From assembly GCF_006345805.1 (NCBI RefSeq), contig NC_043013.1, positions 19,282,001-19,346,000 of the forward strand: a stretch of DNA of 64,000 nucleotides, read 5' to 3'. Position 1 is the first letter of the stretch; the number at the start of each line of letters is the position of its first letter. Positions 1 through 64,000 of the stretch are shown here, in pieces. This stretch comes from Octopus sinensis. Lineage: Eukaryota. The notes below the pieces were generated by a model. That model was not told the DNA's origin and searched no databases. It saw only the letters and a list, made by a program, of their open reading frames with translations. The translations under genes and the position numbers were made by a program.

Positions 1-3000
1 TTGTAGTTGATGGTGTAGTAGGGGTATCTGTTATTGCTGTAGTTTGTGTTGTCTTAGTAGTACCAGCAGTTACGTTAGTTTGTGTTGTAGTTGTTGGTGA
101 TGTAGTACTGTCTGTTGTTGTTGATGCTGATGTAGTTGCTGATGTACTAGTGGTGCCTGCTGTTGGTGTAGTTTGTGATGTAGTTTCAGCTGTAGTAATA
201 CTACGCATAGCTGCTGGCGTATCAGTAGTGCCTGATGTTGCTGTAGTTTGTGATGTAGTTGCTGGTGCAGTAGTGATGTCTATTGTTGCTGTTGTTTGTG
301 ATGTAGTTGGAGGTGTGGTAGTAGTATTTGCTGTTACCGTAGTTTGTGCTATAGTTATGTCTGTGGTAGTTGTACCTGTTACTGCCGTAGTTTGTGTCGT
401 AGTTGCTAGTGTTGTAGGGGTGCCTGGCATTGCTGTGGTGTGTGAAGTAGTTGTTGGGCCGTTGTAGTGTCTGCTGTTGTTGATGCTTGTGGTGTAGTTG
501 TTGGTGTAATATCTGTATCATTCAGTGCTGTAGTTTGTGATGTAGTTGATGACGTAGAAAGAGTACCCGCTGTTACTTTGCTTTGTGGTGTAGTTACTTG
601 TATGGTACTAGTGTCGGTCGTTGGTGTAGTTTCTGATGTAGTTGCTGATGTACTAGTGGTGCCTGTTGATGATGTAGTGTAAGATGTAGTTGCTGGGGTA
701 GTAATGATACTTGTCCTTGCAGCAGTTTGTATTGTAGTGGGTTGTGTAGTAGTGGTGCCCACTGTTGCTGTAGTATGTGTCATAGTGTGTGGTTTAACAG
801 TTGTGCCTAGTGTTGCTGTAGTTTGCGTTGTAGTGAGTGGCATGGTAGTGGTACTCACTGTTACTGTAGTTTGTGGTGTAGTTGTTGATGTTATAGTGGT
901 GCCTTTTGTTGGCGTAGTTTGTGTTGTAGTTGTAGGTGTACTAGTGGTTCCTGGTGTTGCAGTCTGTGGTGTAGTTGCTGGTGTGATATTACTGCCTTTT
1001 GTTGGTGTACTTTCTGATGTAGTTGCTAGTGTAGTAGTACTACCATCTGCTGTTGCTCTTGTTTGTAATGTAGTCGATGGTGTTGTACGGGTGCCTGTTG
1101 TAGTTTGTGATGTAGTTGTTAGTGTAGTAGGAAGGTTTGTTTTTGCTGTTGTCTGTGACGTAGTGTTTGCTGTAGCTATGGAGTCTTTTGTCACTGTAGT
1201 TCGTGATGTAGTTTTGACCGTTGTTGCTGTAGTTTGTGATGTAGTAGTGGGTGCAATTTTGGTTTGTGCTGTAGTTGTTTGTGTAGTAGTAGCTCCAGGT
1301 GTTGCTGCATTCTCTGGTATAGTTGTTTGTGTGGTAGTAGTGCCTTCTGTTGCTGCAGTTTGTGATGCAGTAGCTGGTTTAGTAGTGGTTCCTGCTGTTG
1401 CTGTAGTTTGTGGTGTAGTTTTGGTGACTCTTGTTGCTGTAGTTTGTGTTGTAGTTGTTGGTGTAGTAGTAGTAGCGCCTGTTGTTGCTGTAGTTTCTGG
1501 TGTAGGTGTGTGTGTGGCAGTAAAGCCTTCTGTTGCTGTAGTTTGTGGTGTAGTTGTTTGTGTAGTAGTATCTCCTGGTGTTGCTGTAGTTTCTGGTGTA
1601 GTTGTTTGTGTGATAGTAGTGTCCTCTGTTGCTGTGGTTTGTGATGTAGTTCCTGATTTAGTAGTGGTTCTTGCTGTTGCTGTAGTTTGTGGTGTAGTAG
1701 GTGTAGTTTCTGACGTAGAAACACCAGTTGTTGCTGTAGTTTGTGCTGTAGTTTCTGGTGTAGTAGTAGCGCCGGTTGTTATTGTAGCTTCTTGTGTAGT
1801 TGTTTGTGTGGTAGTAGTGCCTTCTGTTGCTGCAGTTTGTGATGTAGTAGCTGGTTTAGTAGTGGTTCCTGCTGTTGCTGTAGTCTCTGATGTAGTTTTG
1901 GTGATTGTTGTTGTTGTAGTTTGTGTTGTAGTTGTTGGCATTGTAGTTGCGCCTGTTGTTGCAGTAGTTTCTGGTGTAGTAGTAGCGCCGGTTGTTATTG
2001 TAGCTTCTTGTGTAGTTGTTTGTGTGGTAGTAGTGCCTTCTGTTGCTGCAGTTTGTGATGTAGTAGCTGGTTTAGTAGTGGTTCCTGCTGTTGCTGTAGT
2101 TTGTGCTGTAGTTTCTGGTGTAGTTGTTTGTGTGATAGTAGTGTCCTCTGTTGCTGTGGTTTGTGATGTAGTTGTAGGTATAGTAATGGTTCCTGCTGTT
2201 GCTGTAGTTTGTGGTGTAGTTGTTTGTGTGGTAGTAGTGCCTTCTGTTGCTGCAGTTTGTGATGTAGTTCCTGATTTAGTAGTGGTTCTTGCTGTTGCTG
2301 TAGTTGTGGTGTAGTAGGTGTAGTTTCTGACGTAGAAACACCAGTTGTTGCTGTAGTTTGTGCTGTAGTTTCTGGTGTAGTAGTAGCGCCGGTTGTTATT
2401 GTAGCTTCTTGTGTAGTTGTTTGTGTGGTAGTAGTGCCTTCTGTTGCTGCAGTTTGTGATGTAGTAGCTGGTTTAGTAGTGGTTCCTGCTGTTGCTGTAG
2501 TCTCTGATGTAGTTTTGGTGATTGTTGTTGTTGTAGTTTGTGTTGTAGTTGTTGGCATTGTAGTTGCGCCTGTTGTTGCAGTAGTTTCTGGTGTAGCTGT
2601 TTGTGTGGCAGTAGAGCCTTCTGCTGCTGTAGTTTGTGATGTAGTTGTAGGTATAGTAATGGTTCCTGCTGTTGCTGTAGTTTGTGGTGTAGTAGGTGTA
2701 GTTTCTGACGTAGAAACACCAGTTGTTGCTGTAGTTTGTGCTGTAGTTTCTGGTGTAGTAGTAGCGCCGGTTGTTATTGTAGCTTCTTGTGTAGTTGTTT
2801 GTGTGGTAGTAGTGACTTCCGTTGCTGTAGTTTGTGATGTAGTTGCTGGTGTTGAAGTTTTATCTGTTGTTGCTGTACTTTGCGAAGTATTTGCTGGTGT
2901 TGTAATGGTGCCTGTTCTTGCTGTTGTTTGTGATGTAGTTGTTGGTGTTGTCCGTGATGTCTCTGGTGTAGCTGTGGTGTCTGTTGATGCAGTGGTTCGT

Positions 3001-3400
3001 GATGTAGTGGTTGGTGTAACAGTGGTGCCTGTAGTTTGTGATGTAGTTGTTTGTGTTATAGTTTTGTCTGTTGCTATATTTTGTGATGTTGTGTCTCTAA
3101 TTGAAGATTTGTGTGTCACTGCTGTCGTTGGTGACGGAGTAGTCGGAGTAACCATGGTGTCTTTCGTTGCTGTACTTTGCATTGTATCATTTTGCTGCGG
3201 TATTCGCAACTTTTCTGATGCAGTTGTCGGTATATTCGTTGTAATTTCTGTTACTGTTTGTGTTGTAGTGATGTTTGTCTTTGCTGTAGCGTCTGGTGTA
3301 GTTGTTGGTGTAATATTGATGTATGTTGTTGCTCTAGTATGTGATGTAGTAGTAGTAGTAGTTGGCGTATTCATATTTTTCATTGTTGCTGTTGTTTGTG
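1..3400 (-). repeat. Coding repeat with ~16-aa (48-bp) unit TTTSQTTATxGTTTTP and higher-order duplications
   Basis: gtagtttgtgatgtagt motifs recur. The segment encoding QEATITTGATTTPETTAQTTATTGVSTSETTPTTP occurs three times (gacgtagaaacacc near 1712, 2329 and 2707). Confidence 0.85.
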
Positions 3401-6400
3401 ATGTAGAGATGTGTGTAGTGGTTTTAGATGGTTCCTGTGTCATGTTGGCTGGAATGTTAAATTTTGTGGAATGCTTCGAGAAATCTTCTGTAATGTGTTG
3501 AGAAGACGTATACATTTCTGTAGACGGAGTCGGTGGAAGAGAATTAGGGAATGCTAAGTTTGATGATTCTTCATGCGTGGAAAATTCTGAAGTCTCATCT
3601 ACAGATGAAAGTGTAACGGTTGAAGATGTTAGATCTTGTGCACCTTGTGTTGTAATAGAGGGTGTCTGTTTATATTCTAATGAGCCTGTACTTGTCGATG
3701 GTAGAGAAGTTTCTCCTCCTGTTGTGACAGTACCTGTTTCAAGGTTGCTGGATGTTTCGTATCTGACTGTAGAGGGTGAATGCGCTAAGGGTGTGCTTGC
3801 TTCAGTTGTACGTGGCTTAGTTAGTGACATTCTATTTGTGGTATGCAATATTGTAAGTGTTGATGTTGCTGTGGTTGTTGTTGCTTCTGTTGTGGTAGGT
3901 GTTGTGCTTGCAGTTGTGGCAGATGTTGGTCCAGAGATGGTTGCAGTTGTTTGTTGTGTAGTGATTGTTGTTGGTTCCCTTGCTGCTGCTGTTGACACTC
4001 GTTCTTTAGTGCTTAATGTTGAGGTTGGAGTTGGTGCTGCTTTTGTAGCTGTTGTTGTTGTACCTGATGTAGTTGTAGATGTTGGTTTAATTGTGGTTGC
4101 TATGGTTGGTGTTCTGATTGTTGTTGGTTTTGTTGTGGTTGTTGCTTGTGATGACATTGTAGGTTCTGTTGCGGTTGTTAATGTTGGTTCTAATGTGGTT
4201 GTTGGAACTAGTCTGTTTGTAATCGATTCTATGGTGGTTGTTGTTCGTTCTGTTGTGATTGTAGTTGGCGGTTCTGTTGTGTTTGTTGTCAGTTCTGCAG
4301 TGCTTGTTGCTCGTTCTGTTGTGATTGTGGTTGATAGATCTGTGGCGGTTGCTGTCGGTTCTGTAGTGGTTGTTAATAGTTCTGTTGTGGCTGTTATTGT
4401 TGGTCTTGTGGTTGTTGTTGATGATGATGTACTTGCTGGTGGTGCTGTAGTGTTTATGGACAGTAGTGTTGCGGTTGTTGTTGGTTGTGGTGACGTTATT
4501 GTAGATTCTGATCTGGCAGTTGGTGATGTTGCTTTTGTAATGGTTGTTAATATTGGTTCTCTTGTTCTTGGTTTTGGCTCTATTATAGTTGTTGATTTTG
4601 TTGTGATTGTTTCTGGTTCTATTGTGGTTAGTTTTAGTTTTCTTGTAGTTTTTGATGATTCAGTAGTTGTTGTTGTTGTTGGTTCTCTTGAGATTGTTGT
4701 TTGTGTTGTGGTTATCGGTGCTTTGGCAGTGGTTGCTGCTGGCTCTGTCGTGATTGTTGTTGTTGGTATTGTTTTCGTTGTTGTTTGTTCTGATGTGGTT
4801 GATGTCATTGGTTCTGTAGTGATTATAGTTGTTGGCTCTGTTGTGGTGGTGATTATTGGTTCTGTTGTGACTGCTGTTTGTTCTGTTGTGGCTGATGTCT
4901 GCGTTGTGGTTGTTGTTGGTTCTCTTGTCATTGTTGTTGTTGTTGGTCGTGTTGTGGTTGTTGATGGTTCAGTTATGGTTGTTTCTTGTGTTGTGATTGT
5001 GGTTGTTGGTCTTGTGATTGCTGGCCCGGTTGTGATTGTAGTTGTTGGTCTTGTTGGGGTGGTTGTTAGTTCTGTGGCCGTTGCTGTTTTTGTTGTGGCT
5101 GGTTGCGATGTGATTGTGGCTGTTGGTCCTATTTTGGTGGTTGTTGTTTGTGTTGCAGCTGTTGTTGCTTCTGTTGTGATTGTGGCTGTTGGTTCTATTG
5201 TAGTGGTCGTTGGTGCTGTGGGTGTTGCTGTTTGTGTTCTGGGTGTTGTTGGTGTTGTGGCTGTTTGTACTGTTGGGTGTGTTGTTGGTTTTGTTTCAGT
5301 TGTTGGTGCATCTGTTGTGGTTGTTGTTTCCGTTGTGGCTATTGTTGGTTCTGTGGTGGTTGTTATTTGGTCTGTTGTGATTGAGGATTTTGATCCTGTT
5401 TTAGTTGTTGATGGTTTTGTTGTGATTGTGGTCTTTGGTTCTGTTGTGGCTTTTAGTTCTGTTGTGATTTTTGGTTCTGCTGTACTTGTTTGTTTCGTTG
5501 TGACTGTGGTTGTTGGTCCTGTTGTGGTTATTGTTGGTTCTGTTGTAGATTTTGGTTCTGTTGTAGTTGTTGGTCCTGTTGTGGTTGCTGGTTTTGATGT
5601 GATTGCGGTTTTCGTTTCTGTTGTTGTGGTTGTTGGTTCCGTGGTGGTTCTTATTTGTGTTGTGGTTGTTGGTTCCGTGGTGGTTTGTGTTGTGGTTGTT
5701 TGTGTTGTGGTTGATGTTAGTTCTGTGGACGTTGCTATTGGTTGTGTTGTGACGGTAGTTGCTGTTTCTTCAGTCGTGGATGCGTCTCTTGGTTTCATTG
5801 AGTTTGTGGTTGTTGCTTCTATTATAGTTGCGGTTATTGGTTCTATTGTGGTTGTTGTTGGTTCTGTGGTGGTTTTTGGCATGGTTGTTATTTGCGGTGA
5901 CGTTGTTGGTGGTTCAGTTGTGGCCGTTGTTAGTCCTGTTGGGATTATTGTTGTTGGAGCTTTTGTGATTGTTGTTTGATCTGTTGTGGTTGTTACTGGA
6001 GTTGTTGGCTCTCTAATGGTTGTTGTTGGTCCTGTTGAAGTTGCTGAAGGTGGAGATGTTCTAGTTGTTGGTATTGTTGTTATCGTTCTTTGATCTGTTG
6101 CAGTTGATTTTGGTGGTAATGTTGTTGCTGATGATTCATTTGTGCCTGTTGTTGACGTTGCACTTGGCGTTGTGGTTGGGGTTGTTGTTGCTGTTAGTAT
6201 AGTGGTTGTTGGTGTTTCCGATGTATTTGTAGATGTTGGTTCTCTTGTGGTCGCTGTTGCAAGTTGTAGTGTGGTTGTTGCTGGCATTGGTGCTGTTGTA
6301 ACTGGTTGTGTTCGGGTTGTGGTTGTTGTTGTTGTTGTTGGTAATGATATTGGTTTTGTTATGGTCTTTAATTGTGCTGTTGAAGTACTTGTTGTTGGTG

Positions 6401-9400
6401 CTGTTGTGATTGTTGTTGTTTCCGATGTGATTTTGGATGTAGTTTCTTTCGTTGTTGTTGTAGCTGGTTCAGCTGCGGCGCTTGTTCGTTGTGTTGTGGC
6501 TGCTGTTCTAGGATCTAATGTATTTCTTTTTGGTTCAGTTGTGGTGGTAGCTGGTGGGGATGTTGTTTTTGTTGCTGATGCTGTTTTTGTTGTTAGTGAT
6601 ATTGTTATTGGTGATGCTGTTGTTGGTGATGTTGTTATTGTAGGTTCTGTTGTAGATGTTGGTGATGATAAAGCTGTTGGTTCTCTTGTAGCTGTTGTTG
6701 GTGCTGTTGTGTCTGCTGTAGGTGGAGATGTTGCAGTTGTTGGTACTCTTGTGGTTGTTCTTAGTGTTGTTGTAGTTGACGTTAGTTGTGATGTTGTCGC
6801 TGATGTTTCTGTTGAGCTTGTTATTGAAGTTGCACTCGGTGTTGTGTCTGAGATTGTTGTTGTTACATAAGGCGTTGTTGTTGGTTCGCTGGTTGTTGCT
6901 GTTGTTTCCTGTGTGCTTGAAAATGATGGTTCTGTTATGGTTGCTCTTGGTGGTGATGACATTGTTGGTTCTGTTGTGGTTATCGTTGTTAGGTATAGTG
7001 AGGCTGTCGTTGGTTCTGTTGTGGTTGCTGATTCTGGTACTGTTGTGATTGCTGTCGGATCGGCTGTGGTTGTTGTTGTTGGTGCTGTTGTTCTTAATAG
7101 AGTTGTTATTATTGGAGCTGTTGGGGTTGTTGTTGGTGATGTTCTTTTTGTTGGTTCTATTGTAATTGTTGTTGGTGCTGTTGTGGTTGTCGTTGCTCGC
7201 TCTGTTAATGTTATAGGTGCTGTTGGCTGTGTTGTTATTGGCTCAGGTGTAACAGCTGTTGGTTCTGTTCTGCTTGTTATTGGTTGTTTTGTATTTGCTG
7301 CAGGTGAAGAGGTTGCTGTAATTGGTTCTGATGTAGATTTTGTTGTAGTTTTAGTCGTCGGTTGTGATGACATAGTTGACGGTTCTGTTGTCCGTGTTGT
7401 AGACACGGTTGATGTTGTTGCTGCACTTGGTGTTGTTGTTAGTTCAATGGTTTGTATTGGTGTTTCCGACCTTCTGGTCGATATTGGTTGTGAGGTGGTT
7501 GTTGTTCGTAGAAATGCTGTTATTGTGGGTTCCATTGCAGTTGTTGTCTGTTGAATTTTGCTTGTTGTTCGTGGCAATGCTGTTGTTGGTTCTATTTTGG
7601 CTGTGGTTGGAACTGATGTTGTTGGGGTTTCTGTTGCGGTGGTTGTTGGTTCGCTTGTAGTTGTGCTTCTGGGAGTAGTTGGTGTTGTGTTGCTTTTTGT
7701 TGCCCCGGTAATAGTCGTTGCTGTTGATTCTGTCGGGGATGCTTTTGGCTCTGTTGTGATTGATGATGTTAGTACTGTTCTGATAATTGTTTGTTCTGAT
7801 GCGGTTGTTGTTGATGCTTCTGTTGTGGTTGTTTTTGGTTCTGTTGTGGCTGTTTTTGGTTTTGTAGTGGTTGTCGTTGTCAGTGGTATTGTGGTTGTTG
7901 ATGGTATCGTTCTCGTTTCTGCTGTGGTCGCTGTTGATTCTGTAGTAATTGCTGATGCCGTGTTGACAGCTGTTGGTTCTGTTGTGATTGTTGTTGGTCC
8001 AGTAGTTGTTGTTGTTGTTGGTACTACTGTGTTTGTTGTCTGAGATGTTGTTAATGGTTCCTTTGTAGTGGTTGTTGGTACTGTTTTCGTTGTTCTTGAT
8101 GGAGATGTAGTTGGGGGCTCTGTTGCGGTTGTTGTAGTTACTGGTGTGGTTGTTTTTGGTGCTCTTGTCGTTGTTGTCGGTTCTGTAATGATTGTTGTTG
8201 CGCTTGTTGTAGCTGATGTTACTGTTTCTGTGGTTGTTGACGGTTCTGTTGTAGTTACCTTTATTGCTGTGGCTATTGATGCTGGTGATGTTTTGGTTGT
8301 TGTTGGTATTGTTATTTTTGGTTCTATTGTAGTCGTTAGAGTTGGTTTCGTTGCTGTTCTTGGTAGTGGGGCTGTTGTGGTTGTTGTTGGTTCGATTCCG
8401 GTTGTGGGTGTTGTTTTTGTTTGTGTTGTAGTTGTTTCTAGTGGTGATTCGGTTGTAGCTGTTGCCTTGGTTGAAGTTACTTGCTCTTTTGTGGTTATCG
8501 TATTTAGTTCTGCGGCGGTTTTCATTGCTCCTGTTGTTGCTGTTGTTGTTTCTGCTGTTACTGTCGGCACCGTTGTTCTTGTTCTTGTTCCTGTTCGCTT
8601 GGTAAATGTTAGTTCTGTTGTTGTTGCTGGTAGTGTTGCAGTTGTTGATTCAGCTCTTGTTGTCCCTTCCATTGTCCTTATTCTTGGCTTAGTAGTACTA
8701 ATTGTTGTTGATGGTATTGTCTCTGTAGATAAATGTGTGGTTGTTGTTGCTGGTTTTATTGTTGTTGGTAAAGTTGTAGTTGCTATTACTGGTTCTATTG
8801 TGCTTGATAAGGGTTCTTTTGTGGATGTAATTGGGGATGTTTCGGACGATGTTGTTTCTATTGATGTTGATGTTGGTGCTTTTGTATTTGTTGTTGCTTG
8901 TTGTGATGCTGTTGTGGTTGGTGGTGATGTTGCTATTGTTTGCATTGTTGCTGTTCTTGTTTGTAATTTGGTGGTTATCGTTGTTGGTGTAGTAGTGGTC
9001 GTTGTTGGAAACGTTGTTGTTATTGCTGGTTCAGTTGTGGTTGCTGGAATTGGTGTTGCCTTGGTTGATGTTGCTTGTGTTGTGGTTGTGGTTCGATCTC
9101 TTGTAGTTGTTGTTGGTTCTTGTATGGATGATAATGTTGGATTTGTTGTGCTTGATACCGGTTCTGCTGTGGTAATTGTTCTTGGTGATGTTATAGTTGG
9201 TTCTGTTGCTGTGTGTGTTGGTACTTTTGTGGTTATTATTGGTGAACTTGTGTTTGTTGTTGTTGTTGAGATTGTAGTTGTTGGTGTTGGTCCTGTTGTG
9301 GTTGTTGGTTCTGCCGTGGTTATGGATGGATGAGTTGTGGTTTGTATTGTTTTTGTAGTTGTAGATTCTGGTGTGGTTGTTGATGTTTGTGATGTTCTTG

Positions 9401-12400
9401 GGGCCTTTGTTGTTGTTGGTACATGAGTAAATATTAATTGATCTGGTGTGGTTGTCGATAGTGTTATGTCTGTTGTTGGTTCTATTGTGCTTGTTCCTTG
9501 TTCTATTGTCGTTGTTGATTCTGTTGTGATTGAGGTTATTGATAGTCCTGGTGTGGCTGTGTTTGTTGTGCTGGTGTTGTTGTTGGATTTGTTGTGGTTG
9601 TTGTTAGATCAAGTGTTGATATTGCTGATTCCTCTGAGGATGTTCTAATTGGTCCTATTTTGTTTGTTGCTTCTACTGATGTGGTTGTTGACGCTTCTGG
9701 TGTAATTGTTGTTGGTTCTGGTCTGGTTGTTGTTGGTCCTGCCTTTGTTGTTGTAGGATCCAGCTTGGTTGTTGTTTGTTCTGGAGTGGTATCTGTTGTT
9801 TCTGCTTTTGACAATGTCGGTTCTGCTGCAGTTGTTTTAACTCCTGGTGAGGCTGTTGCTGGTTCTGTTGTTGTTGGTCCAGGTACAGAGGTAGTAGGTT
9901 CTGATTTGGTTGTTGTTGCTTCTGTTATGGATGTTGGTTCTCTTGTCGTTCTTGTCGGTTCTGTGGTGGTTGTTGGTTTTGTTGAGGCTGTTGGATTTGA
10001 TATAGTTGTTGTTAGTTTTGGTGCAGTTGCTTCTGATTCTGTTGTTGTTTTTGGTTCGATTGTGGTTGTTGCTGGTTCTGTTGTGGTTGCTATTGGTTTT
10101 GATTCAGACGTTGTTGGATGTGATATGGTTGTTGTTGGTTTTGATTCAGTTGTTGTTAGTTTTCTCGCGGTAGTTGCTGATTCTAATGTAATCGTTGTTG
10201 GTTCGGTGGTGATTGTTGTTGGCTGCATTGTGTTTGTTGTTGGTTCTGTTGCAACTGTGGTGGGGTTTGTTGTTGTCATTGGTACTGTTGTGGGGTTTAT
10301 TGTTGTTGTTGTTGTTGCCGTAGTTGCTGGAACTGTTGTAGTTGTTGCTGATTTTGTTGTGGTGCTAATTGGTTCAGTTGTAGTTGTTGTTGGTACTGTT
10401 GTGATTGTTGTTGGTTGTGTTCTGGTGGTTGCTGGTCCTCTCATGATAGTTGCGGTTGTTATTGGTTTTAGTGTTGTTTCCTGAGTTGTGGCTGTAGCTG
10501 ATGGTCTTGTTATGGTTGTTCTTCGTTCAGTTGTGGTTGGTGTTGGTTCTACTGTGGTTATGGTAGGTTTTGGTGCAGCTGTTGTTGACTTGGTTGTGGT
10601 ATTTCTTGGTTCTGTTGTGGTCGTTGTTGCTTCTGTTGTGGTTATTGGTTTTGGCGTGGTTATTGTTGGCTCTGTTGTTGTTGGTTCTGCTGTGGTTGTT
10701 CGTTTTCGTGTGGTTGTTATTGGTTCTATTGTTGCTACAAGTGGTTTTGGTTCAGTTGTTGTTGGATTTAGTGGTGTTGTTTTTGGTTCATTTGCGGTTG
10801 TTGTTGTTAGCTTTGTCGTGCCAGTTGGAGGTTCTGCTGTGGCTGTTGTTGGTTCCGTTGTTACTCGTTCTGTCGCGGTTGTTGCTGTTGTTGGCAGTTT
10901 TGAGGATGTTGTTGGTTGTGTATTGAGTGTTGTTGGTTCTGTTATGGTTGCTGTTGGCTTTGACATGGTTGTTGTTGGTTCTCCTGTGCTGCTTGTTGGT
11001 TTTGTTGTAGTTGTTCTTGGTTTTGTAGTGGGAGTTGGTGATCCTGTTGTTATTGTTGTTGGTTTTGCTGTGGTTGTTGTTGCTTCAGTAGTGGTTGTTG
11101 TTGGTTCTGTTGTGGTCGTTGCTGCTTTTACTGTGGCTGTAGTTGGTTGTGTATTTGTTGTTGTTGGTTCTGTTGTGATCATCGTTGGTTCTTTACTTGG
11201 TGTGGTTAGTTTTGTTGTGGTTGTTGTTGGAATTGTTGTGATTGTTCTTGGCTCCGTAATGGTTGTTGTTGGTTCTGCAGTTATTGTTTTGGTTTCTGTA
11301 GTGGGTGTTGTTGGTTCCGTAGTAGTGGTTGGTTCTGTTGTAGTCGTTGTTGATTCTGTAGTAGTAGAAGTTCTTGGTTCTGTTGTGGCTGTTGTTGGTT
11401 TTATTGAGCTTGTTTGTTCTGTAGTGGTTGTTGGTGGTTCTGTTGTGGTTGTGGTTGGTCCTGCTGTGGTTGTTGTTGTTTCTGTAGTGGTTGTTGGTGG
11501 TTCTGTTGTTGTTGGTGGTGGTTCTGTTGTGGTTGTTATTTGTTCTGTTGTGGTTGTTGTTCCTTCTGTTGTGGTTGCTGTTGGATTTGTTGTGGTTGTT
11601 GTTGGTTCTGTTGTGGTTGTTGTTGGTTCTGGTGGGATTGTTGTTGGTTCTGTTGTGGTTGTTGTTGGTTCTGCTGTGGTTGTTGTTGGTTCTGTTGTGG
11701 TTGTTGTTGGTTCTGTAGTGGTTGTTGCTTGTTCAATTGTGGTTGTTATTGGTTCTCTTTTGGTTGTTGTTGGTTCTGTTGTGGTTGTTGTTGGTTCTGT
11801 AGTGGTTGTTGTTGGATTTGTTGTGATTGTTGCTTGTTCTGTTGTGGTTGTTATTGGTTCTCTTTTGGTTGTTGTTGGTTTTGCTGTGGTTGTTGTTGGT
11901 TCTGTTATGATTGTTGTTGGTTCTGTAGTGGCCATTGTTGGTTTTATTGTGGTCATTGGCTGTGTTATGGTTGTTGCTGGTTTTGTTGTAGTTGTTGTTG
12001 GTTCTTTTGTGGTTGTTCTTGGCTTTGTTGTGGTCGTTGTTGGTTCTGTAGAGGCTGTTTTTGGTTTTGTCGTGGTTATTGGTTCTGTTATGGCTGTTGT
12101 TGGTCTTGTGGTTGTTGTTGTGATTGTTGTTGGTTCTGTAGTGGTTATTGATTCTTTTATTGTGGTAATTGGTTCTGATGTTGGTGTCGTTGGTCGTGTT
12201 GTAGTTGTTGCTGGTTCTGTTGTGATTAGTGTTGGTTTTATTGTGGTTATTGGTTCTGTTGTGGTTGTTCTTGGCTCTGTTGTTGTTTTTGATTCTGCTG
12301 TGGTTGTTGTTGGTTCTGTAAGGTTTATAGTTGGTTCTGTTGTGGTTGTTGTTGATTCTGTAGAGGGATTTCTTCGTTTTGTTCCTGTTATTATTAGCTC

Positions 12401-15400
12401 TGTTGTGGTTGTTGTTGGTTTTGTTGTTGCTGTTCTTTTTGTTGTCTTGGTTGTTGGTTTCGATTCTGTAGTGATTATTTTTGGTCTTATTGTGGTTATT
12501 GCTTCCGTTGTGGCTGTTGTTGGTTTTGTTGTGGTTGTTGCGATTTTTGTTGGCTCTGTAGTGGTCATGTTTGCTTTTAGTGTGGCCGTTGGTTCTGTTA
12601 TGGTTGCTATTGGTTTTGTTGTGGATGTTGTTGATTTTGTTGTCAGTGTTGTTGGTTTTGTTGTGATTGTTGTTGGTTCTGTAGTGGTCATTCTTGGTTC
12701 TGTAGTTGTTGTTTGTTCCGTTGTAGTTGTTTTTTGTTCTGTTGCAGATGTTGTTGGTTCTGTAGAGGGTATTTTTGGTTCTGTTGTGGTTGTTCGCTCT
12801 ATTGTAATTGTTGTTGGTACTGTAGTGCCTGTCGTTAGTTTTGTTGTTGTTGTTGGTGGTTCTGCAGTGCTTGTTATTTGTTTTGTTATGGTTGTTGTTG
12901 GTTCTGTTGAGGTTGCTGTTGGTTTCGTTGTGGTTCTTGTTGGAACTGTAGTGGGAGTTGTTGGTTTTGTTGTGGTTGCTGTTGTGATTATTGATGGTTC
13001 CGTTGTGATTGCTGTTGATTTTGATGTGATTCTTGGTTCTGTTGTGGTTGTTGTTGGTTCTGTTGTTGTTGTTGGTTTTGTTCTGGTTATTGTTGGTTCT
13101 GTTGTGGGTGTTGTTGGTTCTGTTTTGGTTGTTGTCGGTTCCGTTGTGGTAATTGTTGGTTTTGTTGTGGTTGTTGATAATATAATGGGTGTTCTAGGTT
13201 CTGTTGTGGTTGTTGGTTCTGTTGTGGTTGCTGGTTCTGTTGTGATTTTTGGTTCTGTAGTGGGTGTTGTTGGTTGCATGGTGGTTGTTCTTGGTTTTGT
13301 TGTGGCTGTTATAGGTTCTGTAGTAGTTGTTTTTGGTTCTGTTGTGGTCATATTTGGTTCTGTTGTAGTGAGAGTCGTTGGTTCTGTTGTGGATATTGTT
13401 GTGGTTGTTGTTGGTTCTGTTGTGGTCTTTGCTAGTTCTATTGTAGTTGTTTTTGATTTTGTTGTGATTGTTGTTGGTTCTGCAGTGATTATTGTTCGTT
13501 TTATGGTGGTTATTGGCACTGTTGTTGTTGTTGTCGGTTCTGTTTTGGTTGTTGTTGATTCTATAGCGGCTGTATTTTGTTTTGTTGTAGCTATTGTTGG
13601 TTCAGTAGAGGTTGCTTTTTGTTTTGTTGTGGATGGTGGTTCTATTTTAGTTGTAGTTGTTTTTGTTGTGATTATTGTTGGTACTGTAGTGTGTGTCGTT
13701 AGTTCTTTTGTGGTTGTTGTTGGTTTTGTTGTGGTTGTTATTGGTACTGTAGTGGGAGCTGTTGGTTTCGTTGTGGTTCTTGTTGGTACTGTAGTGGGAG
13801 TTGGTGGTTTTGTTGTGGTAGTTGTGATTTTTGATGGTTCTGTTGTGATTGTTGTTGGTTGTGATGTGGTTGTAGGTTCTGTAGTTGTGGTTGTTGTTGG
13901 TTGTGCAGTGGTTGTTGTTGGTTTTTCTATGGTTATTCTTGGTTTTGTTGTGTCTGTTACTGTAGTAGTTGTTGTTGGTTCTTTTGTAGTGAGAGATGTT
14001 GGTTTTGTTGTGGTTGTTGTTATGATTGTTGCTGGCTCTGTATTGATTATTATTGGTTTTCCTGTGGTTGTTGGCTGTGTTGTGGTTGTTGGTTGTGTTG
14101 TGGTTGTTGGTTGTGTTGTGGTTGTTGGTTGTGTTGTGGTTGTCGGCTTTGTTGTGGTTGTTGTTTCCGGTGTGATTGTTGGTTCTATTGTTGATATTGG
14201 TATTGTTGTGGTTGTTGGTTTTGTTGTGGCTGTTGGTCCTGTTGTGGATGATAGTGTTGTTGTAGTTGTTGAGTCAGTTGTGGGTGTTGTTTGTGTTGTA
14301 ATTATTGGTTCGGTTGTAGTTGTTGTTGTGATTGTATTTGGTTCTGTAGTCGTTATTGTTGGTTTTATTGTGGTTATTGGTTCTGTGATGGTTGTTGTTG
14401 GTTCTGTTGTTGTTGTTCTCAGTTTTGTTGTGATTGTTGTTGGCTTTGTTGTCATTGTAGTTGTTTCTGTTGTGATTGTTGTTGTTCTTGGTTTTCTTGT
14501 GGTTGCTGTTGTTTCTGCTGTCGTTATTGTTGTTGTTTCTGTTGTGGTTGCTGTTGGTTTTGTTGATGGTTCTTTAGTAGTTATCGATGATTTTATTGTG
14601 GTTATTGGTTCTGTCATGGTTGTTGTTGGTTCTATTGCAGTTGTAGTTGGTTTTGTTGTGTTTGTTGCTGGTACTGTAGTGCGTGTCGTTAGTTCTGTTG
14701 TGGTTGTTGTTGGTTCTGCAGTGGGTGTTGTTTGTTTTGTTGTGGTAGCTGTGATTATTGTTGGCTCTGTTGTGGTTGTTGCTGGTTTTGTTGTGGTTGT
14801 TGGTTCTGTAGTGGATGTTGTTGGTTCTGTTGTTGTTGTTGTTTCTGTAGTTGATGTTCTTGTTTCTGTTGTAGTTGTTGCTGGTTCTGTTGTGGTTGTT
14901 GGTTCTGTAGTGGTTGTTGTTGGTTCTGTTGTGGTTGTTGGTTTTGTTGTGGTTGTTGTTGGTTGTGCAGTGGTTGTTGTTGGTTGTGATGTGGTTGTAG
15001 GTTCTGTAGTTGTGGTTGTTGTTTCTGTAGCGGGTGTTGTTGGTTGTATGGTGGTTGTTGTTGGTTTTGTTGTGGTTGTTGGTTCTGTAGTGGTTGTTGT
15101 TGGTTCTGTTGTGGTTGTTGTTTGAGTTGTAGTTGCTGTTGGTTCTGTTGTGGTTGTTGGTTCTGTAGTGGTTGTTGTTGGTTCTGTTGTGGTTGTTGTT
15201 TGAGTTGTAGTTGCTGTTGGTTTTGTTGTGGTTGTTGTTTCTGTAGCGGGTGTTGTTGGTTGTATGGTGGCTGTTGTTGGCTCTGCTATGGTCGTTCTTG
15301 GTTTTGTTGTGTCTGTTGTCGGCTCTATTCTGGTTGTTGTGAGTTTTGTTGAAGTTGTTGTTGGTTCTGCAGTGATTGTTGTTGGTTCTGTTGAGTGAGG

Positions 15401-18400
15401 TGTTCGTTTTGTTGTTGTTATTATTGGTTCTGTAGTGGTTGTCGCTGATTTTGTTGTGGTTGGTGTTGGTTCTCTTGTGGTCAGTTTTGGTTCTGTAGTG
15501 GTTGTTGTTGGTTTTGTTGTGGTTGTTGCTGCCTCTGTTGTAGGTAGTGTTGGTTCTGCTTTGGCTGTTGTCTGTTCTGTTGTGATTGTTGTTGGTTCTA
15601 TTGTGTTTGTTGTTTTTTCTGTCGGCCTTGTTGGTACTGTTGTGGTTAATTTGGTGATTGTTCTAGTTGCTGTTGGTTCTGTTGTGGTTGTTGGTTTTGG
15701 CGTGGTTGTTGATTGTTCTGTTATGGTTGTCGCTGGTTCTGTCTCTGTTGTTGTTGGTCCTTTTGTGGTGGTTGCTGGTTTTCTTGTGGTTGTTGTGGGT
15801 TTTGGTGCAGTTGTTTCTGGCTGTGTTGTTGATGATGGTTTTGATGTGGTTGTTGCTCTTTCTGTAGTCATTTGAGTTGGTTGTGGTGTGGTTGTTTTTG
15901 GTTCCGATGTAGGTTTTATTGTTTGCGTTGTGGACGTTGTTGGTTCTACGGTTGTTGTTGCTGCTGCTGTTGTGGTTCTTGTTCGTTCCACTGTGGTAGT
16001 TGTTGACTCTATTGTATATGGTTGTGACTTCGATAGGGTAGTTGTTGCCTGTGATGTTTTTGATTCTGTTGTAGTTGCTAGTTTTGGTTTTGGTTCTGTT
16101 GTGGCTATTGTTGCTTCCGGTGTAGTAGTTGTTGGTTTTGGTGTGATTTTTGTTGGATTTGTTGTAGATGATTTTGGTACTGGTATGGTTGTTGCTGGTT
16201 TTGTTGTGGTTGACCTTGTTTGTCTTGTGGTTGTTGTCGTTGATTTTGGTGCGGTTGTTGTTGGTTCTGTTATAGCTATTGTTGGATTTGATAAGATTGT
16301 TGTCGGCTCAGGTTCAGCTTTTGTTGGGACTGGTCTAGTATTTATTTGTTGTGTTGTCATTGTTGCTGATTCTGCTGTAATCGGTGATTTTTCTGCCGTT
16401 CTTGCTAATTCTGTTGTGGATAATTTTGTTTTTGGTGTGGTTGTCATTGGTATTGTGACGGTGGTGGCGGCTGGTTCTGTTGTGGTTGTAGTTTGTTCTG
16501 TTGATGATGTTGTTGGTTCTACCGTGACTGTTATTGGTTTCGTTGCGGTGGTTTTAGGTTCTGTTATGGTTATTGATTCTGTTGTGGTCATTGTTGGTTT
16601 TGTTGTTGTCGTTAGTGGTGGTTTTGCTGTTGCTGTTGTTGTTGTTGTTAATGGTGGTTTTCTTTTTGCGATTGTTGTTGATCCTGTTGTTCCTGTCGGG
16701 TGCGTGGTTGTTGTTCTTGTTTCCGCTTTGGTCGGAATTGGTTCTCTTCTGATTGTTGTTTCTGTTGAAGTTGCTGACGGTTCGAGTGCAGTTTGTGTTA
16801 GTTTTGCTACGGTTGTAGTTGGTTCTGCTGTGGTTGTTTTTTGTACTGTTGTGGTTGGTTTTGGTTCTGCTGTGACTGTTGGTTCTGTTGTGGTTGTTGT
16901 TGGCTCTGTTGTGGTTTTAGTTGGTTCTGCTGTGGTTGTTTTTTGTACTGTTGTGGTTGGTTTTGGTTCTGATGTGGCTGTTGTTGGTTCTGTTGTGGTT
17001 GTTGTTGATTCTCTTCTGGTTGCTGTTTGTTCTGTCGAAGTTGTTGACGGTTCGAGTGCAATTTGTGTTAGTTTTATTTTGGTTGTTGTTGGTCCTGCTG
17101 TGATTGTTTTTGGTTCTGTTGTCGTTGTTGTTGCTTTCATTGTTGTGGTGGTTGTTGCTGATTCTGTTGCGATTGTTGTTGGTTCTGTTCTAGTTGTACT
17201 TGGTTTTGGTGTAACTGTTGCCCGATTCGGTGCAACTGACGTTGCTTCGGTTGTGGTTGTTGTTGGTTCTTTTGTAGTTGTTGTTGCTTTTGTTGTGTTT
17301 GTTATTGGTTCTGTTCTGGTTTCTGTTAGCTCTTTTGTGGTTGTTAGTTCTGTTGTGGTTCTTGATTCTTTTGTGGTTATTGTTGGTTTTCTTGTGGTTG
17401 CTGGTTCTGTTGTAGTTGTTGGCTTTGCTGTGGCTGTTGGTTCAGTTTTGGTCGTTGTTGGTTCCGATGTGGTTACTGTCGGTTTCGTTGTGGTTGTTAG
17501 TACTGTGGTGGTTGGTGCTTCGGTTGTGGTTAATGGTTTTGTTGTGATTGTTGGTTCTGTCTTGGTTGCTGTATGTTTTGTATCTGTTGGCTCTGTTGTG
17601 GTTGTCGGTCTTCGATTTGTTGCTGGTTTTGTTGTGGTTGTTGGCTTTGTTGTGGTTCTTGGTCCCGTTGTGGTTCTTGGTTTTATTGTGGTTGTTGGCT
17701 CTGTTGTGGTTGTTGGTTTTCCTGCTATAAATGTCTTCGTTGTGATTTTCAGTTCTGTTGTTGTTTTGTTTGTGGTTGTTGGTGTTGTTGTGGTTGTTGT
17801 TTTTCCTGTGGTTGTTGGCTCACTTGTAGTTGGCTCTGTTGTTGTTATTGGTCTTTTTCTGATATTTACCTCCGTTGTGGTTGTTGGTTCTGTTGTGGCT
17901 GTCGGTGTGGTTGTGGTAGCTGTCTTTGTTGATGTTGTTCGCCTTTCTTTGGTTGTTGGTTCTGTTATGGTTGTTGGTTGTGTTGTGGTTGTTGGTTCCG
18001 TTGTAGTTGTTAGTTCTATCGTGGTTGTTGGTTTTGCTGTGATTGTTGGCTCAGTTGTGGTAGATGACTTTGCTGTGGTTGTTTGTTCTGTTGTAGTTGT
18101 TGGTACAGTTGTAGTTGTTAGTTTTGCTGTTGCATTTAGTTTTTCTGTGGCTGTTGGCTTTATTGTGGTTGTTGCTTTTGTTGTGGTAGTTGGCACTATT
18201 TTGGTTGTGGGTTCTGTTGTGATCATTGGTTCTTTTGTTGTTGTTTGTTCTGCTGTGGTTGTTGGTTCTGTTTTGGATTTGGGTTCTGGTGTTGTTTCCG
18301 TTGTGGTTGTCGGTCTTGTGGTTGTCGGTCTTGTGGTTGTTGGTTCTGATGTAATTGTTGGTTGTGTTGTGGTTGCAGGCAATTTTGTGGCTGTTGGCAT

Positions 18401-21400
18401 TATTGTGGTTGTTGGTATTGTTGGAGTTGTGGTTTCCGGTGTGGTGGTTGGCGCTGTTGTGGTTGTTGGCTTTGTTGTGGTTGTTGATTCTGATTTAGTT
18501 GTTGGTTTTGTTGTGGTTGTTTGTGTTGTCGTGGCCATAGCTTTTGTTGTGGTAATTGGTTTTGCTGTGGTTGTTAATTTTGTTGTGGTTGTTGTCTTAT
18601 CTGTGGTATTTATCTCTGATGTGGTTGTTGAACCTGTTGTGATTGTTGGTTCTGGTGTGGTTGTTGGTTCTGATGTGGTTGTTCGTTTTGCTATGGTTGT
18701 TGGTATTGTGGTGGTTGTTGAATTTGTTGTGGTCGTTGGTCTTGTTGTGGTCGTTGGTATTGTTGTGGTTGTTGGTATTGTTGTGATTGTTGCTTCTTTT
18801 GTGGTTGTTGGTATTGTGGTTGTTGGTTCTGTTGTGGTTGTGGGTTCTGTTGTGGTTATTGGTATTGTTGTGGTCGTTGGTATTGTAGTTGGCTCTGTTG
18901 TAGTCTTTGGCTTTGTTGTGGTTGTTATTTCTTTTGTGGTTATCGGTTTTGTTGTTGGTCCTATTGTGGTTGTTGATTCTGTTGTAGTTGTTGGTTCAGT
19001 TGAGGCATTTGACTCTGTTGTTGGTATTGGTTCTGTTGTCGTAGTCGGCTCTCTTGTAGATGTCGGTTCGGTTGTGCTTGTAGTTTTTGTTTCGGTTGTT
19101 GGTTTTCCTGTGGTAGTGTGCTGTCTTATGGGTGTTGATTCTATTGTCGTTGGATTTATTGTGGCTGTAAGTTTTCCTGTGGTTGTTGATCTTGTTGCCG
19201 TTGTTGGTTCTGTTGTGGTCCTTGATTTAATTGTGGTTGTTTGTTTTTTTGTGGTTGTAGGATTTGGTGCGATTGTTGGTTTTTCTGTGGTAGTGGGCTC
19301 CGATGTGGTAGTTGTTACCTCTGAAGTGATTGTTGGGTTTGTTGTGGTTCCTTGTTTTGTGGTGGTTGTTGTTTCTGTTGTGGTTGTCGGTTTTGGTGTG
19401 GTTGATGGTTTTGTTCTAGTTGTTAGCCTTGTTGTGGTAGTTGGCTCAGTTGCGGTTGTTGTCGGTTGTGTTGTGGTTGTTGATTTTGTTGTGCTTTGTG
19501 GTTTTTGTGTGGTAAATGGCTTTGTTGTGGTTATATGCTCTGTTGTGGCCATTGGTTTTGTAGTGGCTGCTTCTTCTGTGGTAGTTTGCTTTGCTGTAGC
19601 AATTGCTTCTGTTGTGGTTGTTAGTTTTGTTGCGGTTGTTGTTTCTGTTGTATTTGTTGGTTCTGTTGTAGGTGTTGTTTCTGTTGTAGTTGTTGGTTCT
19701 GTTGTAAATTTTGGTGCTGTTGTGGTTGTTTGTTTAGTTGTGCTTGCTTTTTCTGCGTTAGTTGTCTCTGGTGTGGTTGCTGGTTCATTTTTAGTTCTTG
19801 GTTCAACTGCGGTTGTGGTTGTAGGTTCAGTTGTAGCTGTTGGTTTTGTTGTGGTTGTTGGTTCCATTGTGGTCTTTGGTTCTGTTGTTGTTGTTGGTTC
19901 CATTGTAGTCTTTGGTTCTGTTGTTGTTGGTTCCATTGTGGTTGTTGGTTTTATAGTAGTTGTTAGTTCTGACGTGGTTATTGTTTTCCCTATGGTATCT
20001 GACATTGTTGCTGTTGTTGGCTCTGTTGTAGTTGCTGGTTGTCCTGTGGTAGTTGGTTCTGTTGTGGTTATTGGTTCTTTTGTAGTTATTGGTTCAGTTG
20101 TGATTATTGGCTCTGTTGTGGTTGTTGGTTTTTCTATAGTATTTGTCTCTGTTTTGGTTGTTGGTTGTCTTGTGGTTGTTGAGTCTGTTGTGGTTGTTTG
20201 CTCCGTTGTGGATGTTGACTCTGTTTTGGTTGTTGGTTTTTGTGTGGTTGTTGGTTCAGTTGTTGTAGTTGACTCTGTTATGGTTGTTGGTTCTGTTGTG
20301 GCTGTTGATTTTCCTGTGGTTGTTGGTTTTGTTATGACTGCTGGTTTTCCTGTTGAAGATGGCTTTGTTGTGGGTGTTGTTTCAGTTTTGGTTGCTGGTT
20401 TTGTTGTGGCTCTTCTTGTTGCTCTTGTGTTTGTTCTTGTTTCTTTTGTAGTTGTTGGTTCAGTTGTGCTTGTTGTATCTGTTGTGGTTAATTCTACTGC
20501 GGTTGTCCTTGGTTCTGTTTTGGTTGGTTGTTCAGTTATGGTTGTTGTTGTTTGTCTTGTGTTTATTGTCTTTACTTCTTTTGTGGTTGTTTTTGCTGTT
20601 GGTTTACTAGTTGGTTCTGGTGTTGTTGCTACTCTTGTTGAAGGTAATGTCGTTTTTGGTTCTTTTGTTTCAGTTTTGTTTGTTTCTGTTGGTTCCGTTA
20701 TTTGTGGTTCAGTTATGCTTGATGTTGTTCTTGATGTTTCTTTTGTGAGTGTCGTAATTTGTTCAGTTGCCATTGATGGCTCTGTTTTGAGTGTTGTTGT
20801 TGGTTCTGTTTTGTTCTTTCTTTTTGTTAGTTGTGTTGTTCCTGGTACTGTTACGGTCCTTCCTTTCCCTGCTGTGTTTTTTCTTGATGCGGTTATTGGA
20901 GTTGCGGTTGCTGTTGTTGGTACTGTGGTTGCTGTTGTTGGTACTGTGGCTGCTGTTGTTGGTACTGTGGTTGGTACTGTGGTTGCTGTTGTTGGTACTG
21001 TGGTTGCTGTTGTTGGTACTGTGGTTGCTGTTGTTGGTACTGTGGTTGGTACTGTGGTTGCTGTGTTGGTACTGTGGCTGCTGTTGTTGGTACTGTGGTT
21101 GGTACTGTGGTTGGTACTGTGGTTGTTGTTGTTGGTACTGTGGTTGGTACTGTGGTTGTGTTGTTGGTACTGTGGTTGGTACTGTGGTTGCTGTGGTTGG
21201 TACTGTGGTTGGTACTGTGGTTGCTGTTGTTGGTACTGTGGTGGTACTGTGGTTGCTGTTGTTGGTACTGTGGTTGCTGTTGTTGGTACTGTGGTTGGTA
21301 CTGTGGTTGGTACTGTGGTTGCTGTGGTTGGTACTGTGGTTGCTGTTGTTGGTACTGTGGTTGCTGTTGTTGGTACTGTGGTTGGTACTGTGGTTGCTGT

Positions 21401-24400
21401 TGTTGTTACTGTGGTTGCTGTTGTTGGTACTGTGGTTGCTGTTGTTGGTACTGTGGTTGCTGTTGTTGGTATTGTGGTTGGTACTGTGGTTGCTGTTGTT
21501 GGTACTGTGGTTGGTACTGTGGTTGCTGTGGTTGGTACTGTGGTTGCTGTTGTTGGTACTGTGGTTGCTGTTGTTGGTACTGTGGTTGCTGTTGTTGGTA
21601 CTGTGGTGCTGTTGTTGGTACTGTGGCTGCTGTTGTTGGTACTGTGGTTGCTGTTGTTGGTACTGTGGTTGTTGTTGTTGGTACTGTGGTGCTGTTGTTG
21701 GTACTGTGGTTGGTACTGTGGTTGCTGTTGTTGGTACTGTGGTTGCTGTTGTTGGTACTGTGGTTGGTACTGTGGTTGCTGTGTTGGTACTGTGGCTGCT
21801 GTTGTTGGTACTGTGGTTGTTGTTGTTGGTACTGTGGTTGCTGTTGTTGGTACTGTGGTTGCTGTTGTTGGTACTGTGGTTGGTACTGTGGTTGGTACTG
21901 TGGTTGCTGTGGTTGGTACTGTGGTTGCTGTTGTTGGTACTGTGGTTGCTGTTGTTGGTACTGTGGTTGGTACTGTGGTTGCTGTTGTTGGTACTGTGGT
22001 TGCTGTTGTTGGTACTGTGGTTGCTGTTGTTGGTACTGTGGTTGCTGTTGTTGGTATTGTGGTTGGTACTGTGGTTGCTGTTGTTGGTACTGTGGTTGGT
22101 ACTGTGGTTGCTGTGGTTGGTACTGTGGTTGCTGTTGTTGGTACTGTGGTTGCTGTTGTTGGTACTGTGGTTGCTGTTGTTGGTACTGTGGTTGCTGTTG
22201 TTGGTACTGTGGTTGCTGTTGTTGGTACTGTGGTTGTTGTTGTTGGTACTGTGGTTGCTGTTGTTGGTACTGTGGTTGCTGTTGTTGGTACTGTGGTTGC
22301 TGTTGTTGGTACTGTGGTTGCTGTTGTTGATGCTAGCTGAATTGTAACCGCTGTTGTGTCATGTTGCATTGTAGTTGATCTAAAGCCAGTTTGTAATGTA
22401 TTTGTTGTTAAGACAGGTTGTATTGTAGCTGTTGTTAAATCTGGTTGTATTGTTCCACTTGTTGTGTAAGGCTGTGTTGTACTTTTGTCAACTTGTGTTC
22501 TAGCTGTTGTTATGTCGGGTTGTGTCATAGTTGTCGCTATAGCGGGTTGTGTGGTACCTATTTTTGTGTCAGATTGCATTGTAGTTGTTAAGCGAGATTG
22601 TTTTTGAGCAGTTGTCATATCAGGTTGTGTTGTAGCTATTGTTGCTTCAGATTGCGTAGGATCTGTTGTTATGTCGATTTGTGTTAAACCTAACGTTGTT
22701 TCACTTCGAGTCTTATCTATTGTTATGTCAGATTTTATTGTACCTATTGTTGAGAAAGGTTGTGTTGTAGCTTTTGTTTTCACATGTTGTGTTGTAGCCG
22801 ATGTTACATCCGAGTTTGCTGTAGTAATTTCCTTATCATGTTCTGTTGAAGATGTTGCTACGTCTAATTTTGTTGTTCCTGTTATTGTATCATGTTGTAT
22901 TGTAGCTGTTGTTACATCAAGCTGTGTTTCATCTATTGTTGTTTCTTGCTGTGCTGTAGCTGTTGTTATGTCTATTTGCGTTTTAGTTGTTGTAGTTATT
23001 TCGTGAGGTTGTGTCGTAGCTATTGTTATGTCAGGTTGTATTGTAGCTGTTGTTGTGTGATGTTGTGTTGTATCTGTTGTGATTTCAGGTTGTGTTGTAG
23101 TTGTTGTATGAGGCTGTTTCGTAGCTATTGTTATGTCAGGTTGTGTTGTAGCTGTTGTTGTGTGATGTTGTGTTGTATCTGTTGTGATTTCAGGTTGTGT
23201 TATAGTTGTTGTATGAGGCTGTTTCGTAGCTATTGTTATGTCAGGTTGTGTTGTAGCTGTTGTTGTGTGATGTTGTGTTGTATCTGTTGTGATTTCAGGT
23301 TGTGTTATAGTTGTTGTATGAGGCTGTTTCGTAGTTATTGTTATGTTAGGTTGTGTTGTAGCTGTTGTTGTGTGATGTTGTGTTGTATCTGTTGTGATTT
23401 CAGGTTGTGTTATAGTTGTTGTATGAGGCTGTTTCGTAGCTATTGTTATGTCAGGTTGTGTTGTAGCTGTTGTTTTGTGATGCTGTGTTGTATCTGTTGT
23501 GATTTCAGGTTGTGTTATAGTTATTGTATGAGGCTGTTTCGTAGCTATTGTTATGTTAGGTTGTGTTGTTGCTCTTGTTGTGTAAGATTGTGTTGTAGTT
23601 GTTATGTGAAATTGTGTTGTCGCTGCTGTAGCTGTTGTAACAGACTGTGTTGTATCCGCTGTAATGTCAGTTTGTGATGTAGCTGTTGCTGAGTCAGGTT
23701 GTGGTGTAGCTGTTACGTGATGATGTGTTGCAGCTGTTGTTAAGTCAGATTGTGCTGTCGCTCCTGTTGTGTGAAGTTTTGTTGTATCAGTTGTTGTATC
23801 AAGTTGTGTAGTCGCTGTTATGTCATCTTGTATTGTGGATGTTGTTATGTCAGTGCTTGGTCTACTTGTTGTGTCATGTCGTGTTGTAGTTGTTACGTCA
23901 GATTGCGTTGTAGGTATTGCTATATCGGGTTGTGTTGTAACTGTTGTTATTGTGTGTCTGTGTGTTATTGCTGGAGTATGACTATAAGTTGTTGGTTTGC
24001 GACTATGTTTTTCTGTTGGTGTGTGAGTTGGTATGTTTTCTGATGTGTAACTGGACGATGCTGTTGGTGCGTGATCGGGCGTAGTTACTGTTGTGTGATT
24101 TGTTGCGGTTGAATTCGTACTAGTGTGGGATTTTGTTGGCATGTGACTAGATGTTGTTGGTATGTGACTGGGTTTTGCTAGTGTGTGACTAGATGTTATT
24201 GGTGTGTAACTGGATGTAATATGATTGGATGCTGTTGTCAGTGTGTGATTGCGTTTTGTCGTCCTAAATCCTCTAGTAATGGTTGTCGTCGGTCTAGAAC
24301 TAGTAGTATCAACCTGGACTGGACTAGACACTTTTGTTAAAAATAAACTACTTATTGGTGATGTTGCTATTGTTGATGTCTCTACTGAGCTTATTTGTTG

Positions 24401-26100
24401 AGAATGTTCGTTATTTTTTTCAGTTTTTGATGCTAATGTATTCACCGGAATAAATATCGTCTCTTCTGTAGGACTTGACTCCGTCGTTTGAACACTGTCT
24501 GTTCTTGTTGTGGATTCTATCACATTAGTAACACGTGGTGTATCACCCCGCCATAAGGATGATCTTCGTTTCGGGCTATTTACAGAGGTGCTATCGGTTG
24601 AACGTGTAGCCGTTTGTCTTGTCGGTGCGAAAGAAGTTTTTTGTACAGTTTTGTCTTCGGCAGTATTGGTTATGTCTTTACGAAACGGCTTGGTATTGTC
24701 TATACTCGGAGTAACTTCTGATGGAGTAATACTGGCTGGCTCTACGAAAATACTGTTATTTTTAGTGGACGACATTTCAATATGTTTTGTAAAAATGGCC
24801 GAAGATGTTGACCCAACTATTTCTCTAGTGGTGTTTTCCTTTGGCATCACATGGGATGTGCTAGAGCTAGGCTGAGGTAAAGTTTGCTTGAGTTTACTCT
24901 CAGTGCTCTCGGTTGATGTTTCTGGCTTTGATGATAAATGCTGCGGCATATTTACATGTGTAGAAGTTGTGTTAAAATAATTCGATGTGGTAGGCGCTAC
25001 CGAATTTAAAATGAGATCATTGGTTGTTGCAAAGGATTCTTTAGTTTCTCTTCCGCTTGGTACTGTTGCTGTTGTTGTTGTTGTTGTGGTGGTGTTTGTC
25101 GTCGCCTTCGGTGACGATGTTGTTGATGTTGATATATTGTGTGAGTCAGTGATCTGATCCCTAATGCGGCCAGCCGTCATATTAGGCAGTTTGTTGTGTG
25201 TGGATGGTGTGGTGGCTTCCTGACTTGTTCCAGACAATTGGTCGCCGGGCAGCGATGAGACATTTGAAATAAGTTCCTCGTTTGTAGAAAGCGACGAAGA
25301 CGATGATAATGATAACGGTGATGGTGATGCAACTGCAGCTGACGTTGTTGGTGACGGCGATGTTGATGATGGTGATGATGCTGACGACGATGGTGTTGTT
25401 GATGCTGATGAATTAAAAGATGATAGTCGATGTGTAGCAGAGGAGGTTACTGGGTTTACGGAAGATAAAATCGTTGGTTCATCAGTGGAAGGAGTAACCA
25501 TATTGGGGCTCTGAGAAATCAAAGTATCTCCGTCATTTTTACCGCCAAAAATTCCAGAACCATCTTCCATATAACTTATATTAAATAAATCATTCATGGT
25601 GTCCTCCTGGAAAATTGATTCTGCATTATCGATTGTCTTCGCTTTGGATGCATCACTTGCAGATAAATAATTGGTAATATAGGCACCGGGGTGTTCACTA
25701 CTAAATTTCTTTTTTCTATCACTGGGATTATTGAAGTTCTCGCTCGTTAATAACTTTCTCGTCTGAAAAATATCAATCTTCTCAGAACGGTCTTTCTTGG
25801 ACGGAATCTCTCTGTTGCCCATACTTTCCTTGCGCTCAAGCGACGATTTTTCGTGACTTAAAGAAACAATTGCATTATTCCAGAACTTATTTCTTGTAGA
25901 AGATATCACTTCTAAATTCCTATCATGCTTAAGTTTGGAAATTAATCGCTTTGAGTAGAATCTTTTCTGTTGTCTCTGCTCTACTGGAACACGCTCCGTT
26001 TTCAAGCTCGCTATTCCAGTGATATTCATATATAAATACATTTTCGAAACTTCTAAAGTATCTTGATTGTTTTCCGCATATAATTTTGGTATCAATAAAA
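1..26100 (-). CDS. Giant single coding exon of a mucin-like PTS (Thr/Pro/Ser-rich) protein; 3' end lies outside the window
   Basis: ORFs 9536..26095 (5519 aa), 1995..8945 and 406..1941 join into one Thr-rich reading once single-base deletions at ~9569, ~2304 and ~457 are corrected; the frame stays open to base 1. The ORF-track start at 26095 is TTG, not ATG. It sits 5 nt after a splice acceptor (minus strand ttttttatttaatatag|TT TTA TTG ATA CCA, AG at 26102-26101, phase 1). No intron-like interruption is seen in 26 kb. Confidence 0.88.
3850..20800 (-). repeat. Degenerate TTTEP/TTTKP coding repeat field with roughly 6-aa, 7-aa and 8-aa periods
   Basis: Translation shows TTTEPT-type 6-mers (~17300-20500), TTTTEPT 7-mers (~10000-17300) and looser ~8-mers below 9 kb. 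The plus strand is dominated by ggttctgttgtggttgtt. Block boundaries are approximate. Confidence 0.85.
20903..22328 (-). repeat. Near-perfect coding minisatellite, 21-bp unit (VPTTATT) interspersed with 12-bp VPTT variants
   Basis: The plus-strand unit ggtactgtggttgctgttgtt is repeated almost without substitution. Six 1-bp deletions lie at about 21064, 21159, 21243, 21608, 21691 and 21783. Confidence 0.95.
23005..23575 (-). repeat. Coding tandem repeat, 105-bp (35-aa) unit TTQPDITIATKQPHTTTITQPEITTDTTQHHTTTA, about 5.4 copies
   Basis: The motif tgtgatgttg (or a variant) recurs at 23056, 23161, 23266, 23371 and 23476, a 105-bp spacing. The unit is built from 9+8+9+9-aa subunits within a wider degenerate 9-aa TTQxDxTTA region (~22330-23950). 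Confidence 0.9.
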
Positions 26101-26483
26101 CTATATTAAATAAAAAATGTTAAAAACCAAAACATATATTTTATTTTCTATTTATTATATTAATTTTCTAGATTTGAATTTAATTTAGTGTGTATTTAAA
26201 AATACTAACATCACAAACTATATTAAGAAAGTAAATATTTAATTTGATTTTCAAATTATGATTTTGCACAAATACAACAAACACGAAAGGGAATTACATG
26301 AAGTTAGAGTTATAAGAAAACATACAAACATTATATGAAATAATATCAAATAAGACACATTAAATAACAATAACACACACATGTGTATGTATGTATATGC
26401 CATGATACTACAAAAATAGCTTAGGTAGACGGCTGGACTTTCCAGGTAGGAGAGGATAGTCAATAAAACCTTCACAAGTTTAC

Positions 26484-26533
26484 CATTGGTACTTTTATCC
26501 AGCAAAGTACAATTGTTTGCTGCTGGATACGAA
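26484..26533 (-). CDS. Candidate 50-nt exon immediately upstream of the giant exon (xSYPAANNCTLLDKSTN-V)
   Basis: Acceptor t11gtctcttctacgttgtcag| and donor AATG|gtaaac. The exon is 1+48+1 nt, so it ends in phase 1 and G+TT gives Val, in frame with LLIPKLYAEN of the giant exon across a 383-nt intron. Confidence 0.5.
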
Positions 26534-27999
26534 CTGACAACGTAGAAGAGACAAAAAAAAAAATTTGTTCACTACTTTATCGATTGTGCCAATGTGACAC
26601 GTTACAAATTCTGCCAAAACCCTAATACATTTGTTCGGCGATCCGGCGATTCTACCAATACACAGTCGTTACAATAATAAAATAACAAATACAAAAATAA
26701 GTACAACGTTAATGCAATAATAACAATGATAAGTTTTAGGAAAGAAGAGAGCAGTGAAAGGAATTGCTATTGATATGAGTGATAATTCAATTCAAAGACC
26801 TTTAAGAAAAAAAAACGAGGTTAACCAAGGATCTTGCACTCAGAACTGCTGTTCTTACACCTTATCTTAGATTCTTTTCCTTTCTGGCGTTACTCATGTG
26901 CGCTATTATCTTTTTATTTTGTCTCTCTTTTTTTTATATCTTGTCTCTGACCCAATCACTAAGATTTAACTATATATTTTTGGTACCCTCTGCGTTTCGT
27001 TTTCATTGCATTAATTTCTGACAACTATGTCCGATAGTTGTTGATTCCACTAAAATAAGTAGAGTTGTCTAATGCAACGAAACCTCTAAGATCCCTAAAT
27101 AGACAGTTGGTGAGAGGTATCTTTCGATTATTTCGTCTGTATGTTTCCAATGTTTGTGCCTAATTTCTGTTCCTCTCCTCTCTAACTTTTTTTCTCAATA
27201 TATGCTTAAACACACTCACACACACGCACATGCACACACACGCACACACATGCACACACACATGCACACGCACACACATGCACACGCACACGCACACAGG
27301 CACAAACACAAACAACTGTGCACGTTTGTATGCGTGCGTTTATGCAGGTGTGTATACAATATTCATATTCTATATAACGACAAAAGGAGCGCTCAAGTAA
27401 CATGACGTACTTTTATGATATCAATATAATTATAATACACAGATGCATATGACTGATCCCCTGGTTATTATGCTGTTTATTTTAATGAGATATAAATCTC
27501 TCTATGTGAAGAACGTTTACACACAGAAAGCCAAAGAGATGCTTATCAATTATGCAATTGTCAATCGACTTCTATGTTGTAGTGATAAATTTTAAAACTG
27601 TATGGTACCTACTTAAACCAAAGTGTTCCTCTATCTGAACTCATAAATAACGTAGCCAGGGAACTACATATAAACACTGACCAGATTCTGACACTCAACC
27701 ACTCAACCAATTGGTTGGTTTTACTTTACTTTACTCATAATAACTCAAAATGCAGAATGGTGTTAATACATTTATGTGAACAGAGGCAAGAAGTAGCAAA
27801 GAGTGACTTACGATTGAGGAGTATACAAATTAACAAGAAACTTGTTTTACAAAAATACCGTAGAATCATAATTATCTGCAAGAAATCAAAAAATATAAAG
27901 TTAGAAAATATTTCCGAAGATGGAGTAAGATATTAAATGAGAATAAACAACTAATTCAGAAATGCAAACATTTAATAAAACTAATATGTATGATGTATA

Positions 28000-28354
28000 T
28001 ATGGGTTGGTTTCAGGTTCAGTCCTACCGCGCAGCCTTCTGAGCAAATCTCCTCTAGTATAGTCCCAGGCCGACCAATGCCATGTGAGTTAATTTTAGAG
28101 ACGGAAATTGTGTGGAAACCCGTATAATATATACACAACAACAACAACAACACCAACACACACACAACACATATATATATATGTATGTATGTGTATGTTT
28201 ATATAAGTATGTGTGTGCATATATATATATATATGGTTCCGGGTTCAGTCCCATGGCGTGGCACCTTGGGCAAGTGTCTTCTACTATAGCCTCGGGCCGA
28301 CCAAAGCCTTGTGAGTGGATTTGGTAGACGGAAACTGAAAAGACGCCCGTCGTA

Positions 28355-28417
<63 letters not shown>

Positions 28418-28605
28418 GTATAAGTGTGTGTGTTTGTCCCCCAACCCACCCCACCCACCCCACATAGCTTCACAACCGATGCTGGTGTCTTTACGTAACA
28501 TAGCGGTTCTGCAAAAGAGACCGATAGAATAAGCACTAGGCTTACAAGGAATAAGTCCTGGTGTCGATTTGCTCGACTAAAAGCGGTGCTCCAGCATGGC
28601 CACTG
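28000..28605 (+). mobile_element. Two SINE bodies of one family (ggttcagtccc...ccttgggcaagtgtcttctactatagcctcgggccgacc...gacggaaactgaaag) with internal microsatellite and 3' part
   Basis: Copies at ~28000-28125 and ~28233-28355, with a 3' segment at ~28430-28605. The family recurs at ~35500-35605(-), ~41910-42220(+), ~46625-46941 plus 48753-48850(-) and ~56700-56875(-). Confidence 0.75.
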
Positions 28606-28687
28606 AAACAACTAAAAGAAAAGAAAAAGAAAAGTAAAATATATACATACATATCTATCTATCTAGCTAGCTATCTATCTCGAATAT

Positions 28688-28733
<46 letters not shown>

Positions 28734-28742
28734 ATATATTAA

Positions 28743-29690
28743 TACGATGATCCGGTTCTTGACTGAAGACTGAGGGTTTCGAATGTCTGTCCGTGTTTAT
28801 TGATCGTCTTTTGAGTTATACGTTCTTGTCCATGTTGTATTTTTCTACATACCTTAACAATATTCCAGGCCCACGTACCTCTTAACATTATGTGAGCACA
28901 TATTTTAATAACTGGTACGACTCTTTGTTTGTCTCTCTCTCTATCTCTATCACTTTTACTTGATCTGCCCTTCTCTCTCTACTCATCCTCTTTTTCTCTT
29001 TTTCCTTGATTCTTTGGTCTAATCTTCCACTACCCTCCTATTTCTTTGTCTCTTCTGCATCACAGGTCGCTCTTCGACACCATCCATTCTCTCTCTGATT
29101 CCTTCTTTCTCTCTCTTCTCTCTCTTGTTGCGTTTGTCCTCCTCTCTCTCTCTCCTCTCTATCTCTCTTCAGTGCTCTCTTTCTTTTCTTTTCCTCTTCT
29201 CTGTTCACGTGACTGCTGGCGAAATCGCCTTTCAGCTTCTGACCAGCGTCGTGTTTAACATCGTTGGTTTTTGTCCGCCGCTATAGGCATCGCCGATAAG
29301 CTCCTTTCTTGCGCCAGAGAAAAAATTTGTTGCTTGTTATCAGTCGTAAGACACTTGTTGTTGTTTTCACCGTTAATGCTTCTGTATTCATGTTCTGTAT
29401 TCCATTATTTTTTTGTTTTTTTATATCGTCCCTTTGCGTCCTGGTGTCCGTATGCATTCGATCCTTTTCCAGGAATATACGCTCCCAGCTTAGTTTTTCT
29501 AATGCTCGTTGCCTTAGTTTTTCTTGGAGGGCTGGCCGTAATCTAGTAATCTCAAGATTAATCAGCCGAAATACTACGATGATCCGGTTCTTGACTGAAG
29601 ACTGAGGGTTTCGAATGTCCTGTCCGTGTTATTGTATCGTCTTCTTGAGTTATACGTTCTTGTCCATGTTGGATTTTTCTACATACCTTA
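28743..29690. mobile_element. Non-autonomous element with ~115-bp terminal direct repeats, embedded in (TA)n; Penelope pseudo-LTR-like
   Basis: tacgatgatccggttcttgactgaagactgagggtttcgaatg...ctacatacctta occurs at ~28743-28856 and again at ~29575-29690. The interior is CT-rich and non-coding, and both flanks are TA microsatellite. Confidence 0.6.
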
Positions 29691-29718
29691 TAGATTATAT
29701 CATATATATATATATATA

Positions 29719-29760
<42 letters not shown>

Positions 29761-30016
29761 TATATAAAATTATAAATGGGTGAAAAATCGATATTAATTT
29801 TATAATACCATTAATTTAACACCAAGTGGCTTAGCACAAAAAACTACGGAGAAAATACAAATTTATATATAAATTATTAGAGAGTTATCCACTATGTGGA
29901 TAACTCTAGTGCTAAAAATAGCTCCGAAGCAACCACAAAGATCTGTTTCCAACTAGAATCAAACAAACATTTAACGGAAGGAAAGTGAAATACAACGAAT
30001 AAATAGATTATATATC

Positions 30017-30058
<42 letters not shown>

Positions 30059-30197
30059 AACAATTGAAGTCCAGAGATGCTCATTATAAAAACGAGTAGT
30101 AGACCTCACAGATCTTACACTCCGAAGACTTTTCCCTATATACATTTATATACTTACGTAGTTTATATATCAAGACTAAGAGTGCTTATTTGCATCA

Positions 30198-30256
<59 letters not shown>

Positions 30257-30477
30257 CTCTGCACGTATATAAGCATATAGAAATGTATACGAACATACAT
30301 GCATACAAACATACGTACATGCGTGCATACATATATACATATAATATAGACATATGCATACATATATACAAACATACATACATACACAAACACATGCGTG
30401 TGTGTTATATGGCAACCATAGAAATGGTTATAGTAGAGTAATATGCTTTATTAATAAACCTATAAAGACATCACCAA

Positions 30478-30521
30478 AAACTGTTACTCAGAGTTTCACG
30501 TTCCCGTTCGTCGGACAGTTT
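30478..30521 (-). ncRNA. Minimal type I hammerhead-ribozyme-like motif (U4C core variant)
   Basis: Minus strand reads aaactgt-CCGACGA-acg ggaa cgt-GAAAC tctga GTA-acagttt: 7-bp stem I, 3-bp stem II, near-palindromic stem III and a GUA cleavage triplet. A truncated inverted copy lies at 30530-30546. Confidence 0.6.
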
Positions 30522-31095
30522 CTCAACCAAAACTGTCCGACGAACGATACGTATAGATAAATAGATAGAGAGATATGGAGGGAATATTTTTATGTGTGTA
30601 TGAATATGTATATATATATATATATATGTATACATGAGTATATGTATATTAAATAATTTATAGTAATCCGAGTATGCTGGTATAGTCATAAGTTAGGACA
30701 TACATATGTGTATATAAATATATGCTCATACTTGTACTGTTATATATGAGAAAATGGTTAGGATTCAATAGATTCCTTATAGGTATCTTCATACATATAA
30801 TGAAAAATGACTATACACTTATATGGATATATAAAGTTCAGGACGTGGATTCGAACTGGGTTGACTATGTATACATACTGGAGTTAAGGCGTTAATATAG
30901 GTATAGAAATACATATTTGATTAGTACTCTAATTGGAGTATTTGTGGATCTTTGGATATACTTATGTTCTCATGTAAATGGACATGAACATATACATATA
31001 ATTATGCGTGTGCATGCATATGCGAGGATTCTTTTTTTTATATATATAGGTAAAGACAAGTATGGTTGTCCATATAATTGAAATTCAGTTTATGC

Positions 31096-31432
31096 TGAGA
31101 CCCCCTTCGGTCATGAATGACCATGGGATTGCACCTAGAAAGTTACCCTCCCAGGCACAAGTCTGGGCAAGGTTGTTTATTGAAGACCAACAGCCTTGCA
31201 TGCATACCAGCCTCCCCTCTCCACGCCAATAGTGTTATCCAAGAGAAAGGCAACGGCCGATACAGCTTGGGACCTGTGATGCCGCAACTCATTTCTACAG
31301 CTGAGTGAACTGGAGCAACGTGAAATAAAGTGTCTTGTTCAAGAACACAACGCTCAGCCCGGTCCGGGATTCGTACTCACAACCTCACGATCGTAAGCTC
31401 GACGCTCTGACCACTGAGTCATGCGCCTTCAC
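31096..31432 (-). mobile_element. Full-length tRNA-derived SINE with CORE-like central domain
   Basis: Minus-strand head gtgaaggcgcatgactcagtggtcagagcg...gagtacgaatccc has A- and B-box-like motifs; body gtgttcttgaacaagacactt...cactcagctgtagaaatgag. Flanking repeat ccatataat at 31070-31078 and 31436-31444. Confidence 0.75.
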
Positions 31433-31971
31433 TGCCCATATAATATAAAATGTTATACACACATAAATTATGGGTTAATATACATCTGATCAGAATTAGT
31501 AATAGAACACTTGGAGATCAGTAGATATATTTTAGATTCTTGTATATATATATTTATATATATATGTATATAGGCATACTTATAACTTATTTAATCTAAT
31601 TTATTTCTCTATTTATATTTGAATGGGTTGTAGCAAGAGTACGAACAGATATAAAGACCATCACCCGCCATTATGTTATACAAATGCTATATTTTCACAC
31701 ACTCATAATGATATAATAATAATAATAACAAAAATAGAGACAAACATGATTTAAGCAATGGCATTAATAACCCGTCTATTGATATACATTAAACAAATAC
31801 ACCTAGACTAGCTCATCTTTAATAATAAAATTAAATAATTAAATTAAAACCCACAAATATGCAGAGTATTAATATTATTTAGTATTATCTTCAAGACTGA
31901 ATCATAACGTGTACGTGCATATATATCTGTATGGATATGTATGTGTGTATATACTTTTGTATGTATGTATG

Positions 31972-32031
<60 letters not shown>

Positions 32032-32117
32032 TTGTATACATATATATATACACATGTATACATATATGTGTATATATGTATATATATATATATATACATA
32101 CACACACACATACATAC

Positions 32118-32161
<44 letters not shown>

Positions 32162-32629
32162 ATTATATATATATATAATATATATATATATATAAAGGTA
32201 TGAAAGCATTAATACACACCAATTGATTAACTAATTATTTAATTAGTAATTGATTGATTGATTAGCTAATTAGCTGATTAGTTTACTATCTGATGCTTTT
32301 AAGTATCTTATTCAATTTATAAAAGTGTATCAAAGATTTATCCCCCTTCAACTATCAAAATAATATTACGAAAAAAATGGCGAAACATAAACATTCTACT
32401 ATTAGCTGGTACCCCAACTCAAATAAAACACTGATATTAAATAATTAAAATTAAATAACTAAATAAATAGATGGTCTAAATAAAAGATTAGATGATTAAT
32501 TATCTTATCCATTGATAAAAAAATTGTACTTATAATTCCCATCATAGAATTTCCCCTTGTAATGCTCATATGTTTTAGTAAATGCACATTTGATCCCACT
32601 AATTTGACGGATACACGTTTTTACATTTC

Positions 32630-32697
<68 letters not shown>

Positions 32698-32910
32698 TCT
32701 TTTATTGGCCACGGGGGCTGACAAAAATTAATTATAACATAAAGGGACAAAACAGGACGAAAGGTTACAAAGGGTTTTGTCCGTTTGTAAAAAACCATGT
32801 AAAAACAATGTAACAATCAAAAATTATAACAACGAAAAAGTCCCAATAGGGGGAGGCGTTACGAAAGGTTCCTGGTGGAAAAAAACCCCATAAAAGCCAA
32901 CGGGAGGAAT
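32630..32910 (-). mobile_element. 3' end of a non-LTR retroelement with AATAAA and (TTA)n tail
   Basis: Minus strand reads ...ggccaataaagaa followed by a long (tta)n run (32630-32697); no coding remnant is recognised. Confidence 0.4.
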
Positions 32911-33172
32911 GATAATGTCAGAAATTCAAAAGATAGTCATCATGGGAACTGCCCATATCCTACGTAAAATACTGTCTATGTAATTTCAAAATTTAAAATA
33001 AACTCATAATTTTTTTGTTTTCTTAAACATTCTCTAGAACAATACTTTGTGCAAGACCAAATATATGACATCCTAGGTATAACACCAACATGAACTTCTA
33101 ACCTCTTGTCTCTTGAGGTCTCTGGGTGAGACTTGGAGCCAACTTGTACAAATAGAAAGCAAAAGTCAAAAT
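32910..33172 (+). mobile_element. 3' terminus of an R4/Dong-type (RLE) LINE
   Basis: 32915-32983 translates MSEIQKIVIMGTAHILRKILSM*, the typical C-terminal IQK..L.GTAHILR motif. A 3' UTR and (TAC)n/(AAT)n follow. Confidence 0.7.
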
Positions 33173-33310
33173 ATACTACTACTACTACTACTACTACGTA
33201 TAATAATAATAATAATAATGATAATAATAATAATAATAATAACAACAATAATAACAATAGTGATAGTGGTATGTATCTATATATGCGCATGTATTTGTGC
33301 ATGCGTGTGT

Positions 33311-33885
33311 ACGTGTATATGAATTTATTTTTGTATGTACTCGTATGTTCCCTTCTATTTTTAATTCTTTGAAGTTTGCAGGTAAGGAAGGAGCTGGTTT
33401 CCAACAAAAGTACAAAGCTTCATCGTTGGAATGTAGATAACAAAAACATTTCAACTCGAGAAATGTTTTGCATATTTTTACTTTTCGGCATACACGTTGT
33501 ATTGTGATGCGTGTGTTAGCTGGTTGGTTGGTTTTTTCCGAAAACCCCCGGCTTAAGCGGATTGTCACTTGGGCATTTCCTCACAAAAGCAAGTTCACCA
33601 ATTGTTGTTGATATGAATTTGAATTTCTGAACTCTGTACAGAAACTGGAGGTTTTAAAAAAGTTAAACGTAGTTGTCCTCATACTCTTCGATTTTCGAAG
33701 AAATAGCAAGGCAGGTGACCTTTATGACGGTGTATACTTTTTCTTGTATGACCCGAAGAACTTTATCGCCCTATTTCGTTTCCCTTGGTAGAAGTTTTAA
33801 TGGGAATTTTCCACCAATATTACTTGTGCTGAGGAAAGTATCGAGCTGCCAGAATAATTAGCACGCCGAGTGATATCATTAGCGG
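33311..33885. repeat. Donor copy of a 575-bp local duplication
   Basis: Near-identical to 36364-36938, with scattered substitutions. Confidence 0.95.
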
Positions 33886-34030
33886 CATTTCGTCTGCTAT
33901 TACGTTCTCAGTAAAAATTCTGCCGGGGTCGACTTTACTTTTCATCCTTCGGTGTAGATAAAATAAGTACCGACTGAGTACTAGTGTTGATTTAATCGAC
34001 TTTCCCCTTCCCCGAATCTACTGGCTTTCT
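33858..34030 (+). mobile_element. SINE with Nin/Deu-like domain (gcctttcatcctttcggggtcgataaattaagtaccag family), diverged copy
   Basis: Matches the better-preserved copies at 41575-41760, 50451-50652 and 54812-55032 (+), and at 45205-45360, 45675-45770 and 57010-57162 (-). Confidence 0.7.
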
Positions 34031-34169
34031 GCTGATGCTTATATATGTATTCAATTACAAGGGTGTTTCTCTCTTCCAGGGCAATATATTTTTTTCGGAT
34101 GGCATTGTATATTTGTATATATGTTTGTACTTATTTATGAATAAATGTATTTATGAAAGTATGTGTATA

Positions 34170-34560
34170 TATCGTATGCATTTATGTATGTATGCATGCA
34201 TGTATGTATGTATGTATGTATGCATGTATGCATGTATGTATGCATGTATGCATGTATGTATGCATGTATGCGTGTATGTATATATGCATGCATGTATATA
34301 TGTATGTATGTATGTATGCATGCATGTATGTATTATGTATTACGTATGTATGTATGTATGTATGTATGGATGTATGCATGTATGTATGTATGCATGTATG
34401 TATGTATTATGTATTATGTATGTATGTATGTATGTATTATGTATTATGTATGTATGTATGTATGTATGTATGTATGTATTATGTATTATGTATTATGTAT
34501 GTATGTATGTATGTATGTATGTATGTATGTATGTATGTATGTATGTATGTATGTATGCAA
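34170..34560. repeat. (TATG)n/(CATG) compound microsatellite
   Basis: Direct reading; a similar (ATAC)n tract lies at ~59285-59462. Confidence 0.95.
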
Positions 34561-34889
34561 GGATGCGTGTATATAATTATGTGTGTATGCATTTCTTAAT
34601 GTTGGTGATCATATTCCAGGACTTATTATTTTTTGTAAAGCCTGATATTTATTCTGCCGTCCTCTTTTGCCGAACCACAAAGTTACAGGAACGTCAGCAC
34701 ACAATTGTCAACAACAATTGTCAAGCGGCGGTGGGAGACAAACGCATATACAAACACGCGCGAGCACACACATACACACACACACACACACACAGAGATA
34801 CACACGCACACACACACACCACACACACACACAGATACACACGCACACACACACATACACACACACATACACGACGACGACAACGATGA

Positions 34890-35100
34890 CGTGGGTTCCA
34901 GTTGATCCGATCAACGGCACAGACTGCTTGTAGCTTGTAAAATTAACGTGCAATTGGCTAAGCACGCAACAGACACATGTACCCTTAACATAGTTCTCAG
35001 GGAGACTCAGCGTGACACAGTGTGACAAGGCTGGCCCTTTGAAATACAAGTACAAGAGAAACAGGAAGAACGAGTAAGAGAAAGTAGGTGGTAAAAGAGT
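34890..35100 (-). mobile_element. Partial copy of the 49491-49872 SINE family
   Basis: Reverse complement matches the 3' half (ggcccctttgaaatacaggtac, cagcgtgacacag, gatccgatcaacgg). Further partial copies lie at ~52790-53010 and ~53690-53850. Confidence 0.75.
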
Positions 35101-35219
35101 AAAAGAGTGCTGCCGACAAAAAACTGCGCTTGCGCGGTGGATTTGAAAAATAATTAGAATGTATAAACAAGAGGCATATGCTGGATTCGCCTCATTTTTA
35201 TATGTTTAATCTAGTTGTA

Positions 35220-35288
35220 CCTGTTGATGAAGACTTCGCCTCGTAAATTATTTTATTTGCTAAAAAAAGTTTGAAACCATGGTCCAAG
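35220..35288 (+). ncRNA. Degenerate minimal hammerhead-like motif
   Basis: cctg-TTGATGA-agact...agttt-GAAAC catg GTC-caag, with a palindromic stem III loop. C3 is replaced by U without compensation and stem I has one mismatch. Confidence 0.35.
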
Positions 35289-35680
35289 AGATAGATGATA
35301 AATGTTTTTATTTTTCATTCCCTTCGAGACTTTTTATCCCTAATTAGTAGTTTGAACTTTAGCTGTTCCTTCTAGCGTTAGGGAGTCCTATGATGAATAC
35401 CTCTTAATGTGTTTAAATGTACACAGTATTTTATACAGTCGATTGACTAATTTTTCTATACGCTAGGCTACTGGTAGTAAAAATTATATATATATGACAG
35501 GCTTCTTTCAGTCTCCCAAATCCACTCACAAGGCTCTGTTCAGCCCAAATCTATAGAAGGTGCTTGCCCTCTGTACTACGCAGTGGGACTGAACCCAGAA
35601 CCATGTACCATATAGCCAAACCGTGTATGTATGTATGTGTGTATGTATATATGTGTGTATATATATACATATATATACAC

Positions 35681-35745
<65 letters not shown>

Positions 35746-35754
35746 ATATATAAT

Positions 35755-35911
35755 AAAATAAATATAAGAGAGTGGTCACTATGTGGCTCACTCTAGCACT
35801 AGTAAATCCAAAAGGTTTCAACCACAAAAATACATGTTTCGTGGTTGAAACCTTTTGGATTTACTAGTGCTAGAGTGAGCCACATAGTGACCACTCTCTT
35901 ATATTTATTTT
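35755..35911. repeat. Perfect 71-bp inverted repeat with 15-nt spacer
   Basis: 35755-35825 is the exact reverse complement of 35841-35911. Confidence 0.95.
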
Positions 35912-36034
35912 TGTATAAAATATTATAATATATTATAAAATATTATAATAATCCAGGTTTCTCGAGGCACTGGGCCACTTGGTGTTGAATAGGTATACTA
36001 TTAAATTAGTATCTAATTCTCTCACCCTTATTAA

Positions 36035-36065
<31 letters not shown>

Positions 36066-36108
36066 AATTTCTAAGTCTCTCTAAAGGAGTCCACGGCAGC
36101 GGTACTGG

Positions 36109-36307
36109 ATATTAATAGTTATCGCTAAGCTAATATGGCAGTCCAGAAATATAGGACAAATGCTGCCGTTGATTAGCTCCAAGAGACCATCGCCTCTAGC
36201 TAGCTATGTGACACACGAAACTGTGCCCATTTTCACAATCGAATAGGGGAGGTCAGTCGCTTCCCCTTGCTGGTCAGGCATCTGCAGACTAGTTTCAGAG
36301 TATTTGC

Positions 36308-36365
<58 letters not shown>

Positions 36366-37268
36366 GTGTATATGAATTTATTTTTGTATGTACTCGTATG
36401 TTCCCTTCTATTTTTAATTCTTTGAAGTTTGCAGGTAAGGAAGGAGCTGGTTTCCAACAAAAGTACAAAGCTTCATCGTTGGAATGTAGATAACAAAAAC
36501 ATTTCAACTTAAGAAATGTTTTGCATATTTTTACTTTTCGGCATACACGTTGTATTGTGATGCGTGTGTTAGCTGGTTGGTTGGTTTTTTCCGAAGACCC
36601 CCGGCTTAAGCGGATTGTCACTTGGGCATTTCCTCACAAAAGCAAGTTCACCAATTGTTGTTGATATGAATTTGAATTTCTGAACTCTGTACAGAAACTG
36701 GAGGTTTTAAAGCAGTTAAACGTAATTATCCTCATTCTCTTCGATTTTCGAAGAAATAGCAAGGCAGGTGACCTTTATGACGGTGTATACTTTTTCTTGT
36801 ATGATCCGAAGAACTTTATCGCCCTATTTCCTTTCCCTTGGTAGAAGTTTTAATGGGGATTTTCCACCAATATTACTTGTGCTGAGGAAAGTATCGAGCT
36901 GCCAGAATATTTAGTACGCCGAGTGATATCATTAGCGGAGGTCAGTCGCTTCCCCTTGCTGGTCAGGCATCTGCAGACTAGTTTCAGAGTATTTGCCCCT
37001 TATCAAATCCTTCGAACAGACGGTTAGTAGCGACGCCTGCTGGGTTCGGCTGCTCTGCATTGATAAGGGGCAAATATCCTGAAAGTAGTCTGTAGGTTCC
37101 TGACCAGCAAGAGTTAGCTGCTGACCTCCCCTGTTCGAAGGTTATAATGCACACAGGTTCGTGTGTCACATAGCTAGCTAGAGGCGATGGTCTCTTGGAG
37201 CTAATCAACGGCAGCATTTGTCCTATATTTCTGGACTGCCATATTAGCTTAGCGATAACTATTAATAT
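36109..37268. mobile_element. Inverted pair of ~200-bp Penelope-like terminal segments carrying hammerhead-like motifs and enclosing the duplicated segment
   Basis: 36109-36308 is the reverse complement of ~37069-37268, with the outer ~110 bp identical. 61-bp direct repeats at 36248-36308 and 36937-36997 flank (CTA)n plus the 36364-36938 copy. Confidence 0.65.
37055..37095 (+). ncRNA. Minimal hammerhead-like motif with compensated U3-A8 core
   Basis: ctgca-TTGATAA-gggg caaata tcct-GAAAG ta GTC-tgtag. The inverted sister copy (36971-37006, -) retains GAAAC TA GTC tgcag but lacks the 5' strand of stem I. Confidence 0.5.
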
Positions 37269-38606
37269 ATATATATTAATTAATATACGTGTGTGTTTAT
37301 ATCTATACATATATGGATATGCACACAGACACAGGCTGCATCTAGGTATGTATGTCTATATGTGTATATATTTATTATTTCTCAATGTTGGTGATCAGTG
37401 GCGTTTCGTTTGTGACTGACATGAGAAATATACTGGGTCTTCGTTATTCAGTGTGTCTTCTTATTTATGACAGTAAGTGATTTGACTGCTATCTCTAGCA
37501 GGACGTGAATTCACTCAATCTTTGTAGCGTTGCCCGGATGTAGGTTAATAACTGGTATCGTATATCTGCTTTGTGAAGAGAAGGATGAATAAACACATGA
37601 AGTCTAATCACCCCAACCCCAGCTCAACAGGTGCCGTAGACACACCCAGCACGTGACGAGCGAGGGTTCTTATAACTAGCGAAATTAGAACAATTGATAA
37701 GGTGAAGTGTGTGAGATTTAGCGGTGTGTGCGTTTGTATGTGTTTGTGTGTGTGTGTGTTTTTGAGTGAATGTGTGTGAATGTGTGTGCCTACGTGCGTA
37801 TGTGTATGTGTGTGCATGCATGTGTGTAGCTATGTATGTCTTTGTGCTAATGTGAGTGTGTTTATGTCTTTGTATATGTGTGTGTGTATGTGTGTATATG
37901 GGCGTGTGTGCATGTATAGGTATGTGTGTGTTTGTGCGTGTATGTATATGTGTATGTGTGTGTGAGAGCCTGTGTGTGTGTGTGAGTGTGTGTGTGTCTG
38001 CGCTCGCGCACGAGTGACAGCGAGAATAAGAAAGTATGTATGTATGAATGTGATTGTGTGTGGTGTGTGTTTGTTTGGATATGTACATGTGTGCGCATGT
38101 GTACGTCTTGGGTGTCTGCGTTTGGTATGTATCTGTGGTCATGTGTGTGTGTGTGTGTGTGTGCGTGCGTGCGCGCGCGTTCGTGTATGCCTGTTTGTGG
38201 CTGCGCGTAGTTGTACAAGTATGTGTGCGTGTGTGTGTGTGTGTGATGTATATGTTGGTGGTTGTGCGTGTGTGACAGAAAGAGAAATTGTGTGTGTGTG
38301 TGTGTGTGAGTCAATGTGTGCATTTCTGTGTTTGTGGATTTGTGCATGCGTGTATGTATTTTTATGTGATGAGTGTATATGTCTGTATATGTGTGTGTGC
38401 GTGTGTGATTCTGCGTAATTATGTGCGCTTGGAAGCGCGCATTGTCTGTATGACAACGTGACTATTACATGTGTATGCGCATGTGTGTGTGTGTGTGCCT
38501 CTGTGTGTGTGTGCCTCTGTGTGTGTGTGTATGTGTGTGTGTGTACCAGCGATGGAGTGCTTGCGAAACAGTTTTTGTCTGTGACTATGAATAAGACGCA
38601 TTTTAT

Positions 38607-38735
38607 GTGTGTGTGCATGCGTGACTGCTTGTGTGTGTGCATGCGTGACTGCTTGTGTGTGTGCATGCGTGACTGCTTGTGTGTGTGCATGCGTGACTGC
38701 TTGTGTGTGTGCATGCGTGACTGCTTGTGTGTGTG
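38607..38735. repeat. 24-bp minisatellite (tgtgtgtgtgcatgcgtgactgct) x5 within a ~1.2-kb TG-rich field
   Basis: Direct reading. Confidence 0.9.
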
Positions 38736-39019
38736 CATGCATATCTTTGGGACTATACATTTCTATGTATCTGTGTGACACTATGAGTGTGTATGATAGT
38801 ATGCATATATATGTACATGTGTATGATGGTGTATTTATATATATGTGGTTTGACAGTGTGCATGTGACTATATACATACATACAACACACACACACATAC
38901 ACATATATATATATATCTATTATTACATACATATTATATAATTATTAATTTAATGTGTATAAATTACTATAAAGTTTTATAGCATACTGACTGCATGGTA
39001 AAGTCATTATATATAATAT

Positions 39020-39058
<39 letters not shown>

Positions 39059-39169
39059 GTGTGTGTGTGTGTGTGTGTGTATGTAAATGTAATATGTGGA
39101 CAATTATTCGGTAGTCATGATAAAACTCCGAGTTTCGGACCATTTGTATCAATATATATATATCAATCT

Positions 39170-39229
<60 letters not shown>

Positions 39230-39286
39230 ATATATATATATATATATATATAAGACATATATATATAATATATAATATAATATATA

Positions 39287-39332
<46 letters not shown>

Positions 39333-39433
39333 TATGTATATATATATATATAATCTTACTTGGAAACGGATGCTTGGCGTTCAATTAAGTATTAATATGA
39401 ATAATATATATATATATAATATATTTTATATTA

Positions 39434-39480
<47 letters not shown>

Positions 39481-40238
39481 ATATACATATATATATATGC
39501 ATATATGCATATATGGGTGCAGGACGTCACCAACTGTGTACACAACGTGTAGTACGAAAACAAACGAGTTAATTGCACAAACAACGAGAGAAAAAATGGA
39601 AAACAGGACAAGTAACACAGAGAACGACCCTTCATCAGTTGCCAGCTGTCTATCTACTTCTCATTTCGAGAATTCGCCGATGATATGAGTCTTCGAAGAC
39701 AGTTGTTCCCATAACTTCCAGAAGTTTATTTTGAATTTATGGAGGGTCAAAGTTGGGAACAAAAACAGGACAGTGGAAACATACAAGGTTAAGCGAACGA
39801 AAACAAACATGGAGGGGCTTTAGACCAGAGCGAGAGGAAAATAATGAACGCTGATATATATGTATATATATATATAGGAGATAAATAAAAATATATGCAT
39901 ACTACAACATATATGTACGTACCTACATCTACATGTATATATACATGCATATATAATAATTATACGGGAGTACAGGACATCACAAAAAACGTAGAAACGA
40001 AAAAGCCAAAAAACAAAAACAAGAAAACGGAAAACGAAGAACAAGAAAACGAAAAACAAATACAGGACGAGCTACACAAGGACAAAACCCCCGTCATCAG
40101 CTGTCGCTAGAGGAGTCAGGCATGTACCTTTGTATTTATTTCAGTCATTAGGGTGCAGCCATGTGGTGGCGGGAAACAAGCATAGGCGCGAAGACCAACC
40201 ACTATATGTATATATCTGTGTTTTTCTCTCTCTGTGTA

Positions 40239-40276
40239 TCTTTCTGTTGAAGAGCGTAGGCTCGAAACGTTAAAGA
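40239..40276 (+). ncRNA. Degenerate minimal hammerhead-like motif (A6U core)
   Basis: tcttt-CTGTTGA-a-gagc gtag gctc-GAAAC GTT-aaaga. A related copy lies on the minus strand at 63034-63074 (tcttt-ATGTCGA-a-gagc..gctc-GAAAC GTG-aaaga). Confidence 0.4.
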
Positions 40277-40375
40277 CTTGTTTTATTTATATTTCCTGAG
40301 CGCCATACTAATACAATTGTTCGTTTTGTTTTTCCACCTGCCTTCGTCTTTTGTTTATTTTCATAAAGCTTCCCG

Positions 40376-40446
<71 letters not shown>

Positions 40447-40851
40447 GTATCCTTGTGACCGAATTGTTCTAAGTGTGTGTCAGTGTGCGTGTGCATTTGT
40501 GTATCTGAGTGTATGTGTCTATGAATACGTCTGTGTGTACATTGACCTATTACTGATTGCATGTGTGTGCGAGTGTTTATGTGTGCGTGTAAATTTGCAC
40601 TACCAAAGTCACAGTTAGAGTGAGCAATTAAGAGAGAAGGAGTGAGAGAGGGAGCGGAAAAAAGAAAATCTACCAAGGAAATATGTATGAATGTATGTGT
40701 GTGTGTGTGTGTATGTGCGTGTCGGCCTGTGTGTGTGTCGGCCTGTGTGTGTGTGTGTATATACACACGCTTACAAACACACATAACATATACTTACCCC
40801 ACGCATACACGTGTGTGTGTGTCTCTACCTCTGTATGTGTATGTGTGTGTG

Positions 40852-40883
<32 letters not shown>

Positions 40884-40903
40884 ATGCATACATACTTTCA
40901 GAA

Positions 40904-40934
<31 letters not shown>

Positions 40935-41182
40935 AGTTAGAAGCGAGAGGGCGAGTGAGTAAGTGTGCACAGTGGAGGTTGTCCATCACACACACACACA
41001 CACACATAGTGGATACTACGTACCCTGATATGTCTTCAAGCATATTATTGATGAATAGAGACAAATTAATACAATATGCAAATTAACGGCTATACTAATG
41101 AAAACAAAGGTTTACTGATAAAGTGATAAAGAGTGATTTAACGTAACATCTATCACTGTCTCTCCTATCCATGTATCTTCTA

Positions 41183-41261
<79 letters not shown>

Positions 41262-41463
41262 ATATATATATATATATATAATATATATATATATATATGT
41301 ATGTCTGTCTGTCTCTCAGTCTATCTCTATTTGCCAGTTCATCTGTCTGTCTGTCCATATGTCTGTCTGTCTCTTCTCTCTTCTCTCTCCTCCCTCTCTC
41401 TATCTGTCGTCTGTCTGTCTGTTTGTCTGTCTGTCTCTCTCTGTCTGTCTGTTTCTCTCTCTC

Positions 41464-41567
<104 letters not shown>

Positions 41568-41574
41568 ATACGTA

Positions 41575-41760
41575 GCCGTATTTCGTCTGTCGTCATGTTC
41601 TGAGTTCAAATTCCGCCGAGGTCAACTTTGCCTTTCATCCTTTCGGGGTTGATAAATTAAGTACCAGTTACGCACTGGGGTCGATGTAATCGACTTAATT
41701 CGTTTGTCTGTCCTTGTTTGTCCCCTCTATGTTTAGCCCCTTGTGGGCAATAAAGAAACA
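41575..41760 (+). mobile_element. Nin/Deu-domain SINE, 5'-truncated
   Basis: gagttcaaattccgccgaggtcaactttgcctttcatcctttcggggttgataaattaagtaccag...gggcaataaagaaa. Confidence 0.8.
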
Positions 41761-42657
41761 GATCTTTTACAGTCGTTCTTGACATTTATCGTGTGTAGCA
41801 ACGTGCATAGTGTGTATATAAACAACAGGAAATAAATTTGTGTGGGTGAATGTATACGAAATAACACAATTTGAAATCATATGAACAATTCCCCATCTTC
41901 CCCAACCACATGGGTTCGAGGTTCAGTTCCCCTGCGTATTAGACTATAACCTAAGGCCAACCAAAGTCTTGTGAGTGGATTTGGGAGACGGAAACTGAAA
42001 GAAACCCGTCGTATATATATATATGTTTATTTGTGAATGTGTGTGTGCGTGTGTGTATGTGTGTGTTTTCGTGTCAATGCTTGACCCCACCCAACACCGC
42101 TTGACAGCCGGTGCTGGAGTGTTTACGTCCCCATACCTTAGCAGTTCAGCAAAAGACCCGATAGAATGAGTACCAGGCTTAAAAAAAAAGAAGTACTGAG
42201 GTCGATATATTCGACCAAAAGGATCTAGTTAAGCTGTTTAGTTAATTACTATTTACTTGTTTAAGCGTTGTACTGGATAAATTGTGAAAATAACTAATAT
42301 ATTTCAAATACTAAAATATAAGCATAATCAAAGAAATTACGAACATGAATGCGTTATTTCCCTTGGCTATATATAGGGATCCCTTTCAGGAGCGAATAGG
42401 TTATTACCTTTGGATGTTTAAAAATAACATATTATGTTATATGTAGTAGATATAAGAATCCCTTCCAGGGACCCTATTATAAGTTTTTTCAACAATCTAA
42501 GTATGTCACTAGTTTTCCAGACATGAATTCTACTCTCGTGTCAAGTTTCAGCAAAATCGATAAAACAATATAGGAGGAGTTAGATAACATCTCCACAAAC
42601 AAACGCACCCGCATATTTCCACATATGTAGAACACATATGTATATGTTGTATTTGTA

Positions 42658-42712
<55 letters not shown>

Positions 42713-43519
42713 AATATACATAAATACACACACACACACAACACCACACATACATATATATATATATATATTATAAAACTATTTTTTCCACCTTGCTTCA
42801 GATTTATGTGCTTACTCTGATAGATATAAATATATATGTATATATGCATATACATATGTATATATATATATACATATATACGTACATATATGTATATATA
42901 CATGCATATATGGGTATAGGACACCAAAAAAACGTCGAACGCTATGAGAAACGAAAACATACTAATATGCATGTATATATATATATATAAACACGCACAC
43001 ACATTGCCCCAGATCATAGTGAGAGGTAGCGTAAGAGAGTAATTAATGGATAGATGGCTTGGAGGAAAAGGGCAAGATCGAAGTTGATTTAAAGCGGAGG
43101 GAGAGTGTTAAAGGAAGGATATATAGAACAAGGTAAAGAAAAGAAATTGGGGATGAGTGAAATAGGAGTAAAAATATAAAGGCAATATAACCATCGCTCA
43201 GTCAAAAGGCAAGGAGGTGAACGTTAAAGGGTAAAAGCTGGGCGGATGGGTTAGGAGCATAAATATCAAAGGAACATAAAGGCGATAAAGAGAATGATAA
43301 TTAATAAGAAGTATTCAATCCCCTGCTGCGTATACGTTTGCTTTTACGTGTCTAGCTACGGCATGTTGGCAGTCATCCTTGTGTGCTAAAGCGTGACGAT
43401 CTCAGCTGAACTTAATTACGAAATTAGGCCTTACACTACAAAAACGTGTTAGGTTTGATAATAGAAAATGCCAAGGATAAAGTCATAAAGTTATGATCCA
43501 TCCACTAGAGCAAGTTAGT

Positions 43520-43561
<42 letters not shown>

Positions 43562-43563
<2 letters not shown>

Positions 43564-43687
43564 GAGAAGAAGCAACAAGAATGGATTGGTTTTTAGTACA
43601 ATTGTTTCATACAAAGACAGGCTTTATTACAAGTTTGTATGAAACAATTGTACTAAAAACCAATCCATCTTGTTGCTTCTTTCTCGT
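43562..43687. repeat. ~54-bp inverted repeat with 18-nt spacer next to (TA)n
   Basis: 43562-43615 pairs with 43634-43687 apart from two single-base indels. Confidence 0.9.
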
Positions 43688-43803
43688 TTATAATCACCCC
43701 ACATTACTGTATGGATAACACCATATAGTTTTTCTGGTGCATCTAAGTTAAGTACCACATCAAGTAATTCATTGGAAGTTACTTGAATCTTAATTGCTTT
43801 GAT

Positions 43804-43852
<49 letters not shown>

Positions 43853-43929
43853 ATATATATAATATATATTCAGGTAAAAGGTATCAAGTTATGGTAAAAA
43901 GAAAGAAGAAAAAGAATCGTTTTAAAGAA

Positions 43930-44340
43930 TCGACGCCTGCAAATAGTGAAATCCTCTTTAAAATCTCGAGAAATCTTTGCTACAGAGATCACATGGAAAT
44001 CGACTAACTTCATATGACCTTCTCGTTTTAATATTGGATTAGAGAATATTGTAAAGGATGTAATTATTTTTAACATAGAACATATAATAGCTAACGAAGT
44101 GGAAGATTTGTGCATTGCAGATGCAAGTGAACTAAGATAAAATTCGTCTCTCAAAGTCGACAAAAGATCCTACCTAAATTTATATAAAGTTCTATTTTCT
44201 GTTATTTACTGTGCATTCATATAAAACGTTATAACCCAAGCAATAGTCTGTCGAGGGGTATTTATCTGATACTCTACAGTTGCAGTTCTTCGTATCTCGT
44301 ATGAAATTGCAATTATCTTTAATCCTATTACTGTTATTGT
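43930..44340 (-). mobile_element. Decayed Penelope-like GIY-YIG endonuclease region
   Basis: Minus-strand pieces NCNCRVSDKYP...CLGYNVLYECTV, then HKSSTSLA, ILKR and PCDLC follow the PLE order CNCR..CP...CL..NVIY.ATV / ST.LS / W.IL / C.LC; many stops and frameshifts. Confidence 0.55.
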
Positions 44341-44714
44341 TTTTGTCGTTAGTTAAACTAGTATATGTATGTGCTTGTGTGTGTATGTGTGTGAGTCTGT
44401 TCGTTTGTGTGTGTGTGTGGTGTGCGGCCAATAATTTATAAGAATCAAAAAATGGTGTTGACATCAACTGCCCATATTCACAGGAAGTTTCTCACCATCT
44501 AATTATATATGTGGCTTAAGTCTCTGGTTATGACCCGGCCGGAAGATGAAATAAAATGCAAATCAATCGGAAAATAACAACAACAACAATAATAATAATG
44601 ACGATGATAATGATGATGATGATGATAATAATAATGATAATAATATAATAATAATATAATAATAATAATATAATAATAATAATAATAATAATAATATATT
44701 AATAATAATAAAAT

Positions 44715-44930
44715 ATTCAGACAAATACATAACAAAAACACCAGGACTTACAACCCATATAACATACAGAAAATTGCACTACTAGCACTGCACACATCCT
44801 ACGCAGAACACTTCCATACAATAACCATCAGAGCATCACAACAAATCACATCACACGCACATACCCAAGGCACACAGAGCTGCGCTCGGTAGTGAAGTGA
44901 AGCACGCTATAAAAATAAAACTACTGAATA
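44715..44930 (+). mobile_element. 3' terminus of a second R4/Dong-type LINE inserted in (TAA)n
   Basis: Frameshifted PGLT..YNIQKIALL.TAHILRRTL; flanked on both sides by (aat)n. Confidence 0.7.
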
Positions 44931-45475
44931 ATAATAATAATAGGATAATTCATTCACCTTCTTATATATATATATATTATAATATATATATATATATATG
45001 TATGTGTATGTGGATGCGTGTGTGTATAAAAGGACATATGTAATAGAAAATATGCTATAGGGAAAGTTAAGCCGGTGAATGGTTGATGGCTGTGATTCGG
45101 AAAAAAATAACAAATCAAAAAGAATGTGTAATTTTGGTTTCGAAGAAGACTGTATGGGAATAATATTGTTTTCAAATTCTGGCGCAAAGCCACACAATTC
45201 AAGGGAGGGGACTAGTCGATTACATTGATACCTATACTCACCTGGTACTTATTTTATGGGCCTGAAAAGACGAAAGGCAAAGTGGACCATGGCAGAGTTT
45301 GAACTCAGAACATAAAGACGGACTAAATACCTCTAAGCATTTTGCCCGGCGTACTAACGTCCCCTTAAGATGATTAAAATATTAGGGAAGAAATCAACAA
45401 TTGATTAACGGAAAATATGTCTTTGTCTCTGTCTCTGTTTCTCTCTCTCTGTATACACACACACACACGTATGTG

Positions 45476-45509
<34 letters not shown>

Positions 45510-46221
45510 AATAGGAAATATATAGTAAAAAATGGAGGTAAATGATTGTTGAAGTTAATCGGTAAGACAGAACAAAACCAAACAAAAACAAGGTGCAGTT
45601 TTTGTTTCGTAGAAAACTGTATAGGAATAATACTGTTTCCAAATTTTAGTACAAGGCCAGTAACTTCCGGGGAGGGCCTAAGTCGATGACATCGACCCCA
45701 ATACTCAACTGGTACTTATTTTATCGTCCCCGAAAGGATGAAAGGTAAAATCAACCTTAGCGGAATTTGCTGTATGAGAATAATATTGAACGTAATATTT
45801 AGAAAAAGAGAGGCAGGAATTAAGATGGAAAGTTCATAGATTTTCCAACTGGGAGTTGAAACATGTAACAAGAAAAGTTTACATATGTTTGTGTTACTGT
45901 TTCCTTAAGCTAAACATATTCTCCGCTATTTGTAAAAGTACCTAATAAAGACAATACCAAGTCCTGTAGTTGCACTATTAAATTGGTGTTTTGTAGTTAG
46001 TCATTTCAAGATAACGGTCCTTAACACAGGTAAAGCACGAACTTTTGTCCCTCTAGCTTGAGGTCGAAGCTGTATCACCACTATGCCAGCTGCAGACAAT
46101 AAATATATTTATTTAATCTAGAGGATCGCACTTTTAACGGGAATTATTTCACTAAGTCGATTCACACCTGTCATTCAACCAGTCGGCATTGAACTGTCAT
46201 TAAACAACAGAATAACCCACT

Positions 46222-46321
46222 NNNNNNNNNNNNNNNNNNNNNNNNNNNNNNNNNNNNNNNNNNNNNNNNNNNNNNNNNNNNNNNNNNNNNNNNNNNNNNN
46301 NNNNNNNNNNNNNNNNNNNNN
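46222..46321. other. Assembly gap (100 N)
   Basis: Run of N; true length unknown, so contiguity across it is not guaranteed. Confidence 1.
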
Positions 46322-46558
46322 CTTCTTCCCCTTCACCACTTCGTGCCATATTGTACGCCGAGTTTCGTCTTATGTTTGCCGGTTGCTCAGGAAGTTTCTC
46401 TCCGTTTAGCTGTTTTGTAATGCTCATGTTCTTTACTGTTGTTGTTGTTGCTGTTGTTGTTGTTTGTTGTTGTTGTTGTTGTTGCTGTTGTTATTGTTCA
46501 GATGATAGTGTCACTGTCGTTGCTATTGTTGTTGTCGTAATATTGTTATTTGTTATTC

Positions 46559-46591
<33 letters not shown>

Positions 46592-46781
46592 TACCTATAA
46601 TTTTTACGTTTTTACTGGATTCATAGACTGCGGCCATGCTGGGGCACCACTTTTTGGAATCTTTTAGTCGAATGAATTGAGGCCTGTACAGTTTTTTTTT
46701 ATAAGGCTGGCACTTATTCTACCGGTTTCTTTCGCCCAATCGCTGGTTACAGGAACAACCGTCTGTCAAGTAGTGGTAGGG

Positions 46782-46831
<50 letters not shown>

Positions 46832-46941
46832 ACACAACACACACACACTACACACACACAACATACACACACTCACACACAGAGGATGGTCTTCTTTCAG
46901 TTCCGTCTTCCACATCCACTCACCAATCTTTGGGCGGCCTA

Positions 46942-48752
46942 ATAATGTTCGTCCTTCGGGTTCGGTGGAATTTGGTGGAATTGCTGCTATGAGACCGGAG
47001 GTGGCCAATCCGGGCAAGGAAGTTCCTCCCACAGGTGGGGCAGAAGTGGGTAGGGGCTGTGCTATTGGTGCAGGTGGCTCTGGCTTTCCGCATCTGGCGT
47101 TTCTCTTTTGCTGACTGAATCCGTCTCTCCTCGGCTGTCTTTGCTCCTGTGGTGATTGCGCTGCGCCAGGATGAGCGGTCGGCAGCAAGTGTCTCCCAAG
47201 TCTCTGTGTCGATGGAGAAATCTTTGAGAGAGATTTTGAGACTGTCCTAGAAGCGCTTCTTCTGCCCTCCGACTTTGCGTTTGCCCTGGCTGAGTTCACC
47301 GTAGAAGAGCTGTTTTGGGATGCGAGTGTCGGACATGCGGGAGACGTGGCCTGCCCATCTCAGCTGGGCCTTGCGCATGATCGTGATGGTGCTAGGGAGA
47401 TCTGCCTGCTTCAGAACTTCCGTGTCTGGGACTTTGTCCTGCCAGCGGATGTGAAGGAGGTTCCGAAGACACCTGAGGTGGAAGTGGTTATTCTGGCGCT
47501 CGTGCCTTCGGTAAGCAGTCCACGTCTCGCAGCCGTATAGTAGGGTGGTAAGCACGACTGCCCGGTAGACGTTCAGCTTGGTGTTGAGGCTGATTCCTCT
47601 CCGCTCCCAGACTTTCTTTCGCAGTCTCCCAAACGCGCTGCTTGCCTTGGAGATTCTGTTGATGATTTCAGCATCTATGTTGGCATTGCATGAGAGAGAG
47701 AGTGCTGCCCAGGTAGGTGAAGTTTTCCACCGCTCGTAGGATCCGTCCGTTCACCTTTATCTGAGGCTCATGGTATTGTTTGCCGGGGGCTGGCTGAAAC
47801 ATTACTTCGGTTTTCTTGGCACTGATGGTGAGACCGAAGTTGTCACAGACTGATGAGAACCTGTCCATCCCGAGCTGCATCTCCTGCTCATCGATTGCGT
47901 TAAGGGCGCAGTCGTAAGCAAAGAGAAAGTCTCTGACGATTGTCTCCCTCACCTTTGTGACGGCCTGAAGTCTTCTGGAGTTGAAAAATTTCCCGTCCGT
48001 CCTGTACTCGATGTCGATACCGGACTTGCAGTCCCTGAAGGCGTCGGACAGCATTGCCGAGAACATGATGCTGAACAGTGCTGGGGCCAGGACACAGCCC
48101 TGCCTGACTCCGTTGGTCACCTGGAAGGCTTCAGATGAGTCGCCGTCTTCAAGGATTCTGGCTGTCATTCCGTCGTGGAACTGGCGGACAATTGCAATAA
48201 ATTTGCTGGGGCAACCAAATTTTCCCATGACCTTCAAGAGTCCCTGCCGACTGACTGTATCGAAAGCCCTGGTGAGGTCAACAATGGTCATGCAGAGGTC
48301 AAGGTGCTGCTCCATGCATTTCTCCTGGAGCTGGCGGGCGGCGAATATCATGTCAGTGGTCCCTCGACCCACGCGGAAGCCACACTGGCTCTCAGGGAGA
48401 AGGCTTTGCTCCAAGTGTTCCAGAAGGCGGTCAAGCAGGACTCGGACCAGGATCTTGCCTGCTATGGACAAGAGGGAGATTCCTCGGTGGTTGTCGCAGG
48501 ACTGCCGATCTCCTTTCCGCTTATAAATGTGGACGATTGTTGCGTCCCGGAAATCTTGAGGGAGTTGTTCCTTGTCCCACATCGACTGGACCAGGCTGGT
48601 GAGCTGACTGATCATGGTGGGGCCGCCCGACTTGAACACCTCTGCAGGGATGGCGTCAGAGCCTGGAGCTTTGCCGGTCAACATTTTTTTTGATGGCTCT
48701 GCTCACTTCCTCGACTGCAGGGGGAACAGCCAGCTCGTGGTTTGTCGGCACC
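46942..48752 (-). mobile_element. 5'-truncated RTE-clade LINE (reverse transcriptase and C-terminus), inactive
   Basis: RT motifs KAPGSDAIPAE, NHRGISLLS, QCGFR, VDLTRAFDTV, GVRQGCVLAP, LFAYD (catalytic ADD changed to AYD), FTYLGS, LLYGCETW, LRWAGHV and a terminal CPTC..H..H. Frameshift near 47690 and an in-frame stop at 47247. No endonuclease domain is present. Confidence 0.93.
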
Positions 48753-48875
48753 TGGGAGCCTAGGCCTACAGTAGAAGGCACTTTCCCAAAGAGACATGCC
48801 GTAGGACTGAACCCGGAACTTCTTACTACACAGTCACTACTTCGCCTATATGTGTGCGTGTGTGTATAAAAACAC

Positions 48876-48919
<44 letters not shown>

Positions 48920-49032
48920 GCGCGCGCATACATACATGCACACACAAATACGTGTGTGTAAGTGTATGTATTTATATATGAATATATGTTGAAACAGAAT
49001 AAATAGATTTATGAAATACATATGTATATGTA

Positions 49033-49083
<51 letters not shown>

Positions 49084-49490
49084 TATATATAATATGATCG
49101 AATTTAGAACACACCCAAGAGCACACACTCACACACATACGCACACGTAATAATACATACATATATGCATGTGTGTGTGTGATCCTGCAGGCGATATTGT
49201 GGATATTAAAAAATGTGCAAGTTGTTATGTTCATAGATAAATTTGTAAGGTCATTTGTTATTTAACAAAGATAATCACTTGTTTGGTACTGTGGTTTACA
49301 GAGTCAGTACAATTTTTGGGGAAGCTACATCGCTCTAATTTTCCCGATGAACTCTGACAGTGATGTAGAATTTTCCCTGCTTCTTTATATGTGTGAATAT
49401 AAAGGCTGAAATAAGTGACCTTGAAAGAAAATGTCATTAGACCAGTATATTTCTATTCAATGTTGTACGTATGTGTTATGGTTGCTCGAT

Positions 49491-49872
49491 GGAGGCGCAA
49501 TGGCCCAGTGGTTAGGGCAGTGGACTCGCGGTCATAGGATCGCGGTTTCGATTCCCAGACCGGGCGTTGTGAGTGTTTATTGAGCGAAAACACCTAAAAG
49601 CTCCACGAGGCTCCGGCAGGGGATGGTGGTGATCCCTGCTGTACTCTTTCACCACAACTTTCTCTCACTCTTACTTCCTGTTTCTGTTGTACCTGTATTT
49701 CAAGGGGCCAGCCTTGTCACTCTCTGTGTCACGCTGAATATCCCCGAGAACTACGTTAAGGGTGCACGAGTCTGTGGAGTGCTCAGCCACTTACACGTTA
49801 ATTTCACGAGCAGGCTGTTCCGTTGATTCGGATCAACCGGAACCCTCATCGTCGTAACCGACGGAGTGCTTC
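49491..49872 (+). mobile_element. Full-length tRNA-derived SINE with 11-bp target-site duplication
   Basis: A-box tggcccagtgg and B-box ggtttcgattcc; identical flanks ggttgctcgat at 49480-49490 and 49877-49887. Confidence 0.88.
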
Positions 49873-49949
49873 CATAGGTTGCTCGATATGCAGCTTCATG
49901 ATGAGGCAATACCACCTGAGTGGACAAGGAGGAAAAATTTAGCATGTAT

Positions 49950-50853
49950 ACTTTGGCTTGCGTGGTTGTGACTGAGTGGGGTTCTTTTTGGCTGCTGTAT
50001 TTTATCTAGGACGCTATACTATTCTGGCAAAAATAGCTACTCTTAATGTTAGGCAAGTTAAAAATCTTATTGACTTTTTGGTGTATTTGTAGGAAATATC
50101 TTGTAAGAGTTTGTAAGTAAGCATCTATGTATCTTGTGACGTCTTGGTTGTGTAATATTTCAATACATGTTACTGTCTTCTTACTGGTTCTACTCTTCTG
50201 TGAGGTGTTTTATCTAAACTTTTAGTAAAGCCGCTCCTAGCTAATGCATTATTATAATAGGGAGCTGCTCTGTTAACGATATCTTTGTTAACGATATCTT
50301 TGTTAATATATATCTGTGACAAAAGGTTTTGTGTATATAAGAGACAGGTGTTACGAAGTTTTTTGTAAATGTTCCATTCGGCTTTCGGTAGGGGTATCAT
50401 CTACCTGACTTTAAGTTACGTTATGTCGAAGTTGGCTATTGTTAAGTTAGTGGCGAACTGGCAGAAACGTTAGCGCGCCGGGTGAAATGCTTAGCGGTAT
50501 TTCGTCTGTCGTTACGTTCTGAGTTCAAATTCCGCCGAGGTTGACTTTGCCTTTCATCCTTTCGGGGTCGATAAATTAAGTACCAGTTAATCGACTTAAT
50601 CCCTTTGTCTGTCCCATCTATGTTTAGCCCCTTGTGGGTAATAAAGAAATATATATTGATGCCAAAGTCCTTATGCATCCTCAATAATTCTTTACTGGAT
50701 TTTTCTATAGTGTAGCCGTTCGTATTGCATGAAGTTTCTAAGCCATCATAACTGTGCATGCCACCATATGTGAGGAGTGGTGCGCTTTTGGAGAGTGTCA
50801 ATGATAAATATTTCCACAGGATCCAGTATTTCATACCCATTATAACTCTTCAC

Positions 50854-50889
<36 letters not shown>

Positions 50890-51200
50890 TGAGAGAAAAA
50901 GAAAGAGAGACAGACAGACAGACAAACAGACAGAGACAAAGAGAGTGAACAGAAGAAGACCGTCTTTTCAACCTAGGAGACATCATCGTAGAGTAATATG
51001 ACTTCCAAGCATTCAATAAGACACCAGTATATACATAGATGAGTATGGTGAACTGTCTTCCAAAATACATGTCCGTGGAATCCTGGATATAGAAAAATAA
51101 AAATCCATTGTATCGAATAGATTGAATGTGATGGTTGCCAGGCATTCACTGTCGTGGAATCACTCAATGACAACAATAATGCAAGTTTTCTACTCAATAA
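49950..51200 (-). mobile_element. Decayed Penelope-like reverse transcriptase, interrupted by a SINE and a (GA)n tract
   Basis: Minus-strand fragments in PLE RT order: FLYP, ILLYDD, GMHSYDGL (cf. GLYRDDGL), IEKSSKELLRMHKDFGINI, TIANFDIT, YPYRKPN, NRAAPYYNNALARSGF. Confidence 0.65.
50451..50652 (+). mobile_element. Nin/Deu-domain SINE inserted in the Penelope-like RT
   Basis: ggcgaactggcagaaacgttagc...gcctttcatcctttcggggtcgataaattaagtaccag...aataaagaaata. Confidence 0.85.
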
Positions 51201-54200
51201 AAACTTCCAACAAAAGACGGATACTTGAAGTTTTTTTATTTATCTAAAATCTGAATAATCATCATATACAATATTATGACTCTTTGTGACGCGGCTCCTG
51301 GTTTTCTGGGCATCAAAGATATTGTAAAGGATGCAACTTATAGTAGCACATGTGCTGGCCTTTTTTTAAAATGGTATTATGATATAAGAAAATGAAATTA
51401 TATTAGAAAAATATTTATGAAGGAGTTGAAAATTAAAAAAAAACATTATTAAAGAAATATAGAGAAGACTGCAAAAAAATAACATAGGAACTTAAAAGAA
51501 AATATGGAGCATTGCAACTGTTAAGGTGAGGATAGGAAGGTAGATTAAATTTTGACTCATAACAGTTGATACTTATTTAATTATTAGATATAAACATAAT
51601 AGAGCGCATGAGAATATAATGCATTGAATATGAGCGTTCGGTGTTGTACAGAAAGGTAAAATTCCAGGACTTTAGAAGATATTCGTCAAAGTGGTAGCAC
51701 ACGAGAACTTTTTCCGTTTTACATAAATGGCTTCATTTTCAACTATTTACATAAGGGTTGCTTTCCTCAAGGATTTTCTTTGATATAAAATTAAGTACCA
51801 TGTTCTTTCACATTCTAGATGTAACTGGTTAATGTTATCATATGCTTCTTTCTAATACTGTCCTATGTTTAAAAGAAGTACGAGTGAAGTAACGTATTTT
51901 AAATTCCTTCCCGTATATTCTTAACGTACTGCATAAAAGTTCAGATTTGTGGAGATGGTTTCTGTTTGATATATGATCGTTTGAAAATTACATGACATAT
52001 CAAAGAAATATGCACTTATGTTTCTACATGTGCAGTTAACTGATTATTAACAGTAGAAATATCTCCAGCCTGTCATGAAATATATAAATCTTCGATAAGA
52101 TGACGCTTATCACAATGCATTAACATGAAGTAGAATCAAAGATAACGTATATCTCTTGTTCATGTCATCTAACAGTAAGGAGGAGATAGTCTCTAATATT
52201 ATCTGGTTCGTATTTCCTTAGAACGTTCAATCAGATATTACTAAAAGCTTCTTAGCGTAATAGATAAAGAATTTTTTATCAATCACTGCTACAAATCTAT
52301 AGATAACAGGATAACATAAAAAGTCTAAACTAATATATAGAAGTTAACTGCACATGTAGAAATAAACACGTCTGCACAATAACCGTCACTAGGGTTTCAC
52401 TATTAAATATTGGCCATTTCAAGATTATAATAGAAAACTCTTGAGAACTCAAAGCAATGTGGTGGCGAAGTGAGTTTCTTAAGCACTTGACTATATCTTC
52501 GGCATATATCTGTCATTGGATTGTTTTCCATCTTCAAAGATTTAGAAAGATTTAAGACCCAAGTTTATAAAAAAATTCTCTTTTTTTATTATAAATTAGC
52601 ATATGAGCTGATGACATCATTTCTACGTTGTCGCTGACTTGCTAGAAATAGCAACCAAGCTCTCTCAATGTATTCATCGCTATTTTAAATAAAAGAATAG
52701 ATACACAGATTATATATTACTTACAATAGACAGGACTGTCATATCCGGAATACATTTGAAAGCAAGTCAACCCCCGACACCGAGAGCATCGACGGATGGA
52801 TGAATGTGCATCCAGGCTCAGCGGTTGCGTAGGAAGTCGGGGACAAGAAACAGGAAGAAAGAGTGAGAGAAATTTGGAGCGAAAGAGTACAACTGGGGTC
52901 ACCACTACCCACTGCCGGAGCCTCCTTGAGCTTTAGGTGTTTTCGCTCAATAAACACACACAACGCCCGGTCTGGGAATCGAAATCGCGATCCTCCGACC
53001 GCGAGTCCGCTTGCGTCTCCACTGTTGTTGCTGTTGTTGATGTCGTTGAAGTTGTAGTTTTTGTTGCCATTGCTGTTGTTGTTCTTTAACACCAGGTCAG
53101 CATTGAGTAAGGCAGTGTTATGATCAAAGGCAATCCACATATGACTATCTCTTCTCTTAGAATATTTCCATTCAAGTACAACGTTATTCATATGTTCTGC
53201 TAAAACGACAATAAGTAATTATTTGATGGTGATTAGGCTGCTATCTCTCGGAAATACTACTGTATACACATCTGTCCCACGGATCACGTTGCGTTGCCCT
53301 TGTTTTTGATGTCATTTTTACTACTTTAAAAATATTTGTTGCTCTTGTTGTCGTTGTTGTCGGTGTTGCTGTTGTTGTTGTTGTTGTTGTTGCTGTTGTC
53401 TTCTTCCAATCAGGACTCACGCCATTAGCCATAAAGAATAATCTCTAATTCGAGCCTACTCTAAGCTACTAAGAATGCGTGTGGCAACTTGAAGATCCAC
53501 CCACCACATGCGATAGACTGGCGGTTGCACGGGCTCAAAAGCTACGTTGTTATCCTCATTCGGTAAACGGTAGCTTTTAACGGGTGGAGAGCCGAACCAT
53601 CCTGGGGTACAGATGATTCGTAATCTGAGACTAGGGTCTGAAAGTTTTACCACACTATAGTGGGTTACACCATGGTTCCTCTACTTTGTGGTAGAAGTAG
53701 GAAGAAAGAGTGAGAGAAAGTTGTAATGAAAGAGTACAGCGAGGTTCACCACCCCACCCCTCTCCCGCCGGAGCCTCGGACCGGGAATCGAAACCGCGTT
53801 CTTACAACCGCGAGTCCGCTGCCCTAACCACTGAGCCATTGCACCTCCACAGATGTTGCTGTTGCTGTTGTTGCTGTTGGTGATGGTGCTGCTGCTGTTG
53901 TTGTTGTCGTTGTTGTTGCTGTTATTGTTATTACTGTCATGATTGTTGCTGTCATCGCCGTCGTTCTTGTTTTTGTTAGCGTTTTTTTTTTTTTTTACTT
54001 TTGTGGCAATCATTTTTCTTTCTTGGTTTTTTTTTTTTGTGCCACATTACTGCCACAATTCTGCTTCCATATGTAGCTTGACATAACCTCAGGAAAAATA
54101 GGGTTTAATGAAAAGGAAAAGATAACTCCTGCTTACTTATTTGTATTGACATAATTCACTGACCTGGAACTGTTTTAGCCACACCCGGATTCGAAACAAA

Positions 54201-54811
54201 ATACTTAAGTGCTCCCATTACACCCCTATCACCACTCAATCATACCCCATCTCTCCCTCTCTCACTCTTTCTCTCTATCTATCTACCTATCTATCTAGCT
54301 AGCTAGCTATCTATCTCTCACACACACATATGCACACACGCACACATGCACACGCACACACACAAACCCTTTAACACAAACACACACTTAGACGTATAGT
54401 TAAATACATATGTATATACGTACAAACATATATACGCATGCTCTCTCTCTCTCTCTCACGCACACACACAAACACTTACATCTATATCCGTATGTACGTA
54501 CCTGCATATTGAGGGAGAGAAGAAAGAAAGAGAAGGGGTGATGAGGGAAAATGAGGTATGACCTAAAGAGCTAAGAAGGTACGAGGTAAATGGCGCATAC
54601 TGCTGTCTTCGTGTCTAAATTGAACAGTCAAGCATTACACTAACTCTTCTATGGTAAGCAATTCGTGTCACAATTTTAGAATTGATTTCTTTTGATTTCT
54701 TACACCGCAACACTGTTAAAAAGTGTTACTGAAAGGGTGCAAGCGGTTAAAGTCACTATTTGATTGCTGTTTACACTATAGTACTGCGATGGTCAGGAGT
54801 ACAACAGGGAA

Positions 54812-55032
54812 TGACAGAAACATTAGCACGCCGGGCGAAATGCTTAGTGGTAACTCGTCTGTCTTTACGTTCTGAGTTCAAATTCAGCCGAGGTCGACTT
54901 TGCCTTTCATCCTTTCGGGGTCGATTAAATAAGTACCAGTTACGCACTGGGGTCGATATAATCGACTTAATCCGTTTGTTTGTCCTTGTTTGTCCTCTCT
55001 GTGTTTAGCCCCTTGTGGGTAGTAAAGAAATA
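54812..55032 (+). mobile_element. Nin/Deu-domain SINE
   Basis: Same family as 50451-50652. Confidence 0.82.
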
Positions 55033-55469
55033 GGGAATGACCCCTGCCTAGATATGAACATACAATGGTAAGAATTATTTATGTTTTTATCAAGTTATTT
55101 GCGAAATTTGTCACGCAACATCTTCCGTAATTGCAAAATATATTTAAAAGAATAATTAATCTATTCACAAAATAAGAAGATTCCTCATTTTGTTGTTGTT
55201 CATAGTGATGGCGGCCAAGCCCCGATCAAGCAGACTATGTTCATACCTGTTCAATCTACAGCCATCATTTTTCTTTGTTCGCTCATCCTCCCATCTTTAA
55301 TTTGGTGGCGTGTGACATTACAAAGACTTTGCTGCTATTTCTGTCAAGTCGGGAGGTTCATTCCCTGGCTCGTCATTTCGCCAGCTTTCTTTTCGCTTTT
55401 GCTGAAGATGACATATACAGTAACAGCTGACCAGAAAGCATGTCTCTCATAGTAAACTCTCTTCTACAC

Positions 55470-55766
55470 CACTGGTTCTCAACCATTTGTTATTTATGGA
55501 CCCCCTTGCTTAAAAAAATTAGATTTATAAATACTTCTTCCAAAATTCCAATTTTATTATTTTCACTTCAACTAGGAAATGTTTAACTATGTAAAATGTC
55601 AGAGGAATAAACCTGGCTGTTTCTTGCAAATAATATATTTAAATCAAAATTTTCATGGACCCTTAAAATACTGCTCTGGATCTTTAATTTACTATTTTGC
55701 CTGTGCGGCTCCAAAAGTCTTATTTGAACCCGTAGGCTTCATATAAACGCCAGTTGTGAACCACTG
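55470..55766. mobile_element. hAT (Charlie-like) MITE
   Basis: Imperfect TIRs cactggttctcaac / gttgtgaaccactg; 8-bp flanks ttctacac and ctctatac (6/8 identical), as expected for an aged hAT TSD. Confidence 0.6.
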
Positions 55767-56152
55767 CTCTATACAATTAAATAAAATGAGCCAATAAGAC
55801 ACATTTAATGTCTTCCTATGGAAAATATATATAATGTGTAGATTTGAAACCGCCTGACATATCGATGAACGAGCTTCAAAGTAGCCGTTCGATGTGTTAG
55901 AAATAGTAGCTTAATTTTTTTTTATAATTAAAGGAAGAACATATTGAAAATAAGACTGGAAGGACACTTTTAATATTAAACCTGCTGGATCAGTAGCAGC
56001 AGCCATCGAATATCCAATATCTTATAGAATTGTATGTATCACTTCTTCCATTTTATTTCGAAACAAGAAACAGATGTAGGTATGTGCATGTGTGCGCGCG
56101 CATGTGTGTGTGTGTATGTTTGTGTTTGTGTGTGTGTGTGTGTGTGTTGTGT

Positions 56153-56191
<39 letters not shown>

Positions 56192-56895
56192 TGTGTGTGT
56201 GTGTGTAACGTTGGCTGTATGTGTGTGTAGATATATATGTTTTCTGTAAGTGTATGTGTGAGTTGTGTGTACTTTAACTAGCGGCTAATGTAGAACGTTT
56301 TAATCACTGGATTACAAATATTTTTATGGCTTAATCAGAAAAAGCACGACAGAAGAGGTGAGAGTAAGAGAGAAAGAGAGGAAGAGAAGAAGGACAGTTA
56401 TACTGACCAGGGACCAAGCCCAAAACTTATTAAAGCATTCAAAGTTCAGGTGAGGGTAAAAAACAAACTCTACAATTCTTTGTAGAGTCTCCAAATAACA
56501 TAAGACTCTACAATGTTACATAAGGTAACATAAGAAATGTGTTATCTTTAGAATATAAAAAGTAAGAAATTATTTTGTAGAGGAAGGAAAAAATTTTCTC
56601 AATTTCTTTCAGCAGAATTTTGCTCTTTCTGAGCTTATCGTATTACATGTTAGCTTTCTAAACGTTCAGAATAAAGATCTTAAGATCTAGAGCAAAATAT
56701 ATTTGCTTGTTTCAGTCATTGGACTGTGTCGATGTCGGGGCAACGCCTTGAAGGGTTTAGTCAAACAAATCGATCCCTTCTTTTAAAGACTGGAACTTAT
56801 TCTACATGTCTCTTTTGTCGAACCGCTAAGTTACGGGGCCGTAAACACTAGTTTCCAAGAGGTGGTTGAGGACAAAGACACACGCACTCGCACGC

Positions 56896-56977
<82 letters not shown>

Positions 56978-57009
56978 TACGGGGTACTTTAACTTTCCGC
57001 CTACCAAAT

Positions 57010-57162
57010 CCTTATTTCTTTACTACCTACAGGGGACTAAACACAGACGGGACAAACGGATTAAGTCGATTATATCGACCCCAGTGTGTAACTGGTACTT
57101 ATTCAATCGACACCAAAAGGATGAAAGGCAAAGTCGACCTCGTCGGAATTTGAACTCAGAAC
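57010..57162 (-). mobile_element. Nin/Deu-domain SINE, partial
   Basis: Reverse complement of the family core (aaaggatgaaaggcaaagtcgacctc...gaatttgaactcagaacg). Confidence 0.8.
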
Positions 57163-57587
57163 GAACCAACCAGATAGACGATACACATCAATATCCACCT
57201 TTAGACATCAGAAGGATCAGATATGGTCCATAAATTAAAAATATCGTGGTCAAAGTATTATCCAGATGTTTTCTTAATAACCTCAATTACAGTCAAGTCA
57301 AAGTTGTGGAAAAATTTATTGAAAAAACATTACCTGTCACCTGACTTGTGTTTCAATCTCTCTCAGTTTTAACTACAACAAAAACAAAAAAAACAGCAGC
57401 ACCAGCAACAACAACAACAAAGACAACAACTACGCTGACCAATTTTTACACCCAAAGATGATGCAACAGTACAAAATGATGATGCAATACTGGCATTTTA
57501 AAGGTTGCAAACAGGTAGGGGAAAGCAACGAGGAATCAGAATTTACTCAGGTTGGCCCCTTTACAAATTTTGGCCCTCCCACCTATA

Positions 57588-57671
<84 letters not shown>

Positions 57672-57931
57672 TATATGTATATGTATATACATATATATAT
57701 ATATATATATGAAATACTTACTTGAAAGGTGAAACGTTTCAAATTTCCTGATACCAACACGCCTCATTAACCATGTTAGCGTGTTACAAACCGTTCAATA
57801 GTTTCTCCCCAAATTTCGTGCATATGTTTGCTGCCGGAACTAAAACGTTTATTGTAGAACCTTCTGGAAATGTGTGAGTGAAAGCTGTGCCTATCCAAGC
57901 ATATATTTCATATGTATACATATAGATACAT

Positions 57932-57992
<61 letters not shown>

Positions 57993-58111
57993 ACTTAGAA
58001 AGGTTTTGGCCAGTATTGGCCCAGGCCATGTCTAACTTAATAGCACCACCTGGCGAAGTCTTTCAATTCAGGATTTGGGCACCAAGGCCCATTCGAGCAG
58101 AGAGTTATTGT

Positions 58112-58152
<41 letters not shown>

Positions 58153-58153
58153 C

Positions 58154-58185
<32 letters not shown>

Positions 58186-58598
58186 TGTATGTATGTATGT
58201 ATATATATATATAAATATATACACATATATATATGTATATATGTGTGTGTGTGTGTGTGTGTTTGTACATATATATATATACATACATACATACATACAT
58301 ACACACACACATATATATATATATATAAGGAATTAAATGGAGTTGAACGCAGGTGTTATTCCTTTGGAATAAAACCAATGTTGTCTTCGAAACATATGTC
58401 GAAAGTAAAAGAATTTGAATAACACCTGTGTTCAACTCCATTATTTACTTATGCTATACAAATTACTGCACATTAATCCGGAGTTTCTACCCTTGAATAG
58501 TTGTCCACATCCTTTTTATTTGCATGAATTTTGCTGCCCCGGTAACTGTTTATTGAATTTTCCATGTTAACGTTAAACAAAGGATAATTCATTCATCC

Positions 58599-58729
<131 letters not shown>

Positions 58730-58737
58730 ATACATAC

Positions 58738-58947
58738 ATACACAAAGGGGTGCTGAAAACTTCATGGCTTTGGGTAAAATAAAATATATGATTTTAGTCA
58801 ACGTATTCCCCTGTCAGGTTCACACACATATTGCAGCGGTCTTTTAGTTTTTATAAGTCCTATAAAAGAACTCAGAATTTTCGGTCTCCAGCCACACGTT
58901 TCACGATACCTTCAAAGGCAGGATCTTTTCAGCACTTCTTCGTGTAC
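58738..58947. mobile_element. Mariner-derived MITE-like element
   Basis: Imperfect TIRs tacacaaaggggtgctgaaaa and ttttcagcacttcttcgtgta in a TA-rich context. Confidence 0.5.
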
Positions 58948-59739
58948 ATATGTACGCTCATGAATTATTCCTCAACCTAATACATTACACTTATTTCTCT
59001 ATTGGACCCGATTTCAACGAGGGGTCGCTCGTCACCGTTAAGGAGTCGATAGGATGTCATTTTATAAAAATACCCAAACATTGTGTTATATGATGTGGAA
59101 ATTGGCCAAATTTATTTAAGACAGGGAAGCTTCCAATTTTCTCTGCTACATTTTTATCGTTTGACGTGGGAAACGCTGAAAATCGTTTATTTTTCTTCAT
59201 ATACATTTTAGCACACAAAAACACCCAACAAAGAATTCAGATCGAAATCAGATATATATTTAAACAAAAGCAACATTTATACCTACATACATATATATAT
59301 ATACATACATGCATACATACATACATACATACATACTTACATACATACATACATGCATGCATACATACATACATACATACATACATACATACATACATAC
59401 ATACATACATACATGCATACATACATACATACATACATGCATACATACATACATACATACATAAACCATTTGAGTATACCACATGGATGGATTACCAAGG
59501 TATTGCAATTAGCCAAAGTACTACCACCACTGCTACCGACCATCTAACCAAGAATTGGTATACTTACTTACATCTTAAATAAGTAAAGATGTGTACCAGT
59601 CTGGTATAATAAAAACGCATCCTTTAGGGTGATAGCTTGTTAATACTCTTCTTTGTACTCTCAGTGAACCGCTTGTCATTCTTGGGTTCAATGAAATCTC
59701 GTACCTTTTCTTTGTTGTTGACCTGAAGCTCTAGGGGCC

Positions 59740-61670
59740 AAGCATGATCACACAACCGAAGTCTCTAAAGAATTTGGAATAAAATTTGCTAAGTCCAAAT
59801 CGGAATTCTTGGTGGTTAAACGTAACAAATCTGTACCTTTATTCAAGACACTAAACATTTACAACCTAAAAACACAGCCCCTTCTGTCTGGGGAAATTTA
59901 CAAATATCTCGAAAAGAATAAGAAAACAGTAATGAGGGACCCATCAATAAGGAGAGGACGAAGAATGAGTACCACAAGAGGGTAAAAAAGATATTGTCAT
60001 CTGACACACAACACCTTTGCAGTGTTTGCCCTCATGCCTACATTCGACCTTCTGAATCTGTCACTACAAGAACTTTGCGAGATAGATTTTTGAATTTACA
60101 AGCTGCTCAGTGTTACAGGAAACTTAAGCGTCAATGAAGTTGTAGATAGGCTATATTCACTACGGAAAGATGGTGGCTGTCTGTGGCCTTAAATTTCTGT
60201 TTTTCTGTATTTTAGTTATATTTTCATGACGCCTACTGTTATACATACACCAGTCCAAGGCCAGAAATAACAGCTAAATGTTCCTGAAATCAACTTTGCA
60301 ATCTTAAAGAAAGCATACATTAGATAATATTCTTCTAGATATACCTTTAAAATACCAGGATGATGATAGGGTTGACTTGGAGGTTAAATAACTAATAAAT
60401 AATACAATTATTCTACAACTAGATCTGTTTTGAAATTTTTGATTATTTTGAAAATGAATTGAAAGATCTTACCTGTATGTTTTTGAGTTAGAAATATGGT
60501 TAGGAGAGAGTTAAACTTGAGTGTGATGTTTTATTTATTTGTATATTCAGTTAACTTAGAGAATAAGAGGTATTTATGTACTTGCTGGACATTTTGAATA
60601 ATGAAATAATAGGATGTCAACAGAGATTTGTTTTCTTAAAGCACATATTGTGACACTACAGTAACATCTGCAGCAGAGGAAAGTGACCAGTATCTATCTA
60701 ACCTAAGTCTGTGACCATAAATTCAAGGACGTAAATAGGATTGCTAAGAGCTTGTGGAGGGACATAAAATAAAGATTTCGATCTAAAGAGCATTGGTAAA
60801 TTCTATTTATCAAAGGAACAAAATATGGTTCATTTCATTGAGAGGACAGTGCATGGATACTTGGCACGAAGGACACAAACTATAGAACGAATTGATCGTA
60901 TCAAAAGCTTGGCATGGAGTACCGACAAGTTTCTGACATTCTATTTCGACGGCTTCCTCCCTGCAGTTCAAGAACAAGAGATTCACACAATCTGCAGCAT
61001 AATAATAGAAATCACGGACAGACAATATATGTAGGCTGAGCAAACCATGAGTGAAATCATCAACCACATTGTTGCCCACTGATAGACATCTTCCTGGTAT
61101 TATCTTCTAATGCGGCATAGTGCCGTAGCTGGAACAGTCTGAAACAAGATAAGGAAGAATAGGAAACATCAAAAGACAAAGTTTACTCTATTGAGACCGA
61201 TAGGTGAAAAATATATTGGTGGAACTTAAAAATTGAAATAGACACCAACTTAAAACTCAACTAGCCAGGTGCTGTTGGGCGGGGTCACAGGGAAAAAATA
61301 TATGATCTGTTGTAGAAACTAGCCGTCCACTGGGCACCAGTGTGGTTAGAAAAATCGAGGAGAATGAGGAGATCTATGGTCCATTGATAAAGAGTTTGCA
61401 AATCAAGTCTCCAAGATACACTTTCAACTTCACACTTCTTATTATTGAAGCAGGGAGAGACGTTCCAACTCGTCTGGGGCAAACTGTGGGTGAACTTGTG
61501 TTCTTGGGGAGATAATGGTAATCCTTGATCCATAAACGACAAATAATCACGATATCTGGGGTTATAAAAAACTGCAACACCTAAAGTTTGAAAGAATAAT
61601 GAATTGAACGGGAGGTTTTCCATGACAAACTTGCTACTAAGCAGGAGGCCAGTCAAAATTAACTCTAAAT
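59740..61670 (+). mobile_element. Decayed R4/Dong-type LINE (RT thumb, zinc knuckle, restriction-like endonuclease), interrupted at ~60190-60790
   Basis: Fragments in the expected order: EFGIKFAKSK, IYKYL, EYHKRVKKILSS, VDRLYSLRKDGG, VHGYLAR..DRIKSLAW..FDGFLPAVQEQEIHT, EIINHIV, YYLLMRHSAVA, VVETSRPL..VVRKIEENEEIYGPLIKSLQ. Confidence 0.7.
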
Positions 61671-61713
61671 TAAAGAGGAAAAGAACATACACACACACAC
61701 ACAAATACAATAC

Positions 61714-61746
<33 letters not shown>

Positions 61747-63082
61747 GGAGAAAGAGAGGAGAAAGAGAGAGACAGGGAGGGAGAGAGAGCAGGAGAAAGA
61801 GAGGAGCGAGAGAGAGAGAGAGTCAGACAGACGGGCAGGAAATAATACAAATAATGACAAAGAAACAATGAGACAAAATGAGAGGCAAAGAGAAATACAA
61901 AGAGAGTCAGAGAGAGAGAGAAATAAAGGTAAACATAGAGAAAAGATATATTGATAAAACAGAAAGAAAAGAATGGAAGAAGGAGTGAATGTGAAATAGC
62001 AGAATTGGCTTAGTGGTAGTGGCGGCGGCGGCGGTGGTGGTGGTGATAGTGGTAGTAGATAGAACAGCAACGGTAGGACGAGGGGTGATAGATTATGCTT
62101 ATTTAAGGGCCAGTTTTGTCCTAATTTTGATAAGATCTCTACAGTAGTTCAGGGCGTTGCCGTCGTTGTATTCACTCTCTGTCTCACTCTTTCTCCCCAC
62201 CCCCAGCCCCCCACTCTCTCTCACCTTAGTTGTTTGCACGAATTACGAAGGTTAAATTAATCCCTCGCACAATCGACTGAGATCACACGTAACGTTGTTG
62301 TAGACATGTAGATACTGGAATCTTAAACTTCTTTTATTATAACTATATTGTATTATATCATATCATATTGGCAGAAATATAAAAATACATCTGATTGAAA
62401 CCAGCTATTCCGTAAGAGGGTGGGTCGCATACATACATGCATACACACATACATAGCGGGAGTTAACTCGTAACAAGTAAGAACAACTAAACTCAAGGAG
62501 TCCGCGCAAATGTTTTGAGAGCTCAAAAAGGTCCTGTAAGCGAATTTGCTCTGAGTGGTTAAAATATTGTTCTGCAATGACCCCATTTTTCAGCGCAATC
62601 AGCTATAAAACCAGTTGCGTAAAATAAAATGTGACAACTAGAAACCAACTGCAATTTAGGTTTTTTTTTTAAATATGAGTTTGCCATCTAGAAGTTCTAA
62701 CGGGACTAGGGCTCCTTCATTCCCATTGGTCCAAATGGTGGTTGTTGTATTAATGGGTCCCTAACAGAGCCTACTAACCTAGGTCAAAGTAAATCTGAGA
62801 ACAACCGTGGCGAAAAGGTGGTTTCACACTCTACAAAACCTAAGGACCACCAATGCCAGGGCCCTATTACCGGATGCAGTTTAAAGTTATATATGCATAT
62901 ATAATACATATATACGTGCGTACGTATGTATGCATGCATGTATATATGGTTCAAATGTACAGAAAGCAAAGGACAAAAACAAGTGAGGGAACAAACAGGT
63001 GTATTAGTTTGATGCTTGGGAAGAATGGAAAAGTCTTTCACGTTTCGAGCCTATGCTGCTCTTCGACATAAAGAGATGATAA

Positions 63083-63085
<3 letters not shown>

Positions 63086-63168
<83 letters not shown>
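63086..63168. repeat. (GA)n microsatellite; representative of dozens of (TA)n, (CA)n, (CTAT)n and (AAT)n tracts between 27 and 64 kb
   Basis: Direct reading. Confidence 0.95.
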
Positions 63169-63172
<4 letters not shown>

Positions 63173-63965
63173 GATAAAGAAAAATATGCTGGGATTAACG
63201 TTTTAACACGGTGAATATATATCTATACATATATGCAATAAATATATGGACATTGTTGTCAAAATAGTAGTTGGGATCTTGCGATAGAGCTTCTCAAAGT
63301 GTCCGTGTGGTTTAAGAAATTGAAATATTCTGGAAACAATATAAATTATTTTTACAGATATCAAAATGAATAACCGCCGGATTCTCCATACTTTGAAATC
63401 AAAACCTTCATGCATTACGTACACCATCACCAGTGACAATAGTGATTATATAAGTATACATACCTAAATGGCTGTAAGCACGGTGTAATATATTTCTTCT
63501 AAAAGAAACGAAATGCAATAGAAGAAACAGAACGATCCAAACTAAGGGAAATAAATCATCAAATTTGTCGGGGGAATAAATGGAGGTCAATTAAATTACC
63601 ATTAAGCGATTTAATTCGTTTATCGTTTGTAAAGTTCCTTTCTCGTTCATCAGTATTGATGCTTTTATGAATTATAACCTCATTTCTATGATCAGTAGTT
63701 ACAGTCTTCTACAAAAGTGTGGCGATAAATATATCCCATATTTCATCTTGCGGCAATAAATATACAACCACTATCATCCAGGTTTCCTTCAGAAAATGAA
63801 AGTGACGTCTCGAAATATTAATGGACTTTGGAACGTTTTTGATCAACTCTAGATATGAAGGATGGATAAGGAGATTAAAATCATATCGCACACAGGTGTG
63901 TCTGTAATAATAAAACAAAAATAGTGAAAGACAGACAGACAGACAGGCAGATACACACACACACA

Positions 63966-63999
<34 letters not shown>

Positions 64000-64000
64000 A

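Follow-up and report, generated by a model that had tools for sequence, protein, structure and literature searches.

A probable giant mucin-type gene in Octopus sinensis with a threonine-rich exon of at least 26.1 kb

In the available parts of two papers, PTS sequence is defined by a Ser plus Thr content of at least 40% with Pro above 5% (PMC4948705), and mucins are proteins in which PTS repeats exceed one-third of the chain (PMC2515642). In the human SEA-type mucins MUC3A, MUC3B, MUC12 and MUC17, a short N-terminal part is closely followed by one giant PTS exon. Excerpts available from the human studies give exon 2 as 15,873 bp in MUC3A, 39,267 bp in MUC3B and 32,428 bp in MUC12 (PMC9578598), and the exon of a MUC4 allele as 27,843 bp (PMC9578598, PMC13345508). 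The frame of MUC19 is broken by assembly indels in CHM13 (PMC13345508, in part). The gel-forming mucins MUC2, MUC5AC, MUC5B, MUC6 and MUC19 and their lophotrochozoan relatives combine a large central PTS exon with a secretory route. In the portion available of PMC4948705, they are described as having three N-terminal VWD-C8-TIL units, with CysD inserts in Lophotrochozoa. Other mucins are defined by composition and restricted to lineages: orphan or domain-less mammalian examples include MUC7, MUC22 and MUC16 (PMC9417175, in part), and in Drosophila the mucin-like proteins range from 300 to 23,000 aa, with six mucins that have no conserved domain (PMC2515642).

The window, a 64,000-nt stretch of the Octopus sinensis genome, contains a long minus-strand block of Thr-rich coding-type DNA.

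1..26100, minus strand: giant Thr-rich coding exon of at least 26.1 kb and ~8,700 codons, truncated where the window ends (from stop-free frames and frame tracking)

A strong strand skew is continuous across this block and ends at ~26100, and positions 26102-26101 form the AG of a minus-strand splice acceptor, accompanied by a T-rich tract. Runs of (TA)6+, (CA/TG)6+ and (GA/TC)6+ number zero in 1-26100, as opposed to 58, 40 and 10 in 26101-64000. The longest frame without a stop spans 5,520 codons, compared with a mean of 282 and a maximum of 407 in shuffled sequence (n=100, 300-nt blocks), and codon-position bias in the Thr frame is strong, with C at 69% of second positions. Once frame breaks are corrected, the ~8,700 codons contain neither a stop nor a Cys, which upholds the remark in the initial annotation that no Cys occurs in the translated frame. 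The composition is T 43.8%, P 10.2% and S 6.4%, and the 50.2% Ser+Thr (4,373 residues) lies within the PTS definition. Thr-rich repeats occupy ~24 of the 26 kb seen, well over the one-third share that only a very large C-terminus beyond the window could change. The translation contains 45 N-X-S/T sites and no membrane helix (best 19-aa hydropathy 0.94); a canonical R-X-K/R-R site is absent from the segments scanned, where only short basic runs occur.

The initial annotation described one Thr-rich reading running from the acceptor at 26101 past base 1. The block, its acceptor and its freedom from microsatellites bear this out, but the reading is not uninterrupted, as nine frameshifts in the assembled sequence had been overlooked. 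The assembled stop-free stretches (26119-9539, 9608-1998, 2472-409 and 517-2) are spread over three frames. Frame tracking at a penalty of -16 placed the shifts near 21784, 21689, 21606, 21241, 21161, 21066, 9571, 2309 and 459, each corresponding to one missing base. The six shifts near 21 kb lie in a 21-bp array and cancel without making a stop, and are therefore concealed within the longest ORF. Laxer penalties gave extra shifts at 25738 and 25665, which were rejected as artefacts of the Thr-trained model, since a related protein record aligns there in frame.

Sequencing runs locate the cause of the break near 9571.

9559..9560, no strand: base missing from the assembly (extra T in long contigs of 4/4 runs)

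The extra T behind 9559 was present in all four runs compared, representing at most three samples and two studies, and this frame break is an assembly error. At seven other shifts, the six in the array and 2309, adding one base restores the match to sibling repeat copies, as either an assembly error or a recent real deletion would allow, and controls gain at 1/512. With the added base, 22-38 sibling 16-mers match at the array shifts, against 0-1 without it; at 2309, six match. The shift at 459 lies outside both the sibling and the read comparison. Seven of the nine shifts sit where 31-mers are repeated, and in the TA arrays flanking the exon 59 letters are doubled over 1,113 nt, as would be expected if unpolished long-read errors persist in repeats. 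The breaks other than 9559 are likely to be sequencing errors too. The other net length differences in the five long records listed are -3, -9, +3, -3 and +3, which favours an intact frame, although slippage in ACA-rich DNA would produce triplet indels as well.

Upstream of the acceptor, a short exon and an intron are predicted.

27812..27875, minus strand: predicted first coding exon with two Cys (6 nt of 5′ UTR, ATG at 27869, 19 codons plus one base)
26101..27811, minus strand: predicted 1,711-nt GT-AG phase-1 intron, with stops in all frames
25500..26100, minus strand: end of the predicted signal peptide and a charged, non-repetitive N-terminal segment of ~200 aa (90% identical to protein record P0001; no known family)

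The predicted 58-nt coding part (27869-27812) would join 26100 in phase and without a stop, using a phase-1 donor GTAAGT at 27811 and the acceptor TTGCAG. Its translation has a basic start and a hydrophobic core with an 11-aa hydropathy peak of 3.2. Among 22 ATG-to-phase-1-donor candidates in 26101-64000, it is both the nearest and the most hydrophobic, the runner-up reaching 2.35. From these signals, it is likely that this exon supplies a signal peptide to the giant exon.

Record P0001 (UniParc UPI000695822F, 735 aa) is identical at 655/737 positions (89%), aligns in frame and begins at the first codons of the exon. It is a fragment that lacks a start Met and a signal peptide, ends where the repeats begin and forms a single-member cluster; as protein records are stop-free by construction, it is informative only through its unbroken length. 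The N-terminal 230 aa matched no other entry among 1.84 billion representatives and nothing in the Atlas or in metagenome contigs. No Pfam family exceeded its cut-off for the N-terminal segment, and CFAP91 (E 0.002, 18.6 bits) was rejected as lying under its cut-off of 27. A weak search of proteins up to 2,000 aa gave no homologue for the distal pieces 3009-3908 and 463-1572. The prediction that gene finders would split the gene is plausible, given that its sole relative in the databases searched is a startless 735-aa fragment. Available parts of the literature on octopus and cephalopod mucins, giant exons and invertebrate single-exon mucins contained no description of this gene.

Behind the N-terminal segment, the exon is modular.

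22403..23950, minus strand: repeat module of 27 bp and 105 bp rich in Thr, Gln, His and Asp (TRF: period 27 x 58; period 105 x 5.7 at 96%)
20906..22329, minus strand: near-perfect 21-bp (7-aa) tandem array with six cancelling one-base losses (TRF 84% matches; frame tracking)
9600..20800, minus strand: degenerate Thr-Thr-Glu-Pro module, its copies mostly non-identical (TRF 60-65% matches)
3300..3950, minus strand: less repetitive Ser/Glu-rich spacer within the PTS chain (from translation)
208..2948, minus strand: 48-bp-period Thr/Ala/Gln/Gly module with near-exact duplications and one-base losses near 2309 and 459 (TRF)

Repeated 31-mers number at most 142 per kb in 10001-20000 and are absent from 17001-20000 and 3001-11000, while exact repeats of up to 293 nt occur in the 208..2948 module. 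No Pfam family was found for 3009-4208, the region of the spacer.

The read comparison covered 2950-10950, 8 kb of the 26 kb. All 8 kb are tiled by run X2 (106 million letters) and a large part of them by X14 (46 million), against 2,720 million letters in the genome-scale run X1. Such enrichment would fit RNA and suggests transcription. None of the runs compared is recorded as RNA, and their tissues appear as codes; X2 is labelled "DNA?", and the types of X11 and X14 are guessed. Rows X19-X24, with small or zero shares, form no part of the evidence. Forty of 50 base differences were listed, with no stop among them. Nine were removed as a misaligned cluster at 10633-10655, leaving 31 SNPs (10 synonymous, 21 changing, no stop), and a further nine were excluded because they clustered, lay close to contig ends or were carried by a minority of the depth. 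The 22 kept comprise 9 synonymous and 13 amino-acid-changing SNPs (~30% expected; p 0.15-0.19), a ratio near neutral that gives no clear purifying selection. Peptides and motifs of the protein had no matches in the searchable parts of the octopus proteome supplements PMC10138644 and PMC10142993, whose search databases may lack it.

Taken together, an intact giant mucin-type gene, with a signal-peptide exon, a Thr-rich exon of at least 26.1 kb and nine breaks that are sequencing errors, is the probable explanation. A single exon across 1-26100 is compatible with all the data, and the lack of AT-rich or microsatellite interruptions over 26 kb counts against internal introns. It is improbable that the block is instead several large exons of a real mucin gene, separated by stop-free Thr-like introns, or that alternative splicing takes out large stretches of it. 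The reads span 8 kb and 399 joints lie beyond the 15 listed, which leaves room for such introns; yet none of those 15 is bounded by CT..AC, as an intron on the minus strand would be, the short side is at most 37 letters, ten recur in X1 and the contigs of X2 abut across the whole 8-kb stretch.

A decaying or truncated gene in which some one-base losses are real is very unlikely. Were the loss at 2309 real, the protein would stop near 1998 after a Gln/Leu/His tail; were those in the array real, the chain would acquire short blocks rich in Gln/Tyr and Asn/His. Eight shifts outside the read comparison, the in-frame sum of the six array shifts and the near-neutral SNP ratio are consistent with decay; the sole read-tested shift is nonetheless an error, all nine belong to the same class, no stop interrupts ~8,700 codons and the flanking TA arrays show the same doubled letters noted above. 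Extremely unlikely is a Val-rich gene on the plus strand, or a non-coding degenerate (ACA)n satellite with a frame left open by composition. Stops are scarce in A/C-rich DNA, and plus-strand ORFs reach 2,154 and 1,546 codons. Shuffled sequence falls far short of the observed frame, the second codon position is C-rich, and the charged N-terminus, splice signals and signal exon are all in phase. The plus-strand ORFs were dismissed as mirrors: their register relative to the Thr frame is constant, they change frame where it does, and roughly half of their residues are Val, from mirrored Thr codons.

For the intact mucin-type gene, it is proposed that the signal peptide would steer the chain into the ER, and that Golgi enzymes may then O-glycosylate many of its ~4,400 Ser/Thr, as mucin biology suggests, to give a stiff, hydrated bottle-brush. 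The peptide would be ~0.9 MDa and perhaps 2 micrometres long, estimated with 0.25 nm per residue. With neither an N-terminal VWD or CysD nor a Cys in the exon, the part seen is unable to form the disulphide cross-links that gel-forming mucins use. The C-terminus lies outside the window, so models of it are guesses: by analogy with MUC3 and MUC12, there is a somewhat less than even chance that SEA, EGF and transmembrane exons tether the chain to an epithelial surface; secretion with a Cys-rich end is somewhat unlikely, and a domain-free chain unlikely. Its job may be to form a lubricating, protease-resistant barrier. Rather improbably, the protein could be an octopus-specific giant mucin that arose independently, with ACA-type simple sequence as a conceivable source. 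Its N-terminal segment would belong to no known family, its Cys-free, mostly non-VNTR exon would continue far beyond the window and rival or exceed the 39-kb MUC3B exon, and proteomes would lack it because of assembly indels.

An intact mucin-type gene would enlarge the known set of cephalopod mucus or glycocalyx components by a glycoprotein of very large size that apparently lacks annotation. One-base assembly errors can conceal such genes from annotation and proteomic databases, and MUC19 in the part of the CHM13 report available offers the same trouble. The initial annotation had proposed a giant O-glycosylated, secreted or membrane glycoprotein; what stands is a PTS, mucin-like exon, probably intact and on the secretory route, as indicated by the signal exon, P0001 and the indel at 9559. 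Its claim that the exon surpasses the largest human coding exons in length fails, as those of MUC3B, MUC12 and MUC4 exceed 26.1 kb; the exon is large, but as far as seen no size record.

The gene is likely to encode a PTS mucin that is restricted to its lineage and resembles MUC3 and MUC12 at its front end. Gel-forming mucins differ in that the octopus PTS sequence directly follows a Cys-free 200-aa segment: no Cys occurs after the predicted signal peptide, no Pfam VWD was found in the first 733 aa, and with no Cys in the exon there is no CysD within the PTS sequence. Orphan mucins, including MUC7, MUC22, MUC16 and Drosophila PTS proteins, are likewise composition-defined and lineage-restricted, although an independent origin is likely and no precursor of the N-terminal segment was found. 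The octopus exon has no detectable sequence homology to MUC3, MUC12 and MUC17, which continue into SEA, transmembrane and tail exons where the octopus C-terminus lies beyond the window; most of it is also degenerate rather than a VNTR, and Thr outnumbers Ser by a wide margin (44% to 6%). This mostly non-repeating 26-kb PTS exon would offer a convergent comparison for human MUC3 and MUC12. A giant PTS exon near the N-terminus, here read as a single exon from its sequence, is the known MUC3/MUC12 layout, and the octopus mucin, once put forward as an undescribed system, is no new kind of system.

Positions 1–26100 of the minus strand likely belong to an intact giant PTS (Pro/Thr/Ser-rich) mucin gene. 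Strand skew is strong and unbroken across this region, ending at approximately 26100, and dinucleotide microsatellites of at least six units number zero within it, compared with 108 in the other 37.9 kb. The initial annotation described one continuous coding exon here, but that reading is absent from the assembly as such. Six-frame translation instead reveals four overlapping stop-free stretches spread over three frames, and the single reading is therefore not literally in the assembled sequence.

Stop-free stretches from six-frame translation
26119–9539, minus strand, stop-free stretch of 5,527 codons
9608–1998, minus strand, stop-free stretch of 2,537 codons
2472–409, minus strand, stop-free stretch of 688 codons
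517–2, minus strand, stop-free stretch of 172 codons

Codon-model tracking located nine frame shifts, near 21784, 21689, 21606, 21241, 21161, 21066, 9571, 2309 and 459, each corresponding to one lost base. Bridging these shifts gives an exon of ~8,700 codons without a stop, and the earlier observation that the translated frame lacks Cys holds across its full length. With X placed at every shift, the exon contains 43.8% Thr, 10.2% Pro and 6.4% Ser (4,373 Ser and Thr residues in total), 45 N-glycosylation sequons and a top 19-residue hydropathy of 0.94. The longest open frame spans 5,520 codons, against a maximum of 407 in 100 block shuffles, and so is not explained by composition alone. Two extra shifts, at 25738 and 25665, arose only under laxer penalties and were rejected as model artefacts, because a database protein (P0001; UniParc UPI000695822F) aligns there in frame.

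Contigs from four public sequencing runs, representing at most three samples from two studies (X11 and X14 from the second), were compared with positions 2950–10950, a stretch free of repeated 31-mers. X1 and X2 share a single sample, possibly the source of the window itself. All four runs carry an extra T after 9559, in contigs of 3,304, 3,590, 2,506 and 707 nt. The frame break near 9571 is thus an assembly error, the base having been lost at 9559, and the 5,527- and 2,537-codon stretches form one frame. For seven of the remaining eight shifts, all except 459, a single added base gives a local 16-mer that matches 6–38 sibling copies (other repeat units of the same exon), versus 0–1 without it, a match also compatible with recent true deletions. 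Control positions gained sibling matches by an added base in 0/124, 0/192 and 1/196 cases. These seven shifts fall in the areas densest in repeated 31-mers (821/kb at 21001–22000 and 618/kb at 2001–3000), and short-read polishing fails in repeat-rich sequence. Furthermore, 17 TA arrays in 26101–64000 contain 59 doubled letters in a total of 1,113 nt, which suggests leftover single-base long-read indel errors in the repeats of this assembly. Outside short repeat arrays the exon is unique sequence, 8 kb of which is corroborated by independent contigs, so that assembly expansion is not the main source of its length. At 7709, 8115 and 8811 the window differs from long contigs of both X1 and X2; these differences are either more assembly errors or alleles.

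Abutting contigs of X2 (106 million letters) tile all of 2950–10950, and X14 (46 million letters) spans much of it; X1 is genome-scale, at 2,720 million letters. That a small contig set so fully covers one single-copy stretch is an RNA-seq-like pattern and suggests transcription, but suggests it only: none of the runs is recorded as RNA, their labels are guesses, and they were picked for containing the stretch, with no silent control. Intron-type ends for a minus-strand gene were found at none of the 15 joints listed (of 414) in 2950–10950; all 15 have short sides, and 10 recur in X1. Besides the 9559 base, five long records show net length differences of −3, −9, +3, −3 and +3, which lend weak support to the frame because ACA-rich DNA slips by threes. 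No stop occurs among the 40 base differences listed of 50. The 22 retained comprise 9 synonymous and 13 changing, a ratio not different from neutral (p 0.15–0.19), which gives no positive support and fits the weak constraint on residue identity usual in PTS regions. Such regions are described as diverging strongly (PMC4948705).

Upstream of the giant exon, a short first coding exon is predicted.

27875–27812, minus strand, predicted first coding exon, 1.7 kb upstream of the giant exon, TTGCAG acceptor

Its ATG lies at 27869, and its 58 coding bases run up to a GTAAGT donor. Its phase (1) is that of the 26101 acceptor, and the predicted splice from 27812 to that acceptor creates no stop. The product would begin with a basic segment followed by a hydrophobic core (peak of 3.2 over 11 residues), which would extend into the first residues of the giant exon in the pattern of a signal peptide. 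Among 22 candidates in 26101–64000, this one is the nearest and most hydrophobic (runner-up 2.35). Its acceptor implies a putative additional non-coding exon further upstream.

Searching with the first 230 residues retrieved one protein, P0001, among 1,295 candidates, and again P0001 alone among 1.84 billion representatives. This 735-aa protein, the sole member of its cluster and listed in UniParc under an accession without a name, is identical in frame at 655/737 positions; it begins at the first codons of the giant exon, stops at the onset of the repeats and is probably an incomplete gene model of a closely related species. Three parts of the exon matched no Pfam family above cut-off, and no relatives came from the Atlas, from metagenome contigs or from two queries with distal exon pieces. 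Searches of protein collections, two of them limited to proteins of up to 2,000 aa, found no full-length record, and a literature search on octopus and cephalopod mucins and giant exons found no description of this gene.

Several other features were observed in the window. Plus-strand ORFs, approximately half Val, at 10485–15122 (1,546 codons) and 15876–22337 (2,154 codons) keep a fixed register to the Thr frame and could mislead gene finders. A short Lys/Arg-rich patch at 20750–20900 (minus strand), right behind a 21-bp array in Thr-rich surroundings, is possibly a protease site or a glycosaminoglycan-binding patch. A 5′-truncated LINE, presumably RTE-like, occupies 46950–48750 (minus strand; GC 53–54%; Pfam RVT_1 E 2e-29 on 48702–47671) and runs on to a Cys-rich end through frame changes that may be real or assembly errors. 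Exactly 100 N at 46222–46321 mark a scaffold gap, and sequence past it could be discontinuous with the region upstream of the gene. Two direct copies of a segment no shorter than 300 nt (33310–33609 and 36363–36662; 99% identity, spacing 3,053 nt) reflect either recent duplication or assembly duplication. The second copy is enclosed by a 200-nt inverted repeat (36109–36308 and 37069–37268; 91%, 760 nt between arms), possibly a small non-autonomous DNA transposon. Short interspersed repeats of families D12 and D15–D17, which we take to be octopus SINE-like, lie at 33847, 41540, 45212, 45679, 50459, 54812 and 57062; such repeats and the microsatellite load would point to an octopus.

The exon has modular repeats and no membrane helix. 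The signal peptide would carry the chain into the ER, and much of its Ser and Thr would be O-glycosylated, a modification described as stiffening and extending PTS regions and making them resist proteases (PMC4948705). The peptide mass of the chain is estimated at ~0.9 MDa and its length at perhaps 2 micrometres. The best guess, a tentative one, is a membrane-tethered mucin with SEA, EGF and transmembrane exons downstream. This guess draws on the front end, which copies the MUC3/MUC12 layout, and on a mucin-3A-like O. vulgaris protein, the later part of which we tentatively read as SEA plus EGF. That protein, Ser/Thr-rich, appears with the mucin-3A-like label in row 209 of the PMC10142993 supplement. 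Secretion with a Cys-rich end appears less probable, and a domain-free chain is more doubtful still. Lacking an N-terminal VWD or CysD, the protein cannot form polymers in the manner of gel-forming mucins, unless the C-terminus beyond the window provides for it.

The proposal that this exon exceeds the largest known human coding exons fails against reported mucin sizes: 39,267 bp for MUC3B exon 2 and 32,428 bp for the MUC12 PTS exon (PMC9578598), and 27,843 bp for the longest MUC4 allele, with MUC12 reaching 23,080 aa (PMC13345508, preprint). In Drosophila, mucin-like proteins of up to 23,000 aa are described, some without a conserved domain (PMC2515642). Lineage-specific orphan mucins are reported to arise repeatedly (PMC9417175), and mucin-4-like and mucin-19-like proteins are already listed in octopus skin mucus proteomes (PMC11431876). 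The octopus gene shares its front-end layout with MUC3 and MUC12, the human SEA-type membrane mucins with a giant PTS exon. Its distinguishing features are a mostly degenerate, non-VNTR exon, a strong preference for Thr over Ser, the absence of Cys and an orphan N-terminus.
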